Positions 1 to 64,000 of a stretch of DNA of 64,000 nt are shown here, piece after piece. Location: contig CAVYSE010000021.1 of NCBI GenBank assembly GCA_963771075.1, positions 15,591 through 79,590 of the forward strand, read 5' to 3'. Source of the DNA: a candidate division FCPU426 bacterium (lineage in GTDB: Bacteria; Oederibacteriota; Muellerivitia; Muellerivitales; Muellerivitaceae). Within the stretch, counting starts at the first letter, position 1. The number at the start of each line of letters is the position of its first letter. The notes under the pieces are model-generated. The model worked only from the letters and a program-made list of their open reading frames with translations. It made no database searches and was not told where the DNA came from. Made by a program: the position numbers and the translations under genes.

Positions 1-659
1 TTGTCCGTGATTAAATGGAAGGGGACCTTGGCATGGGCGAGCTCGAAGGCCGTCAAGCGGGCGCCCTGCAAATAGGGCCGCGTCTCATCCACCCACACGT
101 GCACTTTCTTGTTCCGCCGATAGGCCTCCAGGATTCCCGCCAGGGCCGTTCCCTGCCCCCCGGTCGCCAAAGCCCCCGTGTTGCAATGGGTCATGATTTG
201 GGCGCGCCCCCTTAGGGCGTCCGCCCCAAAGCGGCCCAGCTTTTGGCACAGTATTTCATCTTCCCGGTGGATGGCGAGGGCCTCGCGCTCGATGGCCTTT
301 TTCTGGAAGCCGACCGGCTTCCCCCCGTTTTCCATGAGAAGTTCGCGCATCCGGTCCAAGGCCCAAAAAAGGTTGACGGCCGTGGGGCGGGTTTTCCTCA
401 GGCGGGCGATGCCCTTTTCCACCTGGTTCACGAACACTTGCGCGGAATTCGTCTTGGCGTTTTTCGCGCCCACCGCGACCCCATAGGCCGCGGTGACCCC
501 GATGGCCGGCGCGCCCCGGACCGTCATGTCCTCGATGGCCTTCGCGGTTTTCTCAACCGTGTCGCACTTGACCCAGACTTCTTTGAAAGGAAGCAACCGC
601 TGTTCTAGCAGGTAGAGAATTCCATTTTTCCACCGGATGGGCTTCAGGGCTTCGGTCAT
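1..659 (-). CDS. mtnA: S-methyl-5-thioribose-1-phosphate isomerase (3' end runs off the window)
   Basis: Not in the ORF track. Manual translation from ATG at 659 gives MTEALKPIRWKNGILYLLEQRLLP...EDMTVRGAPAIGVTAAYG, and later THCNTG and ETRP, all MtnA/eIF2B-like motifs. Confidence 0.93.
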   Translation of the reverse strand, partial: MTEALKPIRWKNGILYLLEQRLLPFKEVWVKCDTVEKTAKAIEDMTVRGAPAIGVTAAYGVAVGAKNAKTNSAQVFVNQVEKGIARLRKTRPTAVNLFWALDRMRELLMENGGKPVGFQKKAIEREALAIHREDEILCQKLGRFGADALRGRAQIMTHCNTGALATGGQGTALAGILEAYRRNKKVHVWVDETRPYLQGARLTAFELAHAKVPFHLITD

Positions 660-710
660 ATTCGCTCCTATTGGATATAAAAAGTCGTAACTGCTCAGGT
701 CAGGCAAGTC

Positions 711-1011
711 GTCATTGCGAGGGTCAGCCCCAACCCTTCGACTTTGCTCAGGGCCCTGAGGCTCTCGAAGGGTCGGGGCGGTTTGTCCTACGTTGCCCAA
801 TGGGCAACGTAAATCAGGACTATGCCGCTAACCCTTTGTCTTTTTTTGTAAAGCGGCATGAACCAGGCATGTAGTAGTTGGCCTGAATTCGGCCAACCAT
901 CCTGGGGCTTTAGCCCCAGGACAATCTCAGGTTGTACACCTTGAACCTACGGCAAAACCTGAGATTCCCACGTCGCAAAACGAGCCTATCGGCTCTGCTC
1001 CTCGGAATGAC
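711..1011. repeat. Nested REP-like palindrome mosaic
   Basis: Outer arms GTCATTGCGAG (711) and CTCGGAATGAC (ends 1011). Inner hairpins: CCCTTCGA...TCGAAGGG 734-772, TACGTTGCCCA-A-TGGGCAACGTA 789-811, GTTGGCC...GGCCAAC 877-897, CCTGGGGCT-TT-AGCCCCAGG 901-920. Confidence 0.8.
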
Positions 1012-1050
1012 TTCAAACCGAGACACTACCAAATGTTTTTTTGCTGTCCC

Positions 1051-1875
1051 TTATTTGCTTTCCAAGCTCATCGCCACTTCTTTCATCAAGGCCGTGAGTT
1101 TCGGTTCGGCTTCCTGCGCGTGCTTGATGATTTGGGTGATATCGGCGGGTTCCAGGGTGTCCGCCACGCACTTGTCCGTGACCACCGAAATGCCCAAAAC
1201 CTTCAATCCCGCGTGCACCGCCACGATCACCTCGGGAACGGTGGACATCCCCACCACATCCGCCAGGGTGGAAAGCCAGCGGTATTCGGCCCTCGTCTCG
1301 AGGTTGGGGCCGGTCACCGCAACATAAACCCCCTTCTGGACCTGGATCCGTTTATCCCAGGCGATCTTTTCCGTCAAGGCGATCAATTCCTTGGAATAGG
1401 GCTCCGCCATGTCGGGCCAGCGCGGCCCCAAGCGGTCGTCATTTTTGCCCAGGAGGGGGTTGTCCCCCATCATATTGATGTGGTCCTCGATGATCATGAG
1501 GTCGCCGGGATGGTAGGCGCGGTTCATCCCCCCGCAGGCGTTCGAGACCAGGAGATACTTCACCCCCAATTCCTTCATGACCCGGACGGGGAAAGTCACC
1601 TGCTGGAGCGTATAACCCTCGTAACGGTGAAACCTTCCCTTCATCGCCACCACGTCGGTTTTTCCCAATTGGCCGAACACCAATTCGCCCGCGTGGGATT
1701 CCACGGTCGAAAGCGGGAAATGGGGGATCTGGCCATAGGGCAGGACCTGGGGGTTTTTGATCTCATGCGCCAAGGCTCCCAGCCCGGTGCCCAGGATGAT
1801 CCCCACCTTCGGTTTGGCCTTGATCGTCTTCTTGATCTCCCGAACGGATTCCTGGACTTGATCGAATATTTCCAT
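1051..1875 (-). CDS. punA: Purine-nucleoside phosphorylase, trimeric PNP-I type
   Basis: GIILGTGLG, STVESHAG, GRFHRYEGY, GPNLETRAE and VGMSTVPEV motifs. Confidence 0.92.
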   Translation of the reverse strand: MEIFDQVQESVREIKKTIKAKPKVGIILGTGLGALAHEIKNPQVLPYGQIPHFPLSTVESHAGELVFGQLGKTDVVAMKGRFHRYEGYTLQQVTFPVRVMKELGVKYLLVSNACGGMNRAYHPGDLMIIEDHINMMGDNPLLGKNDDRLGPRWPDMAEPYSKELIALTEKIAWDKRIQVQKGVYVAVTGPNLETRAEYRWLSTLADVVGMSTVPEVIVAVHAGLKVLGISVVTDKCVADTLEPADITQIIKHAQEAEPKLTALMKEVAMSLESK

Positions 1876-1888
1876 TGCGCCCTCTCCT

Positions 1889-2200
1889 TCAAACGGCTTT
1901 GAGATTTTTTTCCAAAACCCGAGTCACCTCGGGGATGTTCATTCCCCTCAACTTGACCACCTTATGGCGGGACGCCTTGCCCCGTTCCACCGTCAAATCC
2001 GTCTTCGCGGCGCCCAGCAAATCGGAGATAAAACGCAGGAGCGCCTCGTTCGCCGCGCCCTCCACCGGGGGCGCCATGATTTTTATTTTCAATTCCCCGT
2101 TTTCGACCCCCACCACCCGGTTCCGGGCGGAACGGGGCACCAGCTTGACCCGTAATAAACAATCCCCTTCCACCTGGCGCAAAACCGAGTCCCATTCCAT
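1889..2200 (-). CDS. yggU: DUF167/YggU family protein
   Basis: APPVEGAANEAL and GKASRHK motifs; lies in the yggS-proC-yggT cluster. Confidence 0.9.
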   Translation of the reverse strand: MEWDSVLRQVEGDCLLRVKLVPRSARNRVVGVENGELKIKIMAPPVEGAANEALLRFISDLLGAAKTDLTVERGKASRHKVVKLRGMNIPEVTRVLEKNLKAV

Positions 2201-2204
2201 CCAT

Positions 2205-2486
2205 TCACCCCCTCAGGGCGAAGCCCCAGAGGCAGAGCCACGGAATCCCGAACCGGCCCAGCATCCACAGGATGAAAGCCAACCCCAATCCCCGGCTGTC
2301 AAAGCCGTTCCATTGGAACGAAAACCAGCTCCGGCAAGGTTTCAGCAAGGGTAACGTCAGGTAAAAAAAGAGCTTCCGCACCGGGTTGAGGAAGCTTCCC
2401 GGCAGGGAATGGAAGAGCCAATCCATCATCAAAACCAGGGCATAAACGTTGCAAAACAGGGTGAGTAAAAGGGCCAGGAAGATCAT
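2205..2486 (-). CDS. yggT: YggT-like membrane protein
   Basis: Small hydrophobic protein with NPVRKLFFYLTLPLLKP...GFDS, between proC and yggU. Confidence 0.7.
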   Translation of the reverse strand: MIFLALLLTLFCNVYALVLMMDWLFHSLPGSFLNPVRKLFFYLTLPLLKPCRSWFSFQWNGFDSRGLGLAFILWMLGRFGIPWLCLWGFALRG

Positions 2487-3307
2487 GACTCGGCCATCCG
2501 GCGCAGTTCCGCCCCGCGGTTTACGGCCGATTGGATCGCGGCTTCCACCGTCTCTTTAAATTTTCCCACGGCCATCGCTTCCAGGGCGGCCTGGGTGGTC
2601 CCCCCGGGGGAAGTCACCTGGGCCCTCAGTTCCTCGGGCGTTTTACCCGTTTCCAAAATCATCCGGGCCGCGCCCAGGGCCGTTTGGGCGGCCAATAATT
2701 TCGCGACCTCCGGTTTCAAGCCGCCGCGAACGCCTTGTTCCACCATGATCTCCACCATGTGGAAAAAATAAGCCGGTCCGCTTCCCGAAAGGGCGGTGAC
2801 GAGATCCATCTGGTCTTCCCTGACCTCCACCGCCTTCCCCACCGCCGAGAAGAGTTCCAGGACCCTTTGGACATGCTTTTTTTTCGCCCTTCCGCCCCCG
2901 GCCACCGCCGCCATTCCGGCGCCGAGCAATGCGGGGGTATTGGGCATGACCCGGACGACGGGGCATCCTTGGGGAAGGAACTTCTCGATTTGCCGGGTCG
3001 AAATCCCGGCGGCGATGGATACCACCAGGGCCTCGCGGGGAAAAAGGGGGCCCGCCTGGGCCAGGAGGCCCTTCATTTGCTGGGGCTTCGTCGCCAGGAG
3101 GACCAGATCCGCCCGGGGCAGAATCTTGGTCGGATCGGTTTGGGTTTTGATCTTGAGGGGACCCGCCGATTTTCTCAGCTTGGCCCCGTCGATATCGACC
3201 GCCGTGATTCGGGAGGCGGGAATCATCCGGTTACGGACCCATCCCCGGACCAAGGCGCTGCCCATGGCCCCAAAGCCCAATACCACCGTGTCTTGTTTGT
3301 TTTTCAT
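2483..3307 (-). CDS. proC: Pyrroline-5-carboxylate reductase
   Basis: GFGAMG, RVMPNTP, TALSGSGPAY and VTSPGGTT motifs; start moved to ATG 3307 (MKNKQ). Confidence 0.96.
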   Translation of the reverse strand: MKNKQDTVVLGFGAMGSALVRGWVRNRMIPASRITAVDIDGAKLRKSAGPLKIKTQTDPTKILPRADLVLLATKPQQMKGLLAQAGPLFPREALVVSIAAGISTRQIEKFLPQGCPVVRVMPNTPALLGAGMAAVAGGGRAKKKHVQRVLELFSAVGKAVEVREDQMDLVTALSGSGPAYFFHMVEIMVEQGVRGGLKPEVAKLLAAQTALGAARMILETGKTPEELRAQVTSPGGTTQAALEAMAVGKFKETVEAAIQSAVNRGAELRRMAES

Positions 3308-3393
3308 GGTTCCATCCTCATTCCCGACATTGTAGCGGGCCCCGATAGGCGGCACGAATTTTTTATTTTAAGAATTTCTAACAAAATCCAATA

Positions 3394-3585
3394 TTTACCA
3401 CAGAGACACGGAGACACAGAGTAAACCCGGACAATTGGTTTAAGATTCCTTGAGTTTAGAAATATTTTTTCCTGTCCCCTTTCGCCCAAAAGGCGAAAGA
3501 AAACGGGACAATACCGACCCCATTTAATGTCTTATGGATGGTCGGCATGTGCCTCTGTGGCCGCCAAAGGCGGCCTGTGGTGAAA
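3394..3585. repeat. Intergenic miniature inverted-repeat element (CACAGAG-type arms)
   Basis: Left arm TTTACCACAGAGACACGGAGACACAGAG; right arm GCCTCTGTGGCCGCCAAAGGCGGCCTGTGGTGAAA; internal TGTCCC...GGGACA hairpin. Confidence 0.7.
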
Positions 3586-3604
3586 TTAGGTTTTGTTATA
3601 GTCT

Positions 3605-4279
3605 CTAAGTCCTGCCGCCAAAGAGGGCGGACCCCACCCTCACCAGGGTCGAACCTTCTTCGATCGCCATTTCAAAATCACCGCTCATTCCCATCGAAAG
3701 AATGTCGAAAGCGGGACCGGCGCTCCCGGCCGCCCGGTCAAAAAGTTCCTTGAGGGTTTTAAACGCGTCCCTTTGCCGCGCGGCGTCCTCCGTCAAGGGC
3801 CCCACCGTCATCAGGCCGCGCAAACGAAGTTTGGGCAAGGAACCGATTTCCCGGATCGCCGCCAGGGCCCGATCCGGCGGAATCCCGGATTTGGACGTTT
3901 CGCCCGAGGTATTGACCTCCAGCAAAATGTCCTGGGGGTTTTCGCCCAATCGTTTGGAGAGGGCCTGGGCCAAGTCCACCCCGTCGATGGAGTGGATCAA
4001 ATCGAACTTGCCGATGGTTTTATTGATCTTGTTGGTCTGAAGCTGGCCGATGAGATGCCAATGGATGTCTTGGGGGAGGAAAGGCATTTTTTCGAGCGAT
4101 TCCTGGACGCGGTTCTCGCCGAAATGGCGGAGGCCGCAATCGTAGGCCGCTTGGATGGTTTCAGCCGGGAAGGTTTTGGTCACCGCCAACAGGGAAACCG
4201 ATTGCGGGGGGCGCCCCGACCGCGCGGCCGCTTCCCCCATGCGGCCCCGAATCTCGCTAATTCGCTGGGCAATATTCAC
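3605..4279 (-). CDS. yggS: PLP homeostasis protein, YggS family
   Basis: AVTKT, FGENRVQE, WHLIGQLQTNK, LSMGMSGD and VRVGSALFG motifs. Confidence 0.96.
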   Translation of the reverse strand: MNIAQRISEIRGRMGEAAARSGRPPQSVSLLAVTKTFPAETIQAAYDCGLRHFGENRVQESLEKMPFLPQDIHWHLIGQLQTNKINKTIGKFDLIHSIDGVDLAQALSKRLGENPQDILLEVNTSGETSKSGIPPDRALAAIREIGSLPKLRLRGLMTVGPLTEDAARQRDAFKTLKELFDRAAGSAGPAFDILSMGMSGDFEMAIEEGSTLVRVGSALFGGRT

Positions 4280-4308
4280 GCATGCCGCCCTTGGCCTTTA
4301 TTGGAAGA

Positions 4309-5247
4309 TCAGGACTTTTTCTTGGGGCCTGAAAGGAGGTTCCATTCCACGAGAATGGGGCTCGCCACGAAAACCGATGAATAGGTACCCACGATCACGC
4401 CCGCCAGGAGGGTCATGGCGAAGTCTTTCAAGGTGTCGCTTCCCATGATGCAAAGGGGTAAAAGGGTCAGGAACACTGTCAAACTCGTGTTAATCGTCCG
4501 GCTGAGGGTCTCATTCACGCTCAAATTGACCAGCCCGGAAAAGGTTTGATCCTTCAGCAATAGCCTCATGTTTTCCCGGATACGGTCGAAATTAACCACC
4601 GTATCGTTCAGGGAGTAACCCGCCAGGGTCAAGAGGGCCGTGACCTGCAGGAGGTTGAATTCCCTGCCCGTCAGGATGATGAAGCCCAGGATCACCAGGA
4701 TGTCGTGGAAGGTCGTGATGATGGCCGCCACGGCGAACCTGAAATCGAACCTCCAGGCGATGTAGATCAGGATCCCGAACATGGCGATCATGAAAGCGTT
4801 GGTGGCGTCTTCCCGCAATTTTTGGGAAACCGCCGGACCGACCTCGTCGGAGCCGTCCAACACGAAATGGGCGTCCGGGAAATTCTTGTTAAATACGGTC
4901 AAGACTTCCTCGCCGATGCTGCCCACCGCCTTGGTCGGGTCGTGCTTGATCTTGATGATCATCTTGAATGAATTGGAGGTGGAATCGTCCTTGACCTGCT
5001 GGATTTGGGCCTCGGGAAATCCTTCCCCCTTCAAGGTTTGCCGGATGGGGTCCAGGTCCACGGCCTTTTGGGACGATATCCTTAATTGGACACCCGCCCC
5101 GAAATCCGTACCGAGATTGGCCTTGCCCTGGTAAAGCAAAACAATGGCGTAAACCCCGGCCAAACAGGCCAAGCCGGAAAGCCCCAGGAAAAACCTGCGG
5201 ACCTTCATGAAGTCGATTTTCGGTTCCTTAAACCACTGAAACATCAT
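4309..5247 (-). CDS. secF: Protein translocase subunit SecF
   Basis: GTDFGAG, VGPAVS, GYSLNDTVVNFDRIRE and TLSRTINTS motifs. Confidence 0.96.
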   Translation of the reverse strand: MMFQWFKEPKIDFMKVRRFFLGLSGLACLAGVYAIVLLYQGKANLGTDFGAGVQLRISSQKAVDLDPIRQTLKGEGFPEAQIQQVKDDSTSNSFKMIIKIKHDPTKAVGSIGEEVLTVFNKNFPDAHFVLDGSDEVGPAVSQKLREDATNAFMIAMFGILIYIAWRFDFRFAVAAIITTFHDILVILGFIILTGREFNLLQVTALLTLAGYSLNDTVVNFDRIRENMRLLLKDQTFSGLVNLSVNETLSRTINTSLTVFLTLLPLCIMGSDTLKDFAMTLLAGVIVGTYSSVFVASPILVEWNLLSGPKKKS

Positions 5248-5266
5248 TGGGATGCCTTTCCGTTCG

Positions 5267-6568
5267 TTAAATGCTTAAGCCTTGGTATTCCTTGCGGGCG
5301 TCAAAAATCATCTTGGTAATCACGACGGCGGTAAAGAGGCTGAGGGCCACGCCCAAACTCAGGGTCACGGCGAATCCCTTGATGGGCCCCGTCCCGAACT
5401 GGAACAAGACCGCGGCCGAAATGAGCGTGGTGACATGGGTGTCGATAATGGCCACCAGGGCGCGATGGTAACCCGCGTCGATGGCGGACCGGATGGTTTT
5501 TCCCGCCTTCAGTTCCTCGCGGATACGCTCGAAAATAAGGACGTTGGAATCAACCGACAATCCCAAGGTCAGGATGATGCCGGCGATACCCGGAAGGGTC
5601 AAAGTGGCCTGCAGGAGGGACAAACAACCCATCAGGAAAATCAGGTTCACCAAAAGCCCGACGTTGGCGATGATCCCGGAGACCTGGTAATAAATGGCCA
5701 TGAAAACCAGCACCAGTAGGAGCCCGTAAATGGCCGCCCAAGTTCCCTTCTTAACCGAATCCGCCCCCAAGGTCGGACCCACCTGGAATTGCCCGGTCAC
5801 TTTTAAGGGAGCCGGTAACGCGCCCGCCTGGAGGATGAGCGCCAGGTCCTTGGCTTCCTCATCCGTAAAACTCCCGGTAATCTGCCCCTGGCCCCCGGGA
5901 ATGCGGGTTTGAATGTTGGGCGCCGAATAGACCTTGTTGTCGAGGACGATCGCCAAATGCCGGTTAATGTTCTCGCCGGTAATGATCCCGAATTTGTGGC
6001 CCCCCTCCGCGTTCATTTTAAAGGAGATGATGGGGCGGCCATATTGATCCGTAATGACCTTCGCTTCCACCAGGGAGGCGCCCGTTAGGAGCACGTCTTC
6101 CAATAGGTAACCGCCCTCTTCCTTGCCGGGAAAATAAGTAATCCCCTTGGGAAGTTTGGCCGGGTCGATCTTTCCGTCCTTATCCTGGTAATCCGATTCA
6201 CGCAAATTGGAAACTAAACGAAATTCCAACTGCGCCGTTGAAAGGATCACATCCCTGGCGCGCTTGATATCGCTTAAGCCCGGCAGCTGGATGACGATAC
6301 CGTCGGTCCCTTCCCGCTCCAAAACGGGCTCGCTGACGCCCAGCCCATCCACGCGATTTCTCAGGATTTCCAGGGCGCGGTCGGCCGCTTGGGAGATTTC
6401 ATCCTCGGTTTTGCCCTGCATTTTGTCCCGGTCAACGGCCATGTTCATATGCAATCCGCCCTTAATATCCAATCCCAACTTGAGTTTTTTGGAGGGGGGA
6501 TAAAGCACATAAATACAACCAAATACCATTAGCAGAACCACAATGGCCATCAACTTTTGTGCGGTCAC
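5267..6568 (-). CDS. secD: Protein translocase subunit SecD
   Basis: LGLDIKGG, RVDGLGVSEP, AGALPAPL, VGPTLGADS, DSNVLIFERIREE and GTGPIKGFA motifs. Confidence 0.96.
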   Translation of the reverse strand: MTAQKLMAIVVLLMVFGCIYVLYPPSKKLKLGLDIKGGLHMNMAVDRDKMQGKTEDEISQAADRALEILRNRVDGLGVSEPVLEREGTDGIVIQLPGLSDIKRARDVILSTAQLEFRLVSNLRESDYQDKDGKIDPAKLPKGITYFPGKEEGGYLLEDVLLTGASLVEAKVITDQYGRPIISFKMNAEGGHKFGIITGENINRHLAIVLDNKVYSAPNIQTRIPGGQGQITGSFTDEEAKDLALILQAGALPAPLKVTGQFQVGPTLGADSVKKGTWAAIYGLLLVLVFMAIYYQVSGIIANVGLLVNLIFLMGCLSLLQATLTLPGIAGIILTLGLSVDSNVLIFERIREELKAGKTIRSAIDAGYHRALVAIIDTHVTTLISAAVLFQFGTGPIKGFAVTLSLGVALSLFTAVVITKMIFDARKEYQGLSI

Positions 6569-6767
6569 GGAAAACCTTTCAAGGAATGGGATTTTATGAA
6601 ATTGAAGGCCTTCTCAGGGCACTTCTCGGGGAAAAACGGTGGCAGTATAGAAAAAAAACCGAAAAACTGTCAATAAAATGCGGTAGGGATAGGGTTCCGG
6701 TTTGGGGTCCTTGTCACCTTGGGCCCGAAGGCCCATGAAACAAGACTATACCAACCTCTTTATTGGG

Positions 6768-7181
6768 TCATTGCGTCGGCACGGACGCCTTATGGGGCGC
6801 TTTTAACACGCCTTTCAGTTGTTCCCGCAACATGTCGGGCGATATGACACCCACCCAGTTTTTGACTACCTTGCCTTTTTTTAATACGAATGTCGCCGGG
6901 ATGGCCGATATATTAAATTGCCGGTCCAAATTAGGGTTATCATCCACGTTCACCCGGCAAACCTTTAGCTTATTTCCATAGTCTTTGGCGACTTCATCCA
7001 CCACAGGTCCATACATCCGGCAGGGGCCGCACCAGGTCGCCCAAAAATCGATCAAGACGGGCACCTTTGAGTTTAAAACGTCTTTCTGGAAGCTGTCATC
7101 GGTGGTGTTGATCACTTGGCCGAAACCCATGGCGGGCGCGCACAGGAGGATCAAAAGCAGTACTTTTTTGAAGAAGGGCAA
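6768..7181 (-). CDS. Thioredoxin with an N-terminal signal-peptide-like extension
   Basis: WATWCGPC active site; N-terminus KKVLLLILLCAPAMGFG/Q looks like a Sec signal. Confidence 0.85.
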   Translation of the reverse strand: MPFFKKVLLLILLCAPAMGFGQVINTTDDSFQKDVLNSKVPVLIDFWATWCGPCRMYGPVVDEVAKDYGNKLKVCRVNVDDNPNLDRQFNISAIPATFVLKKGKVVKNWVGVISPDMLREQLKGVLKAPHKASVPTQ

Positions 7182-7231
7182 AAGAACCTCAATCCGATCA
7201 ACCAGGGTAACCGCGACTTACCATCCAGGCC

Positions 7232-7558
7232 TTAACCCAGGACTTCCCCTATTTCACTTACCAATTTCGACTTCGGATGGGCACCGACCAGTTGTTTCAC
7301 CATTTGCCCGTTTTTGAAAAACAAGAGGGTGGGTATGCTTCGGATATGGTAGTCCATTGAAACCTGCTGGTTTTCATCCACATTGACCTTGGCGATCTTG
7401 ATTTTTCCGTCATATTCCTTGGCCAATTCATCCAAGACCGGGCCTACCATCCGGCAGGGGCCGCACCATTCCGCCCAGAAATCCACCAAAACAGGCTCTT
7501 TCGCCTCTAACACGTCTTTTTTGAAATTTCCATCGGTGGTGTGAACGGTAGCGCCCAT
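7232..7558 (-). CDS. trxA: Thioredoxin
   Basis: [10 protein letters not shown] and IRSIPTL motifs; 108 aa. Confidence 0.96.
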
Positions 7559-7679
7559 GAATTCCTCCAGTCAAGATCAATGCAGGGCACTTTCTTCCGC
7601 CCTTCACCTGTGAGAATCAGTTTAGGAACCACAACTGGTAGTGTCAAGGACCCCGGTTGGTTCCGACGGAACCCGGCGC

Positions 7680-9041
7680 CTAGGGTTCAGGCCCTTTTAA
7701 ATCCCAAAGACTCGCCCTCAACCGGGGCGTTAACCCTTGGGGGACTCCTTCCAAACAAATAACCCTTTTACCGAATCTTTCCAAATAAGCCTCTTTTTGA
7801 TCCGCGAGCAAAACCCAGCAAATGCCCTCGTCCGATCGAATCCAGCTTTGAATTGGAACCTTTTTTTTCAGGAGAATTTCAGCCGCTTTGAAAAAGGCTT
7901 CCGAGGATTGATCGTCCCTGAAGGAGAGGTAAGAGGTCAAAAGGATGGAGGAATCGCTGGTCGCCTCGTAGGCTTGAACCCCATCCCCTTTCCATCCCTG
8001 AACCGCCCGCGAGGCCTCCTCTTTTTCAACATAATTTCCCAATACGCTTTCCCAGCCGTATTCCCCCAGGGAATTCTTCCAGATGAGCCGGTAATCCCGA
8101 AGCAAGGTTTGGGTCAAATCCTCCAATTCCACCCTGACGAAAGGCAGGGGTTTGGGACAATACCCGTTTAGCTCAATGATTTGTTGGGTCGATCGCGGTG
8201 GGTTTTGATATACCTCTCCCGCGCTTTTCCATCCATGGAGCCGGACCCAGCGCTGAAAAAAAGTCACGCCGTAGACATAGGGAAAGTTGATGGGATCGGC
8301 GGACAGGGCCCTTTTCCCCACGGCTTTAAGCCCGTTCCTTTCCAACATTTGGCCCAGCTCGACCCAGGGCGCGATGTCCCCGATGCGCGTAAAATCCTTT
8401 CCTTCCTCCCTGAGTTTCCAGTCCAGGGACAACCCCTCCGCCTCGCCCTCGATCATCGCGGTACGGGCGAACTGCTCGTCCAGCGTGAACGAACTTTGTT
8501 CCCTCAATTCGCTTCCCAGGTCGAATTGCATGTCTTGAAGGGCGTGGACCAACTCATGGGCCATGACCCTTTCCTGGTTGCCCGGGCTGATACCCCGGAG
8601 CAAATAAAGGGTTTTGGTATCCGGATCGTAAAGCCCCTGGACCAGGGTTAGGAACAGGCGCAAATAAGTCGTGATCAGGTCGTCGTTTTTCCCGAGCAGG
8701 CCAAGGGCCCGAAAGGCCGCCTCATCATTTTCTTTTTCAGGGGACGGATATTGGGATTGGAGCCGCCTCAGGTAATACCGCGCGAAAAATTCCTTGTCCG
8801 CCAAGGCGAGTTTCACTTTCCTCGTGATGGGGACTCCCCGCATAACGGACAATTCTTGGAGGATGCCGTCCGCTTCCTGGGCCAATTCATCCTGGGTTTG
8901 AAGGGAGGCGATCCCTTCCAGGTTAACGTTGGGAAGGGGGGCGGCCCGGACGCCCAAGGGGATCAAGAAAATCGAGGATAGCCCCAAAAGCCCCGGGAAC
9001 CCCAGCCGCTTAGCCCCGTAGAAAACGGTACCCCTCCTCAA
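7680..9041 (-). CDS. Secreted putative zinc metallopeptidase-like protein (HEXXH)
   Basis: GLYDPDTK...HELVHALQD...EGEA...FPYVYG...PPRSTQQI; signal-like N-terminus; exact start uncertain. Confidence 0.7.
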   Translation of the reverse strand: MRRGTVFYGAKRLGFPGLLGLSSIFLIPLGVRAAPLPNVNLEGIASLQTQDELAQEADGILQELSVMRGVPITRKVKLALADKEFFARYYLRRLQSQYPSPEKENDEAAFRALGLLGKNDDLITTYLRLFLTLVQGLYDPDTKTLYLLRGISPGNQERVMAHELVHALQDMQFDLGSELREQSSFTLDEQFARTAMIEGEAEGLSLDWKLREEGKDFTRIGDIAPWVELGQMLERNGLKAVGKRALSADPINFPYVYGVTFFQRWVRLHGWKSAGEVYQNPPRSTQQIIELNGYCPKPLPFVRVELEDLTQTLLRDYRLIWKNSLGEYGWESVLGNYVEKEEASRAVQGWKGDGVQAYEATSDSSILLTSYLSFRDDQSSEAFFKAAEILLKKKVPIQSWIRSDEGICWVLLADQKEAYLERFGKRVICLEGVPQGLTPRLRASLWDLKGPEP

Positions 9042-10005
9042 TCATGCGCAAAACCTCCAAACCGTCCCGGCCCGAGGTGGAGGGTTGGGTTCCCTTCCGG
9101 ATGGATTCGACAAAATGCCCATAAATGGTCGGGCTGAAACTCCGGGAGGATAGCGGCGGATGGCTTTTCCCCTTGGAGTTTAAAAGGGAAAGGGTGATCG
9201 GGTCCCCTTTTGAAAGATTGACCGCCAAGGTTCCCTTGGAACCGTAAAAGATGAAGTGATTGTGGTATTCCGCGTCCATCCAACCGACGCTGACGTTTCC
9301 CACGATACCGCCCTGGAATTCAATCAAACAGGCGCAATGGAGTTCCGGGGCGGTCCTTTTTTTATTACGGCCGGGAACGGCCAGGGCGCCCTTCACCACC
9401 CCTTCCCTTTCCAGCATGAAGCGGAGGGTGTCGAAAGGATGGGAACCCAGGTCCATGAGGGCCCCCCCTCCCGATTTCAGGAGGTCAAAAAACCAGTCGG
9501 CGTTTTGGCTCCAAGCCCGGGGCCCCCGGTGGGTCAAATTGGCCTTAAAAGCCAATACCTTCCCGATGCTTCCCCGGTCCAGGATTTCCTTCGCGCTTCG
9601 GATGGCCGGGTCGAACCTCATGTTGTGATGCACCATGAGGACCCTTTTGCGCGCCTTCGCGGCCCGGACCATCCGCGTGCCTTCGCGATGGCTCACGGCC
9701 ATCGGTTTCTCGACCAATACGTGTTTCCCCCTGGCCAAAGCCGCCAGGGTGATGGGCAGGTGGGTGAAATTGGGCGTGCAGATGGAGACCGCGTCTAAAT
9801 GATCCGAGTCCAACATCTTCCGCCAATCGGTGAATATGTGGGGAATGCCGTAGCGCAGGGCGACTTGCCGGGCATGGTCTTCCCTTTTGGAGTGGACCGC
9901 CGTCAGGACGCAGTTGGGCGTTTTGGCGTAACCGGGCAAATGGGCCTTCAGGGCGATTTGCCCCAGGCCGATGACACCGATGCGCACGGGATTGGTTTTG
10001 TTCAT
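9010..10005 (-). CDS. Gfo/Idh/MocA oxidoreductase
   Basis: GVIGLGQI, ICTPNFTH, HVLVEKP and GGGALMDLGSH motifs. Confidence 0.93.
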   Translation of the reverse strand: MNKTNPVRIGVIGLGQIALKAHLPGYAKTPNCVLTAVHSKREDHARQVALRYGIPHIFTDWRKMLDSDHLDAVSICTPNFTHLPITLAALARGKHVLVEKPMAVSHREGTRMVRAAKARKRVLMVHHNMRFDPAIRSAKEILDRGSIGKVLAFKANLTHRGPRAWSQNADWFFDLLKSGGGALMDLGSHPFDTLRFMLEREGVVKGALAVPGRNKKRTAPELHCACLIEFQGGIVGNVSVGWMDAEYHNHFIFYGSKGTLAVNLSKGDPITLSLLNSKGKSHPPLSSRSFSPTIYGHFVESIRKGTQPSTSGRDGLEVLRMIEEGYRFLRG

Positions 10006-10043
10006 GGGAGGATTATAACCCGGTTGGGGCCGCGGTCATGCCC

Positions 10044-13000
10044 TCAACGCAGGAGGAGGATTTTACGGATGAATTTTTGGGATCCGCCGCCTGAAAAGGT
10101 GACCTTTAAATAATAAAGCCCGCTTGAAGCTTGATTCCCGAATTGGTCCAGCCCGTCCCAGGAGAGGTAGCCATAACCGTTCAAAGCAACGGTTCCCCAC
10201 CTGATTTTCCTGAAGCCCGTGGTGAAAACGGACCATTCCGCGGAACCCTGGTCCGGATCATAAACATCGACGATGATCGGTTTGCCGCCGTTTGAGGGGT
10301 TCGGGAAGGGGGCCGAAACCCAAACGGACGCTTGGGGAGTAAGGGTGGGGAAAGGCGTCAGGCTTGGGACGGGCGTGTCGACCGGGGTCAAGGTAGCCGT
10401 GGGCGAAATCGTGGGGCTGGGGGTGGGGGTTAAGGACCTCGTCATGGTCCAAGTCGGTGTCGGGGTTTGGGTCGCTGTGGGCGTCGTCGTCCGGGTATCG
10501 GTCGCCGAGAAAGTGGGGGTCGGGGTGAAGGATGGCGTATTCGAATTGGTTTCGGTCGCGGTTGCGGTGTTTGTAAACCCAATGGTGGAGGTGGGGGTCG
10601 GGGAGAATGTCGGTGTCGTCGTACGGGTCGAGGTGAAACCCGGGGTCGGCGACCCGGAGGGTGTTGGAGTCGGGCTGGGAGAAAAGGTGAAGTAAGGGGT
10701 ATTCACGGGTGTGTCCGTAATCGTGGAGTGTGGGGTAGGGCTCCAAGTGACGGTATTGATCACCGTTGGGGTAAGGGTGGGGGTGGAAGTCACCGTTAAA
10801 GTGAGGGTTTGGGTTGAAGTAAAACTCGCGCTAGGCGTAGAAGTGTAAGTCGCGGAAGGGGTGGAGGAAGGCACAGGATACGCCGTCAGTGTGGGGGTCA
10901 GGGTCAAGGTGGGTTGCAAAGTCGCCGTGGTTGAGTTGACCGGTGTCGGGGTTTGAGTGGAACTGAGGAGGACCGTTGGGGTCCAAGTAAAACTGTTGGT
11001 CAAGGAAGCGGTGGTCGTCGGCGTAGCGCTCCCCGTAGAGGTTGGGGTTGAATTTGGAGTTTGGGTGCGTGAAAAGGTGGATGTGGGTGAATCCGTATAT
11101 GTATTCGTCGAGGTCGCAGTCGAAAATGGCGTATTCGTTAAGGTGACCCCAGGCGTATTGGTCCGGGTGAGCGTAGGGGTTGAAGTCGTGGAAAAGACGG
11201 GACTGGGGGTCAGGGTGAATGTGGAAGTGACCGTTTGGGAAAGGGTTGAGGTCGCCGTCAGGGTAAGAGTAGGGGTGATTACGGGAGTATGGGTATTCGT
11301 CAAAACCGTGCTCGGGGTCGGTGAAACCGTAACCGTTCCGGTGAGGGTAGGGCTGGAAGTGAGGGTATAGGTTTTTGTGGAGGTTTGGGTCAAGGTCGGG
11401 GTAACCGAATTGGTTAAGGACGCGGTCAAGGTAAAGGTGGCCGTGTTTTGGGGAGTATTCGTCCGGGTGGAAGTGAAGGTGGATGTCACTGAAAAAGTGG
11501 GAGTGGGCGTCCCCGTTGGAATGGGAGTGGCCGTCAGGGTGGGGGTCAAGGTGGAGATAACGGTGGCCGTCCGGGTGGGAGTTAGGGTGAAAGGCGGGGT
11601 TGGGGTAAAGGTCAAGGTGGATGAAAAGGTAAAGGTAGCGGTTGGGGTCGGCGTATTGGAACGGGTAGCGGTCCAGGTGGAAGAATGGGTTGGGGTGGGA
11701 CTCTGGGTGAAGGTGCGCGTGGGGGTGGGGGTGCCGGAGGGGGTTGGGGAAAAGGTCATCGTGGGGCTTGTCCCGCAATTCACCGTGGGGGTAGTGAGAG
11801 GTGTCGGGCTGGGAATGGGCGTGCAGGCCACGGCCCCGCAGGGTGAATTCACGTCGTAGGCGTGTTTCGCGGCCCAGATACAGTTGGCCCTCATATAATA
11901 AGGCGCCCGAATATTGGCAAGGCCCGTGGTCCATGCCTCGGGCGTGCGGAACCACATTTGCCCCAGGTTCCAGACGCAATTGTAGAGGCTGTTCCCGATG
12001 GAAACCCCCTGGGTAAACATGCCCTCTTGGATCATGCCCGCGACCGCACCCCAAGTGGTGCCCACCCAGGCTTCCTGGGTTTGGGAAGTACTGGTATCGA
12101 TCGCCCCCGCCGAGGTCATGACATTGACCACGCCATGGGTTCCCGTGTCGAATTTGGAGTAGTTATTATTGAAAACCGCCTGCCAGGCGCTGACCGCGTG
12201 CGACGCGGGAACCACATCCGCCAGGCCGCAGGCTTTGGCGTACCATTGGCCGCAAAGTTGGTCGCTCATGATCCGCGCCACCCCGGTCACTCCGCCGGCC
12301 CCGCTCCCCGTGTCGATGTTGTAGTAGTTCCCCGTCGAGTCCCAAAGGTTGGTTTCGAAATCGGCCTGCCCGAGGGTCAGCCACGACTGGTAGGTGTTGG
12401 CCAGGGCGGCGTTTCCTTCCGCGGTCGCGATGGCTTTCCCAGCCTCACAAGCGGCGAGATAGAGGCTACCGCAATAGGACGTCTCACCGGTTAGCCCTAA
12501 ATTGTCGTAGGTTTGGTCCACTCCGGTGGATATGGGGAGGTTATAGGTGACCCCGCCGGAAACGCACTGGCTATGGACCTTGGTCATCGCGGTTTGCACC
12601 GAAGGCCAGCAATAGTTCAGGAAGGCCGTATCGCTGCTGCCGGTGAGTTCCCAATCACGGTAAACCATGAGCACCAATTTGGAATTCAGGTCTTTCCAGG
12701 TCGTGGAGTCCCGGTAGGTGTAATCGTTCCACGCCGTGAAGACGTCGTTCAGGCTCCCGAAATCGTGGGCGCAGGTTCCGATGGCGGCAGGCCGGGGAAG
12801 GGTTTGGGAGGGGCTCACCACCACGCTGTCGCTGAACTGCTCGACCTCTTGTTTATCGATATTGGGCCACATTTGGGCCAGCGCCCAGGAACCGTAGAAC
12901 CGGACGTCCGAGGTGCCGTAAAAAGCGTAGATATAGGATTCCAGGCTGCTGAACATGTCGGGGCCGGCGTCATAAGAGGTGTTTCCATATTGGCCCGCTT

Positions 13001-14108
13001 CCCAGATCGTGCCGCCGATCACGTAATAATAAAGCTCATTGAACAGCATTTGCTTGAACCAGTCCGGGTAGGGCCCGCCCAGGACTCCCCCTTGCCAGGT
13101 ATCGATCGAGGATTCCCAAGTCGCATAATTATTCAAGGCGTCGTTGGCGATGCTGAAGGAATTCAATCCCGTCCGGCCATAGGTACGCGTGTATTCCCTG
13201 TACCATTGGGCCCCGGTTCCGGGCTGGCAAAGCGGGATATCCCAGGCGATCGTTATTGGGATCTTGACCGACTGCCCCGGAGCGAGCGTTACCTTGAACG
13301 CGATTCCCCCGATGGTATTGCTTCCCACCGTGTTGCTCAAAAGGCCCGCGGTATTGAAGGCCGTTTGAAGCGTCGCCACGGTCGCGGCGGATTCATAGGT
13401 GATGGATACCCCCGCCGAGGATTGGGCGGCCAGGGTAAACTCCCCCTGGCTTTTCGAAGTGGCGCTCCCGCCCGTACGGGTTAAAACGATTCCTGTATTA
13501 TTACCCGAGGTGGTCACGGAAGCGCTCGCCCCTCCGAAGGTATTGTCCCAGGTCACCATGATGGCCACATCGGTGGAAGTGCAGGTCGGGTTCGAGAGGT
13601 CCCACTCGTAGATCCCCTCCGGGTAGCTGCTGCGGTTGTCGTCGCCCGGAATCATCGGCGTGAATTGGGTGACCCGAGCCTTACAGGAAAATTTGGACCC
13701 GTAATAATCCACCCAAGACTTGGGATAAAGGGAGTAATAATTGGCTTGGCCCGATCCAAGGGTTGTGGCGTTCAACAGATTGGTCGCCGCCGTCTGCCCG
13801 GAGGGTTTCTGGTACATGTAAAAATGGCAATTGCTATCCAGGGTATAAGGATCGTTGTTGGTCCAGGCCGCGGGAGAGGTGGCGATATTGAGCCGGCTTA
13901 AATAAAAATCGCCGGCGAAATTCCAAGTATAAGACCCGGCCCCAAAACCGCCGCTCGGAGCGCCATCCAGATAACCGCCGGCGTTGATATCCCGGCTCCA
14001 TGCTTGAGAGGGTATGTTGGTGGTGGCGAGGGCGGTTGAACTTATGAAAAACAGGCAGGAATATATGAGGAAATAACGATATTGCTTAAAGATTAATTCT
14101 CTCGCCAA
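10044..14108 (-). CDS. Secreted GH116 beta-glucosidase/glucosylceramidase with long Thr/Pro linker and T9SS-CTD-like C-terminal domain
   Basis: GAPSGGFGAG, LFNELYY, LESYIYAFYGTSDVRFY (nucleophile Glu), AHDFG, WKDLNSK, DQTYD (acid/base), SDQLCGQW and FRTPEA motifs; C-terminus PFPNP...W.G.D...GLYY...KILLLR. Confidence 0.92.
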   Translation of the reverse strand: MARELIFKQYRYFLIYSCLFFISSTALATTNIPSQAWSRDINAGGYLDGAPSGGFGAGSYTWNFAGDFYLSRLNIATSPAAWTNNDPYTLDSNCHFYMYQKPSGQTAATNLLNATTLGSGQANYYSLYPKSWVDYYGSKFSCKARVTQFTPMIPGDDNRSSYPEGIYEWDLSNPTCTSTDVAIMVTWDNTFGGASASVTTSGNNTGIVLTRTGGSATSKSQGEFTLAAQSSAGVSITYESAATVATLQTAFNTAGLLSNTVGSNTIGGIAFKVTLAPGQSVKIPITIAWDIPLCQPGTGAQWYREYTRTYGRTGLNSFSIANDALNNYATWESSIDTWQGGVLGGPYPDWFKQMLFNELYYYVIGGTIWEAGQYGNTSYDAGPDMFSSLESYIYAFYGTSDVRFYGSWALAQMWPNIDKQEVEQFSDSVVVSPSQTLPRPAAIGTCAHDFGSLNDVFTAWNDYTYRDSTTWKDLNSKLVLMVYRDWELTGSSDTAFLNYCWPSVQTAMTKVHSQCVSGGVTYNLPISTGVDQTYDNLGLTGETSYCGSLYLAACEAGKAIATAEGNAALANTYQSWLTLGQADFETNLWDSTGNYYNIDTGSGAGGVTGVARIMSDQLCGQWYAKACGLADVVPASHAVSAWQAVFNNNYSKFDTGTHGVVNVMTSAGAIDTSTSQTQEAWVGTTWGAVAGMIQEGMFTQGVSIGNSLYNCVWNLGQMWFRTPEAWTTGLANIRAPYYMRANCIWAAKHAYDVNSPCGAVACTPIPSPTPLTTPTVNCGTSPTMTFSPTPSGTPTPTRTFTQSPTPTHSSTWTATRSNTPTPTATFTFSSTLTFTPTPPFTLTPTRTATVISTLTPTLTATPIPTGTPTPTFSVTSTFTSTRTNTPQNTATFTLTASLTNSVTPTLTQTSTKTYTLTSSPTLTGTVTVSPTPSTVLTNTHTPVITPTLTLTATSTLSQTVTSTFTLTPSPVFSTTSTPTLTRTNTPGVTLTNTPFSTATSTNTYTDSPTSTFSRTQTPNSTPTSTGSATPTTTASLTNSFTWTPTVLLSSTQTPTPVNSTTATLQPTLTLTPTLTAYPVPSSTPSATYTSTPSASFTSTQTLTLTVTSTPTLTPTVINTVTWSPTPHSTITDTPVNTPYFTFSPSPTPTPSGSPTPGFTSTRTTTPTFSPTPTSTIGFTNTATATETNSNTPSFTPTPTFSATDTRTTTPTATQTPTPTWTMTRSLTPTPSPTISPTATLTPVDTPVPSLTPFPTLTPQASVWVSAPFPNPSNGGKPIIVDVYDPDQGSAEWSVFTTGFRKIRWGTVALNGYGYLSWDGLDQFGNQASSGLYYLKVTFSGGGSQKFIRKILLLR

Positions 14109-14380
14109 ATGGGTAACCTTGATGAAACTTTTTTAAACTTATTAAAAATTTACCATACTCAAACCAAATCTTGGATTGATTCGCCTTTGAAAAATATCGA
14201 AAAAGCGTTTTATACCGGTGTTTTGAACATTAAACCTTTTTTCCTTTACATTATTTTAGATAATTTATTTACAGCATTAACTGGTTTGTCATTTTTTAAT
14301 AAAGTTCAATCTTTTTCATTAGTTTAAACACACATTCAAGGCTTGATGAATAGAAGATGAAAATGTCTCACGTCCAGCAA

Positions 14381-16453
14381 TTATTGAAGGACCAAAACTT
14401 TTCGAATCACTTTATAAAATCCGACTTGAACTTTTACGTAATAAATCCCATCTGAAACGGTTGTTCCCGAACTGTCTTTCAAATCCCATTGAATATGGGA
14501 CGTTCCAATGGGAGACGTTCCACTACGAATCGTACGGAATGCCACCGAATAAACGTTCCATTGGATCGGGCCGGGTTCCGGCATATTAATGTCAAAATGG
14601 ATTGGATCACCGGAAGTCGGATTGGGATAGGGAAGAGAAACCGGCGCGGGGATGGGCGTAAAGGTGGGTGTCGGCGTGAAGGTAGGGGTGGGACTGAGCG
14701 TGATCGTCGCGGTATTCACCGGCGTCAGGGTAAAGGTATGGGTGGGCGGGACCGGCGTCAAAGTTAACGTGATCGTCGCCGTTAGGGTATAGGTGAATGA
14801 TTCGACCGGGGTATTCGTGATCGTGAAGGTCAGTGTGGGAGTGAAGGTACTTGTGGGGGTATCGGAGGCGGTGAAACTATTTGTGGCGGTAGTGGTAAAG
14901 GTGTCGGTCACCGTGTAGGTGTTTTCCGGAGTAAGGGTTATGGTGTCCGTGGGGCCGGCGGTAAAAGTATCCGTGGGGGAGTCAGTGACGGTTTGGGTCG
15001 GCGATTGGCTCGGGGTGGAGGTGGGAGTGGCCGTTCCGGTGCTCGTCGGGGTGCTGGTGATCGTAGGGGTTAAAACGGGAGTTAAGGTCGGCGTAGGCGT
15101 CAAGGTCACGGTGGGAGACGCGGTTAAAGTGGGGGTACCGGTATAGGTAAGCGTAGGGGTACTGGTTAGGGTGAGGGTAAAGGTGGGGGTCAAACTAATC
15201 GTCGGGGTATTCGTGGGACCCGTCGGACAAGTCGGTACTTGCGTGGCCAACCATTCGGTAACAGGCACACCGTGATTGCTGGTAAGGGGAAAAGGCACGG
15301 TCCAACTGGTGATCAAGGCTGGACATTGGTTCGTATTGACCGCCCAAGCCGCTCCACCGTTTATGCCCGGTTGTGTGCTGATCCAATTGGTGACAGTGGT
15401 ATCCCAAGCCCCACCGTCACTGACATCGCCCAAACAAGACGTCGATTCCCCGAATTCCGAAATCAAGACCGGGTACACCGCCGCGCAAGGATCAATGTAG
15501 GTCACTCCATCCGTGGCCGGGTTGAAGTTTCCACTTACCCCTTTATTGGGATACACATGAGCGTCATAAACCACACCATACCCGGTCCCCGTATCCGTCA
15601 AGGGATAGCTAAGCCCGCCACCCGGTTGCTTTCCAACCACACCCCTCAAGTCGTAGGCCCAATTTAATCCTCCAGCGATGACGACGTTATTGGCGCCTTC
15701 ATCTCGTATTGCCGACAATAAAGCGAGCATTCCAGGGGTGGTAGAGGGTGTTCCCCCCGTTGCCCCCCCGTTCAACCATACATCCCATTTGACTGCCGTT
15801 TCAGTGTAAGTGGGGTCGATCGGTTCGTTATACAAGTCAAACAGGACCGCTGGATTATTTTTAATCCAAGAGGTTCCCGCGACACTGCTCCAAAAGGTGA
15901 CACTATTTCCATCCGGCATATCCTGTTGCCCGGTTGAGGTTTTCCAGCCCGCGCCGGTACAAGGTGTGGTCGATGTGGTGGATGCGTAGGTTCCCGACCA
16001 ATGGAGATCGAGGATGACATAAGCGTTATTTTGAGAGCAATAGTCGATGATCGATTGAACCATCCCCTGATAAGCCGCTATTTGTACCGGGATGTTGTTG
16101 TTGCTAGAATTCGTGCAACCCATCCAAAAATCCTGGTTTAAGGGAAGTCGTATTAAGTTCGCGTGCCAGGCGGTAACGGCCTGGGCCACGCCCGCGACCA
16201 TATTGGCCATTGAAATACTATCAATGGTCGTTACTCCAACACCATAGCTATTGCCAGTCGCGTTAATCTCAAGCCCTGAATAATCCACACCCTTTAACAC
16301 AACCGTGCATCCACTTGTGGTTGTCACCAAGTGATTACCCGATACCATTAATTGGGAAGGTTGAGCCAAAATTTCTGTTACATTAAAAAAAGAAAATAGT
16401 ACAACCCATGCTGTAATCAAAACTAAGCGTTTAAGGAAAAATTTTACAAACAT
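14381..16453 (-). CDS. Secreted GH5 glycoside hydrolase (cellulase-like) with Thr/Pro linker and CTD-like domain
   Basis: NLIRLPLN, ILDLHW, FDLYNEP (acid/base), YDAHVY and LISEFG (nucleophile) motifs; C-terminus PYPNP...GIYYVKV...KVLVLQ. Confidence 0.92.
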   Translation of the reverse strand: MFVKFFLKRLVLITAWVVLFSFFNVTEILAQPSQLMVSGNHLVTTTSGCTVVLKGVDYSGLEINATGNSYGVGVTTIDSISMANMVAGVAQAVTAWHANLIRLPLNQDFWMGCTNSSNNNIPVQIAAYQGMVQSIIDYCSQNNAYVILDLHWSGTYASTTSTTPCTGAGWKTSTGQQDMPDGNSVTFWSSVAGTSWIKNNPAVLFDLYNEPIDPTYTETAVKWDVWLNGGATGGTPSTTPGMLALLSAIRDEGANNVVIAGGLNWAYDLRGVVGKQPGGGLSYPLTDTGTGYGVVYDAHVYPNKGVSGNFNPATDGVTYIDPCAAVYPVLISEFGESTSCLGDVSDGGAWDTTVTNWISTQPGINGGAAWAVNTNQCPALITSWTVPFPLTSNHGVPVTEWLATQVPTCPTGPTNTPTISLTPTFTLTLTSTPTLTYTGTPTLTASPTVTLTPTPTLTPVLTPTITSTPTSTGTATPTSTPSQSPTQTVTDSPTDTFTAGPTDTITLTPENTYTVTDTFTTTATNSFTASDTPTSTFTPTLTFTITNTPVESFTYTLTATITLTLTPVPPTHTFTLTPVNTATITLSPTPTFTPTPTFTPIPAPVSLPYPNPTSGDPIHFDINMPEPGPIQWNVYSVAFRTIRSGTSPIGTSHIQWDLKDSSGTTVSDGIYYVKVQVGFYKVIRKVLVLQ

Positions 16454-16659
16454 GCGGAAATTCGCCTTTCAGTAAGCAAAATAATTCGTAAACGGCTAAA
16501 CGTTAAAATGCAAGTTTTATACCCTTTTTTAACTCATAAACGAATAAGCAACAAATGATTAATAAAGGATTTTAATGGGTTTCTTGTTTGAAAGTTATCT
16601 CGGGATTGAAACTAAAATCGCAACTGTTTGAAAAGCCGACAAATTCAAATTAATTAGAC

Positions 16660-16693
16660 AAAAAAAGCGCTCTTGTTAAAAAAGCGCTTTTTT
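16660..16693 (-). terminator. Intrinsic terminator-like hairpin, possibly bidirectional
   Basis: AAAAAAGCGCT-loop-AGCGCTTTTTT, just downstream of the stop at 16719. Confidence 0.7.
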
Positions 16694-16718
16694 AATGCCG
16701 CCTCAATTTTAAATCTGA

Positions 16719-19700
16719 TTATCGAAGAACGAGAACTTTGAAGACCTTTGATGCTGGTTGGGATCCGAAAACATCAATTCTTAAGTAATAGAGGCCGTCC
16801 GAAACCTTCGACCCATAGTTGTCCTGCAAATTCCAATTCACTAAACCAAAAGTTGAACTCTGTGCCGTGGCGGGACCCCACGCGACCCTGCGGAAGGCTA
16901 AAGTATAAACCGTATAAGTGGCATTGGAGCCCCTCGGATAAGTGATCCCAATTTGAACCGGTTGGCCGGTCGTCGGATTGGGATATGGGTTCTGGACCAC
17001 AGGAACCATAACCGGAGTAACGGTATATGTTTCGGTGGGCGTAAAGGACGTCGTTTGGGTTGGGGTCCATGTACCGGTGAAGACAGGCGTCGCGGTCGAT
17101 GTCAATGTAACTGTGGGTGTGTGGGTCGAGGTGAAGGTAAAGGTGTCCGTAGGAGTATTCGTGCCTGTGAAAGTAAAGGTGTAAGTATTGGACGCTGTCT
17201 GGGTGGGCGTGCCTGTAAAGGTCGAGGTGAAGGTTTGGGTAGGTGTATTCGTAATGGTGGTCGTAAACACATTAGTGAATGTTGGGCTGTTGGTGATAGT
17301 GGATGTATAGGTATTCGTGGCAGTAACCGTCGCCGTTAAAGTAGCCGTTGAAGTAGCCGAATTCGTCGAAGTGGATGTAAAGGTTGGAGTCTGGGTGTGT
17401 GTCGGTGAAGAGGTTGCTGTCGGGCTAAAGGAAGAAGTGGCCGTATTGGTAACGGTGGAGCTGAAGGTTTCTGTCTGGGTATTGGAGGAAGTCGGGGTGT
17501 TGGTAAAGGTCGTGGTGACCGTTGGGGTCAAGGTCGAGGTAAAGGTAGACGTGCTGGTTTCCGTAGACGTTGAGGTAGCGGTAGGCACACTTATGGTCAA
17601 CAACGCCCCACTCGTAGAGGTATTGTTAATGACAGCGGGCACCCCGTTGGTGGCAGTGATACTGGCAAGAGCTGCTTCAAAATTGCCCGTGGCGGCCGCG
17701 GTAAAGTCATAGGAAGCCAAAATAGTGATGCTTGAATTAGCCTGAATGACAAGGCTCAAGGAATTCAAGGTTGAGGTCAACCCAACGAAAGCAGCCGTCC
17801 CCAAGGAAGTGGCTCCCTCAGTGAAAGCCACACCCGTCGTGCCCGTCGCCACATTCCCTGATCCCGAGTCAACCACCGCAATTTCAGTAACCGTTACGGG
17901 CCCCGCGCTGGTATTGGTCAATACCAAATTCAAATCCGGCACTGTAGTGACTGAACCGGATAGCCAGGAAGCGTTTGGAGGTTGCGTTCCATCAACAATG
18001 TTGATCGTTGCCGCGCCGGGTAAAGGAGTATTCGTAATCGTTGCAGTCGAAGTAATAGTCGGGGTCGTAGTGATGGTTGGAGTATGCGTTGAAGTAAAGG
18101 TATTCGTCGCGGTCGTTGTAAAACTATTCGTCACGGTATTGGTATGAGTTACGGTTGCGGTTGGCGTACGGGTTGGGGTTAAGGTGCTCGTGTAAGTTTC
18201 CGAATTAGTGAAGGTGCTTGTAGGCGTTAAAGTTATGGTCGATGTAAAGGGCCCTGTTGCCGTGCTGGTAGGCGTGGAAGTCTTGGTAGCGGTTATGGTA
18301 AAGGAAACGGTAGAGCTAGTGGACGGCGTTGAAGTCACTGTCGAGGTAAGGGGCCCCGTTGCCGTGCTGGTGGCAGTGGATGTCTTTGTAGCGGTCGTAG
18401 TAAAACTACCAGTTGAACTGCTTGTAGGGGTTATCGTCGCGGTAAATGGCCCTGTTGCCGTTGAGGTCGGCGTTAATGTCTTTGTCAGGGTAAGGGTCAA
18501 ACTGCTGGTCGGGGTAATTGTCGCGGTGAAAGGTCCGGTAGCGGTAATAGAAGGTGTTGTCGTACTAGTCGAAGTAAAGGGACCCGTAGCCGTGCTGGTC
18601 GGTGTTGAAGTTCTAGTCGAGGTTGATGTAATTGATTGCGTCTGAGTACTTGTCGAGGTAAAGGGACCCGTTGCCGTGCTGGTCGGGGTGGAAGTTTTGG
18701 TCGAAGTAGCGGTAAAGCTGGAAGTGATGGTATTGGTTGAAGTCGTCGTCGGAGTCGAGGTGATGGTTGAAGTAAAGGGACCCGTAGCGGTGCTGGTCGC
18801 CGTTATGGTTCTGGTATAAGTAAAGGTAGAAGTGGCTGTTAAAGTGGGCGTGGGCGTGAATGTAGATGAATTTGAAATGGTCGGCGTATAAGTGGTGGTG
18901 GAGGTTCGAGTCAAGGTTTGGGTATTGCTGGGAGTGGACGTTGCCGTGGAAGTGGAGGTTAAAGTAAAGGCAATGGTAGCAGTGGAAGTAAATGAACTGG
19001 TGGCCGTATTAGTATAGGTATTGGTTTTTGTAGGTGTAACAGTTCCGGTCGTTGTGTTGGAAGCCGTAGAGGTGTGAGAGGCCGTGGGAGTGGCGGAAGA
19101 TGTTGGCGTTCCCGTCGTTGTATTGGTCTTGGTAGAAGTTACTGAATAAGTAGCGGTTGAAGTTCCGGTAGCGGTATTGGAGGGACTTGGAGTTGCTGAA
19201 AATGTTCTTGTGGGTGTATAGGTGCTGGTGCCTGTCGGAGTCAAGGTTGGACAAGTGCCATAAAAAGCCAAGTTCCCAAAATACAGGGTGACCGCTTGAG
19301 CTGCGGCGCTGAGTTGGGCCGCGATATCGATTTCGCCAATACTCGTGGTGTTATAATTTGCCCCGCTGGCCGTGAAATCGCCAACCGGGAAAACCTCCCT
19401 ATTCGATCCGGCCCCGATGATGAACGTAACCGGCACTGAAGAAACAGTTGCCGCCCCCTGATAATCCAACAGCTTCACGGTCATGGTCATCGATTGCGAA
19501 CCGGTCAAGCCAGGATTTTGCAATGAAAAAGTCAAATAGGTGTAATTACCTAAAGTCACTAATTGAGAATCCGGGGGCCCGGGGATGGCGTTGTATCCAG
19601 CCCAGTTAAAGCCAAATCCCGCGAAATATCCGTTGGCCGTGACGGCTCCTTCATATAGATACCCCAAGGCTTCGCCCGCTTGGGCCGCCGTGGCACTTTG

Positions 19701-21512
19701 GACGAAAGTCGCCGTCGTCGTGTCATTGTTGGAAGCATAGGTTGAACCACCCGTCACCGCGCCTCCGTTATATTCATAATAGGGGCAACCAGGAAGTGGG
19801 GTCGGCGTTGTAGTGGCTGTAGGAGTTCCAGTAGCGGTAAAGGTGTATAGCGGAGTGGGGGTCCAAGTACGTGTTGTCGTGGCCGAGGGAGTCGAAGTAG
19901 CGCAAGGGCCAAAGAAACCTAAATCATCAACAAAAATCGTTTGCGTTCCCGAGGGCATTCCCGCCCCCGTCGTAAAGTCAATTTCCATGACGGAAGTATT
20001 CGTAAAAGTGGATACCGCTTTGAAATTGGAAGTTGGAATCAAAACTGATTGCCAAGAAGTGGTTATACCGCTTGGTAAAATGTACCTGTTAAGGTAACAG
20101 AAGTTGAATGATCTTGGGCTGCTCGTTGAATCAACTAAATTAACCATGCAATTATTGATCGGAGCGCCGGTTGTAGCTGTAATCCAGAACTGTAAATAGG
20201 TGTATTGGGTCATGTCTAATAAGTTATGGTAAGGGGGGGCGACCGGATTCGCAGTAGCGTAATTGGCCCAATTCAGTCCGGTTCCTGCGTAATAGCTGTT
20301 CTAGTCCAATTAAACGCGATTTCTAAACAATCCGTTCTTGAATGATATCGGATTTGGTTGTAATTCAGTATCGGTAGCGGAAGACGTCCATGTTTTAATG
20401 GTAGACAAATCGGTAGTTGACGTATCCCCGTTGTAATAAATTGATTCGCAGCCCGACACGGTCGGGGTAGCGGTTGGAGTCGCGGTGACTGTGGGTGTAC
20501 GAGTGGGGGTATAGGTCTGGGTGGAAGTACCAGGCACAGGCGTATTGGTGTGGGTACTGGTGGGCCCGGTTACACAACTCGCAAATTGACTCGTGCTAAA
20601 CCAAGGGTCCTGGCCGCTATTAGCATTAGGACCCCACTGACCGCTATTTGCGAAAACGGTTACCGGGGCGAGGCCTGATTCATAACTAGTTAGTTGGAAA
20701 TAAGAAGTATAACTTGAATAGGTGGGGTTCCCATTCCCGCCCCAGAAGAAAGGGAGATTATTACTTCCGCCGGCATCCGATGAACAAGCGGCAAATGGGC
20801 CCGTGGAACTGGTACTGTACCCAACCGACTTAATGGGCAAGGAAGCGTTGGCAAACATGATCGGGTTATACCCTGACTTCGCGCCATTATACGCAACTCC
20901 TATATTGCCACCCGAGCCACTCACCGCGGTCAATATGCTCGCCGGACACACGACAAACCGCCAAGTTACGGTTGATCCTGAAAGGGTATTGGTTCCGGAA
21001 TTGGATGGGAAGGAACCGCCCCCAGATAATGTGGAGTAGGCTGCGGTGGCAATATCCAAATGATATGAACCCACCCAACAATTATTGGCATTGTTCCCAC
21101 CTTGTGGGCACTCATCCACAATCACAACCGTTACGGATGCCCCATTGCTGGAATTATGTAATGCCGCGCAGGCCCCGCATGGAAATCCGCCCAAATGTCC
21201 ACCATTTCCACCCGAGGCGGCCGTATCGCCAAAACTATCACTGTCAATAGCCGCATAGGCATTTGAAGCAAAAGCGCCTGTCTCGGCGTAACCGCAAGCG
21301 GTTTCACCGGTTAAAGAGTATTCGGTCGGCTGGTTTTCCTCGTAAGTTATCGGGGCATCATTAGGGCAAAATTGGGGCGTAGCCAACAAGGTAGGAATAG
21401 CGACATAATTGGAATAGCTATAGGGTTGTGCGGCATTCAATCGGGATTGGAATAAAAATAAAAGGGCAAAAACCGAAACCCTTAAAAACGATATTTGGGT
21501 TTTATTTTTCAT
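16719..21512 (-). CDS. Large modular secreted protein: expansin-like (DPBB plus CBM63-like), two CBM-like repeats, Thr-rich linkers, Ig-like module and CTD; interrupted at about 20300-20350
   Basis: ORFs 20310..21512 and 16719..20213 share a frame. The 5' part has expansin motifs (TACGY, CGAC, VDECP, HLDI, WRFVVCP). The frame reopens at 20300 (NSYYAGTGLNWANY...), matching the second repeat NGYFAGFGFNWAGY. Ends PYPNP...GLYYLRI...KVLVLR. Confidence 0.8.
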
Positions 21513-21860
21513 GGCCTTAAAAACCTTTCAATCCCCGAATTTCTAGTACCTATGCATGATACCAAATATTACTTTTTTTCATTAAAAATGCAATTTCCGT
21601 GCCCTAAAAAGCGCTACCAAAAACACCAATTTTAGCGGTAACTGCTTGTGTTTCATCACATATGCTATTTTGCGCCAAGTGGGTGTTTCCCGTTAAACTG
21701 TTTTTCCGGTCAAACTTACGACAAAATCACCGAACTTTTGACATCTGAATCATATTTCATTGAAAATATTGAATCTAATTTCCCACTAATGATTAGCAGT
21801 ACTTAGACCGCTTTTTGAAATAATCACTGTAAATAAGCAAAATAAAAGCGATCCAAAAGG

Positions 21861-22481
21861 TTGATTCCCGTGCACCCAGTAAAATTATCCATTCTAGTTC
21901 CTTTTCTTTTTAGTCTAGGCCTCATTCTCTTGAATCAAGGTTGTGGATCTTCCCCGGCAAATGTCAAACCGGGAGGCCTTCAAATTGGCGATAAGGTCGA
22001 TGATTTTTCATTGATGGATGACAACGGTCAAATAATGAAGCTTTCGGATGTCCCGTCCGGTTGGTACCTGGTTATCGTTTTATACCGCGGATATTGGTGC
22101 AACGCCTGTCGGGATCAACTTTTTAAGTTAAAGGAAGATTTCCCGAGATTCGCTCCATTACACGCTACTCTGGTAGCGGTCAGCACCGATAGCGTGGAAG
22201 ATTCTGCAACAATCAACCAACAATGGCGGTTTCCCTTTCCACTTCTTTCCGATCCGCACTTGAGCCTAATCACCGCTTTGGGGGCTCTTCATGCCAAGGG
22301 CCATGGAATCCACGACATTGCGCATCCTGCGATTATCATCCTTGATCCACAAAAAATAATTCGTTACAAGATCATTGGCCAGAACCCGATCGATCTTCCC
22401 AATGACAATGAGCTCATTTACATACTCCAACAAATGGAATTGGACCTGAGTAAAAACCAACCAGGGGGTTCAATTAAATGA
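21861..22481 (+). CDS. Peroxiredoxin-like (AhpC/TSA) probable lipoprotein
   Basis: YRGYWCNAC and FPLLSDP motifs; lipobox-like LLNQGC. Confidence 0.82.
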   Translation: MIPVHPVKLSILVPFLFSLGLILLNQGCGSSPANVKPGGLQIGDKVDDFSLMDDNGQIMKLSDVPSGWYLVIVLYRGYWCNACRDQLFKLKEDFPRFAPLHATLVAVSTDSVEDSATINQQWRFPFPLLSDPHLSLITALGALHAKGHGIHDIAHPAIIILDPQKIIRYKIIGQNPIDLPNDNELIYILQQMELDLSKNQPGGSIK

Positions 22482-22498
22482 ACATTCCATTCGTTTAT

Positions 22499-24718
22499 TT
22501 AGTTTCCAACTAAACCCTTCTCAAGCACGCCTTCCGGCACTCCCCTCCGCTTCATGATTAAATGTAATTGATGCCGCAAGATAGGCATTCGTTTGGCTAA
22601 CTCCCGCAATTCGGAAGAAGAAATAACCAGAGTGGATAAATCGGTCAATGCGGTCGCGGTGGCGTTTCGCCTATCGGTGTAGCCCATGGCCACGTTTTCA
22701 CCGAAAAAATCCCCCGCTTTCAGCTCGGTTGCTAACAAGACCTTTCCGTGGTCGTTTTTTTTAGAGATCCCCACGCGCCCAACTGAAATGATAAAAAAAT
22801 CCTCCGTCTTGCTGCCCTGCCGGAAGATCACCTCATCCTTCTTGAAAAACTGGTTACGGGCGAGAAGGGATATCTCGTGCTTTGCGGTCGGATCCAAATC
22901 CCTAAAGATCGCGACGGATGAAATCAGCGGGCGCCTTTTCCAAAGACTTTCAAACTGATCTTTCAGCTCATTCTTTTCAACAAAGTCGAGAAAAAGATCC
23001 CCCGCCAGTTGAAAAAGAATAACGGGTGTTTTGGTTACTACCGTCGCATTCGTCTTGGATCGGTTGATGATGGACATCTCCCCGAAAAAGTCCCCGCCTT
23101 CCAGGATCGCCAGCAAGGGATCTTTTTCATTCTCGGGGTCCAAAACCTCTAAAGTTCCCGAGAGGATGAAATAAAACCGATCTCCTTCCCGGCCCTTTTT
23201 CACGACTTCATAATCCGATGGAAATTCAACCACATTCCCAAGGGAAAGCAGGATATTGAGCCAACTGAGGTCTTTCACATGCAGGAGTTTGAGGGCTTGG
23301 ATGACCCCGCTAAAAACCGACTGGGGAAATTGCCGTTCCGGGATAAAGGTCTTTCCCCACCCCGGGCGGGCCACTTGATATTTGGATGTATCCAACTTCG
23401 AAGGATTGATATGGTAAAAAAGGAACTCGGTTTCGGGAAAACGGGAGATGGCGGAATCCCAATCCCCGGGCTCCCCATGGATCATGCCCCCTCCCGCATC
23501 GATCATGGCCAGTTCCTCATCCCCCCTCACCAAAGCCTTCATTCGCGCCACATGGTCCGTGCTAACGCATCCCTGAGTTGCCAAGTGGTCCATCCCCTTG
23601 AAATGATCAAGGTCGCTGGAATGCAAAAGCGTGTGATTTTTCCCTTTGTCATCCGGCACGGACACACGAAATCCGATCGTCGGAATGGAATGGATGGTAT
23701 AAAAGAATTCCCAAGTCGCCCCGTAAAGGAAATAACTTTTCCCGGGAATGACCTCAACGAAGGGCATCATTTGTCGGACCATCTCGGCCGATTCACCGAT
23801 AATGTTGGCCACTTTCAAAACGGTTGATTCATATATTTCTCGGGTGGAGATCAAATTAAAAGAATGTTCTGAAAGCAAAAGCTCGCTCAAGGCGCAATGA
23901 TCATCGTGTACATGGGTTTGGATCACGGCAGTCAGTCGGTCCTTGGAAACCCCCACCTGTTTGAGATACTTGGAGATTCCGGCGGGCGAATCCACCAGAA
24001 AGGCATTCCCATGGATCCACATCAAGATTCCGGTCGTCGGCCCCTCCGGGTCAAAACCGGTATAACAGCCTAAAACCTTAAGCCGCAAACCTTGGGGCTT
24101 TTCCACTTCGCCGGATAGATCCAGCAGGGGAGGAAGTTGCTCGCCCTCAAAATTCAGGTCCAATAGGGTTTTCTCTTTTTCCTGGATCACCTCGTATCGG
24201 TTCCCCCCCAAACGCTTGATCAGGAATTGATTTGAATCCGCGAAAATCGGTACGCTGGCCTCTCCATCCTCTTCCGGAAGCTGGACAAATTCGAACACAT
24301 CATCGACATTCAGGATCACGCCGTTTCGTTTCAGGGCCAAGCCTTCCGACATCTTGACCAACATTTCCGCCCGGCTCTTGCTGATTCCCCATTTTTTGAG
24401 TTCTTCCCGACTGGGTCCCAGCAGGGTGATCCGCAGGATCTCGTAAAGCCTTTCACACATGGGTTTGGTCCCCAAAACCCTGAATTTCAGGTTTCGTTGG
24501 TATCCCTGCTCCACGAAAAGGAACCAATAACCCAAAAACTCAAAAGCCATTTGGGAAACACCGTTTCGATGGACGATATCAGGGAGAATACCGACTTGGG
24601 GAATTTGCTTCTTTTTTTTGAGAAGAACCTTCAATATCTCGGGCGGGCTGCCCAAAAGCGCACTTGTGACGGGGCCTTCTAAATGGTAACAACCTGGGGC
24701 GAGAGGCGTGATTTTCAT
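22499..24718 (-). CDS. MBL-fold metallohydrolase fused to two cyclic-nucleotide-binding domains
   Basis: THVHDDH and HSIPT (MBL); two cNMP domains, FFGEMSII...NATV and FFGENVA...RNATA. Confidence 0.85.
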   Translation of the reverse strand: MKITPLAPGCYHLEGPVTSALLGSPPEILKVLLKKKKQIPQVGILPDIVHRNGVSQMAFEFLGYWFLFVEQGYQRNLKFRVLGTKPMCERLYEILRITLLGPSREELKKWGISKSRAEMLVKMSEGLALKRNGVILNVDDVFEFVQLPEEDGEASVPIFADSNQFLIKRLGGNRYEVIQEKEKTLLDLNFEGEQLPPLLDLSGEVEKPQGLRLKVLGCYTGFDPEGPTTGILMWIHGNAFLVDSPAGISKYLKQVGVSKDRLTAVIQTHVHDDHCALSELLLSEHSFNLISTREIYESTVLKVANIIGESAEMVRQMMPFVEVIPGKSYFLYGATWEFFYTIHSIPTIGFRVSVPDDKGKNHTLLHSSDLDHFKGMDHLATQGCVSTDHVARMKALVRGDEELAMIDAGGGMIHGEPGDWDSAISRFPETEFLFYHINPSKLDTSKYQVARPGWGKTFIPERQFPQSVFSGVIQALKLLHVKDLSWLNILLSLGNVVEFPSDYEVVKKGREGDRFYFILSGTLEVLDPENEKDPLLAILEGGDFFGEMSIINRSKTNATVVTKTPVILFQLAGDLFLDFVEKNELKDQFESLWKRRPLISSVAIFRDLDPTAKHEISLLARNQFFKKDEVIFRQGSKTEDFFIISVGRVGISKKNDHGKVLLATELKAGDFFGENVAMGYTDRRNATATALTDLSTLVISSSELRELAKRMPILRHQLHLIMKRRGVPEGVLEKGLVGN

Positions 24719-25008
24719 TGGTTAATCCTCGGCTTTCCTTACTAAGCAGTCGGCACCGTTTTCAGGAAGCTCAATCAAATCGACTCAGCAAGAATTGGAT
24801 TTACTTCGATTTTCAATCGTTTCGAGCGGTCGAAATGTGGGTTCATTATAAAAAACGCATAAAATCAGGTCAATGCAAGGGGCCAGCCCTCCTTCCGCTT
24901 CAAGAGTCAATCAATTGCGTTTATCCATCAATTTAACTAAAACCCTTATTTTTCTCAAAAAACCCCATTCAATAACATTAGAATGCCTCATTCTTTAAGG
25001 AGACTTCC

Positions 25009-26835
25009 TTGGCGCAACTCGACCCTTTTAGCAAATACCGACCCATTCCCCTCTCCCGCAAACGCCGTACCAAACTACCCTCTTTTCGGACTATCGTTCT
25101 ATTGGCGCTTGTCCTCAGCGGGGTGGTCACCTCCAAAACCTACCTTTTAAATCAATACAACTATTTCAAGGGCCTCAAATACTGGAAATCCGGTGATTTG
25201 GAACTGTCCCGAATGGAATTCACGAAGGTTTTGGACCGAAATCCCGGCAACGCCAAGGCCATCGACGGCTTAGGCTTGGTCGAATTGAAGGCGGGCAACC
25301 TGGACAAAGCCAAGGAAAAATACGGCCAGGCCATGGGAACGGGTCTCACTTTCAGCCAAAGGTTTGACCACCTTAAATTCGGCCAAACCTTTATTGATCA
25401 AGGTCTATACAACCAGGCCGAGTTGGAACTGCAACATGCCCAGGAGCTTCAACCCAATAATCCGGAAATTTATATCGCATTAGGTACATGCCAAAGGGCT
25501 TTGGGCGAGGTTGTCAACGGGGAAAAGGCCTATGAAAAAGCCCTGGCCCTCCAGCCCAAGAACAAAAAAATTCAAGTTCTTCTGGAACAGGCCCGAGAGG
25601 AAAAAGACCGCGGCTCCATCTACTATATATATGATCGCAACGGGGTCCCTCTAGCCCTTCAATGGATTAAAAATGGTGCCAAAGGCTATCCCATGGGCAA
25701 GGAGTTCGCCCACCTCATCGGCTATTACGATCAGGACCCCATCAACAACCGCGGATCGGCCGGTTTGGAACAGATCTACCAAAAGGATTTCCCCGGCAAC
25801 AAGCTTTATCTCACCATAGATAGCCGCATCCAGCGCGTCCTTTCCAAGGCCATGGGCTGGGAAAAGGGCGCCATCGTGGTCCTGAACCCGCGCACGGGGG
25901 AAATCCTGGGCTGCGTCTCCCAACCCACCTACACGCCGGAAAAAATCCATAATGAGTGGGGCAATTACAATTGGAACAAAAACACGCCTCTCAAAAACCG
26001 GGCCTTTGAAGGCCTCTACGAACCCGGTTCCATCATCAAAATCGTCAGTTCGGCCGCCGCCGTGGAAAAGAACATCAACCTCAACCTGGTATTTCCCATC
26101 TTCTGTAAGGGTTACGTGAACATCGACGGCCAATTCTTTTACGATTGGCAAAAACACAAGACCGTCCGAAGCCTGGAAGAGGCCTTCGACGATTCCTGCA
26201 ACGTTTCCTACGCCAAACTGGGCTCGGTTCTGGGCGAGGATACCCTTTTCGAGTTCAACAACCGTTTCGGGTTCAACTCCATTCCCAAAACCCTCAGCGT
26301 GCCGGTTTCCATGGGCTTCTCCCCCCGTTTGGGGCTGACCCATTATGAGCTGGCCGAATCGGCGACCGGCCTGGGAAAATCCTTCCGCATTACGCCCTTG
26401 AACGCGGCGCTGATCGCCTCGGCGATCGCCGATGACGGGGTCATGATGTCGCCCTACCTGGTGAGCAAGCTCACCAACATCAATGGCGCCATCCTGGAAG
26501 AAAATAAGCCGGTCATTTATAAAAACACCATCAGCCGACAGACCGCCCAGTTCCTCACGACCATGATGCTCAACGACGTGGAAAGGGGCATTGGCGTCAA
26601 GGCCCGCACCAAGGGCATCAAGATCGCCGGAAAGACCGGAACTTCCGGTTCCCGGGACCCGAATTTCCATGCCTGGTTCATCTGTTTCGCCCCGGTCGAG
26701 AATCCCAAGATCGCCATGGCCATCCTGGCGGAAAACGGCGGCACGGGCAAGGATGTGGCGGCCCCCATCGCCCGTAAGGTTTTCGAGGGCATCATGGATT
26801 TCGCGGACTTGACTTCCGATACCGAAAAAAAATAA
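25009..26835 (+). CDS. TPR-containing class B penicillin-binding transpeptidase
   Basis: N-terminal TM segment and TPR repeats, then SxxK (PGSIIK), SCN and KTGT motifs. Confidence 0.9.
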   Translation: MAQLDPFSKYRPIPLSRKRRTKLPSFRTIVLLALVLSGVVTSKTYLLNQYNYFKGLKYWKSGDLELSRMEFTKVLDRNPGNAKAIDGLGLVELKAGNLDKAKEKYGQAMGTGLTFSQRFDHLKFGQTFIDQGLYNQAELELQHAQELQPNNPEIYIALGTCQRALGEVVNGEKAYEKALALQPKNKKIQVLLEQAREEKDRGSIYYIYDRNGVPLALQWIKNGAKGYPMGKEFAHLIGYYDQDPINNRGSAGLEQIYQKDFPGNKLYLTIDSRIQRVLSKAMGWEKGAIVVLNPRTGEILGCVSQPTYTPEKIHNEWGNYNWNKNTPLKNRAFEGLYEPGSIIKIVSSAAAVEKNINLNLVFPIFCKGYVNIDGQFFYDWQKHKTVRSLEEAFDDSCNVSYAKLGSVLGEDTLFEFNNRFGFNSIPKTLSVPVSMGFSPRLGLTHYELAESATGLGKSFRITPLNAALIASAIADDGVMMSPYLVSKLTNINGAILEENKPVIYKNTISRQTAQFLTTMMLNDVERGIGVKARTKGIKIAGKTGTSGSRDPNFHAWFICFAPVENPKIAMAILAENGGTGKDVAAPIARKVFEGIMDFADLTSDTEKK

Positions 26836-26852
26836 AGGCTTACGGGAATCCA

Positions 26853-27074
26853 ATGGAAATATTGAAGGGGTTCGCCAGCTTTTTAATGGGAACGATCGGC
26901 GCCTGGATGATGTGGCGCGGCAAAAAAACCATGCAGCCCAAAATGATCCTCTGGGGAGGGATATTGATCGTTCTTTCTTATTGGATCTTTTCCATCGGCG
27001 GGAATGACGAGGTCTCCAAGGAAGCCATCAAATCCATCATTTCCACCACGACCGGCCAATCCCAGCAACCCTAA
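26853..27074 (+). CDS. Small membrane protein, unknown function
   Basis: 73 aa with two hydrophobic segments, directly after the PBP gene. Confidence 0.65.
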   Translation: MEILKGFASFLMGTIGAWMMWRGKKTMQPKMILWGGILIVLSYWIFSIGGNDEVSKEAIKSIISTTTGQSQQP

Positions 27075-27079
27075 CGATC

Positions 27080-28225
27080 CTAGGCCACTTCCAATTTTTT
27101 CGGGTAGGCCGTCAGGTTCAGGTGGCCCTTCTCGGTGACGACCAGCAGATCCTCAATGCGTACCGCGCCTTGGCCCGGGTAATAGAGTCCCGGCTCCACC
27201 GTCACCACTTCCCCTTTTTTCAATAAATGTTCGGTGGAATTGATGCGAGGAGGCTCATGCACGTCCAAACCGAGTCCATGCCCGGTGCCGTGGAAAAAGC
27301 CCATCATGACCCCCTTGCGCCGTTCGGTTCTGTAACCGCGGCCTTCCATCTCTTTCGTAATGGCCTGGTGAACATCCCGGCCGTTCACCCCCGGGGCCAC
27401 CATGGCGATTCCCTTTTCCTGGGCCGATCGAACCGCCTCATATTGGGCCTTTAAGGCGGGGGAGGCCTTGCCCTTCACGAAGGTTCGCGTGATGTCGGCG
27501 TAATAGAGGGTGGCGCCCGACCTCGGAAAAACATCCACGATCAGCGATTGGTTCGCCCAAACGAGGCCCGTTCCCTCCTGATGGGGATCGCACCCTTGAT
27601 TCCCGCTGGCAACGATGGTGTGGCTTCCGACACAGTTGTGTTCCATCATGGAAATATTCAGCACCCGTTTGAGCATTTCCGAGGTCACCCACTCGCCCCG
27701 GTAGGTGATCCTTTTGCCTTTGATTTTCGATTGCTGGAGGACCTTCTCCAATTGGTGGATCGCCCCCTCGGTCACCCGAAGAGATTGGGTGATCATCCGG
27801 ACTTCTTCCTTGGATTTGTAAACCCTCTCCTCGAAAAAGGGGTCCGCCTTGCACTCCACCGAAATGCCTTTCTTGCGCAAAGCATCCGCCAGCCCCAGGT
27901 TGAAATTTTCCGGTACCCGGACCCGTGCGATGCCTTTCTTCTTGAGGAAGAAGGAAGTCACCTCGGCCAAGCCGGGCCGGTCTCCCTCTTTCTTGCGGGC
28001 CTGCAATTGGATATCCGAGTAGGAAAGGACCTCATCCACCTTGGCTTGTTTCTGGGCGCGTCCCAACTCCAGGTCGCTCATCAGGATGATCTTCTTGGAC
28101 CCAATTTGAAAATAGGGGAAAGGATCGGGCACCACGAATTGGACGGCGTAATAAAGGTTCGAGTCCGATTCGCTGGCACCATACATCATCAGGGCGGTCG
28201 ATTTGGTTTTAGGGGCGAAGGCCAT
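27080..28225 (-). CDS. Xaa-Pro aminopeptidase, M24 family
   Basis: YYADITRT, FFHGTGHGLGLDVHE, TVEPGLY and RIED motifs. Confidence 0.94.
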   Translation of the reverse strand: MAFAPKTKSTALMMYGASESDSNLYYAVQFVVPDPFPYFQIGSKKIILMSDLELGRAQKQAKVDEVLSYSDIQLQARKKEGDRPGLAEVTSFFLKKKGIARVRVPENFNLGLADALRKKGISVECKADPFFEERVYKSKEEVRMITQSLRVTEGAIHQLEKVLQQSKIKGKRITYRGEWVTSEMLKRVLNISMMEHNCVGSHTIVASGNQGCDPHQEGTGLVWANQSLIVDVFPRSGATLYYADITRTFVKGKASPALKAQYEAVRSAQEKGIAMVAPGVNGRDVHQAITKEMEGRGYRTERRKGVMMGFFHGTGHGLGLDVHEPPRINSTEHLLKKGEVVTVEPGLYYPGQGAVRIEDLLVVTEKGHLNLTAYPKKLEVA

Positions 28226-28298
28226 GGTTTCCTTTTGAATACGGGGTTATGAATTCACCAAATGAAATCTTATTCGGGTCTCCAGGGTGATTCCATTT

Positions 28299-28793
28299 TC
28301 AGAAGTAATATCTAGCACCCAGCTCGCCATCCAAATTAAAGGAGGTATCCCCACCAGTATTGAACCAGAGAACGGGCACTAACTGAACATAGATGTCCAC
28401 TGGAACATCCACCCGGTCGAAAAGATAAGAAATCCCAACCACGCCGCGGGCCCCCACCGTAACGGTGGTTTGGAGCGACAGATCGCCGCCAAACCCGATA
28501 TAAAGGGGCATCTGCCCTTCCTTGGGATGGATGATGTCGAAATCATGCCAAAGATAATCCAATTGAAGGAGTGTATCGCTATTCCCCAGCTTCACGGCCG
28601 GCTGCAAAGCGTCCACCTTGTCGAGCCAAAGTTTGCCTACCGCTCCCCACGTTCCAGGGTCCCCGAATTCCAGGCCGATTCCAAAGGGGCCTCCTCCCTT
28701 AATGGCAGATTCATCCGCCCGGCCTAATCCGGTTTGCATCCAGAAAACCAACCCCATTAGCAGGATCACTGACGTACGCAGAATTGAACGCAT
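28299..28793 (-). CDS. Small outer-membrane beta-barrel-like protein
   Basis: Start set at ATG 28793 (MRSILRT, GGAAGG upstream); signal peptide, alternating beta strands, C-terminal ARYYF. Confidence 0.7.
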   Translation of the reverse strand: MRSILRTSVILLMGLVFWMQTGLGRADESAIKGGGPFGIGLEFGDPGTWGAVGKLWLDKVDALQPAVKLGNSDTLLQLDYLWHDFDIIHPKEGQMPLYIGFGGDLSLQTTVTVGARGVVGISYLFDRVDVPVDIYVQLVPVLWFNTGGDTSFNLDGELGARYYF

Positions 28794-28890
28794 CTGGCCT
28801 TCCCTTTCCCCAGCTCGTGGATAAAAAGCAAAGAAAATCATAATTTTCGCGAAACGATTAAGCAACGGGCCCGCCGCCGAATTTTTAGGG

Positions 28891-30960
28891 TTATACGGAT
28901 TTCGGATTCGAGCCCCAGGGGATCGCTCGAGTCCCGTTCGAAGGAGTCCGGTAGAATCCCGCACCCGCAAACCCCACCAGGGCCAAAAGACTGATAAAAA
29001 GCCCCAACCTGAAGCTCGTTGGTTCATAAGAAAGGCTGACCCGCCTAGCGCCGTTCGACAAAGGAACGCATAAGAAAATTCCATCCGCTTGGTAAATGGC
29101 TTGGGGCTTCCCGTCCACCCAAGACCGCCAGCCCGGCATGGCATTTTGCGTGATCACCCGGTAATCCCCTCCTCCCTCAAAGAATTGGGCGGACAGGGGC
29201 GGCTGGGAAGCTTCCGGGGGCAAGGAAATCGGTACGGGGTCCACGAAAAGCGTCTTCCGAGGATCCATCTCTCCCTTAGCCAAGAGGGTGAATATATTTT
29301 TCCTTTCGGCATAATTCGTCTTTCCGGTAAAGGTGAAGGAACCTCCCATGGTTCCGGGGTTTTTCCAAAGGGTCCAAGCCTCCTCGCTCCAAACCTTTTC
29401 AAAGGGCGGCGGCATTTGGTCCGAGGTGAGCAGCAGCAGGTCCACCCCCAACAGGTCCATTAATCGGCCCTTGGCATAGGGAAACCCATATTTGAAATAG
29501 GCATTCGCGTCCCAAGAACCCCAGGTCGGCCAGGTTGAACTGTAGATGTTGGCCAAAGGCAAAAAAGAGAAAAGATTGTTGTTGGGAATGAAGTGCTTGA
29601 AAAGGGGAGTTCCCATTCCGTGGGGATCGGGTTGGTAAAGGGCCCGATGTTCCTTTTCATTGGGCAGGACCAAGACCCGCCCCGAACCCAGGTGATCTTT
29701 TATTTTCCGGGTCTCTGTCTCAAGATTGGAATGAGGGGGTGTCAGATTCGTTTCATAGGGATAAAGCCAAATGGGGACGACCAGGAAAACAAGGCTGCAT
29801 ATAAAGCCGATCCATTGACTCATCTTTCCTTGTTTTGGAGAAAGGTCCTCCCAAATGAATCCCACCATAAAAATTACAAAAACATTGATCAAAACACAGC
29901 TCTTGGCAGGTTCCAAAAAGGTCGGAATGGGGAAGATCGAGGGAATCGATGTACCCACGAAAAAACCTGTCGCCCAAAGAAGGGTCAAAACAAAGGCGGT
30001 CAAAAAAAATAGGCTGTTTTGACCCAATCTTTTAAACATCAGAAGTCCGAGCAAAAGGGTCGCCACAGGGGCGGGGCCCGAATAAAGGTTGAAGAAAAAA
30101 TAGGAGGGTGAGGCGACGTAATCAGGGGTTGAAGGATTAGCCAAAGCGTTCCAATCAATAAAAGTCTTCAAGTTCTCCAACGGCAGGAAGAAATGGGGGT
30201 TGTTGGGTACCGCAGGCATGCGGACGGAATGGAGTAAAAAGAATTCAACCGACGGAAGCCATTGGGCCGTGGTCAAGAGAAGCCCAAGGCAAAAAGGCAT
30301 CACCAACTTCAGCGCGGAAGCCATTCCTCCAAAGTAAAGGGCGTAGGCGCCGCACCCGGCAAGGGTATAGATCAGGATTTGCGGATATCCCGCCAAGATC
30401 TGAAGGGCTAGGAGCAATGCCCACTTGGTGTTTCCCCAGGGCTTCCCATCCATCACTTCCTTGGTCGCCCAGAACATCCAGGGCATCCAGGCCATGGTGT
30501 CCATGGGCGCATTGCTCCCCAAATGGTTATATGCGCATGCGTTCAATAGTCCGATGGACGCGCTGAAAAAAGCCCAGAATACCCCTACCTTCGAGGCCCG
30601 AAGAAAAGTGAAGATTCCAACCGAAAAAACAAGCAGGTGAAGAATTCCGGAAATATTCCAGGCGGAAAGGCCCTTCCAAACGAATAGGAGTGTTCCGGGA
30701 TAAAAGGTTTCGGTGGCCCAACTGGCAAGCCAGGGCATTCCAAATCCGGAAAGGGGATTCCAAAGGGGAAGTTGCCCCTCCCTCAATGAGGAAAGAACGG
30801 ACCAACGGACCGGCAGGTTCCAAGTATCGTTCTCGGGACAAGCCAAGTGCAGTTCGGGATGAAATAAAAGGGGAAAGTAAGCCAGCAGGGTCAAAATCAG
30901 CCAACCGGAAGCCAAAACCAGATTTATCCGGATTAAACGGGGGGATGATTTCAGGTTCAT
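28891..30960 (-). CDS. YfhO-like polytopic membrane protein (putative GT-C glycosyltransferase)
   Basis: GQLPLWNP..GFGMP near the N-terminus, many TM segments, C-terminal PGWRSWVDG...Y.P.SFRLG. Confidence 0.82.
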   Translation of the reverse strand: MNLKSSPRLIRINLVLASGWLILTLLAYFPLLFHPELHLACPENDTWNLPVRWSVLSSLREGQLPLWNPLSGFGMPWLASWATETFYPGTLLFVWKGLSAWNISGILHLLVFSVGIFTFLRASKVGVFWAFFSASIGLLNACAYNHLGSNAPMDTMAWMPWMFWATKEVMDGKPWGNTKWALLLALQILAGYPQILIYTLAGCGAYALYFGGMASALKLVMPFCLGLLLTTAQWLPSVEFFLLHSVRMPAVPNNPHFFLPLENLKTFIDWNALANPSTPDYVASPSYFFFNLYSGPAPVATLLLGLLMFKRLGQNSLFFLTAFVLTLLWATGFFVGTSIPSIFPIPTFLEPAKSCVLINVFVIFMVGFIWEDLSPKQGKMSQWIGFICSLVFLVVPIWLYPYETNLTPPHSNLETETRKIKDHLGSGRVLVLPNEKEHRALYQPDPHGMGTPLFKHFIPNNNLFSFLPLANIYSSTWPTWGSWDANAYFKYGFPYAKGRLMDLLGVDLLLLTSDQMPPPFEKVWSEEAWTLWKNPGTMGGSFTFTGKTNYAERKNIFTLLAKGEMDPRKTLFVDPVPISLPPEASQPPLSAQFFEGGGDYRVITQNAMPGWRSWVDGKPQAIYQADGIFLCVPLSNGARRVSLSYEPTSFRLGLFISLLALVGFAGAGFYRTPSNGTRAIPWGSNPKSV

Positions 30961-31000
30961 TTAAACCATATTAAGGGTTTCTAAAAAAATCACAAATCTT

Positions 31001-31120
31001 TCGCCCCGGGCCCCGAGGGGCCCCAGAGAACAGGGTTAATATCTTTAAGGGTCCTCAAACCACAATATTTCATTGTTTTTCACCTTGCCTCTGTGCGTTG
31101 CCATAGGCGGCCCGGGGTGA
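31001..31120. repeat. Degenerate copy of the 3394-3585 element
   Basis: TCGCCCCGGGCC...GGCCCGGGGTGA arms; right arm GCCTCTGTGCGTTGCCATAGGCGGCCCGGGGTGA resembles 3552-3585. Confidence 0.6.
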
Positions 31121-31128
31121 TCTCTTTT

Positions 31129-31617
31129 TTACACACTTTCTCGCAATTGGCGCAACCGGCCCCGTCGTTTCAGTTCTTCCCGCAAATCCCTGATCTTTCC
31201 CGTCAATTTCTCATGGGGAATTTCCAGCAGGTTTCCCTCAATCTCCAGGTTCGCGGGCGATTCGAACTGATCGGTTTGAGAATCCACGAAAAGAACTTCC
31301 GGAACCTCCAACCCCTCCCGGTACTCATCCCCGATTTCGGCGAAATAAGCCGTCTTGTCCAATATCTTCGGGAACCGGTAAACGAGCGCGCCCAGGTTTT
31401 TCCCTCCCTCCACCACCAAATGGATGAAATGCACGTCCGACATGGCGTCTTCCAGGGCCAGTTTGTCCTCGGGAAAGTAAGCGGCCACGAACTGGATAAG
31501 CCAGGCGAATTGGTGTTCTAAAAAAGCTTTTTGTTGTGCCTGGATCTGCTCGATCTGCTCCTGCATTTCCTTTTCCGACATCGGGTTTTCGGAAGGTTCC
31601 AGGGGTGATTCCGGCAT
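31129..31617 (-). CDS. Hypothetical protein
   Basis: 162-aa ORF with AAGGA upstream and typical codon usage; no motif recognised. Confidence 0.65.
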   Translation of the reverse strand: MPESPLEPSENPMSEKEMQEQIEQIQAQQKAFLEHQFAWLIQFVAAYFPEDKLALEDAMSDVHFIHLVVEGGKNLGALVYRFPKILDKTAYFAEIGDEYREGLEVPEVLFVDSQTDQFESPANLEIEGNLLEIPHEKLTGKIRDLREELKRRGRLRQLRESV

Positions 31618-31784
31618 AAGTTTCCTTTCTTTACGTCGCTATTCACTTCAAAACAACAAGGAAGATTCATTTTCGGGCCCAACACCGAACCAAGATCAAA
31701 CCACCTCATCGTCTTATGTTTTAACCGGATGGGCGTCTTTGCTTTCTTCACGTCATCCTGGTAAATCCCGTGTCCTATCCGAAG

Positions 31785-32345
31785 TCACGTAATCAACGGG
31801 AAAATTTCAACGTTGGTATAGATCGATCCCCGGGGGGTTAACTTGCTCTCGATGAGCTTGATTTCCTTCACTACAAAACTTCCCAGGGAGGCGGGGGCGG
31901 CTTTTTGGACCCTTTCCCACCCCGTCGGATCGGCGCCTTCTTCCCTCACCCGTCCCAGGGTGACATGAGGACTGAACTTTCGGTTTTCCCTGGGAAAGCC
32001 CGCCTTCTCCAGGGGTCCTGCCATCTTCTCGAACAGGTCCACCACCTCATCCCGGCCCTGGAGGACATTCATGAATAACGCGTTGGGCTTTTTCATGTTG
32101 GGAAAGGCTCCCAGTCCGCCCATTTCCAATTCGAACGAGCAATAACCTTGGATCCCCATCTTCAAGGCGGCGGTCAAATTCGTCATTTGTTCCGGCTTGG
32201 TTTCCCCCAGGAAAACCAGGGTCAAGTGAAGCTTCTTCGAGTCCACCCACTTGACCGGCAAATCAAAACCCTGGGCGACCGCCAAAAAACCCTTGATGTT
32301 TTCAGCGGGAGTTCCTTCGATCTCAATGGCCGTAAAAAGTCTCAT
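31785..32345 (-). CDS. thpR: RNA 2',3'-cyclic phosphodiesterase
   Basis: MRLFTAI, HLTL and PHVTLGR (2H motifs); follows cinA. Confidence 0.94.
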   Translation of the reverse strand: MRLFTAIEIEGTPAENIKGFLAVAQGFDLPVKWVDSKKLHLTLVFLGETKPEQMTNLTAALKMGIQGYCSFELEMGGLGAFPNMKKPNALFMNVLQGRDEVVDLFEKMAGPLEKAGFPRENRKFSPHVTLGRVREEGADPTGWERVQKAAPASLGSFVVKEIKLIESKLTPRGSIYTNVEIFPLIT

Positions 32346-32361
32346 GTCTTGGCTCGAATCA

Positions 32362-33615
32362 TCATCCCTTGAGGGCCATGCCCAATACGTGACGCCTCAA
32401 AAGTTCCAGGGCCGCCTGGCTCGCGCGGAATTGGATATTTTCTCGGCTTCCGAAAAGGCGGAATTCCACGCTTTGGCTTCCCGTCTCATCGGCCAAACCC
32501 ATCCACACCAGGCCCACCGGCTTTTCGGGCGTTCCCCCGTCCGGTCCGGCGATGCCGGTTGTTGAAAGCGCCAGGGAGGCGCCGGAACGTTTCAGGGCGC
32601 CTTCCGCCATCCTCATCGCCACCTCGGAGCTGACCGCCCCCTTGGTTTTCAAAAGAACGGGATCCACGCCGAACAGGTCGGTTTTGACCTCGTTGCTGTA
32701 GGCAACATATCCCGCCTTGAAATACTTGGAACTTCCGGGTATCCGGGTGATCCGATGGGCGATTAAACCTCCGGTGCAGGACTCGGCCAGCGCCAGGCTC
32801 AGTCCCCGTGTCAGGAGCATTCGGCCCACGATGGCCTCCAGGTCCTCCAGGTCCAAGCCATAGATATGGTTCGGCAAAAGCTGGGTGAGCTTCTTGCCCA
32901 ACCCATCCAAAAGCGGATCGGCCTCGGCGTCGCTGGCGGCTTTGGCCGTCAAGCGGATGTCCACCCCTTCCTTGTGGGCCAGCACCCCCACCGTGGGGTT
33001 GGTGGACCGCTCGAACAATTCCTTGATGATGTCGTTCAATTGCGATTCGGACATTCCCGTCGTGCGGTAAACCCTCGACTTGATCAGGCTTCCGGACGGG
33101 TTCATTTCTTTCAAGAAGGGTTTCACGGTCCCCTCGAACATCGCCTTCATCTCCGCCGGTACGCCCGGCATGCAGGCCAGGTGGCATTTGCCGACCTTGA
33201 CGATAAAACCGGGGGCAGTCCCCACCGGGTTGGGAATGATCACGGCGCCCTGAGGGATAAAGGCCTGGTTCAGGTTGGATTGGGGGAAGGCCATCTTGTT
33301 GCGCAAAAACCTGGCCTCAATGGCCTTCGCGATGTCCTCATGGTAAACAAGGGTTTTACCGGCCAACTTGGCGGCGACTTTCCGGGTCACGTCATCCACG
33401 GTCGGCCCCAGCCCGCCGGTGCTGAGAACCACCTGGCCGCGCTCGCAGGCCCCCTTCAGGGCGGTTTCAATCCGCTTCTCGTTGTCGCCCACGGCTTGGG
33501 AGCCGAAAACGTCAATGCCCAATTGGGCCATTTCCTTGGCCAGCCAGGCGGTGTTGGTATCCACGCTCTGGCCCAGCAATAATTCGGTTCCAATGACGAC
33601 GATTTCACCGTTCAT
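32362..33615 (-). CDS. cinA: Competence/damage-inducible protein CinA
   Basis: IGTELLLG, GGLGPTVDD, MPGVPAEM, AESCTGG and TGIAGPDGG motifs; start ATG 33615. Confidence 0.95.
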   Translation of the reverse strand: MNGEIVVIGTELLLGQSVDTNTAWLAKEMAQLGIDVFGSQAVGDNEKRIETALKGACERGQVVLSTGGLGPTVDDVTRKVAAKLAGKTLVYHEDIAKAIEARFLRNKMAFPQSNLNQAFIPQGAVIIPNPVGTAPGFIVKVGKCHLACMPGVPAEMKAMFEGTVKPFLKEMNPSGSLIKSRVYRTTGMSESQLNDIIKELFERSTNPTVGVLAHKEGVDIRLTAKAASDAEADPLLDGLGKKLTQLLPNHIYGLDLEDLEAIVGRMLLTRGLSLALAESCTGGLIAHRITRIPGSSKYFKAGYVAYSNEVKTDLFGVDPVLLKTKGAVSSEVAMRMAEGALKRSGASLALSTTGIAGPDGGTPEKPVGLVWMGLADETGSQSVEFRLFGSRENIQFRASQAALELLRRHVLGMALKG

Positions 33616-33690
33616 CCGTATGGCTCCTCTAGGATATGGAACTTTTGCGGGCCGCTGAAAAAGCCCCTTCACATCGAGATCGGCTCCGCT

Positions 33691-34152
33691 TTAGGTGGCG
33701 ATGAAACGGGCTAAAAAAGCGCCGATCTGCAGCCAAATATTGGCGTAGATGCCCGCCAAGAGATCGTCCAACATGATTCCCCATCCCCCGGGAAGCTTTT
33801 CCAGGTCCCGGATGGGATAGGGTTTCCAAATATCGAAAATGCGAAAAAGCACCAAGGCCATTAGGACATAGGGCCATTCCCGTGGAACCCACAATAGCGC
33901 CACGCCCATTCCCAACACCTCATCGATGACGCAACAGGAAGGGTCCGTGAGCCCCATTTCTTGGGCGGTGACACCCGTGACCGCCGCGCCCACGAACAAT
34001 ATGCCCGCCAGTACGCCCAACAGCCAAAGGGGCCGATCCATCAGGAGATAAAGCAGGGGCAGGGAAAGGACCGAGGCCCAGGTTCCCGGGGCCGTCGGAA
34101 GGAGCCCCACAAAACAAAAGGTCGAGAGGAAGAAACAGATTTTCTTGATCAT
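33691..34152 (-). CDS. pgpA: Phosphatidylglycerophosphatase A
   Basis: APGTWAS, VIDEVLG, FRIFDIWKP and GIMLDDLLAG motifs; start ATG 34152 inside the longer track ORF. Confidence 0.93.
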   Translation of the reverse strand: MIKKICFFLSTFCFVGLLPTAPGTWASVLSLPLLYLLMDRPLWLLGVLAGILFVGAAVTGVTAQEMGLTDPSCCVIDEVLGMGVALLWVPREWPYVLMALVLFRIFDIWKPYPIRDLEKLPGGWGIMLDDLLAGIYANIWLQIGAFLARFIAT

Positions 34153-34799
34153 GGGTTGTCCTTCAGAACGTTCTTGTTCTTGAAAAAATAATCCAGTCCC
34201 GAAAGGATGGACAAGGCGGTCGCGTAAAACATCAGCCAGTAGGGTCCGTACCAGACCAAATGGTTGATCCAATCGCCCGTCACGCCCAGTTTGGCGATCA
34301 CGACGTCCCAGTTGCCCTGGTAACGCTCCACGGTCGCGCGAACGCAAATGATGGCGAGGATCACCGAGATCGCCACAATCTGGGACACGGTCTTGTGCTT
34401 TCCCGCCCGGCTGGCGGCGATCACCACATTCCGGCTCAGCGCCACCTGGCGGAAACCGGTGATCAAGGTTTCCCGGGCGATGATCACCACGACCATCCAG
34501 GCCGGCACCAGTTCCAACTGGACGAAGGCCAACAAGACCGAAAGGAACAAGATTTTGTCGGCGATCGGGTCCATCAAGGTCCCGAAATCGGTCTTGAGGT
34601 TGTATTTGCGGGCCAGGTAGCCGTCGAAATAATCGCTCAACGCGCCCAAGGCGAAGAGAATGCCGGCCGTCCATTTCGCCCAAAGCTCAGCGCGGAAGAT
34701 CAGCACCAGGAAAATGGGCGTCACCAGGATTCGAAAAAAAGTCAGCAGGTTGGCGATATTCCAACGGTTATTGGTCAATAAAAACTTGGGCAGGATCAT
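34149..34799 (-). CDS. pgsA: CDP-diacylglycerol--glycerol-3-phosphate 3-phosphatidyltransferase
   Basis: NIANLLTFFR and SDYFDGYLAR...FGTLMDPIADK motifs; start ATG 34799. Confidence 0.94.
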   Translation of the reverse strand: MILPKFLLTNNRWNIANLLTFFRILVTPIFLVLIFRAELWAKWTAGILFALGALSDYFDGYLARKYNLKTDFGTLMDPIADKILFLSVLLAFVQLELVPAWMVVVIIARETLITGFRQVALSRNVVIAASRAGKHKTVSQIVAISVILAIICVRATVERYQGNWDVVIAKLGVTGDWINHLVWYGPYWLMFYATALSILSGLDYFFKNKNVLKDNP

Positions 34800-36250
34800 T
34801 CGGAAACCTTGTTCATCGTCGGGTGCGCCACCAAATCTTGGCCCAAAACATGGGAAATTTCCACTTCCAACCACTGGCCCTTTTGCGCTTGGGGAAGGCC
34901 CTCGATTAATACCGACCCATCCACCTCCGGCGCCTGGTATCGGGTGCGGGCCTGGGCCGGGCCCTGGGGGTCTACTTCCTCGACCACCGCTTTTAGACGC
35001 TCTCCCACCCACCTTTGGTGCGCTTTTTCGGCAATTGCGCCTTGGATTTGATAGGCCTGGGCCAGCCGTTCCTTCTTGATCTTTTCGGATACCTGTCGGC
35101 CCATGACGCCCGCGGGCGTGTCCTCTTCCTTGGAATAGGCGAAGAAACCCGCGTAATCCAGTTGGGCAAAATCCAGGAATTCTTCCAATTCCTTGAAATC
35201 CTGGTCGGTCTCCCCCGGGAAACCCACGATAAAGGTGGACCGCAGGGCGGCTTGGGGCAGCTTGGTCTTGATTCGTTCGAGTAATTTTTCCAGGGAAGCC
35301 CGGTTCCCGATACGTTTCATGGCCTTCAATATCTTGTCGCTGGCATGCTGGAGGGGCACGTCGAAATAGGGCGCGATACGCTCGTGACCGGCCATGACTT
35401 CCAGCATCTCGTCCGTCACCCGGCTCGGGTAGAGATAATGGAGCCGAACCCACTCCAATTTCTTGATCGCCGATAGTTTCCTTAACAGGCTGGAAATCTG
35501 GGGTTTGCCATATCGGTCCGACCCGTACCAGGTGCTGTCTTGGGCCACCAGACAAAGTTCCTTCACGCCTTGTTCCGCCAATTGCCTCGATTCCCTTTCG
35601 ATATCTTCCAGGGACCGGCTTCGGTAGTGGCCCCGGATCTTGGGGATGATGCAGAAGGTGCAGGGCAGGTCGCACCCTTCCGAGATCTTCACATAAGCGA
35701 AATGGGATGGGGTGGAGAGAAAGCGGGGCGAGGAGGCGTCATAAACGTAGGTAGCTTCATTGAATGAATGGGACAATAGGGGCGGCTTCGTTTCGGCCTG
35801 GATTTGATAAACCGGTAATGGTTCGCCCGGGAATGGGTTGACTTCCGGATAGCCCTTGGCGTCCGTGCGTCTTCGCGATGTTCCTTGAAGTTCGCTTGCG
35901 ACGTTCTCGACGTCGTTCAACCCGAAAAGAATATCGATCTCGGGAAGTTCCTTCCTCAGTTCCTCCCCGTACCTCTGGGCCAGGCATCCGCCCACCACGA
36001 GCGACTTCAGTTTTCCCGTTTTGCGAAGCTTGGCGGCGTCCAGGATTGCGTCGATGGATTCCTTTTTGGCGGCCTCGATGAAACCGCAGGTGTTCACGAT
36101 GATGACTTCCGCCTGGGCGGGATCTTGGACCAGGGCATATTGGGCTTGGGCCAAGCGGCCCAGCATGACCTCGCTGTCCACGGTATTCTTGGGACAACCC
36201 AGGCTGATCACGGCGACGGTTTTGGTTTTGGAGGCGATGGGGGTCTTCAT
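34796..36250 (-). CDS. rimO: Ribosomal protein S12 methylthiotransferase
   Basis: SLGCPKNTVDSE, NTCGFI, EGCDLPCTFC and QAPEVDG motifs; start ATG 36250. Confidence 0.96.
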   Translation of the reverse strand: MKTPIASKTKTVAVISLGCPKNTVDSEVMLGRLAQAQYALVQDPAQAEVIIVNTCGFIEAAKKESIDAILDAAKLRKTGKLKSLVVGGCLAQRYGEELRKELPEIDILFGLNDVENVASELQGTSRRRTDAKGYPEVNPFPGEPLPVYQIQAETKPPLLSHSFNEATYVYDASSPRFLSTPSHFAYVKISEGCDLPCTFCIIPKIRGHYRSRSLEDIERESRQLAEQGVKELCLVAQDSTWYGSDRYGKPQISSLLRKLSAIKKLEWVRLHYLYPSRVTDEMLEVMAGHERIAPYFDVPLQHASDKILKAMKRIGNRASLEKLLERIKTKLPQAALRSTFIVGFPGETDQDFKELEEFLDFAQLDYAGFFAYSKEEDTPAGVMGRQVSEKIKKERLAQAYQIQGAIAEKAHQRWVGERLKAVVEEVDPQGPAQARTRYQAPEVDGSVLIEGLPQAQKGQWLEVEISHVLGQDLVAHPTMNKVSE

Positions 36251-36376
36251 GACGGCATACTCTAACATAAGAGCCCAATAATTTCGGGCCTTCGGCGGAG
36301 CAAAATAGCTCAAGAAGGGTTAACAAAACTTCGGTATTCCGACCCGCTCTTGAGGTCGTTTGAAACTCCGGTCTTT

Positions 36377-37099
36377 TCAAAAATATCGTTTGATCATGGC
36401 CTGGCCGACCGTAAAGAAAAGCGCCGCGTCCAGCATGGCGAAAAGCCCGAACCCCACAAAGGTCCAGGTCGTGAGATGCAGGTTCAACCGACGCGCGTGC
36501 TCATGCAGGGAGTCGTGGTATTCCCGGGTGTCCTCCCGGAAATAAAGGTAAAAGCCAAGGATCAAAAGCATCGGAGAGGCGTAAATGAGGTTGTAAAAAA
36601 GGATATAAGCCAACACTCCCGGCACCGCCAGGTGAAGGGCCGAATATTGGGTAAGAGCCAGGAAATAAGGGATCGAGCCGGGAAACGACACGAGGGAAAT
36701 GAATCCACCGATACAAAAAGCGAAAAGGCCGTTCATGTGGATTAGTTTTGTGAGGAGCCATTGGATCAAACGGTTCCGGGGCGCCCTCTTCTTCCTGAAA
36801 AAAGTCCAAAGGCCAATGGCGGTCAGGATCAGCCCCGAGAAGAATTCCGATTGGTAATAGACCCGGTTCGGGACGTTTTTGTAGGGAAACATACGGCTGA
36901 TGATCTCTCTCAAAGCGTCGAGCGCGTAATATCCCCCGAAACCGCAAAGAAAATAGACACCGGCCAGCCCGATCAGGTAGGCCACCGCGTTTCGGATGGG
37001 ATTTTCCGTCGTCAGCAGCAGGACAAACACGATGATCTGGAGGGTCGTCGAAAGGCTGTCGAACAAGGAAAGCGGGACAGTCGATAGTATTTCGTTCAT
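36377..37099 (-). CDS. GAP/SfLAP-like (LysE superfamily) membrane protein
   Basis: LFDSLS N-terminus, about six TM segments, PGSIPYF and YNLIYASP. Confidence 0.65.
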   Translation of the reverse strand: MNEILSTVPLSLFDSLSTTLQIIVFVLLLTTENPIRNAVAYLIGLAGVYFLCGFGGYYALDALREIISRMFPYKNVPNRVYYQSEFFSGLILTAIGLWTFFRKKRAPRNRLIQWLLTKLIHMNGLFAFCIGGFISLVSFPGSIPYFLALTQYSALHLAVPGVLAYILFYNLIYASPMLLILGFYLYFREDTREYHDSLHEHARRLNLHLTTWTFVGFGLFAMLDAALFFTVGQAMIKRYF

Positions 37100-38517
37100 T
37101 TAAGTTTTCCTCTCGTGGCCCGGTCAATACTGCGGGTGATGACCCGCGCTAAAAGCCTGATATCCTTCTCGCGGATGGCCAAGGGCGGCATCAGGACGAT
37201 CACATTGCCCAAGGGGCGCAATAACACCCCCTGCTTCTTCGCCTCGGCGCAAACCCGGTAACCCATTTTCAGTGGATAGGGATAGGGTTCGTTGGTTGCC
37301 TTGTTTTGGATCAGTTCAATACCGCCCATCAGGCCCCGCAAGCGGATATCCGACACGTGGGGATGGTCCCCCAGGGGCTCTAAAAGCGTTTGAAGAAGAT
37401 GGCTCTTTTCTTGAATCCCTCTCAGGAACCCCTTTCTCCCCATCAATTGCAAATTGGCGATGGCGGCCGCGCAGCCAAGTTGGTTTCCCATGAAGGTGTG
37501 ACCGTGATAGAAGGTTCGGCCCGACTCGAACTTGCCCAGGAAGGCCCGGTAAACCTTTTCGGTGGCCAGGGTGGCCGCGACCGGCAGGTATCCGCCCGTC
37601 AGGTTCTTGGCCAAGCAGAGCAGGTCCGGAAGTACCCCCTCCTGCTCGCAGGCGAACATCGTTCCGGTCCGTCCGAAACCGGTGGCCACCTCATCCAGAA
37701 TCAAGAGAACGTTATATCGGTCGCATAGCCCTCGAATGGCCTTGAGATAACCCCAAGGATGGGTCAGCATCCCCCCGGCCCCTTCAATCAGGGGTTCCAT
37801 ATGGACCGCCGCCAAGCGGGAACCGTATTTCTTGAAAACTCCCTCGGCTTCCCCCACGCAATCTTTCAGCCATTTTGCGTTCGAGACTTTTCGATTGGGG
37901 TACTCAAAGGGGCTTTTCACTTTGAGGGTTTTGAAGAGCATGGGCCCGAAAATGCCGTGGAAAAGGTCGATCCCGCCCAGGCTGACCGATCCGATCGTAT
38001 CACCGTGATACCCTTCCTTGATTGTTAAGAAGAGGTTTTTCTGATCGTCATATTCTGTTTTTTTGCCGTTCTTCGTGTCTTCGCGGCTTCGTGTTGAATG
38101 TTGGTTTTTGTCCCTAACCTGTTGCCAATATTGAAAAGCCATCTTGGCCGCGATCTCATTGGCTTCCGAACCCGAATCTGAATAAAAAACACGTGTCAGG
38201 CCCTTGGGCGCCAGCTTGACCAGCATTTCCGCCAGCAATATGGCTGGCTCATGGGTGGCCCCCAGCAGGGTGGAATGGGCTATTTTCTTGAGCTGTTTTT
38301 GGATGGCCCTGTCGATTTCGGGCACCTGGTGGCCATGCACGTTGCACCAGAGGGAGGATACGCCATCGAGGTATTTATTCCCCTTGGCGTCGTATAGATA
38401 GGTCCCCTTCCCCCGGGTAATGACGGTGATATCCGGGTCCCTTTCCCATTCCTGTTGTTGGGTAAAGGGATGCCAGAGGTACTTTTTATCTTTTCGGGAG
38501 AGGGTTTGATGGTTCAT
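37096..38517 (-). CDS. bioA: Adenosylmethionine--8-amino-7-oxononanoate transaminase
   Basis: WHPFTQ, SSLWCNVHGH, GYHGDT, DEVATGFGRTG, LAKNLTGG and HGHTF motifs. Confidence 0.96.
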   Translation of the reverse strand: MNHQTLSRKDKKYLWHPFTQQQEWERDPDITVITRGKGTYLYDAKGNKYLDGVSSLWCNVHGHQVPEIDRAIQKQLKKIAHSTLLGATHEPAILLAEMLVKLAPKGLTRVFYSDSGSEANEIAAKMAFQYWQQVRDKNQHSTRSREDTKNGKKTEYDDQKNLFLTIKEGYHGDTIGSVSLGGIDLFHGIFGPMLFKTLKVKSPFEYPNRKVSNAKWLKDCVGEAEGVFKKYGSRLAAVHMEPLIEGAGGMLTHPWGYLKAIRGLCDRYNVLLILDEVATGFGRTGTMFACEQEGVLPDLLCLAKNLTGGYLPVAATLATEKVYRAFLGKFESGRTFYHGHTFMGNQLGCAAAIANLQLMGRKGFLRGIQEKSHLLQTLLEPLGDHPHVSDIRLRGLMGGIELIQNKATNEPYPYPLKMGYRVCAEAKKQGVLLRPLGNVIVLMPPLAIREKDIRLLARVITRSIDRATRGKLK

Positions 38518-38593
38518 GGGAGGAAATTATACAGAACTTATTTCAAAGTTTGCCGAAGGTATTTCGGGTTGAAGTCCTGAACAAAGCAAATCC

Positions 38594-39010
38594 TCAAGCC
38601 CCCTCGGCCTTGAACCCCAAGGCTTGGGCTGCCCTCGCTAGGGATTTATCGTGGGTGGAGACGGTTAAATCATCCCCCGTCTCGTCCCTCCACGCGATAG
38701 CCGTGGAAAGGTGGATGGCGTCCAACGTGCCCAAGGCCACGGGAAAAGGTCCGGATGCCCTGCGCAAAATGACCGGGGTCGGTTGGATAATTTCCATGGC
38801 TTCCATCGACTGAAAAAGGGCTTTCCGGAAGGAAGCATTCTGTTCCTCGGTCATTTCCCCCGTCACACGCATCCGGTCTAGGGTGCGCAGGCACTCTACC
38901 TCTACCAGGCTGCTGGCGATTTTTTGGCCGTAACGCGAGAATTCGCGGAAGGGATCAGGCTGGTTCAAGAGGATACGAAGCAGGACCGAGGAGTCCAGGT
39001 ATGCGTTCAT
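38594..39010 (-). CDS. vapC: PIN-domain toxin
   Basis: YLDSSVLL...E...TLDAIHL...THD; coupled to the upstream antitoxin. Confidence 0.92.
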   Translation of the reverse strand: MNAYLDSSVLLRILLNQPDPFREFSRYGQKIASSLVEVECLRTLDRMRVTGEMTEEQNASFRKALFQSMEAMEIIQPTPVILRRASGPFPVALGTLDAIHLSTAIAWRDETGDDLTVSTHDKSLARAAQALGFKAEGA

Positions 39011-39276
39011 CGGTAACTTTGGCGTTCTTCGGCCAAATACCTTAGAACATCAACCTTCTTCCCCAGGCGCGGCGGAAACTGAATCTGTTCAGGGCGCAAA
39101 GTCGCGTGGCGAATAGACAGTTGGCTCGGCTTATCGGGATAGGGAACGACTTGGGCCACGGGGGTGCGCCGGTCCACCAATGTCAGGGGATGCCCGTTTC
39201 GGACGTTTCGGAGGTATTCGCTCAAGTGCGCCTTAAAGTCGGCGATTTGCACGGTTGTTTTTTCTGTTTTATTCAT
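39007..39276 (-). CDS. Phd/YefM-type antitoxin
   Basis: VQIADFKAHLSEYLRNV..G.....DRRTPVA; start ATG 39276. Confidence 0.9.
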   Translation of the reverse strand: MNKTEKTTVQIADFKAHLSEYLRNVRNGHPLTLVDRRTPVAQVVPYPDKPSQLSIRHATLRPEQIQFPPRLGKKVDVLRYLAEERQSYR

Positions 39277-39311
39277 GACCCCATGATGACCATATAAGGT
39301 CATTTAGTCAA
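39277..39311 (-). promoter_or_regulatory. TA operon promoter with overlapping operator palindrome
   Basis: Minus strand TTGACT-17-CATCAT-6-ATG; palindrome ATGACC-N6-GGTCAT at 39286-39303. Confidence 0.7.
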
Positions 39312-39312
39312 G

Positions 39313-39351
39313 AACGGGGTTCAGCCATGTCCCGGAAACAATGACCCCATT
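39313..39351. mobile_element. Minimal GGGGTCA...TGACCCC element (two ends fused)
   Basis: AACGGGGTTCA-18 nt-TGACCCCATT. Confidence 0.45.
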
Positions 39352-39356
39352 GTTGT

Positions 39357-39597
39357 GCCGGTTATCCACCCCGCTGGCATCCACGCCAATTTTTTCCCCA
39401 TAGATTTTAGCTGCTTTCGCCAGTACCTCTTCCGGTTTCAATTTAACTGCCTGTTTCTGGTATTTGGGCACATCCAGGTTTTTGTGCTTTTACCCCACCT
39501 CGTGGACAATGGTTACGTATTGGCCCCTTTTACAACATTAGCGCAGGAAGAAGGGGTTGGAATAGTTACTATAAAATGAAGACTTGACCCCATTGTT
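39357..39597 (-). mobile_element. Decayed non-autonomous Y1-transposase derivative with one intact end
   Basis: Aligns with 42108-42457 apart from an internal deletion; ends TATAAAATGAAGACTTGACCCCATTGTT. Confidence 0.85.
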
Positions 39598-39885
39598 GCA
39601 AGGCCGTCATTGGCCGCCTCCAAGAAACCATCCCCTCAAAGCAAAAAGGATATCGAACGTATGCAGAAGATTGGGCCAAGGGAAAGACGTGTGCTCGCTT
39701 ACTTCGGAAAGAATTTACAGCTTCGGACAAAAAATCTTTGTTCCTTGTTCGGTATCAAGGAACGCGCGGCCAGGGATTTGCTCGCCAAATGGTTGGAGCT
39801 TGGATTGATCGAAAAACAGGGGTCAGGCAAACGGGACGCCTAATACATTTTATCGGCGGAATATCGGCGTCTTATCGGCAGTTAA
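39598..39885 (+). pseudogene. 3' fragment of an HTH-containing gene (resembles the C-terminus of Fic-family proteins)
   Basis: ...RERRVLAYF...LCSLFGIKERAARDLLAKW...IEKQGSGKRDA*YILSAEYRRLIGS*; internal stop at 39841; no real 5' end. Confidence 0.6.
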
Positions 39886-39909
39886 GAATTTAAATTTTGT
39901 GGGGAAAGC

Positions 39910-39962
39910 CTTCCCCTTGGCCTCGGCTACCTTCGGTGATCCTCGGCACACCCCTTCTCCTG
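39910..39962 (+). repeat. Direct repeat, copy 1, flanking the Sel1/TPR gene
   Basis: CTTCCCCTTGGCCTCGGCTACCTTCGGTGATCCTCGGCACACCCCTTCTCCTG. Confidence 0.9.
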
Positions 39963-40093
39963 GGGCTTTACCCCAAGCCCCTTTAAAACCCTTTAATTCT
40001 TAAATTCTTCCCCATTAGATTCCCTGCCAGAGACTTCTTGTAAAGCCGTAAAATGGGTCTCGTTTTTTAAATTGTCCATCTAAGGGAAACATA

Positions 40094-41896
40094 ATGAAAA
40101 AGTTTCGTATGAAATCAGGCCACCTGGAAATCCTATTTTTAATTGCATTCGTTTATTTTACTAATTCTAATCAAGCTATTCCCCAAATTATGCAAAGAAC
40201 ACCGTTTTCAAAATTAACTCATGATCAATATCTAAAACTGACGCTTGAAGACATTAAAATTATTGCGAACCAGGGTGATTCGGATGCTCAATTACAATTA
40301 GGCGTCTTATATTGCGCTGGCACAAACATGGCACATCCCGATATTCAGGAAGGTATAACTTGGTATAAGAAATCCATTGAAAACGGAAATGGACGAGCAG
40401 CTCTTTATTTGGCCGAAATTTACCAACATGGAATTGAAGGCCATCCTGACATGAAAGAGGCCATGAAGTGGTTTTGGAAAGCCTCTGATTTGGGGGATGA
40501 CGTTGCGACGACATGGTTAGCAAAGTGGTACAAGGAAGGAACAAATGGAGTAAATCAAGACTATGCAACGGCCTTAAAATTATTCCAAAAGTTGGTGGAT
40601 CATGGGAATAGAGGGGGCACTGTTTCATTGGCGGAAATGTATGTAAAAGGTGATGGCGTTGAAAAAAACTCAACGAAAGCTCGGGAATTGTTGAAAAACT
40701 TTCCTGACGATGGGAATGCCGATGTTTCCCGGATATTAGTTGAATTGGCCGGCTACGAAAGCGTCAACGCTATAGGAAGTTATTTAGCCAAAGATAAACC
40801 CACTATTCCATCTTTTTATTTTTGGAGAAGGGCATATCAAAAAAAAGGACCAAGTTATTACAAATTATTTAAATCCGATGAAAATGGGGTTTCATCTGAA
40901 GAAAAAGCATTTACTATAACCCATGAAGAAGCGACAGAAGAATATCAGACCAAACATCCCGTTCAAGCAGCCTTTGCGTCTTACGCCGATATGGTTAAGT
41001 ACAGCACCCCAACGGCAACACCAACACCCATAATATCCCCTTCCAAAAAGTGGTTAATTACCATGCCTGAAGGTAGTTGGGAAGACGATCATTCCATTCA
41101 ATTGTTAAACAGTGATTCTAATCAACAAACAGAAGTAGATATTCCAGGCGGGGGTTGGTCTTGGTCCCCGGTTTGTTGGAATCCGACAAGGGATCTTTTC
41201 TATTTTTCCGAGAACGAAGGATCTTCTACGGATAGGCACAATGATTATTGGCAGTTTGATCCGGTAATGAAAAAATTCACTTTCATCGGTGGGGGTATTG
41301 GGTCTTTTGAATTCAGCCCCGATGGAAAATGGATTATCTGGAATGATGGAACTTGGATTCAATGGGAAGACCACCAAATTCACGCCTATAGTGTTGAAAC
41401 AAATATGGACTACACATTAACCAACGGCCACTCAGATAATTCTTTTTATAAATGGGCGGATGATAATTCTATTGGAAAATGGGACGAGATAAATAAACAC
41501 ATTAACGCAGGAAGAAAACTTTACTCACAGAAGGATTTTAAAGGTGCGATCTCCGAATATCTTAAGGCCATCGATTTAGACCCAAATAATGGGACGGCCT
41601 ATGGCTACATGGGTTATTCCTACTTACGAAATGGGCAACTGGACGAAGCGGAAAAATCTCTTCAAAATGCCATGAGGCTCAATCCTGGTGATCCAATGAA
41701 TAAGTACAATTCGTCCTTGGTTTATTGGACGAAACAAAACGGCGGCTTAGCCTCTTTTTGGCTTGAACAACTTTATATCATTGATTATTCCTTTAGACGA
41801 AAAGTGGAAAAAGATCCTCAATTTAAGGATGTCATTAAAAGCCCTGAATACCTAAAGATGATCAAAAAGAGATGGGGAAGATCCAAATCTTCGTAA
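40094..41896 (+). CDS. Secreted Sel1-repeat, propeller-like and TPR protein (AT-rich)
   Basis: Sel1 repeats (GDSDAQLQLGVLY, GNGRAALYLAEIY), FSPDGKWI propeller-like motif, C-terminal TPRs. Confidence 0.85.
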   Translation: MKKFRMKSGHLEILFLIAFVYFTNSNQAIPQIMQRTPFSKLTHDQYLKLTLEDIKIIANQGDSDAQLQLGVLYCAGTNMAHPDIQEGITWYKKSIENGNGRAALYLAEIYQHGIEGHPDMKEAMKWFWKASDLGDDVATTWLAKWYKEGTNGVNQDYATALKLFQKLVDHGNRGGTVSLAEMYVKGDGVEKNSTKARELLKNFPDDGNADVSRILVELAGYESVNAIGSYLAKDKPTIPSFYFWRRAYQKKGPSYYKLFKSDENGVSSEEKAFTITHEEATEEYQTKHPVQAAFASYADMVKYSTPTATPTPIISPSKKWLITMPEGSWEDDHSIQLLNSDSNQQTEVDIPGGGWSWSPVCWNPTRDLFYFSENEGSSTDRHNDYWQFDPVMKKFTFIGGGIGSFEFSPDGKWIIWNDGTWIQWEDHQIHAYSVETNMDYTLTNGHSDNSFYKWADDNSIGKWDEINKHINAGRKLYSQKDFKGAISEYLKAIDLDPNNGTAYGYMGYSYLRNGQLDEAEKSLQNAMRLNPGDPMNKYNSSLVYWTKQNGGLASFWLEQLYIIDYSFRRKVEKDPQFKDVIKSPEYLKMIKKRWGRSKSS

Positions 41897-41934
41897 AAAC
41901 TGTCCCCCTAAGTAACCTGTAGAGAATTGATGGG

Positions 41935-42019
41935 CTTCCCCCTTGGCCTGCCCTCCGAAGCCTTGGCGTAGGATGACCTCGGCTACCTTCGGTGATCCTC
42001 GGCACACCCCCTTCTCCTG
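41935..42019 (+). repeat. Direct repeat, copy 2, containing a 27-nt REP-like insertion
   Basis: Same sequence as 39910-39962 with GCCCTCCGAAGCCTTGGCGTAGGATGA inserted at 41950-41976 between duplicated CCT. Confidence 0.9.
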
Positions 42020-42022
42020 CAA

Positions 42023-42457
42023 AACAATAGGGTCAAGTCTTCATTTTATATTATCTATCCGAGCCTTGAACCGTGTCTCTCCCTCCATCCGCTTCTTTAC
42101 CATCGCTATCCGATTCCCCACCGCGCTGGCACCCACGCCCATCTTTTCCCCAATTTCCATTGAACTCATCCCCGATTTCCGTTTCATCAAATAAATGGCC
42201 GCGTCCCGTGCTTCCGACTCCCTTTTTCCAGCCTTCAATATCTCACCCGGCTTTTCCCCATGGATTTTAGCTACTTTCGCCAGTACCTCTTCCGGTTTCA
42301 ATTTAATTGCCTGTTTCTGGTATTTGGGCACATCCAGGTGTTTGTGCTTTTAGCCCACCTCGTGAACAATGGATACGCGATGGCGCATTTTACAACATTA
42401 GCGCAGGAAGAAGCGGTTGGAAAAGCTGCTATAAAGTGAAGACTTGATCTTATTGTT
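42023..42457 (-). mobile_element. MITE-like Y1-transposase derivative retaining only the DnaA-C-like HTH region
   Basis: 28-bp terminal inverted repeats with 3 mismatches (42023-42050, 42430-42457); ORF 42041..42331 is homologous to the last ~97 aa of the full transposase (PKYQK...EARD.AIYL.K..GVx.SA.GNR). Confidence 0.9.
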
Positions 42458-42665
42458 GTTACAGCCTTAGAAGATGCCAATCCCACAGCTATGGCGAGGG
42501 CACCATAGCGGCCGCGCCTCAATTCCCTATCTTGGATCAACCCACTAATCTAAAAACCCTGAAAATCCAGGCCTTTTCCCTCCATCCCTTTTGGCACTCC
42601 CCTTGCGTTACACCCTATCCAACAGCGGCCTATCTGAACTCGAACCGCTTGAGGAGAAGCACCGA

Positions 42666-43046
42666 ATGTCCCAAGAACCGATCCTGGTCATCGATGACAA
42701 CCCAATGAACCAAAAGCTAGAGAGGGTTTTATTGGAGATCGAGCAGTACCAGGTGAAAACCGCGAAAGACGCCCCTGACGCCTTTCGCGTCCTCGAATCC
42801 TTCATGCCCCGCCTGATCCTGATGGACCTTCAGATGCCCGGCATGGACGGTTTGGAATTGACGAACCGGTTGAAAAGCGATCCCCGCTACCGCGGCATCA
42901 TCATCGTGATGGTGAGCTCGGACGCCCAGAAGGGCGACGGGGACCGTGCCCGCGCGGCCGGATGCGACCTATACCTCACTAAACCCATCGACACCCAGGC
43001 CCTCCCGGGCCTGGTGGCGGGTTTTTTGAGAAAAAACCAGGCTTGA
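42666..43046 (+). CDS. Single-domain response regulator (DivK-like)
   Basis: ILVIDDN, ILMDLQMPGMDG and TKPID motifs; start ATG 42666. Confidence 0.92.
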   Translation: MSQEPILVIDDNPMNQKLERVLLEIEQYQVKTAKDAPDAFRVLESFMPRLILMDLQMPGMDGLELTNRLKSDPRYRGIIIVMVSSDAQKGDGDRARAAGCDLYLTKPIDTQALPGLVAGFLRKNQA

Positions 43047-43077
43047 CGGGAAAAGCCCAACCCATGAGGAGGATGCC

Positions 43078-43779
43078 ATGTTGACCGCTTACAAACCGAA
43101 TCTATCGTCCCTGAGATCCAGGATGAACCGGGGGTTCCTTGCCGGCCTGGACCTGTTCAAGGCCATCCCCGAAGAAGCCCTCGCCGGGTTGGAAAGGCAT
43201 TTGGTTGAAAGGCGCTACGCGAGGAACGCATCCATCCTCCTCGAAGGGGACCCGGCTGAATCGGTGTGGTTCGTCAAGGAAGGCCGGGTGAAGGCCATGG
43301 CGAACGCGCCCAACGGCCGCTGTCAAACCCTTTGCCTGGCGGGTCCCCGGAGCCTTTTTGGAACCTGCTGCTGCCTGGCGGGCGGAAAGATCCCCTGTCA
43401 TAGCGTCGCCGAAACGGAAGTGGTCGTGGTTTCCCTGCCGCTCCAGGAATTCCGGGACCTGATGGCCCGATATCCCGCCCTGGCGGCCAACCTGTTAGGG
43501 CTCATCAGCGACCGCCTGCGCCAATCCAAGGACATGCAGACCTTCGACCAGGAAAGCGTGGAAAAACGCATCCTCCACGTCCTGGTAAACCTGGTCGCTG
43601 AATACGGGAACACCATCCCCTTGACCCGCCGGGAGATCGCCGAGATCACGGGCACGACCGTGGAAACCAGTATTCGTACCTTCCTCCGCTTGGAAGCCGA
43701 GGGGGTCGTCGGCACAGGCCGCGGCAAGATCATGGTCCATAGCGTTCAAAGCCTGATGGACCGGATGGAAGAAATTTAA
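43078..43779 (+). CDS. Crp/Fnr family transcriptional regulator, Cys-rich
   Basis: cNMP-type domain plus LTRREIAEITGTTVETSIR HTH. Confidence 0.92.
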   Translation: MLTAYKPNLSSLRSRMNRGFLAGLDLFKAIPEEALAGLERHLVERRYARNASILLEGDPAESVWFVKEGRVKAMANAPNGRCQTLCLAGPRSLFGTCCCLAGGKIPCHSVAETEVVVVSLPLQEFRDLMARYPALAANLLGLISDRLRQSKDMQTFDQESVEKRILHVLVNLVAEYGNTIPLTRREIAEITGTTVETSIRTFLRLEAEGVVGTGRGKIMVHSVQSLMDRMEEI

Positions 43780-43789
43780 GGAAAGGGGA

Positions 43790-43975
43790 ATGAAAATGGA
43801 ATATTCAAGTGAAAAACCCACCCAGGCGCCAAGAAAGAACAAAGCCGATCGGAAGGCAGGAACCAGGTACCCCCATTTCCCCGACAAGGCCATGGAAATC
43901 CTGAGGGATTCCCCCAATCCGCTATTCCGGTCGGCGGACTTGGCCTGGGTGATCGTCAAGGGAAAGGGACGCTGA
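43790..43975 (+). CDS. Small hypothetical protein
   Basis: 61-aa ORF packed between co-oriented genes, with AGGGG upstream. Confidence 0.45.
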   Translation: MKMEYSSEKPTQAPRKNKADRKAGTRYPHFPDKAMEILRDSPNPLFRSADLAWVIVKGKGR

Positions 43976-43976
43976 G

Positions 43977-44333
43977 ATGAACCCGAAGGAGGGGAACATG
44001 ACGAGGGATCAGCAAAAAATCGTATGGAAGAGGATGAACGCCTTGATCCAGGAATTCGAGGTGGACCGGCTCAGCTTCAGGGGATTGGTGGAAAGGCTCA
44101 TGCTGGTCATGGACCCCTCGATCTTCCAGGAGGGGAACGTCGTTCAAACCTGGTACGGGCATTGGATCCGCCTGTGGAACCTGTCGACGGCCTGGCAGCC
44201 CGGGATGAGCGACCACCTGGAACTGATCGGCCTTTTCGTATCGGACTTGCGGGCCTTCATTTCCGGGGAGATCACCAAGCTGGAACTGGAGGGTGAATCC
44301 CGGAACTTCCAATACAGGGAAATGGCCGGTTAG
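43977..44333 (+). CDS. Hypothetical protein
   Basis: GC3-rich ORF; strong SD AAGGAGG precedes the internal ATG (MTRDQQ), the likelier start. Confidence 0.6.
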   Translation: MNPKEGNMTRDQQKIVWKRMNALIQEFEVDRLSFRGLVERLMLVMDPSIFQEGNVVQTWYGHWIRLWNLSTAWQPGMSDHLELIGLFVSDLRAFISGEITKLELEGESRNFQYREMAG

Positions 44334-44340
44334 GCCATAG

Positions 44341-45723
44341 TTAGAGGGCGTACTTTTTAACTTTTAAGTGAAGGGTTTTGTAATCGGTCTTCAGCAGTTT
44401 GGACGCCTTGCTCTTGTTGCCCCCAACGGAACGCAGGGCGTGGGCGATGGCTTGGCGTTCGGCGGCGTCCACCGCCTTTTCGGCGACCTGCTTGAGCGAC
44501 AAGCCCGGCGTCAGGGGCACCTCCACCGGTCCGGGGCTTTCCTGTCCATCCTTTTTACCGATAAAAGCCCTAACCGATTTCTCGTCCAAAACCGGCCCCG
44601 TGGACAACAACACCGCCTGGCGGACCACGTTCCTCAGTTCCCGGATATTCCCCGGCCAGGCGTGGGCCGAGAGCAGTTCCAGGGCCCCCGGCGAAAGGCC
44701 AGCCGCGCCCTTGCGCAGTTCCAGCGCGGCCTCCTGGGTGAACCGCCCGGCCAAGAGGGGGATATCCGACCGGCGTTCCCTTAAAGGGGGGAGGTTCAGG
44801 GTGAACTCGGCCAGGCGGTAGTAAAGGTCCTGCCGGAAACGGCCGGTGCGCGCCTCTTCCTCCAGGGGAGCGTTCGTGGCGGCGATGAAACGCACGTCAA
44901 TGGCAAAACCCCTGTCGGCCCCCACGGGTTTCACCTGGCGTTCCTGCAAAACCCGCAACAGTTTGGCCTGCAGGCCCAGGGGCAGGTTCCCCACCTCGTC
45001 CAGCAACAGCGTGCCTCCCCGGGCCTGGAAGAGCAGTCCTTCTTTTTTACGCTCCGCCCCCGTGAAGGCCCCCTTCTCGTGGCCGAACAGCTCGGATTCC
45101 AAAAGGTTCTCCGCCAAGGCCCCGCAGTCCAGCGCCACGAAAGGCCCATCACGCCGGGAGCTTTCCGCATGCAGCGCCCGGGCCGCCAGTTCCTTGCCCG
45201 TCCCCGTTTCTCCCTGGATCAGGACCGTCAAAAGGGAATCCGCCACCTTTTCAATCTGCCCGATGACCCTTTGGACCTCCTCGCTATTGCCCAGGATGCG
45301 GCTCAAGGCCCCGTCCCGGGTGGCCCCCCGCCTCAGCCTTTCCATGCGGGCCAGGAGTTCTCCCTTTTCCAGCGCCCTCTGTAGGGTCACCCGCAACTGG
45401 TCCGCGTCAAAGGGTTTGGTCAGGTAATGGAAGGCTCCCAGCCGCACGGCCCGCAGGGCCGTTTCCGCGTCGTTATGGCTGGTCAGCATCACCACCGGCA
45501 GGTGGGGCGAGAAGGCCTTGAGCTTTTCCAGTACCTGCAAACCGTCCAGGTCCGGCAAGTTCAAGTCCAGCAAAACGGCGTCGGGAATGGATTGGGCGGC
45601 CTTCACCAGGGCCTCCCGGCCCGTCTCGGCCTCGGTCAGGGCGTAGCCCTCTTTTCCGCCCAGCACGGCCCGCAGGAGCTTGCGGCCCAAGGTCTCGTCG
45701 TCAACGATCAGGATCTTTTTCAT
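44341..45723 (-). CDS. Sigma-54-dependent response regulator (NtrC/AtoC family)
   Basis: REC domain, GETGTGKE, ESELFGHEKGAFTGA, WPGNIREL and Fis-type HTH. Confidence 0.96.
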   Translation of the reverse strand: MKKILIVDDETLGRKLLRAVLGGKEGYALTEAETGREALVKAAQSIPDAVLLDLNLPDLDGLQVLEKLKAFSPHLPVVMLTSHNDAETALRAVRLGAFHYLTKPFDADQLRVTLQRALEKGELLARMERLRRGATRDGALSRILGNSEEVQRVIGQIEKVADSLLTVLIQGETGTGKELAARALHAESSRRDGPFVALDCGALAENLLESELFGHEKGAFTGAERKKEGLLFQARGGTLLLDEVGNLPLGLQAKLLRVLQERQVKPVGADRGFAIDVRFIAATNAPLEEEARTGRFRQDLYYRLAEFTLNLPPLRERRSDIPLLAGRFTQEAALELRKGAAGLSPGALELLSAHAWPGNIRELRNVVRQAVLLSTGPVLDEKSVRAFIGKKDGQESPGPVEVPLTPGLSLKQVAEKAVDAAERQAIAHALRSVGGNKSKASKLLKTDYKTLHLKVKKYAL

Positions 45724-46126
45724 TATTCTCCAAAAAAGCGGAAGTGTTATTTTTTTCGCCGTTCAAATATCCCGCCAGCAGCGCAGGCAGGGTTTGGGTA
45801 TCGATGGGTTTGGCGATATAACCGTCACAGCCGGCCGCCCGGGCCTTTTCCTCGTCGCCCTTCATGGCATAGGCAGTGAGCGCCAGGATCAGGATTGAGG
45901 AAGTTTTCGGGTCCCCCTTCAGCCGCCGGGTCAGCGTGAGTCCGTCCATCCCGGGAAGCTGGAGGTCCATCAGGATCAGGCGTGGCCGGGAGTTTTCCAG
46001 GTACTTCAAGGCCTCCTCTGCGTCCTGGGCCGTGGCCACCCCGTAACCCTCCCCTTCCAGCATGACCTTGGTCAGCTTGAGGTTTAGGTAGTTGTCGTCC
46101 ACGACCAAAATCAATTCCCCCGGCAT
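45701..46126 (-). CDS. Single-domain response regulator (DivK-like)
   Basis: ILVVDDN, ILMDLQLPGMDG, LTAYAMKGDEE and AKPID motifs; start ATG 46126. Confidence 0.93.
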   Translation of the reverse strand: MPGELILVVDDNYLNLKLTKVMLEGEGYGVATAQDAEEALKYLENSRPRLILMDLQLPGMDGLTLTRRLKGDPKTSSILILALTAYAMKGDEEKARAAGCDGYIAKPIDTQTLPALLAGYLNGEKNNTSAFLENNEKDPDR

Positions 46127-46235
46127 TTGTTCCCCCCGGCTCTTCCCAAACCGTGCTGGCCACGCGGACAAAGGGTCCCAGGGAAACTTCCTAGTGCCCC
46201 CTGTGTCTCTGGTGTGAAAAATTTGTTTGGGTTAT

Positions 46236-47474
46236 TTACGCTCCCGCCTTCGTCTCGAAGGGGAGCACAGCGAAAAAGACGCTTCCCTTCCCCGGCTCGC
46301 TCCGTACCCCCACCTTCCCGCCCTGGGCCTCCACGATGCTTTTCGTCAGGGCCAGCCCCAGCCCGGTTCCGGCGTATTTTTTGGCCGAACCCGCGTCCAG
46401 CTGTTGGAATTCCACGAAGAGTTTGGGCAAGTCCTCTCTCTTGATCCCGATTCCCGAATCCTCCACCTCCAGCCGAAAATGGCCCTCTTCCTCCCGGTGG
46501 ATCCTCAAGGTCACAATCCCTCCCTCGGGGGAAAACTTGAGGGCGTTGGAAAGGAAGTTGTAAAGCACCTGCTTGAGCTTGGAAGGGTCCAGCAGGGCCG
46601 ATGGAAGGCCCGGGGAAATCTCCAGGTCGATCTGGATCCGCTTCTGGGCGGCCAGCCCCCGCAATATGTCTTTCACCTCGGCGGCGACCTTGGAAAGGTC
46701 GATCACTTCGGGCCTGAATTCCATCTTGCCCGCCTCCACCTTGGTCAGGTCCAGGACGTCGTTGATCAGGCGCAGGAGGTGCCGGGCGCTGGTAAGGATG
46801 TCGCCCAGGTATTCCTTCTGGTCCGGCGCCATGTCCCCCACCTTGCCGTTCACCATCAGTTCGGAGAAACCGATGATGGCGTTCAGGGGAGTCCTCAGCT
46901 CGTGGGACATGTTGGCCAAAAACTCGCTCTTGAGGCGGTTGGTCTCCTGGATGCGGCGGTTCTCCTCCTCCAGTTGGCGTTTGCGTTCGGTGGTGTCGCG
47001 GATCGCGGCGGTCACATAGACTCCCTGATCCGTTTCCAGGGGGCTGAGGGAGATCTCGGCGGGAAACTCGGTCCCGTCCTTGCGCAAGGCGTAGAGGTCC
47101 AACCCCGCTCCCATGGGCCGTGCCTTGGGGGTGGAGAAATAACTATCCCTTTTGGCCGGGTGCATGTTCCGGAACCGCGGTGGAACGAGCTTTTCCATCG
47201 GCTCTCCGAGGAGTTCGGCCCTTTTCCAGCCGAAAAGGGCCTCGGTTTGGGCGTTCACGATAAGGATGCGGCCATGCTGGCCCACGATGATCATGGCATC
47301 GGGCGCGGCTTCCAAGATACCCCTGAATAGAGCCGCCTGGTCGGGGGCCCCTAAAAAGCTTTTTGTTTTCTTTTTCTTGTTTGGTTGGGTACGCGTTGCG
47401 CGATGGACTTGGCGTGGCTTGATTTTTTTCAAAAGCCGGCTCCCCCGAACCAGGAAATGATTCAACGGGGCCAA
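46236..47474 (-). CDS. Cytoplasmic PAS sensor histidine kinase
   Basis: PAS domain (APDAMII...RKDGTEFPAEISLSP), SHELRTPLN, NALKFS, DSGIG and GTGLGL; start uncertain. Confidence 0.93.
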   Translation of the reverse strand: MAPLNHFLVRGSRLLKKIKPRQVHRATRTQPNKKKKTKSFLGAPDQAALFRGILEAAPDAMIIVGQHGRILIVNAQTEALFGWKRAELLGEPMEKLVPPRFRNMHPAKRDSYFSTPKARPMGAGLDLYALRKDGTEFPAEISLSPLETDQGVYVTAAIRDTTERKRQLEEENRRIQETNRLKSEFLANMSHELRTPLNAIIGFSELMVNGKVGDMAPDQKEYLGDILTSARHLLRLINDVLDLTKVEAGKMEFRPEVIDLSKVAAEVKDILRGLAAQKRIQIDLEISPGLPSALLDPSKLKQVLYNFLSNALKFSPEGGIVTLRIHREEEGHFRLEVEDSGIGIKREDLPKLFVEFQQLDAGSAKKYAGTGLGLALTKSIVEAQGGKVGVRSEPGKGSVFFAVLPFETKAGA

Positions 47475-47592
47475 TAGTAGTCACAGTTGATACTCGTTCT
47501 CAAGATGGTCGAAGAATAAAAAATGACTGATTTTTGGCCTGAAAAACTGATTGGCAAAAAGGAAGATTCGAGTTTAAGGAGGAAGTGCGGCT

Positions 47593-48913
47593 TTACGTCG
47601 TCGACAAGGGATCGTTCATCCGGCCCATGAACAGCACGGTGTTCGACGCGTTATCCACGATCATGAAGATGAAGGGATGGTCGCAAACGAAGGGGATTGG
47701 AGGAGGTGTGTAGGTAACAATCATAACAGTAACACCAACGACAACCCCCGTCGCGGCGGCGGCGACCGTACCTGTCTCCGTCACATCCACATAGGCCTGA
47801 TGCACCACATCGGTGATGTACAAATTATTGGTGCCATCCATATTCCAGAAATTAGCGCCAATAAGCGTTGTGGGCCCTGGGCGCGTAAAGGCCAAAGGCA
47901 TCATTGCCGTCAGGTTGCTGGTTAAGTCGTAATTCGTGGAAAAGGTGAACCTGGGAAGGGCCAAGGCCACCTGGGTGCCCGAGGTGGCGTTCAGGGTGGT
48001 CGCGTTCGCGGTTAAAAACGCGTTGATGTTGGAACCTGTCATGAGTCCTTCCAGTGTCGACATCCCACCCACGGGCGGCAGGAAGATATACATGGAAGCC
48101 CCATTGCCCGTGTAAGGAAGGGCGATGACGCTGGCCGCCCCGTTATAGGTGCCCAGGTTGGCCCCCAAGGTCTGGTGCATCATGCTGACCGATTCGGTCG
48201 CGCCGGTGCCCATCGTGAAGGTTTGCGGAGTCGTTCCCGTGGTCACGAATTTACTTAGCCAATCGGCGTGGAAATAGATGGCGTTCGTGATCACAAGCCG
48301 GGTGTAGGGCGTGAAATTTGCAGGAGACAAAAGATTGGGAATATGGCCATAAGTTTCTTGCGAAACAGCCCCGTCGATCGTCTGGGCCGCGCCCGAGGGG
48401 TTATTCACGAAATCCACGTTCGTGACGCCGGAGTCATAATAAGTTTGAAGGGTGTTTTCATAGGATGAAAGGACGGGAAAACTTTGCTGAACCCACAGGT
48501 TGTCGGCGGTCGAAAGGGTGTAGGGTTTGCTGGGGCTGTTGATCTGGTTGATGAGCTGTTGGAAACCCTGGAGCCGGAGTCGTGGTGTTGGGGTTCAAGT
48601 CGAGCGCGTTTTGCATTTGGACTTGGGTATTCCCCACCGCGCCTTCCTGGGCCATGGCCATGGCCGTGATAATGCTGAAGGGGGAGAAAAAGATATTCCC
48701 GGTTTGGCCTTGGTAAAGGTTATAAAGGCTGGAACTGAACTGATTGCATGCTTCCTGGGGAGTATAAATCGTTGAGTTGCTGGCTAGGGGGGTATAGGTC
48801 GAGTTCGAGTTGGAGAGGGGGGAAAGGGCGGACTGTTTGGTACAGCCCCCGTTGAAACCTAGGACGATGACGCCCGACACCAACCCGAAATAAGCCCAGA
48901 TATTCTTTCTCAT
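47593..48913 (-). pseudogene. Lipoprotein serpin, copy 1, with a single +1 frameshift near 48577 (real or sequencing error)
   Basis: NIFFSPFSI, NAIYF, ETGTVAAAAT and DHPFIFMI...FMGR motifs; removing one base in ACT-C-CGG restores RLQGFQQL...YTLSTADNLW, colinear with copy 2. Confidence 0.9.
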
Positions 48914-49122
48914 ACGGACCGCCTCCATGGATGTGCTCTATTAATGTTTTCGCTCATAATATTCGCTAAGTTTCAATTCAGCCTTCCGCTGAAGATTTAA
49001 GAAACCTTAGAATTTGTAGTAATTATACCGCTTTCCCCATATTTTGCCGGTGCCCCGCGGGAACAGGTTTAACGGACAATCTTTGGGAATGCCTCTTCCT
49101 CGCCCTTCGCTCAAGGGGGTTT

Positions 49123-50928
49123 TTAGCGGTTCGGGGTCGGCGGCCCGGCCTTGTATTTCTCCAGCCACGCCCCCAGGCGCTTGGCATCCGGCCTCAAATT
49201 CAAAACCCACTCGAAGCATGGCACGGCGTAATCCTTGCGGCCCAGTCGGTAGTAAATATTCCCCAAGCCCCACCAGGCGAGAAGGTCCTTTTGGTCGGTC
49301 TGGACCGCCTGGGCGTAAAGGTGGATTGCTTCTATATATTTGCCCTCTTGTTCCAATTTCTTTCCCTGTTCGGTGATATCAGGCGTCAATTCGAACCGGA
49401 TATCCAGGCTGTCCTCCTCGTCCACGTCATCCGGCGCGGTCATGGATAGGGCTGAAACGCTCATGGAAGAAGCTGGGGAAACCGCGGTGGTTGGGGCTCC
49501 ATATCGGCCAAGCCAGGCCTTTAAATCCGCGGCATCCGGCTTGATCTCCAGCACCTCGTTAAAACATTGCGCCGCGTAATCCCTCCGCCCGAGCCGGTAG
49601 TAAACATTTCCCAATCCCCACCAGGCCAGCAGGTTCTTTTGGTCGCCCTGGATCGCCTGGATATAAACATTGATGGCTTCGATCAACCGCCCTTCCTTTT
49701 CCAGTTCCCTTCCACGGTCCTGGGTCCCGGGCGGCAAGGCGAAATGGTTATCCATGCCGCTGGCTTCGCCAGTACCCGTTGGGGTGGTGGACTCGGAAAT
49801 CGCCGCCCCGAATGGCAGGGCGGGTGGACCATCGGTCGCGGAACCCGTTGAAACGGTTTGCGGAGTGCCATGGGTATCCGCCGGTTCGCTCGTCGGGGTG
49901 GCGGTGGGAGTGGAAGGCGGCTGTACCGTGGAAGCGATTTTGACCGGAAGGGGTTTCGTGGCCGGGGCCTGGACGGCCGATCCCGCGTCTTTCGCGGTTT
50001 CTAAATTCACGGCCTGGAAATGGTAGGAGAGGCTGATGAGGTTGGAAGTCCCCAGCTCCCCCATGGGCAAGAAGGCGTAATCAATGGACAAGCCTTCCAA
50101 CCGGTATCCCGCGCCCAAGGTCAGTCCGCTGAACCCATCCCACTGGTTGTCGACGAAATCGATTCTCAACCCCGCGCGCAAGGCGTAATGGCCCTGGTAA
50201 ACCGCCTCCGCGCCGGTTTGAAGGCCGGTCAAATTCGCCTGTTCGATGGAACCGGCCCCGCAAAGCAATAACGCCCAGTCACGGGAAAGTTCCGGCCGGT
50301 AAGCCACCCCCATATTCAGGGTGAAAGGCAAGTCGCCTTGGGCGCCGCTTTCCCCCAAACCGCTGAAGGCCAAGGCGAGCGTTAACTCCGTGGACGCGCG
50401 GTACAGCAAACCGCCGTCGAAGGAAAGGTCGGTGTAATTATTCCCGGCCAAGTTCTGCTGGGAGGCCCTTGTCCCCAACCCGATGGAAAGGGTCTCGTCC
50501 AAGGGATAACCCCATCCCCCTTCCAAGGCGATCCGGTCGGCGGAAAAGGAGGCCGTGGGGGTGCCGGAGGCGTCCCTGCCGGCGAATGTTCCGTAATCCA
50601 TGTAATGGGCGGCCAGCCCTACGCCTCCCCAACCCGGCATGGGAAGGGCCACCAAAAGGGTGTCCAGGCTCGTTTGGCTAATCCAATCCTGGTAATGAAG
50701 GGATAACTCCCCGGATGAAAGTTGACCCAGCCCCGCGGGGTTCCAGAACAGGGCGGCCCCGTCGTCCGCCACGGCCACGTAAGCCGGGCCCAAAACGGCG
50801 GACCGGGCCGAGTCGAGGTCGTTGTCCATGGGGATGGAAAGGCTGGCGGAGTTATTCACGGTTTGGGCGTAAAGGGGATGAACCCACAGCAAGTTCAGGG
50901 CGGATAGCGCTAATAGAAATATTCTCAC
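49123..50928 (-). CDS. PorV/PorQ-like (FadL-type) outer-membrane barrel with C-terminal TPR modules
   Basis: GTG 50928 overlaps the upstream stop; signal peptide; ARSAVLGPAYVAVADDGAALFWNPAGL; IDYAFLPMGELG; two similar TPR blocks (AWWGLGN.YYRLGR.DYA..CF..VL). Confidence 0.82.
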   Translation of the reverse strand: MRIFLLALSALNLLWVHPLYAQTVNNSASLSIPMDNDLDSARSAVLGPAYVAVADDGAALFWNPAGLGQLSSGELSLHYQDWISQTSLDTLLVALPMPGWGGVGLAAHYMDYGTFAGRDASGTPTASFSADRIALEGGWGYPLDETLSIGLGTRASQQNLAGNNYTDLSFDGGLLYRASTELTLALAFSGLGESGAQGDLPFTLNMGVAYRPELSRDWALLLCGAGSIEQANLTGLQTGAEAVYQGHYALRAGLRIDFVDNQWDGFSGLTLGAGYRLEGLSIDYAFLPMGELGTSNLISLSYHFQAVNLETAKDAGSAVQAPATKPLPVKIASTVQPPSTPTATPTSEPADTHGTPQTVSTGSATDGPPALPFGAAISESTTPTGTGEASGMDNHFALPPGTQDRGRELEKEGRLIEAINVYIQAIQGDQKNLLAWWGLGNVYYRLGRRDYAAQCFNEVLEIKPDAADLKAWLGRYGAPTTAVSPASSMSVSALSMTAPDDVDEEDSLDIRFELTPDITEQGKKLEQEGKYIEAIHLYAQAVQTDQKDLLAWWGLGNIYYRLGRKDYAVPCFEWVLNLRPDAKRLGAWLEKYKAGPPTPNR

Positions 50929-52394
50929 CGCAGCACCATGAACTTTTGGGTCCCCGGCGATTCTTGCCCGCCCGAGGAGTATTTCAACCTTACCTGGTAA
51001 AAGTAAACACCCGCCGCGAAGCGCTGGATATTGAGGGCCGTCATTTGGACCCCGCAACCCTGGTCCTGGGTTTGTTCCGCGACCAAGGTTCCCCGCTCGT
51101 TCCAAACCAGGATTTCGGCGCTACCCGGCTCCCGCATGAAATAAACGAAATTCACCCCTCCCTGCGCCTGGGCGGGGGAAGGATAGGTGAAGCTTTCCCC
51201 GGGCGCGGCCGGGTTGGGGCCGGTGTAGCCCGGCGGACAGGGCAGGGCAGTGGCCGTGGAGGTGGGCGTTGAGGTAGGGCTCGCGGTCGAGGTCGGGATG
51301 GGAGTGGCGGTCGAACTGGGAGTAGGGGTGGGGGTTCCGGTGGGGCTGAGAGTCGGGCTGGGCGTGACGCTGGGGGTCGGCGTTTCGGTGTTGGGGAAGA
51401 AATAAATAATGGGGGTCCAAGTGGGTATCGGGGTCTGGGTGGGGGTAAAGGTGGGATTACAGCCATAGACGCTCCCGGCTTGGCCGGCCGGTCCGTAGAT
51501 GGTGAAACAGCCGCTACCCGGTCCTGTCAAATTGTCGCATATAGTCTCCTCAACTCCGCCATTGCCTCCCGGGCTGTTCTGGGTTCCATTGAAATTATCG
51601 ATTCCGTTTGATGCGCACAGCGCGATACATCCTCCCCCCCCGCCTCCCCCTCCATAGGTCCCCCCACCTCCCGGCCCGCCCGCGGCCACCAGGTTTCCGG
51701 TGCCATAGATGCCCTGAGCGAGGATGGAAATGGTTCCGCCCGCCCCGCCCCCGCCTCCGCCCCCTACCGTGGTTCCCATGCTCGAGGGAAAACCTCCCAG
51801 GAATCCGCTCATATCGATCAAGCCGAAGATATTCACGTTGCCGGTGGGGTCGTTTAAAAGCAAAGCCGCTCCCCCCGGACCGGGGCTCCCGCCAAGGCCC
51901 GCGGGCCCGCCCATTCCTCCCGCGCTTCCCATCGTAAGCGGATTGTTGGGGCTGTCATAGGTTGCCCCGCCGGGTACGGTGGGCCATGCCCCGCCCGTAC
52001 CACCGTGCCCTCCCCCGCCCCCGCCATAAAAATAACCACCCGCGCCAACCGTCACGGCGAGGTCGGCGTCGGCCCCCGTGCCGGGTCCCAGGGAAGGGGC
52101 GTAGGAAGACCCATAACCCAGCCCCACTCCGTTGATGGCGCCGTAGATATCCGTATCGCCCGTGACATTGAGGGTGACGGCCCCTCCGATAAAGAGGGTG
52201 GCCCCGGCGGAGATGTTCACCGAACAATAGGAATAGGCCCCGTTCGAAAGGGTCGCCGTACCCGAGGGCACGTTCAAGGCGCAAGGTTGGGCGGCCAGGA
52301 CCGAAGGCAGGAATATAATCAAAAAGAGGAAAGCGCAGATATTCGGCGCAGCGGCTCTTTTTTTATAAGCTAGCATGGTTTTCCTCACGGCCAA
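50925..52394 (-). CDS. Secreted glycine-rich protein with Thr/Pro linker and CTD-like domain
   Basis: Signal peptide, GGGGGGHGG and GGGAGGTI repeats, then TYPSP...GVYFYQV...KFMVLR; start may be GTG near 52388 or ATG 52376. Confidence 0.82.
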   Translation of the reverse strand: MAVRKTMLAYKKRAAAPNICAFLFLIIFLPSVLAAQPCALNVPSGTATLSNGAYSYCSVNISAGATLFIGGAVTLNVTGDTDIYGAINGVGLGYGSSYAPSLGPGTGADADLAVTVGAGGYFYGGGGGGHGGTGGAWPTVPGGATYDSPNNPLTMGSAGGMGGPAGLGGSPGPGGAALLLNDPTGNVNIFGLIDMSGFLGGFPSSMGTTVGGGGGGGAGGTISILAQGIYGTGNLVAAGGPGGGGTYGGGGGGGGCIALCASNGIDNFNGTQNSPGGNGGVEETICDNLTGPGSGCFTIYGPAGQAGSVYGCNPTFTPTQTPIPTWTPIIYFFPNTETPTPSVTPSPTLSPTGTPTPTPSSTATPIPTSTASPTSTPTSTATALPCPPGYTGPNPAAPGESFTYPSPAQAQGGVNFVYFMREPGSAEILVWNERGTLVAEQTQDQGCGVQMTALNIQRFAAGVYFYQVRLKYSSGGQESPGTQKFMVLR

Positions 52395-52471
52395 TTTTAC
52401 CCCAACCCCGTTTTAAGGTTCGCGTTTTCCGCGACGCAACTTTGATTATGTTTGTGGATCTTCTTACATGG

Positions 52472-52520
52472 AACGCGGGGATTCGGAACAATTGAGGATC
52501 GGTTCCGAATCCACGGCGTT
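52472..52520. other. Long intergenic hairpin
   Basis: GGATTCGGAAC (52479-52489) pairs with GTTCCGAATCC (52502-52512) and extends imperfectly; role unknown. Confidence 0.6.
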
Positions 52521-52594
52521 TCCCTTACTTGAGGGTCGACAAGGCCAACCCGCGGAAATAAGCCTGACCTTGTTGGGTTTTCATCATCCCCACC

Positions 52595-53920
52595 TTAAGA
52601 GCCCTGGTTCGGGTCGTTGACCCGGCCCATGAAGAGCACCGTCTGGTTGGCGTTATCCACGATCATGAAGATAAAGGGGTGGTCGGCGGTAAAGGGAATC
52701 GGGGGCGGGGGGGGCGGGCCGACCATTGAGATGCTGATCGTCATCACCACGGCCGTCGCGGCCGCCGCGGTCGTGCCCGATTCATTCACGTCGATATAGG
52801 CCTCGTGGATGACCTTGGAGATGTACAAGCCCACGTTTCCGTCGATCCCCGAGAAATTCGCCCCGCTCCCATTGGGCCCGGGCTTTGTGAAAGCCAGGGG
52901 CATGCCCATGGCGGAAAGGGTAGAGGCCAGTTGGTATTGTGTAGAAAATTTGAACTTGGGCAGGGATAAGGCCACTTGTCCGAAACTTGAACCCGACATC
53001 GCGGATGAATTGGCGGCCAGCCACGCGTTGATATTGGGCCCGGTCATCCGGCTTTCGAGGGTGGCCATGCCCCCCAATGGCGGCAGGAAGATATACATGG
53101 AAGCGCCGTTATCCTTGTAGGGCAGGGCCAGGACGCTGGCCGCGCCGTTGTAATTGCCAATGGCGGAGGTCAAGGTCTGGTGCATCATGGTGACCGGTTC
53201 GGTGCTACCGGTAGTTAACGTGAAGGTTTGGGGCCGGGTGCCGGTGGTGACGAACTGGCTCTGCCAATCGGCTTGGAAATAGATCGCGTTGGTCAGCACC
53301 AATTCGGCGTTGGCGACGTCTCCCGACGTAAGGAGATTGGGAATATACCCGTCGGTTTCCTGGGAGACCGCCCCGTCGATGGTTTGGGCCGCCCCGTCCG
53401 GATTGCCGTAATTCAACTGGGTGACACCGGCCCCATAATAGGTTTGCAGGTTATTTTCGAAGCTGGGCAGGACGGGGAGTAATTGCTGGGGCCAAAGGTT
53501 GTCGGCGGTGGAGAGGGTGTAGGGCTTGCTCGGGGCGTTGATTTGGGATAGGAGCTGTTGAAAGCCCTGCAACCGGGCGGTGGTATTGGGGTTGAGCCCA
53601 AGCACGTTTTGCATTTGGGTTTGGGTGGGCCCCACCGCGCCTTCCTGGGCCATCGCCATGCAGGTGATGATACTGAAAGGCGAAAAGAAGATATTTCCGC
53701 TGGAACCCGCGGATTGATTTTCGTAAAAGTTATAAAGGTTCGCGCCTAACTGGCAGTCCGACTCCGCGGGAGTCTGTCCGTTATAGGTCGAGGAAGGCGC
53801 CACCGGCCCGGAGGAGACCGCCGCGCTGGGCAGTGACAATTGTTTCGTGCATCCACCGCAAAACCATGGGACCAACACCGCCAACATCAAGGCCGCCATA
53901 TATTCCCGTGTGTTCCTCAT
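52595..53920 (-). CDS. Lipoprotein serpin, copy 2 (intact)
   Basis: Lipobox-like FCGGC; NIFFSPFSI, NAIYF, ESGTTAAAAT hinge and DHPFIFMI motifs. Confidence 0.95.
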   Translation of the reverse strand: MRNTREYMAALMLAVLVPWFCGGCTKQLSLPSAAVSSGPVAPSSTYNGQTPAESDCQLGANLYNFYENQSAGSSGNIFFSPFSIITCMAMAQEGAVGPTQTQMQNVLGLNPNTTARLQGFQQLLSQINAPSKPYTLSTADNLWPQQLLPVLPSFENNLQTYYGAGVTQLNYGNPDGAAQTIDGAVSQETDGYIPNLLTSGDVANAELVLTNAIYFQADWQSQFVTTGTRPQTFTLTTGSTEPVTMMHQTLTSAIGNYNGAASVLALPYKDNGASMYIFLPPLGGMATLESRMTGPNINAWLAANSSAMSGSSFGQVALSLPKFKFSTQYQLASTLSAMGMPLAFTKPGPNGSGANFSGIDGNVGLYISKVIHEAYIDVNESGTTAAAATAVVMTISISMVGPPPPPPIPFTADHPFIFMIVDNANQTVLFMGRVNDPNQGS

Positions 53921-53979
53921 AACCCGATCCCTCCGTGAAAACCGTTTGTGGGGGGAACCCGCAAGTACCCCTATTGGAA

Positions 53980-54005
53980 TGATCAGGCGGGGAGGGTTTT
54001 ATTCC
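53980..54005 (-). promoter_or_regulatory. Putative ECF promoter for serpin 2
   Basis: GGAATAAA-N13-GATCA, with the same boxes and spacing as 55338-55363. Confidence 0.75.
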
Positions 54006-54013
54006 CTCTTTTA

Positions 54014-54700
54014 TTACTTTTTTTGGATGAGGAAGTTCTGGGTCTTAACCATGGAACCGGTATGGGTCTCAACGCGGTAGGCCCCCGCAGGAGCCTTTTG
54101 GCCGTTTTCCAGCCGCCCATCCCAGCTATAAGCATAATCGCCCGCGGCCAAGGAACCCTGGTAGAGGGTTTTAACCAGGAACCCACTGCCGTTCAAAATC
54201 CAAACCGTCACCGGCCCCGCTTGGGCGACCTGCACGTTGATCTTGAGACGGGAAATGGTTTTAACACCCGATGCCTTGGCGGATGGGGTTTTCTTTATTT
54301 CTTGGGACGGCGCCGATACCGGAATATCGGCGGGGGCTGGAACCCCCTGGGTGGTTGTCATGCCAGGGGTTTCGGTTTGAACCGAGGCGTATTGCCGCCA
54401 CTCGTATAGCCCGGCCGCTAATCCCAGTACAATTAAGCCAAAACCCCACAACCGCCATAAACCCTTGTCCGCCTTGGACCCGGTTTCAGGCCCGGAATCA
54501 GGCCCAGCATTGGGTTCGGGCCCAAGCCTGGAATCAGGCTCATCATTGGGCTCGAGCAGGTCGAATCGGGCATAGGCCTGCGCCGCCCTATCGGCGAAAA
54601 GGTTGGCGTCCTCCAGGGACGATCCCAAAAGACTGTCCAGGGCCTCTTCCTCGGCCAGGCTCAAGTCCCTCAGGAAAAATTGATTGACCAGATCACTCAT
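54014..54700 (-). CDS. Putative anti-sigma factor with C-terminal FlgD-Ig/CTD-like domain
   Basis: Overlaps the ECF sigma stop; short cytoplasmic N-terminus, one TM segment, C-terminal WDGRLENG..APAGAY. Confidence 0.75.
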   Translation of the reverse strand: MSDLVNQFFLRDLSLAEEEALDSLLGSSLEDANLFADRAAQAYARFDLLEPNDEPDSRLGPEPNAGPDSGPETGSKADKGLWRLWGFGLIVLGLAAGLYEWRQYASVQTETPGMTTTQGVPAPADIPVSAPSQEIKKTPSAKASGVKTISRLKINVQVAQAGPVTVWILNGSGFLVKTLYQGSLAAGDYAYSWDGRLENGQKAPAGAYRVETHTGSMVKTQNFLIQKK

Positions 54701-55265
54701 GCAAATCACCCGTAAGGATTCTTTGTACCAGTTCCTTGAGCGTTTGCCGGCACCGGGCCAGGCGCGACATCACCGTGCCCATGGGAACCCGCAAAATCTC
54801 CGATATTTCAACGTAACTATTGCCCTTTTCATCCCTCAAGCCCACCAGGTCCCTGCAGGGCTGGCCCAGGGCCGCCTTTCCCTTTTCCAGCACTTTCAGC
54901 ATAAGGGAACGGTCCCCTTCCTCGTGTTTTCGCCCATCTTTTTCCAGGGCCCCGGGCACGAAAAGCATTTCCAACTCCTCTTCGGCCTGTAAAACCATTC
55001 GCTTGCGGTGGCGCCAGCGCCGGTAGCAGTAATGGACGCATATTTGCCTGAGCCAATGGGCCAGGCTGGACCGGAATTCGAAAGTTCCGAGCTTTTGAAA
55101 GGCCGAAGCGAAGGTTTCCTGGATCATGTCATCCACTTCCGGGTCCCCGTAACCCAGGATATGGACGCAGGTCGCGCGCAACATGCCCTTGTGAAGCTTG
55201 ACCAAAAGTTCCTGGGCCGATGCGTCGCCCGCGAGGATCTTCTGGACCAATTCCCGGTCTTCCAA
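54693..55265 (-). CDS. ECF RNA polymerase sigma factor
   Basis: DDMIQETF...FEFRSSLAHWL (region 2) and SYVEISEILRVPMGTVMSRLAR (region 4). Confidence 0.95.
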   Translation of the reverse strand: MEDRELVQKILAGDASAQELLVKLHKGMLRATCVHILGYGDPEVDDMIQETFASAFQKLGTFEFRSSLAHWLRQICVHYCYRRWRHRKRMVLQAEEELEMLFVPGALEKDGRKHEEGDRSLMLKVLEKGKAALGQPCRDLVGLRDEKGNSYVEISEILRVPMGTVMSRLARCRQTLKELVQRILTGDLHE

Positions 55266-55337
55266 GTCATTTCCTTTAAAACCCGAGCCGGAAAGGGCCT
55301 AGGGGAGGATTTTTCCCCCGTGGTCCCCTTACTTACT

Positions 55338-55363
55338 TGATCCAGATGCGGGCGGTTTATTCC
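55338..55363 (-). promoter_or_regulatory. Putative autoregulated ECF promoter
   Basis: GGAATAAA-N13-GATCA upstream of the sigma gene. Confidence 0.75.
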
Positions 55364-55511
55364 ATGAAATTATAGCAAGCCGTACGGCAGGGGGGCGGTT
55401 CCAACACGGAAGGGTCGACGAAGTTAGGGTTTAAATCGGAGATTTAGATAATTTTACGGGACTCTAGCTTTGGCATAAGTTATTCAAGAAAGGTTTAGTT
55501 GTTGTGGTTTT

Positions 55512-55601
55512 CACCTTCTCCCCTGGAGGGAGAAGGATGGGATGAGGGGGACCCCGTAGTAAAGCACCCCTCACCCTGCCCTCTCCCTCAAGGGGAGAGG
55601 G
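55512..55601. repeat. REP-like doublet of the CCCTCTCCC...GGGAGAGGG type
   Basis: CCTTCTCCC-TGG-GGGAGAAGG-type hairpin followed by the inverted CCCTCACCCTGCCCTCTCCCTCAAGGGGAGAGGG; enclosed by TTGGCAT/ATGCCAA inverted arms at about 55470 and 55616. Confidence 0.8.
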
Positions 55602-55666
55602 TTTGTTTTTAAGTAATGCCAAGTGCATAGTTTTGTATTTTTAATAATCGACGACTGACCCCATTT

Positions 55667-55936
55667 GCACGTGTATGCATCTTGACGATTTGACGACGGG
55701 CCTTTACCAAGTTCCCCAAACAATACACCCCCAAGATATTGAGAAAGAGCAATTTGAATTGGATGACCATCATCAACGACTGCAACAAGAGTTGCATTTG
55801 TGTTTTGAAAACTTACAAAATCGTTTACTGTTGGGGCAGGAGTAAATGTAGCCGTTGGTAATTGGGCAAAACCAAACTTTGCACTAGCAAGGAACCACAA
55901 GATCGAGAATAAGAATGTTTTATTATTTTTTTTCAT
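55667..55936 (-). pseudogene. 5' fragment of a secreted protein, possibly SpoIID/LytB-like, cut at a TGACCCCATTT site
   Basis: Signal peptide then IALSQYLGGVLFGELG...RQDAY; the ORF then runs into the element end at 55656-55666 and the REP. Confidence 0.5.
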
Positions 55937-57279
55937 TTAAATATTGATATTCATCAATATGGAACCCATCTTTACCACCCCAGCAGTAATAAATATTTCC
56001 ATTTTTATCAAAAACAAAGGCAAGTGTGTTTATTCCTGGATCCAATTCTCCCAAGGTCGACAATTTTACCTTCATAGTAAGAAGTAATGACCCGGATTTA
56101 TCGGTTTTAAATATGGTCGTTTCATAAATACCTTTTGTGTTTTCATTCCAATGTATTGCGTTCCGATTCTCTATATCAGTTGTTGCCGTTAGGAAAATAT
56201 TTCCAAATTTATCTTGATATTCAGAATTCCAACCCCAAATTTTTTCATTTGTCCACTCTTTAATTTTCGAGGATAAGTTCAATATCTCCGCCTTTCCTAA
56301 ATTTAAGCCGATATGCTTACCATCACTAAAGTCATATAAATAATCATTTTCAGCGGCAGGGTTGGTTTTTCTTTCTTCTTCATCAAAGACAAAAACGGAT
56401 GGTTTATTCGGTTCTTTTCCAGTTCGTTTGAGGAGAACGCCGTTCAATGCCGTTGAATACGTCATGTCATATTCTCTCGGAATCGAAAATATCCTCGAAA
56501 CGGAGAAATCATTTTTGTTTAAATATTTTACTTCACTCTTGTCCTAAATAAACGTTTTGGACAGCATATTCCCTTTTAGACCGTCGAGGGTTCTTTGATG
56601 GCCCTCTCTTAAAAGCCTTACAGGTAAGGGATTTATATCCTTTTTGGTCCGCGATATTGAGGACTTTTTATTTTGGACAGCATTTTCACTTAAACAGGGG
56701 CTTTCCCTAGGCAACAGTGTAAAACCTGTCCTAAACCCATATTTTACCGGGGGCTCCTAGACTATTTAAAAACGTCTTGGACAGCAGTGATTTTACTTCA
56801 TGTTCATTTTCATTTATGACAACGATTTTATTTCCCTGAATCGTAAAATCTAACGGTGGATTATCAGTTAAGCTTGCAATTTCATTCCCTTTGATATTGA
56901 ATTTTTTGAGGGCGGGTTTTTTACCTAAGCAATCACAAATATATACATTCCCCTCTTCGTCCAGCCTAAATGTTGGAGGAGCATATTGTTTTGTAACAGT
57001 CGCGTTGTAAAACGAACTGTTTTTTTTCAAAGCCCACTCAGGTGTATTGGGCCCAGGGGGATGTATCTTTTCTTGCTCAAGTCTTAAAGTAAGCTTACCT
57101 TTACCCTCGCCCCAAGGAATCAACATGTAATGTTTGAAAACATATTTATCTTGTTCAGGCAATGGTGTTTGAGAATACACGTCCTTTGAAGGCAATAGAG
57201 AGAGAACGAATGAGGCAAAAATAAAAGAGCCAGGTAGGATTTTCCAAACAACCCATCGTCTGATCTTTCTCATGGGCAT
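55923..57279 (-). pseudogene. AT-rich secreted protein gene (NHL/propeller-like) split by a 256-bp MITE
   Basis: ORFs 56731..57354 and 55923..56465 fuse in frame (…ENEHEVK|YLNKNDFS…) once the insert and one TSD are removed; LLIPWGEGKGKL-like and LDEEGNVYICD segments. Confidence 0.85.
56534..56789. mobile_element. 256-bp MITE with a 9-bp target-site duplication
   Basis: TSD ATTTTACTT at 56525-56533 and 56790-56798; ends CACTCTTGTCC and GGACAGCAGTG; TTGGACAGCA occurs three times. Confidence 0.88.
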
Positions 57280-57425
57280 GCTCCAATAATTATGAATTTT
57301 TGATCGAGTATGTGGAGAGAGGGAGGTGAATTGAGTTTCAATAGATTCATGCAAATTTCCCTTTATATAACGTTGCCCTTATTGTGCACTTAACGTTTAT
57401 GACAACACAGAATGAGAAAATGGGG

Positions 57426-58379
57426 TCAGGACAACACTTGACACTTATGGACCATCTTCTCCAATCGCCGGTCTTTTTCCACGCGTATTTTTATCACCGC
57501 CCATCGATTCCCAATCGCCGATGGACTCACCCCCAACACTTTTGCCGTTTCTCTTGAGCTTATTCCCGCCGTTTTCTTTAACAAATAAATCGCCACGTCC
57601 CTGGCTTCATTTTCCTTCTTTCGGCTTTTTACGATTTCTTCCTTCTTCACCCCGTAAACTTCCGCTACCTTCGCCAGCACTTTTTCCACCGGAGGATGCA
57701 TGATTTTCTTTTGGTATTTCGGCATATCCAGGTTTTCTTTGCCTGATATCAGGCCCTTCATCTTTTCCAAAAATTCATCTTTCCCCAAATAAACCTGATG
57801 CCTCAACTCATCCCAAGGGCTGGTTCCCGCTTGGAGCCCATCGTCTACGAACCCTTGATAGGCCTTTTGCGCTGAACCTAACCTTTTATCAAATAATCCT
57901 AATAACCACTTCGTTTCCAACCAGGATGGGGCTTTTTCCATGCCAACCGTAGCCCGATAACTGCTCCATTTCCATTCTTTAGGATGCTTCACCATTTTGG
58001 CCCTTACGGGGTTTAAGACCACATACCGGCACAATTCCTTCAAATAACTTTCTTTATCTACATGGATGGCCTTAAACCGGCCTTGAAACAAATGCCCCAC
58101 TCGTCCCCTTTTTCGATTGAACCTTTGGGTATAAAGCCCATTTAAATGCTTCATGGCCATGGAAAGGTTGGCGGCGGGGGTTTCCAACAATAAGTGATAG
58201 TGATTGTCCATCAAGACCCAGGCATGGCAGTGCAAATGATGTTCTTCCACAACTTCAGCGAGTATTTTTAGGAATAAACAACGATCTGAATCATCAAACA
58301 CGATCTTTCTTCGTTCATTCCCTCGGGAAGTAACGTGGTAAACCGCGCCTTCATAATGGATTCTTTTTGCTCGGGGCAT
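57426..58379 (-). CDS. RAYT-like Y1 transposase with C-terminal DnaA-C-like HTH
   Basis: YHVTSRGN, LMDNHYHLL (HUH), GHLFQGRF, RYVVLNPVRA and WKWSSY motifs; tail VAEVYGV...EARDVAIYL. Confidence 0.93.
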   Translation of the reverse strand: MPRAKRIHYEGAVYHVTSRGNERRKIVFDDSDRCLFLKILAEVVEEHHLHCHAWVLMDNHYHLLLETPAANLSMAMKHLNGLYTQRFNRKRGRVGHLFQGRFKAIHVDKESYLKELCRYVVLNPVRAKMVKHPKEWKWSSYRATVGMEKAPSWLETKWLLGLFDKRLGSAQKAYQGFVDDGLQAGTSPWDELRHQVYLGKDEFLEKMKGLISGKENLDMPKYQKKIMHPPVEKVLAKVAEVYGVKKEEIVKSRKKENEARDVAIYLLKKTAGISSRETAKVLGVSPSAIGNRWAVIKIRVEKDRRLEKMVHKCQVLS

Positions 58380-58414
58380 GGCAAAATCTTATCAAATACC
58401 GAATTGGTTGTTAA
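58380..58414 (-). promoter_or_regulatory. Leaderless-type promoter of the transposase
   Basis: TTAACA-17-TAAGAT (extended TG)-6-ATG; the -35 overlaps the inner edge of the terminal IR; also present in copy B. Confidence 0.65.
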
Positions 58415-58733
58415 GTGTTATGTGTTGGCCTGACCCTTATTACTTTAAGAGCGGGACTCAAATGGTAAGCGAAGGAAAGTTCCTATTAATCCATTGATCG
58501 CCGACGAGGAATGGCGGGATAGTTGACCAAACCCTATAAATAGTTCCCATTCCTGACAAAATCAAATTCTGCTGTGTTTTGAACCTCAAATCTAATATTC
58601 AACCCACACCTCGAAAGCCCTTTCAACCAAACGGGTCAAGTTTTACCGCTTCTTCTCGCTCATCGAGTAAGAATAACGTAAATTAGTTGCGCCCGGTTTC
58701 GGGTGAATCTTCCCGTAGGAGAAAGTCCATAGC

Positions 58734-60020
58734 ATGTCTCTACTTTCGTATGGCCTGATCGCCCTTCTTATATTAGGAGCGGGGCTCGTCCTTTGGCTGG
58801 CCCTGCGTGAACAAAGATCCAAACTCTTGGTCACATCCTGGGGCGACCTTCAGGAGAACCACGTCCTCCTCAGCCTGATCGACGACTTCCGAAAGGCGAA
58901 CCCCCGCTGTGAGGTTCAGGTGGAACGCCTCCCCTTCCCCGAATACGTCCCCACGCTCACAAAGGATATCGCCGCGGGCGCGGGGCCTGACGTGATCTTC
59001 GTGGAAGCCAACAATTTCATGGATTTTTACGCCCGCAAGTCCCTCGCGCCCCTGAATGATTTCATCCACCGGGACCACCTGGATTTGAATTCTTTCTATC
59101 CCCAGATCGTGAACCGATTCAGCGTGAAAAACCAGGTTTACGCCCTGCCCCGGGATACGGCCCCCATCTGCCTGGTTTACTACAACAAGATGGCTTTCGA
59201 GGAAGCGGGCCTCCCCTTCCCGACCGGCCAGTGGGATTGGAAGGCCTTCGCCGAAACGGCCCAGAAACTGGTGAAACGGGACGCGGATGGAAAGATCCTC
59301 CGGTGGGGATTGGTCGAAAACTGGGCCATGACCGACGGCTGGGTCTACAGCGGCGGGGGCTCCTACGTGGACAACCCGAAGGACCCGAGAAGATGGACCT
59401 TTGGGACCGACCCCCTGACCCGCATGGCCATCCAGTTCCGGGCGGACTTGATCCACAAATACAAAGTCATGGCCTCGCCCGCGAGCGACGAGACCATCGG
59501 AGCGGAAAACACCTCCGCCCTCTTCGCCAGCGGCAAGGCGGCCATGTTTATTTCGGGAGTCTGGAAAACACCCTATTTCCGGGAAACCATCCAGGATTTC
59601 CAATGGGACGTGGCCTTGATGCCCCGGTCCCCCCAGGGGATCCGGGGTTGCGCGGCCGGGGGCTCGGGATACGCCATCACCCGGTCGTCGAAGTACAAGG
59701 AACAGGCCTGGAAGTTCATCCAATTCATCACCGGGGAAACCGGCGCGCGCAGGCTGGCCGAGACGGGGCTGGCCCAGCCCGCCCTGATCCGGGTCGCCGG
59801 GTCACCGGCCTTCCTGGACGGCAAGGACCCGGCCAACAAGAAACTGCTCCTGGACGCCGTTCAATACGGGAAGTATTCCCCCCTCTGCGGGAACTGGTGG
59901 GAGGCCTTTTATTTCATCGCCACCGAGCTCAACCCCATCTGGGCCGAGAACCAGAAGGTCGAGGATGTGTTGCAAAAGATCCAGAAACACCTGGATACCA
60001 TCCCCCCCAAGCCGCTGTGA
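58734..60020 (+). CDS. Orphan sugar ABC transporter substrate-binding protein
   Basis: GAGPDVIF, YALPRD, YYNKMAFEEAG.P.P...WDW and FASGKAAM motifs; N-terminal TM anchor; no permease nearby. Confidence 0.9.
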   Translation: MSLLSYGLIALLILGAGLVLWLALREQRSKLLVTSWGDLQENHVLLSLIDDFRKANPRCEVQVERLPFPEYVPTLTKDIAAGAGPDVIFVEANNFMDFYARKSLAPLNDFIHRDHLDLNSFYPQIVNRFSVKNQVYALPRDTAPICLVYYNKMAFEEAGLPFPTGQWDWKAFAETAQKLVKRDADGKILRWGLVENWAMTDGWVYSGGGSYVDNPKDPRRWTFGTDPLTRMAIQFRADLIHKYKVMASPASDETIGAENTSALFASGKAAMFISGVWKTPYFRETIQDFQWDVALMPRSPQGIRGCAAGGSGYAITRSSKYKEQAWKFIQFITGETGARRLAETGLAQPALIRVAGSPAFLDGKDPANKKLLLDAVQYGKYSPLCGNWWEAFYFIATELNPIWAENQKVEDVLQKIQKHLDTIPPKPL

Positions 60021-60271
60021 GGAATACCTAACCGGGGCTCGATTTTTCAAAGCTTTTGACTTCGGTGGCGGCCTTTGAGGATTCCTTTATCGTGGGCACC
60101 GGCATCATCCTGCTGGCCATGCTCCCGGCGATGTTCCTGCCTTCCAAGAACAAACATCACGCGGGGAAATTGGACAGCATCGAGGTTGCGGATTAAAAAG
60201 GCGGGAGTTCGGCGCGGGGAAAAGACACGCGTGATTTGCTATAATAGAGGCACTTTTAAGGGGTGTTGCGG

Positions 60272-60475
60272 ATGAAGAACAGAGCCCAATGGACAGCTAA
60301 ATTATCCCGGTTGACCGACCCGGAGCCAAACCCGGGTTGGGCGGTTTCGGATCCACGCGAGAATGTGGGGATGATGTGGCAGTTGGCCCTCGATAATTGG
60401 GCTTTCATGAAGGGACCTCATGCTGAATCAAGATTACAAAGACATGCTGGCCGCCTTATTAGGGGAAAAAGCTGA
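60272..60475 (+). CDS. Small protein paired with a nucleotidyltransferase
   Basis: Overlaps the downstream gene; extended -10 TGCTATAAT at about 60237-60245. Confidence 0.65.
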   Translation: MKNRAQWTAKLSRLTDPEPNPGWAVSDPRENVGMMWQLALDNWAFMKGPHAESRLQRHAGRLIRGKS

Positions 60476-60875
60476 TTTTTTGATCGTCGGGGCATACGCC
60501 CTGGCGGTTTATGGCCTTCCGCGCGCCACCGGCGATATCGATCTATTCGTGGGAACAAATCCTGAAAATTCAAAAAAAGTTTACCAGGCGTTGGCCCAGT
60601 TTGGCGCTCCCATGACGGAACTAACCCCCCATACCTTCACCCAGGAAGACGTGATTTTTCAGTTGGGCGTGGCGCCCAACCGCATTGACCTTTTAACGTC
60701 CATTTCGGGTGTTTCATTTGCCGACGCGTGGTCCCGCCCCCAATGGACGGAAGTGGAAGGCTTGAAATTGCCTGTTTTATCCATTGAAGACTTGATTCGC
60801 AATAAAACGGCGGCAGGCAGGCCCAAAGATATCGCGGATTTGGCGTGGCTCAAGATCCGAAAAGACCAAAAGTGA
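60420..60875 (+). CDS. Minimal nucleotidyltransferase-like protein (putative TA component)
   Basis: IVGAYALAVYGLPRATGDIDL...RIDLL...NK.AAGRPKDIAD. Confidence 0.85.
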   Translation: MLNQDYKDMLAALLGEKADFLIVGAYALAVYGLPRATGDIDLFVGTNPENSKKVYQALAQFGAPMTELTPHTFTQEDVIFQLGVAPNRIDLLTSISGVSFADAWSRPQWTEVEGLKLPVLSIEDLIRNKTAAGRPKDIADLAWLKIRKDQK

Positions 60876-60917
60876 TCCGCTCCCCTTTAGCTTATAACTC
60901 CTAAATTCCCACAAACA

Positions 60918-61949
60918 AGAAAATGGGGTCAGGACAACACTTGACACTTATGGACCATCTTCTCCAATCGCCGGTCTTTTTCCACGCGTATTTTTATCAC
61001 CGCCCATCGATTCCCAATCGCCGATGGACTCACCCCCAACACTTTTGCCGTTTCTCTTGAGCTTATTCCCGCCGTTTTCTTTAACAAATAAATCGCCACA
61101 TCCCTGGCTTCATTTTCCTTCTTTCGGCTTTTTACGATTTCTTCCTTCTTCACCCCGTAAACTTCCGCTACCTTCGCCAGCACTTTTTCCACCGGAGGAT
61201 GCATGATTTTCTTTTGGTATTTCGGCATATCCAGGTTTTCTTTGCCTGATATCAGGCCCTTCATCTTTTCCAAAAATTCATCTTTCCCCAAATAAACCTG
61301 ATGCCTCAACTCATCCCAAGGGCTGGTTCCCGCTTGGAGCCCATCGTCCACGAACCCTTGATAGGCCTTTTGCGCTGAACCTAACCTTTTATCAAATAAT
61401 CCTAATAACCACTTCGTTTCCAACCAGGATGGGGCTTTTTCCATGCCAACCGTAGCCCGATAACTGCTCCATTTCCATTCTTTAGGATGCTTCACCATTT
61501 TGGCCCTTACGGGGTTTAAGACCACATACCGGCACAATTCCTTCAAATAACTTTCTTTATCTACATGGATGGCCTTAAACCGGCCTTGAAACAAATGCCC
61601 CACTCGTCCCCTTTTTCGATTGAACCTTTGGGTATAAAGCCCATTTAAATGCTTCATGGCCATGGAAAGGTTGGCGGCGGGGGTTTCCAACAATAAGTGA
61701 TAGTGATTGTCCATCAAGACCCAGGCATGGCAGTGCAAATGATGTTCTTCCACAACTTCAGCGAGTATTTTCAGGAATAAACAACGATCTGAATCATCAA
61801 ACACGATCTTTCTTCGTTCATTCCCTCGGGAAGTGACGTGATAAACAGCACCTTCATAATGGATTCTTTTTGCTCGGGGCATGGCGGAATCTTATCAAAT
61901 ACCGAATTGGTTGTTAAGTGTTATGTGTTGGCCTGACCCTTATTACTTT
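60918..61949 (-). mobile_element. Y1/HUH transposase element, copy B
   Basis: Direct repeat of 57415-58446 at an offset of 3503 bp. Confidence 0.92.
60929..61882 (-). CDS. RAYT-like Y1 transposase with DnaA-C-like HTH (protein identical to copy A)
   Basis: Same 317-aa translation in the ORF track. Confidence 0.93.
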   Translation of the reverse strand: MPRAKRIHYEGAVYHVTSRGNERRKIVFDDSDRCLFLKILAEVVEEHHLHCHAWVLMDNHYHLLLETPAANLSMAMKHLNGLYTQRFNRKRGRVGHLFQGRFKAIHVDKESYLKELCRYVVLNPVRAKMVKHPKEWKWSSYRATVGMEKAPSWLETKWLLGLFDKRLGSAQKAYQGFVDDGLQAGTSPWDELRHQVYLGKDEFLEKMKGLISGKENLDMPKYQKKIMHPPVEKVLAKVAEVYGVKKEEIVKSRKKENEARDVAIYLLKKTAGISSRETAKVLGVSPSAIGNRWAVIKIRVEKDRRLEKMVHKCQVLS

Positions 61950-61976
61950 CATTCACTTCCCGAAAACCCATTCCGA

Positions 61977-62648
61977 CTAAATCTTCAGCTTTAAGCGGTT
62001 CAGGTCCTTCGTCAGTAAATCCAAATCGGTCCCGTATTTCGGGTTGAATTTCACCGGTCCATAGACCGGAACGGCCAAAAGCTTCCGCAGGACCAGGGCG
62101 TTCGACTTTTCCGACAGTTCTTTCCCCTTGTAGCCGTTCAATACCACGCCCAACACCTTGACCTCGCGCCTTTGAAGGGCGTTCACCGTGAGCAGGGTGT
62201 GGTTGATCGTCCCCAGCCCCGCGCGGGCCACCACCAGCGTGGGCAATTTCCAGTTCACGATCCAGTCGATCGCGGAGAAGTTACGGGTAATGGGCACCAA
62301 AACCCCGCCGATCCCCTCCACCACCACGCGGTCGTATTTCTTCAGGGCCTTATGAAAAGCCTTTTCGATCTTGGCGAGCGGCACCGCGCCTTCTTTCCAC
62401 GAGGCGGAAAAGGGGGCAAGGGGCTGTTTGAAATGGACGGGTACGATTTCGGGATAGGCGGAATCGGGCAATTTGGCGGCTTTTTGCAGGAGCTTACCGT
62501 CTTCGCTGGGGTTACCGCCCGTCGCGACAGGCTTCAGGACCCCCACTTGGACGCCCCGGTTCACGAGCATCCGGGTGATGCCGGCGGCAATGAGGGTTTT
62601 ACCGACTCCGGTATCGGTCCCACATACAAACATACCCTTTTTAAACAT
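61977..62648 (-). CDS. bioD: Dethiobiotin synthase
   Basis: GTDTGVGKT, KPVATG, VEGIGG and LGTINHTLLT motifs. Confidence 0.96.
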   Translation of the reverse strand: MFKKGMFVCGTDTGVGKTLIAAGITRMLVNRGVQVGVLKPVATGGNPSEDGKLLQKAAKLPDSAYPEIVPVHFKQPLAPFSASWKEGAVPLAKIEKAFHKALKKYDRVVVEGIGGVLVPITRNFSAIDWIVNWKLPTLVVARAGLGTINHTLLTVNALQRREVKVLGVVLNGYKGKELSEKSNALVLRKLLAVPVYGPVKFNPKYGTDLDLLTKDLNRLKLKI

Positions 62649-63507
62649 TGGGGCTTACCAACCTCTCATAAGCATTTTTTACTAGTTGTTTTTCTTCGTA
62701 TGAAAATTGCGTTCTTAGAAATTTGAAGAATTCGATCAATTCACCTTCTTTATAAACCTTCACACTAGGTCTAAGACGCGGCATGCTCTCAGCAAGATTT
62801 TTCCAATGTTTATCAAGTAGTACGATATCGGAATATGCGAGATTAACAACAGAATGAAAAAAATCAGTTACATCATTATCTTTAAACTGATCCTGTCTCG
62901 AAAATATCGCTCTTAGCAGACCACTAAAAACAGCTCTGCAAAAACGCCTCTCCTCATAAGCTTTAATTATTATCTTTTTATACAATTCAAGAATAGTTTT
63001 ACTCTTTGCAAATTCAACTCTCGATTCCTCAATAATGGTCTTTATTTCTCTTTGGTTATCTTCCCGTTGTTTTTTTAAATCTTCTCGATTTGCATTAACC
63101 AAATCTATAATTCGCGATAGCGTAAGTGGCCCACCATGAATTATCGGATAATACATTTTTAAAAAATCAATATCGACCCAGGGCGGAGAATTAGAAAAAT
63201 TCGGATTCTCTTCATCTCGCATCACCGGCCCGGGACTCATTCTGGCCAAGGCCCACTGTTCACCAATTTCACTTAAAAATGATTTTATTTCATCTAAAGA
63301 GCGCCCGTCGTCTTGACCAACAATGTCCAAGACATTTGCCCACGAAAATACAAGCGTTCCTTTACAACGGAAAAAACTTAAAAATATGAACCTAAAATTA
63401 TCTTCAGAAGAGATTCGTCTTAACGCCCAATGATCTAAGTGAATTGCTGGTTTTCTGATTTTTATATCAACATTCAAAACGTCTTTTTGTTTAGTAACAA
63501 TAATCAT
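62641..63507 (-). CDS. AT-rich hypothetical protein, possibly PIN-like fold
   Basis: IHLDHW near the N-terminus and NDVTDFFH...YSDIVLLD near the C-terminus; much lower GC than bioF/bioD. Confidence 0.7.
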   Translation of the reverse strand: MIIVTKQKDVLNVDIKIRKPAIHLDHWALRRISSEDNFRFIFLSFFRCKGTLVFSWANVLDIVGQDDGRSLDEIKSFLSEIGEQWALARMSPGPVMRDEENPNFSNSPPWVDIDFLKMYYPIIHGGPLTLSRIIDLVNANREDLKKQREDNQREIKTIIEESRVEFAKSKTILELYKKIIIKAYEERRFCRAVFSGLLRAIFSRQDQFKDNDVTDFFHSVVNLAYSDIVLLDKHWKNLAESMPRLRPSVKVYKEGELIEFFKFLRTQFSYEEKQLVKNAYERLVSPNV

Positions 63508-63537
63508 AAAGAATGTTCATAGAGTTAATTGCTAACA

Positions 63538-64000
63538 TTAAAGTTTCTTAAATGCATTGAATAACTTCCCGATATCCGCATCCGTATGCGCCCCGGAAAC
63601 GGACAACCTCAAGCGGGCCGTGCCCTTGGGAACCGTGGGCGGGCGGATGGCCACCACAAGAACGCCTTCTTCCAGGAGCTTTTCGGACATCTTCAGCGCT
63701 TCCTCGTTCCCCCCCACGATAATGGGCATGATGGGCCCCGCGCCTCGGGGGATCTCATAACCCAAGGCCCTCAAACCCTCCCGTACCTTCTTGGCGTTTT
63801 CCCAAAGCGTTTCGACCCTTTGGGGTTCCTGCTGTAAAACCTCCAGCGCCCCCAGGGAGGCCCCGCAAACGGCGGGTGCCAACCCGGTTGTATATATGAA
63901 GGTTCGGGCCCGGTTGACCAACGACTCGATGAACAATTTTGGCCCGCAAACAAACCCGCCCATGCTCCCCAGGGCCTTGCTGTAGGTACCAACGACCACT
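63538..64000 (-). CDS. bioF: 8-amino-7-oxononanoate synthase (5' part outside the window)
   Basis: GTYSKALGSMGG, ARTFIYTTG and AIRPPTVPKGTARLR motifs. Confidence 0.93.
   Translation of the reverse strand, partial: VVVGTYSKALGSMGGFVCGPKLFIESLVNRARTFIYTTGLAPAVCGASLGALEVLQQEPQRVETLWENAKKVREGLRALGYEIPRGAGPIMPIIVGGNEEALKMSEKLLEEGVLVVAIRPPTVPKGTARLRLSVSGAHTDADIGKLFNAFKKL

Follow-up and report, generated by a model that had tools for sequence, protein, structure and literature searches.

The insertion between bioA and bioD

Within the window, the whole stretch of 64,000 nucleotides that was analysed, a 22.6-kb insertion lies between bioD and bioA and carries all of the window's ends (Table 1). Two TIRtron copies at 99% identity are present in it, together with a solo end, a broken end and two mini-elements, one HTH-only and one truncated, and every transposase-derived piece lies on the minus strand, the uniform orientation that the initial annotation had described. 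The two full copies show 9 differences over 1032 bp and encode identical proteins. A promoter-like site in copy 1 (58414-58386) gave a match no better than chance.

Table 1. Features of the bioA-bioD interval (window coordinates)
Feature	Position	Strand	Basis or remarks
bioA, left host anchor	37096..38517	-	TIGR00508; adjoins bioD in G006, G007, G008 and G012
PIN/Phd toxin-antitoxin pair, predates island	38594..39303	-	Pfam; same position by bioA in G001 and G003
Putative degenerate half-site facing inward, left border of insertion	39314..39336	+	G001 homology stops at 39313
Broken end (outer part and core), joined to opposed outer motif	39333..39355	-	Sequence
B-type mini-element copy, truncated and internally deleted, one intact end (core 39585-39590)	39356..39598	-	90% identity to 42252-42458; end score 48.8
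Block 1, GC 0.42	39599..42021	.	Fic-like 3' remnant, Sel1/TPR gene, small repeat
B-type mini-element, 437 bp, HTH-only ORF 42041-42331, decayed left core	42022..42458	-	Bac_DnaA_C E 6e-5
Host-like signalling/secreted-protein region, GC 0.58	42459..55630	.	Part is syntenic in G001 and G003
Solo C-type end, core 55656-55661, cuts ORF 55571-55936	55638..55669	-	Score 40.9; homologs start at 55670
Block 2, GC 0.37, secreted-protein gene paralogs in broken tandem, cut at both borders	55670..57405	-	Paralogs on C6, on C23 and in G001
TIRtron copy 1, transposase 57426-58379, cores 57423 and 58436	57415..58446	-	Profile and end scans
Block 3, GC 0.55	58447..60917	+	Solute-binding protein gene 58734-60020, 70-aa ORF, nucleotidyltransferase 60420-60875
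TIRtron copy 2, transposase 60929-61882	60918..61949	-	Left end of copy 2 is the right border of the insertion
bioD, right host anchor	61977..62648	-	TIGR00347

Because the half-site at the left border has neither an inner terminal inverted repeat (TIR) nor copies, it is listed as a putative end. At the adjoining broken end, also without an inner TIR, the break falls directly after the GGGTCA at 39342, its placement being ambiguous by 2 owing to a 2-nt microhomology. Block 1 consists of a Fic-like remnant, a Sel1/TPR gene (40094-41896) and a small repeat that is cut 11 nt before the next end. The B-type mini-element beyond it is 98% identical to three C18 copies, which are themselves mutually identical, and the host-like region that follows yielded no scoring ends in the end-profile scan. 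Two genes had been described as cut off at a site, and both are: the remnant at 39610-39843 derives from the 3' end of a Fic-like gene of 364 aa, and the homology of ORF 55571-55936 is lost at 55670. The paralogs of Block 2 on C6, on C23 and in G001 have borders that differ from those of the window.

The transposase and its ends

The transposase is a protein of 317 aa with H60-Y61-H62, Y119 and a C-terminal HTH. Matches to PF01797 (46.9 bits), to NF047646 (above cut-off) and to PDB 4ER8 (E 8e-4) point to a Y1 HUH fold, and the motifs NHYH, FQG, YVVLNP and SS are conserved across 20 sequences. The C-terminal domain resembles a DnaA-type HTH (PF08299, E 2e-6), with 28.2 bits slightly below the cut-off of 31.5 and weak matches to DnaA in the PDB. 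Family searches gave matches to Y1_Tnp and HTH families only, with no Y2_Tnp-type enzyme among them.

The recurring TGACCC/GGGTCA motifs reported for the window are real and lie at 39342, 39585, 42030, 55656, 57423, 58431, 60926 and 61934. One coordinate had been off by 1 bp (39586 for 39585); the site at 42030 sits within AATAGGGTCA, which starts at 42026, and TGATCTTATT is located at 42445. The bare hexamer is barely enriched (63 observed vs 46±7 expected). The full ends are not due to chance, since eight sites of the window score 28-49 against 32-bp end profiles and the genome contains 101 ends at a score of at least 25 (53 of them profile seeds), compared with 0 in two genome shuffles. The weaker matches at 40051, 41901 and 58629, which had also been put forward, lack an inner TIR and near copies in the genome and were rejected as ends, together with a weak site at 39820. 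The motifs form TIRs of about 25 bp on a 1.03-kb element. From outside to inside, an end consists of 7-9 A-rich nt, the conserved core GGGYCAG and 17-20 nt that are specific to the subtype. The absence of target site duplications (TSDs) also held up, with a flanking repeat of at least 5 nt at 1 of 19 paired elements vs 9% of mismatched flanks.

Across the genome we counted 12 intact transposase genes in five end subtypes, each with its own inner TIR, and TIR subtype tracks transposase subtype. Three intact gene copies are at least 99% identical, and four other subtypes are present. Copies of A, B and C are 98.7-99.8% identical within a subtype and differ in their flanks; near-identical full copies and mini-elements are of constant length, and outer sequences differ between 99%-identical copies. 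Selection for HTH-only proteins was considered and rejected: the 3' part is kept in many mini-elements, yet several are frameshifted. A plasmid search returned 1 of 72,556 records at E<=1e-30.

Breakpoints, duplications and passenger DNA

Judged from homology, the ends are real DNA breakpoints, with foreign DNA stopping 7-20 nt beyond the core. Outer-flank homology was lost at a distance of 1-20 nt from the core, on its outer side, in 23 of 26 cases, compared with 5 of 30 shifted controls, and shared inward-running DNA begins there in 46 of 49 cases vs 4 of 22 controls. The same-orientation arrays that had been noted also extend beyond the window, 22 of 25 distinct clusters being uniform vs about 11 expected, although about four of these may be single broken genes. 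Adjacent ends face in the same direction in 24 instances, inward in 22 and outward in 14. A possible strand bias relative to replication (19 of 27 on the G-rich strand, p 0.052) was seen with a weak skew and among clustered copies. Palindromic sites of the form outer-core-N-core-outer number six, vs 0-1 per shuffle; palindromes at gap -3 were dismissed as a signal, being mostly TIR self-complementarity.

The comparison of copies shows that DNA moving along with an end sits inward of it and outside the TGACCC...GGGTCA gaps. Three independent duplications comprise an end plus non-element inner DNA: 1.4 kb at 99% (C1/C7), 611 bp at 98% (C11/C27) and 981 bp in tandem (C24). At nine ends, and likewise in G018, the inward run halts against the outer side of the following end, which points the same way. 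An outer flank and half-site with a different inner part occurred in only 1 of 26 cases. Against the claim that the blocks between a TGACCC and the next GGGTCA are the cargo, the unit runs from GGGTCA to TGACCC around the transposase, and the blocks are outer to both ends, with genes cut there.

Short tandem duplications, consisting of the outer part plus part of the core followed by a full end, are seen at 29 of 222 ends vs 8 of 5256 core-like control sites. The break lies after GGGTCA in 12 of the 29 and one or two bases later in 5 more, a pattern suggesting a nick at C|T. Among 149 ends in other genomes, other phyla included, 25 bear the same signature. No peak at the proposed nick was seen for half-sites fused to unrelated sequence (n=28), and ordinary junctions share a weak G only (11/24, p 0.04), with no clear C|T rule.

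Searches for products of excision were negative within their range. When the flanks of 19 elements were joined at offsets 0-19, no empty site was found in the genome or the fetched loci, and none of 39 pattern matches in the genome was a circle (outer-outer) junction flanked by TIRs. In the contigs of four runs, the 15 joints and 24 loose ends among those listed were all in conserved genes and none was at an end; as 17 and 412 further rows lie beyond the listing and contigs drop rare forms, this does not count as evidence that such joints are absent.

Candidate mechanisms and related systems

We favor, at a probability of roughly 55%, an active IS-like TIRtron family whose enzyme would act on one end at a time, in a single-end strand exchange resolved by replication. 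The DnaA-type HTH would bind the inner part of the end, and the HUH/Tyr site would nick single-stranded DNA at the core C|T on the outward-reading strand, with a second, loose nick 6-15 nt further out. The 3'-OH of the end would then be joined to a 5'-phosphotyrosine formed at a target of low specificity, frequently inside or close to another end, and replication would resolve the junction. With both ends engaged, the complete element would be copied and no TSD would form; with only one engaged, the outcomes would include solo ends, deletions next to them, cut genes, partial copies in tandem and the carriage of whatever DNA lies inward of the end. A 5'-linked inward strand would fit equally well, as sequence gives no strand polarity. 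On this model the window would be an island assembled by repeated events of the one-end type at a pre-existing bioD-bioA hotspot. Against the model stand the negative searches for empty sites (19 elements) and circle junctions (genome), the lack of a peak at half-sites, the weak shared G of ordinary junctions, and extra ends near only 11 of 32 TIR-bearing loci from other genomes. With a confidence falling somewhat short of even, we suggest that TIRYTs are active one-ended recombinases and not domesticated relics: HTH-guided HUH enzymes that would nick the TIR-core C|T and fuse the end to loosely chosen targets. Their solo ends would then serve as portable sites for mobilisation, duplicating and shuffling passenger genes (here ParB-like, ORF6N and Fic genes) and building same-orientation islands.

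An ordinary two-ended IS is a less probable explanation. Here the single strand would fold back, the TIRs would pair, and excision and pasting would involve the element as one unit; later decay through host recombination and deletion would have left the solo ends, mini-elements and partial copies, with the blocks between copies passive. This would account for the near-identical full copies, the constant-length mini-elements, the absence of TSDs and the 21 of 32 TIR-bearing loci elsewhere that have two ends only. It accounts poorly for passengers duplicated from a single end, for partial copies that abut the outer side of the next end, for the fixed break in the tandem duplications and for the variable outer sequences of 99%-identical copies, and neither an empty site (19 elements) nor a circle junction (genome) was found. 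Very improbable, in our estimate, is that the genome's IS110 recombinase, an IS200 TnpA or slippage makes the junctions with the TIRYT as a bystander; an IS110-family element does insert at the identical core position and the genome has three IS200-type TnpA genes, but the duplication signature is enriched over control sites and recurs in other phyla, and TIR subtype follows transposase subtype.

The integron-like array of the initial annotation, in which TGACCC/GGGTCA-bounded cassettes are captured, excised and reordered, appears quite improbable. The low GC of Blocks 1 and 2, with breakpoints at both borders, speaks for it, as do the six palindromic sites, which look like empty sites, and a 5'-linked C|T nick would displace outer-side DNA. 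However, no block was found duplicated together with its borders, and relatives hold block genes without ends: the Block 2 genes of G001 lie in a 16-kb stretch without ends, and the Block 3 solute-binding protein gene of G003 stands beside the same HK/sigma54 signalling cluster, again without ends. Genes cut by the borders, the rarity of co-movement of outer flank and half-site (1/26) and the mixed orientation of adjacent ends argue against it as well. What stands of the proposal is a Y1 HUH transposase whose ends lie at breakpoints and build same-orientation arrays; a strict cassette array is unlikely, and the blocks are probably not integron-like cassettes.

The genome appears to show subclass 2.1 Y1 nucleases, present in about 15% of bacterial species (PMC6006769), acting like active insertion sequences, and it offers exact, testable predictions on where the nick falls, how far the end extends and to which side of it the passenger DNA lies. 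Our literature search found neither a report of a TIRtron/TIRYT enzyme cleaving its own TIRs nor a mechanism for subclass 2.1. The one-ended model, if true, would give the second-largest Y1 nuclease class a mode of transposition not described before, and bacteria a further route for duplicating and rearranging their accessory genes; annotation would then be overlooking mobilisable DNA that is marked by solo ends.

The elements themselves belong to a kind already named in 2013, the TIRtron/TIRYT (Di Nocera et al. 2013, PMC3733652), synonymous with TnpA_Y1 subclass 2.1.2 (Quentin et al. 2018, PMC6006769) and group 1 RAYT (Bertels et al. 2017, PMC5581495). They share with it a Y1 HUH gene between long TIRs of the published consensus GGGGWSAS (here about 25 bp, right end 8/8, left end 7/8), the C-terminal Bac_DnaA_C HTH, the NHYH, FQ, YxxLNP and SS motifs (subclass 2.1 motifs from Table 1 of PMC6006769) and dispersed TIR copies. 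Such TIRs occur at 32 of 56 scorable related loci elsewhere, 11 of the 32 with extra ends nearby. The published accounts put the mean copy number at 1.9, with 49% identity between copies and 6.2% duplicates, and give, in their available portions, no mechanism, boundaries, mini-elements or passengers; here, in contrast, the intact genes number 12, copies reach 99% identity, breakpoints are mapped and passengers lie on the inner side.

Motif, TIR and fold tests bear out that this Y1 HUH transposase and its ends are neither IS200/IS605 nor a REP-flanked RAYT. The catalytic core is that of the REPtron/RAYT (E. coli TnpA_REP, PDB 4ER8; PMC3333891, PMC8266576), for which C|T cleavage and a proposed nick-extend-rejoin model (PMC3333891) would fit the duplications seen here. 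Unlike that system, in which GTAG-tagged REP hairpins flank the genes of groups 2 and 3, the ends have no hairpin (the four strands of the ends of copy 1 show no more folding than shuffled sequences), the enzyme has an extra HTH and the gene itself is copied, whereas RAYTs of groups 2 and 3 are single-copy, non-transposing genes. Y1 HUH chemistry without TSDs is shared with IS200/IS605 (IS608, ISDra2), although their TnpA is about 150 aa, with Y---Q, subterminal hairpins and asymmetric ends, compared with 317 aa, YVVLNP and symmetric TIRs here. IS91/ISCR rolling-circle elements, mentioned also in PMC3333891, with a Y2/Y1 Rep-type enzyme and ori and ter ends, have one fixed and one variable end and carry adjacent DNA; the three end-plus-passenger duplications may resemble this, but the TIRs and the Y1_Tnp enzyme do not. 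Integrons build same-orientation cassette arrays, and a possible parallel is their exchange of single strands with resolution by replication; none of the 8 PF00589 matches in the genome, searched for IntI, lies on the contig with the island, and, unlike in an integron, borders cut genes and no block was seen moving as a unit in a comparison of three same-genus genomes.

Anatomy and detection of the TIRtron ends

The two copies of the element in the window differ at 9 of 1032 bases, and their transposase scores above the threshold for the model of REP-associated tyrosine transposases, with NHYH, YVVLNP, and SS motifs kept in 20 relatives. Terminal inverted repeats (TIRs) flank the transposase gene and read GGGTCAG inward; therefore, the unit runs GGGTCA...TGACCC, and the three blocks that the initial annotation had proposed as cassettes lie outside it. 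The 12 intact transposase genes of the genome fall into five subtypes, each of which has a distinct inner repeat; identity within subtypes A, B, and C is 98.7-99.8%, with one A copy at 90%.

All motif positions reported initially are present, except that 39586 should read 39585. By hexamer count, TGACCC/GGGTCA barely exceeds chance (63 versus 46 expected), and this hexamer is the core of longer ends. With 32-bp end profiles (cut-off score ≥25), 101 sites were found in the 4.39-Mb genome, 53 of them having served as seeds for the profiles, compared with none in two shuffles; eight fall in the window, from 39590 to 61939. The end system is thus a real feature. The weaker sites proposed at 40051, 41901, and 58629 have neither an inner repeat nor near copies and were dropped. 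No hairpin was found at the element ends, and no target site duplication either, as had been noted before.

Several further observations concern element copies. At a promoter-like site near the transposase start, of which one match is expected by chance, the -35 box lies directly against the inner TIR, and 7 nt separate the end of the -10 box from the start codon; if this is a true promoter, autorepression is possible. Loci L055, L058, and L061 contain mini-elements of 243-250 bp whose ends are of the window's A type, including three in one 2.3-kb contig, together with an 80-bp form. Contig C4:1-2300 matches window positions 61670-64000 at 98%, interrupted by many indels, and represents the same locus as the window's contig end; it was therefore omitted from copy counts. 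Misassembly could account for an inverted duplication at C18:281-283 kb.

Coordinates of features in the window and on other contigs (C-numbers) of the genome under study
Feature	Location	Size	Remarks
TIRtron copies 1 and 2	57415-58446 (-); 60918-61949 (-)	317 aa (transposase)	One transposase gene each, Y1_Tnp + Bac_DnaA_C HTH
Mini-element	42022-42458		HTH part alone retained; three identical copies on another contig
Promoter-like site	58414-58386
Blocks 1-3	39599-42021; 55670-57405; 58447-60917
ParB-like genes	C1:182951; C3:4580; C7:204372; C11:540933; C23:111675		Inner side of solo ends
Palindromes	C2:49644; C5:106338; C6:91190; C19:76389; C20:36764; C26:16709		A single central base flanked by two outer-plus-core halves
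IS110-family element	C3:100063-101385 (L162); C11, C18, C19, C21, C26, C28	1323 bp	Six further full copies; PF01548, PF02371
Serpin-like paralogs	47593-48928; 52595-53920		Named from reading the sequence; ~70% identical; first split into two ORFs
Low-GC gene	62641-63507	288 aa	Between bioF and bioD; no Pfam or NCBIfam match
Hairpin-like repeats	55508-55632; 39895-39983		Two unrelated short dispersed families; many copies in genome and genus

Ends as breakpoints and the DNA they carry

Outer flanks that have a homolog at another genomic position lose this homology 1-20 nt beyond the core in 23 of 26 cases, compared with 5 of 30 across five shifted controls, bearing out the earlier claim that ends sit at breakpoints. 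Refined stop positions cluster 7-12 nt outside the core; window breakpoints at 42019, 55670, and 57405 fit this rule, and the gene fragment at 39610 corresponds to the C-terminal part of a 364-aa Fic-like protein. Shared DNA running inward begins in the same 1-20-nt zone (46/49 cases, mostly element copies), and in three independent cases non-element DNA is carried inward of an end (1.4 kb with 99% identity, 611 bp with 98%, and 981 bp copied in tandem). An inward-reading end lies at most 900 bp upstream of four of five ParB-like genes, which form two related pairs, versus 1.4% of random positions. Some of these genes sit between inward-facing end pairs 2.8-4 kb apart and may represent transposase-less composite elements. 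From nine ends, an inward run of variable length halts at the outer side of the next same-direction end; comparison genome G018 has three tandem TIRtron copies and two partial ends of this kind. At its locus L053 (G018:C64:230000-249999), judging from a reading of the ORFs, the three tandem TIRtrons follow a long Rhs-like ORF and separate blocks that resemble Rhs C-terminal fragments and partner genes of low GC. All members of a cluster point the same way in 22 of 25 distinct loci (26 entries, one locus listed twice); roughly four of these uniform clusters may each be a single gene that was broken.

A strict cassette array, in which the blocks themselves would be the mobile units, is improbable. 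No second copy of any of the three blocks together with its borders was found, and the outer flank travels with a half-site in only 1 of 26 cases. In G001, block 2 genes sit in an end-free array of paralogs; the solute-binding protein gene of block 3 retains its orientation and kinase/sigma54 neighbourhood in G003, where no ends were found in the surrounding 34 kb, and G001 has a mini-element 1.2 kb from this gene. Of the proposed gene shuffling, what stands is that, judged from these comparisons, the ends do reshuffle DNA; the proposed polarity of the cassettes is not supported.

The filling between bioD and bioA

In the window, the filling between bioD and bioA measures 22.6 kb. On the left, G001 homology ends at 39313, beside a degenerate half-site; on the right, the left end of copy 2 forms the border, 28 bp away from bioD, and one public contig has a different sequence left of 61955. 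The two genes adjoin in G006, G007, G008, and G012. Because G001, G004, and G018 carry different fillings with no scoring ends, we regard this site as a hotspot independent of the TIRtron. In relatives, the bioF-bioD gap is empty or holds a toxin-antitoxin-like pair.

A fixed break in the core and its interpretation

At 29 of 222 ends, a second copy of the outer sequence and of a portion of the core immediately precedes the complete end (4/73 in the genome under study and 25/149 in other genomes, whose ends were chosen by a similarity filter, so a few may be false), compared with 8 of 5256 core-like control sites and about one with swapped flanks. The upstream copy halts after GGGTCA in 12 cases and 1-2 bases later in 5, the duplicated outer length being 6-15 nt (28 in one case). 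The fixed break is C|T on the outward strand, and the end at 39342 is broken at the same core position. The six palindromes fit either an internal deletion or an empty site. The seven full IS110-family copies are identical (100%) and have short subterminal inverted repeats; TCAGG of the TIR core follows all seven and GGGT precedes five. This element appears to home into TIRtron ends; homing into attC or REP sites is known for related elements.

Sequence comparison thus establishes the end anatomy, breakpoints, inner passengers, and tandem end duplications. As a whole, we give a probability of roughly 0.55 to a model in which ends are transferred one at a time. The HTH would bind the inner repeat, with a preferred nick at C|T in the core, whose strand polarity the sequence does not set, and a second, loosely placed nick 6-15 nt outward. 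A single end would then be transferred to a poorly specified target, with replication resolving the junction. Sister-strand exchange would give tandem partial copies, and outward exchange would delete adjacent DNA and cut genes; a full element copy would result when both ends are used. Counting against this model, we found no empty site, no circle junction, no usable end joint among public contigs, and no break peak at arbitrary half-sites. A plain two-ended IS followed by later decay is a rather unlikely but serious competitor, and it is very doubtful that another enzyme made the junctions. A precise biochemical prediction follows from the sequence evidence.

Relatives turn up in 18 of 30 genomes from the family. 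Of 80 loci taken from other genomes, 56 could be scored (24 unscorable): 32 have TIRs with a GGGTCA-type core, 3 other TIRs, and 21 none; extra ends lie near 11 of the 32. In the literature, Y1 proteins with Bac_DnaA_C form subclass 2.1.2, subclass 2.1 being equated with TIRYT (Quentin et al. 2018, PMC6006769), and the TIRtron name, the consensus GGGGWSAS, and dispersed TIR families are described (Di Nocera et al. 2013, PMC3733652). Group 1 is given as the RAYT group most like IS, with 6.2% duplicates (Bertels et al. 2017, PMC5581495), and a later essay regards it as single-copy (10.1101/2021.07.10.451892). In the open literature, to which our search was confined, TIRYT is mentioned in just two works, and no report of a mechanism or cassettes was found there. 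The element is a further example of this known class. Escherichia coli TnpA_REP cuts C|T, and its authors propose that tandem units arise by nicking, 3'-OH extension, a second cut, and rejoining (PMC3333891, PMC8266576); this C|T cleavage agrees with the fixed break at C|T in TIRtron ends.
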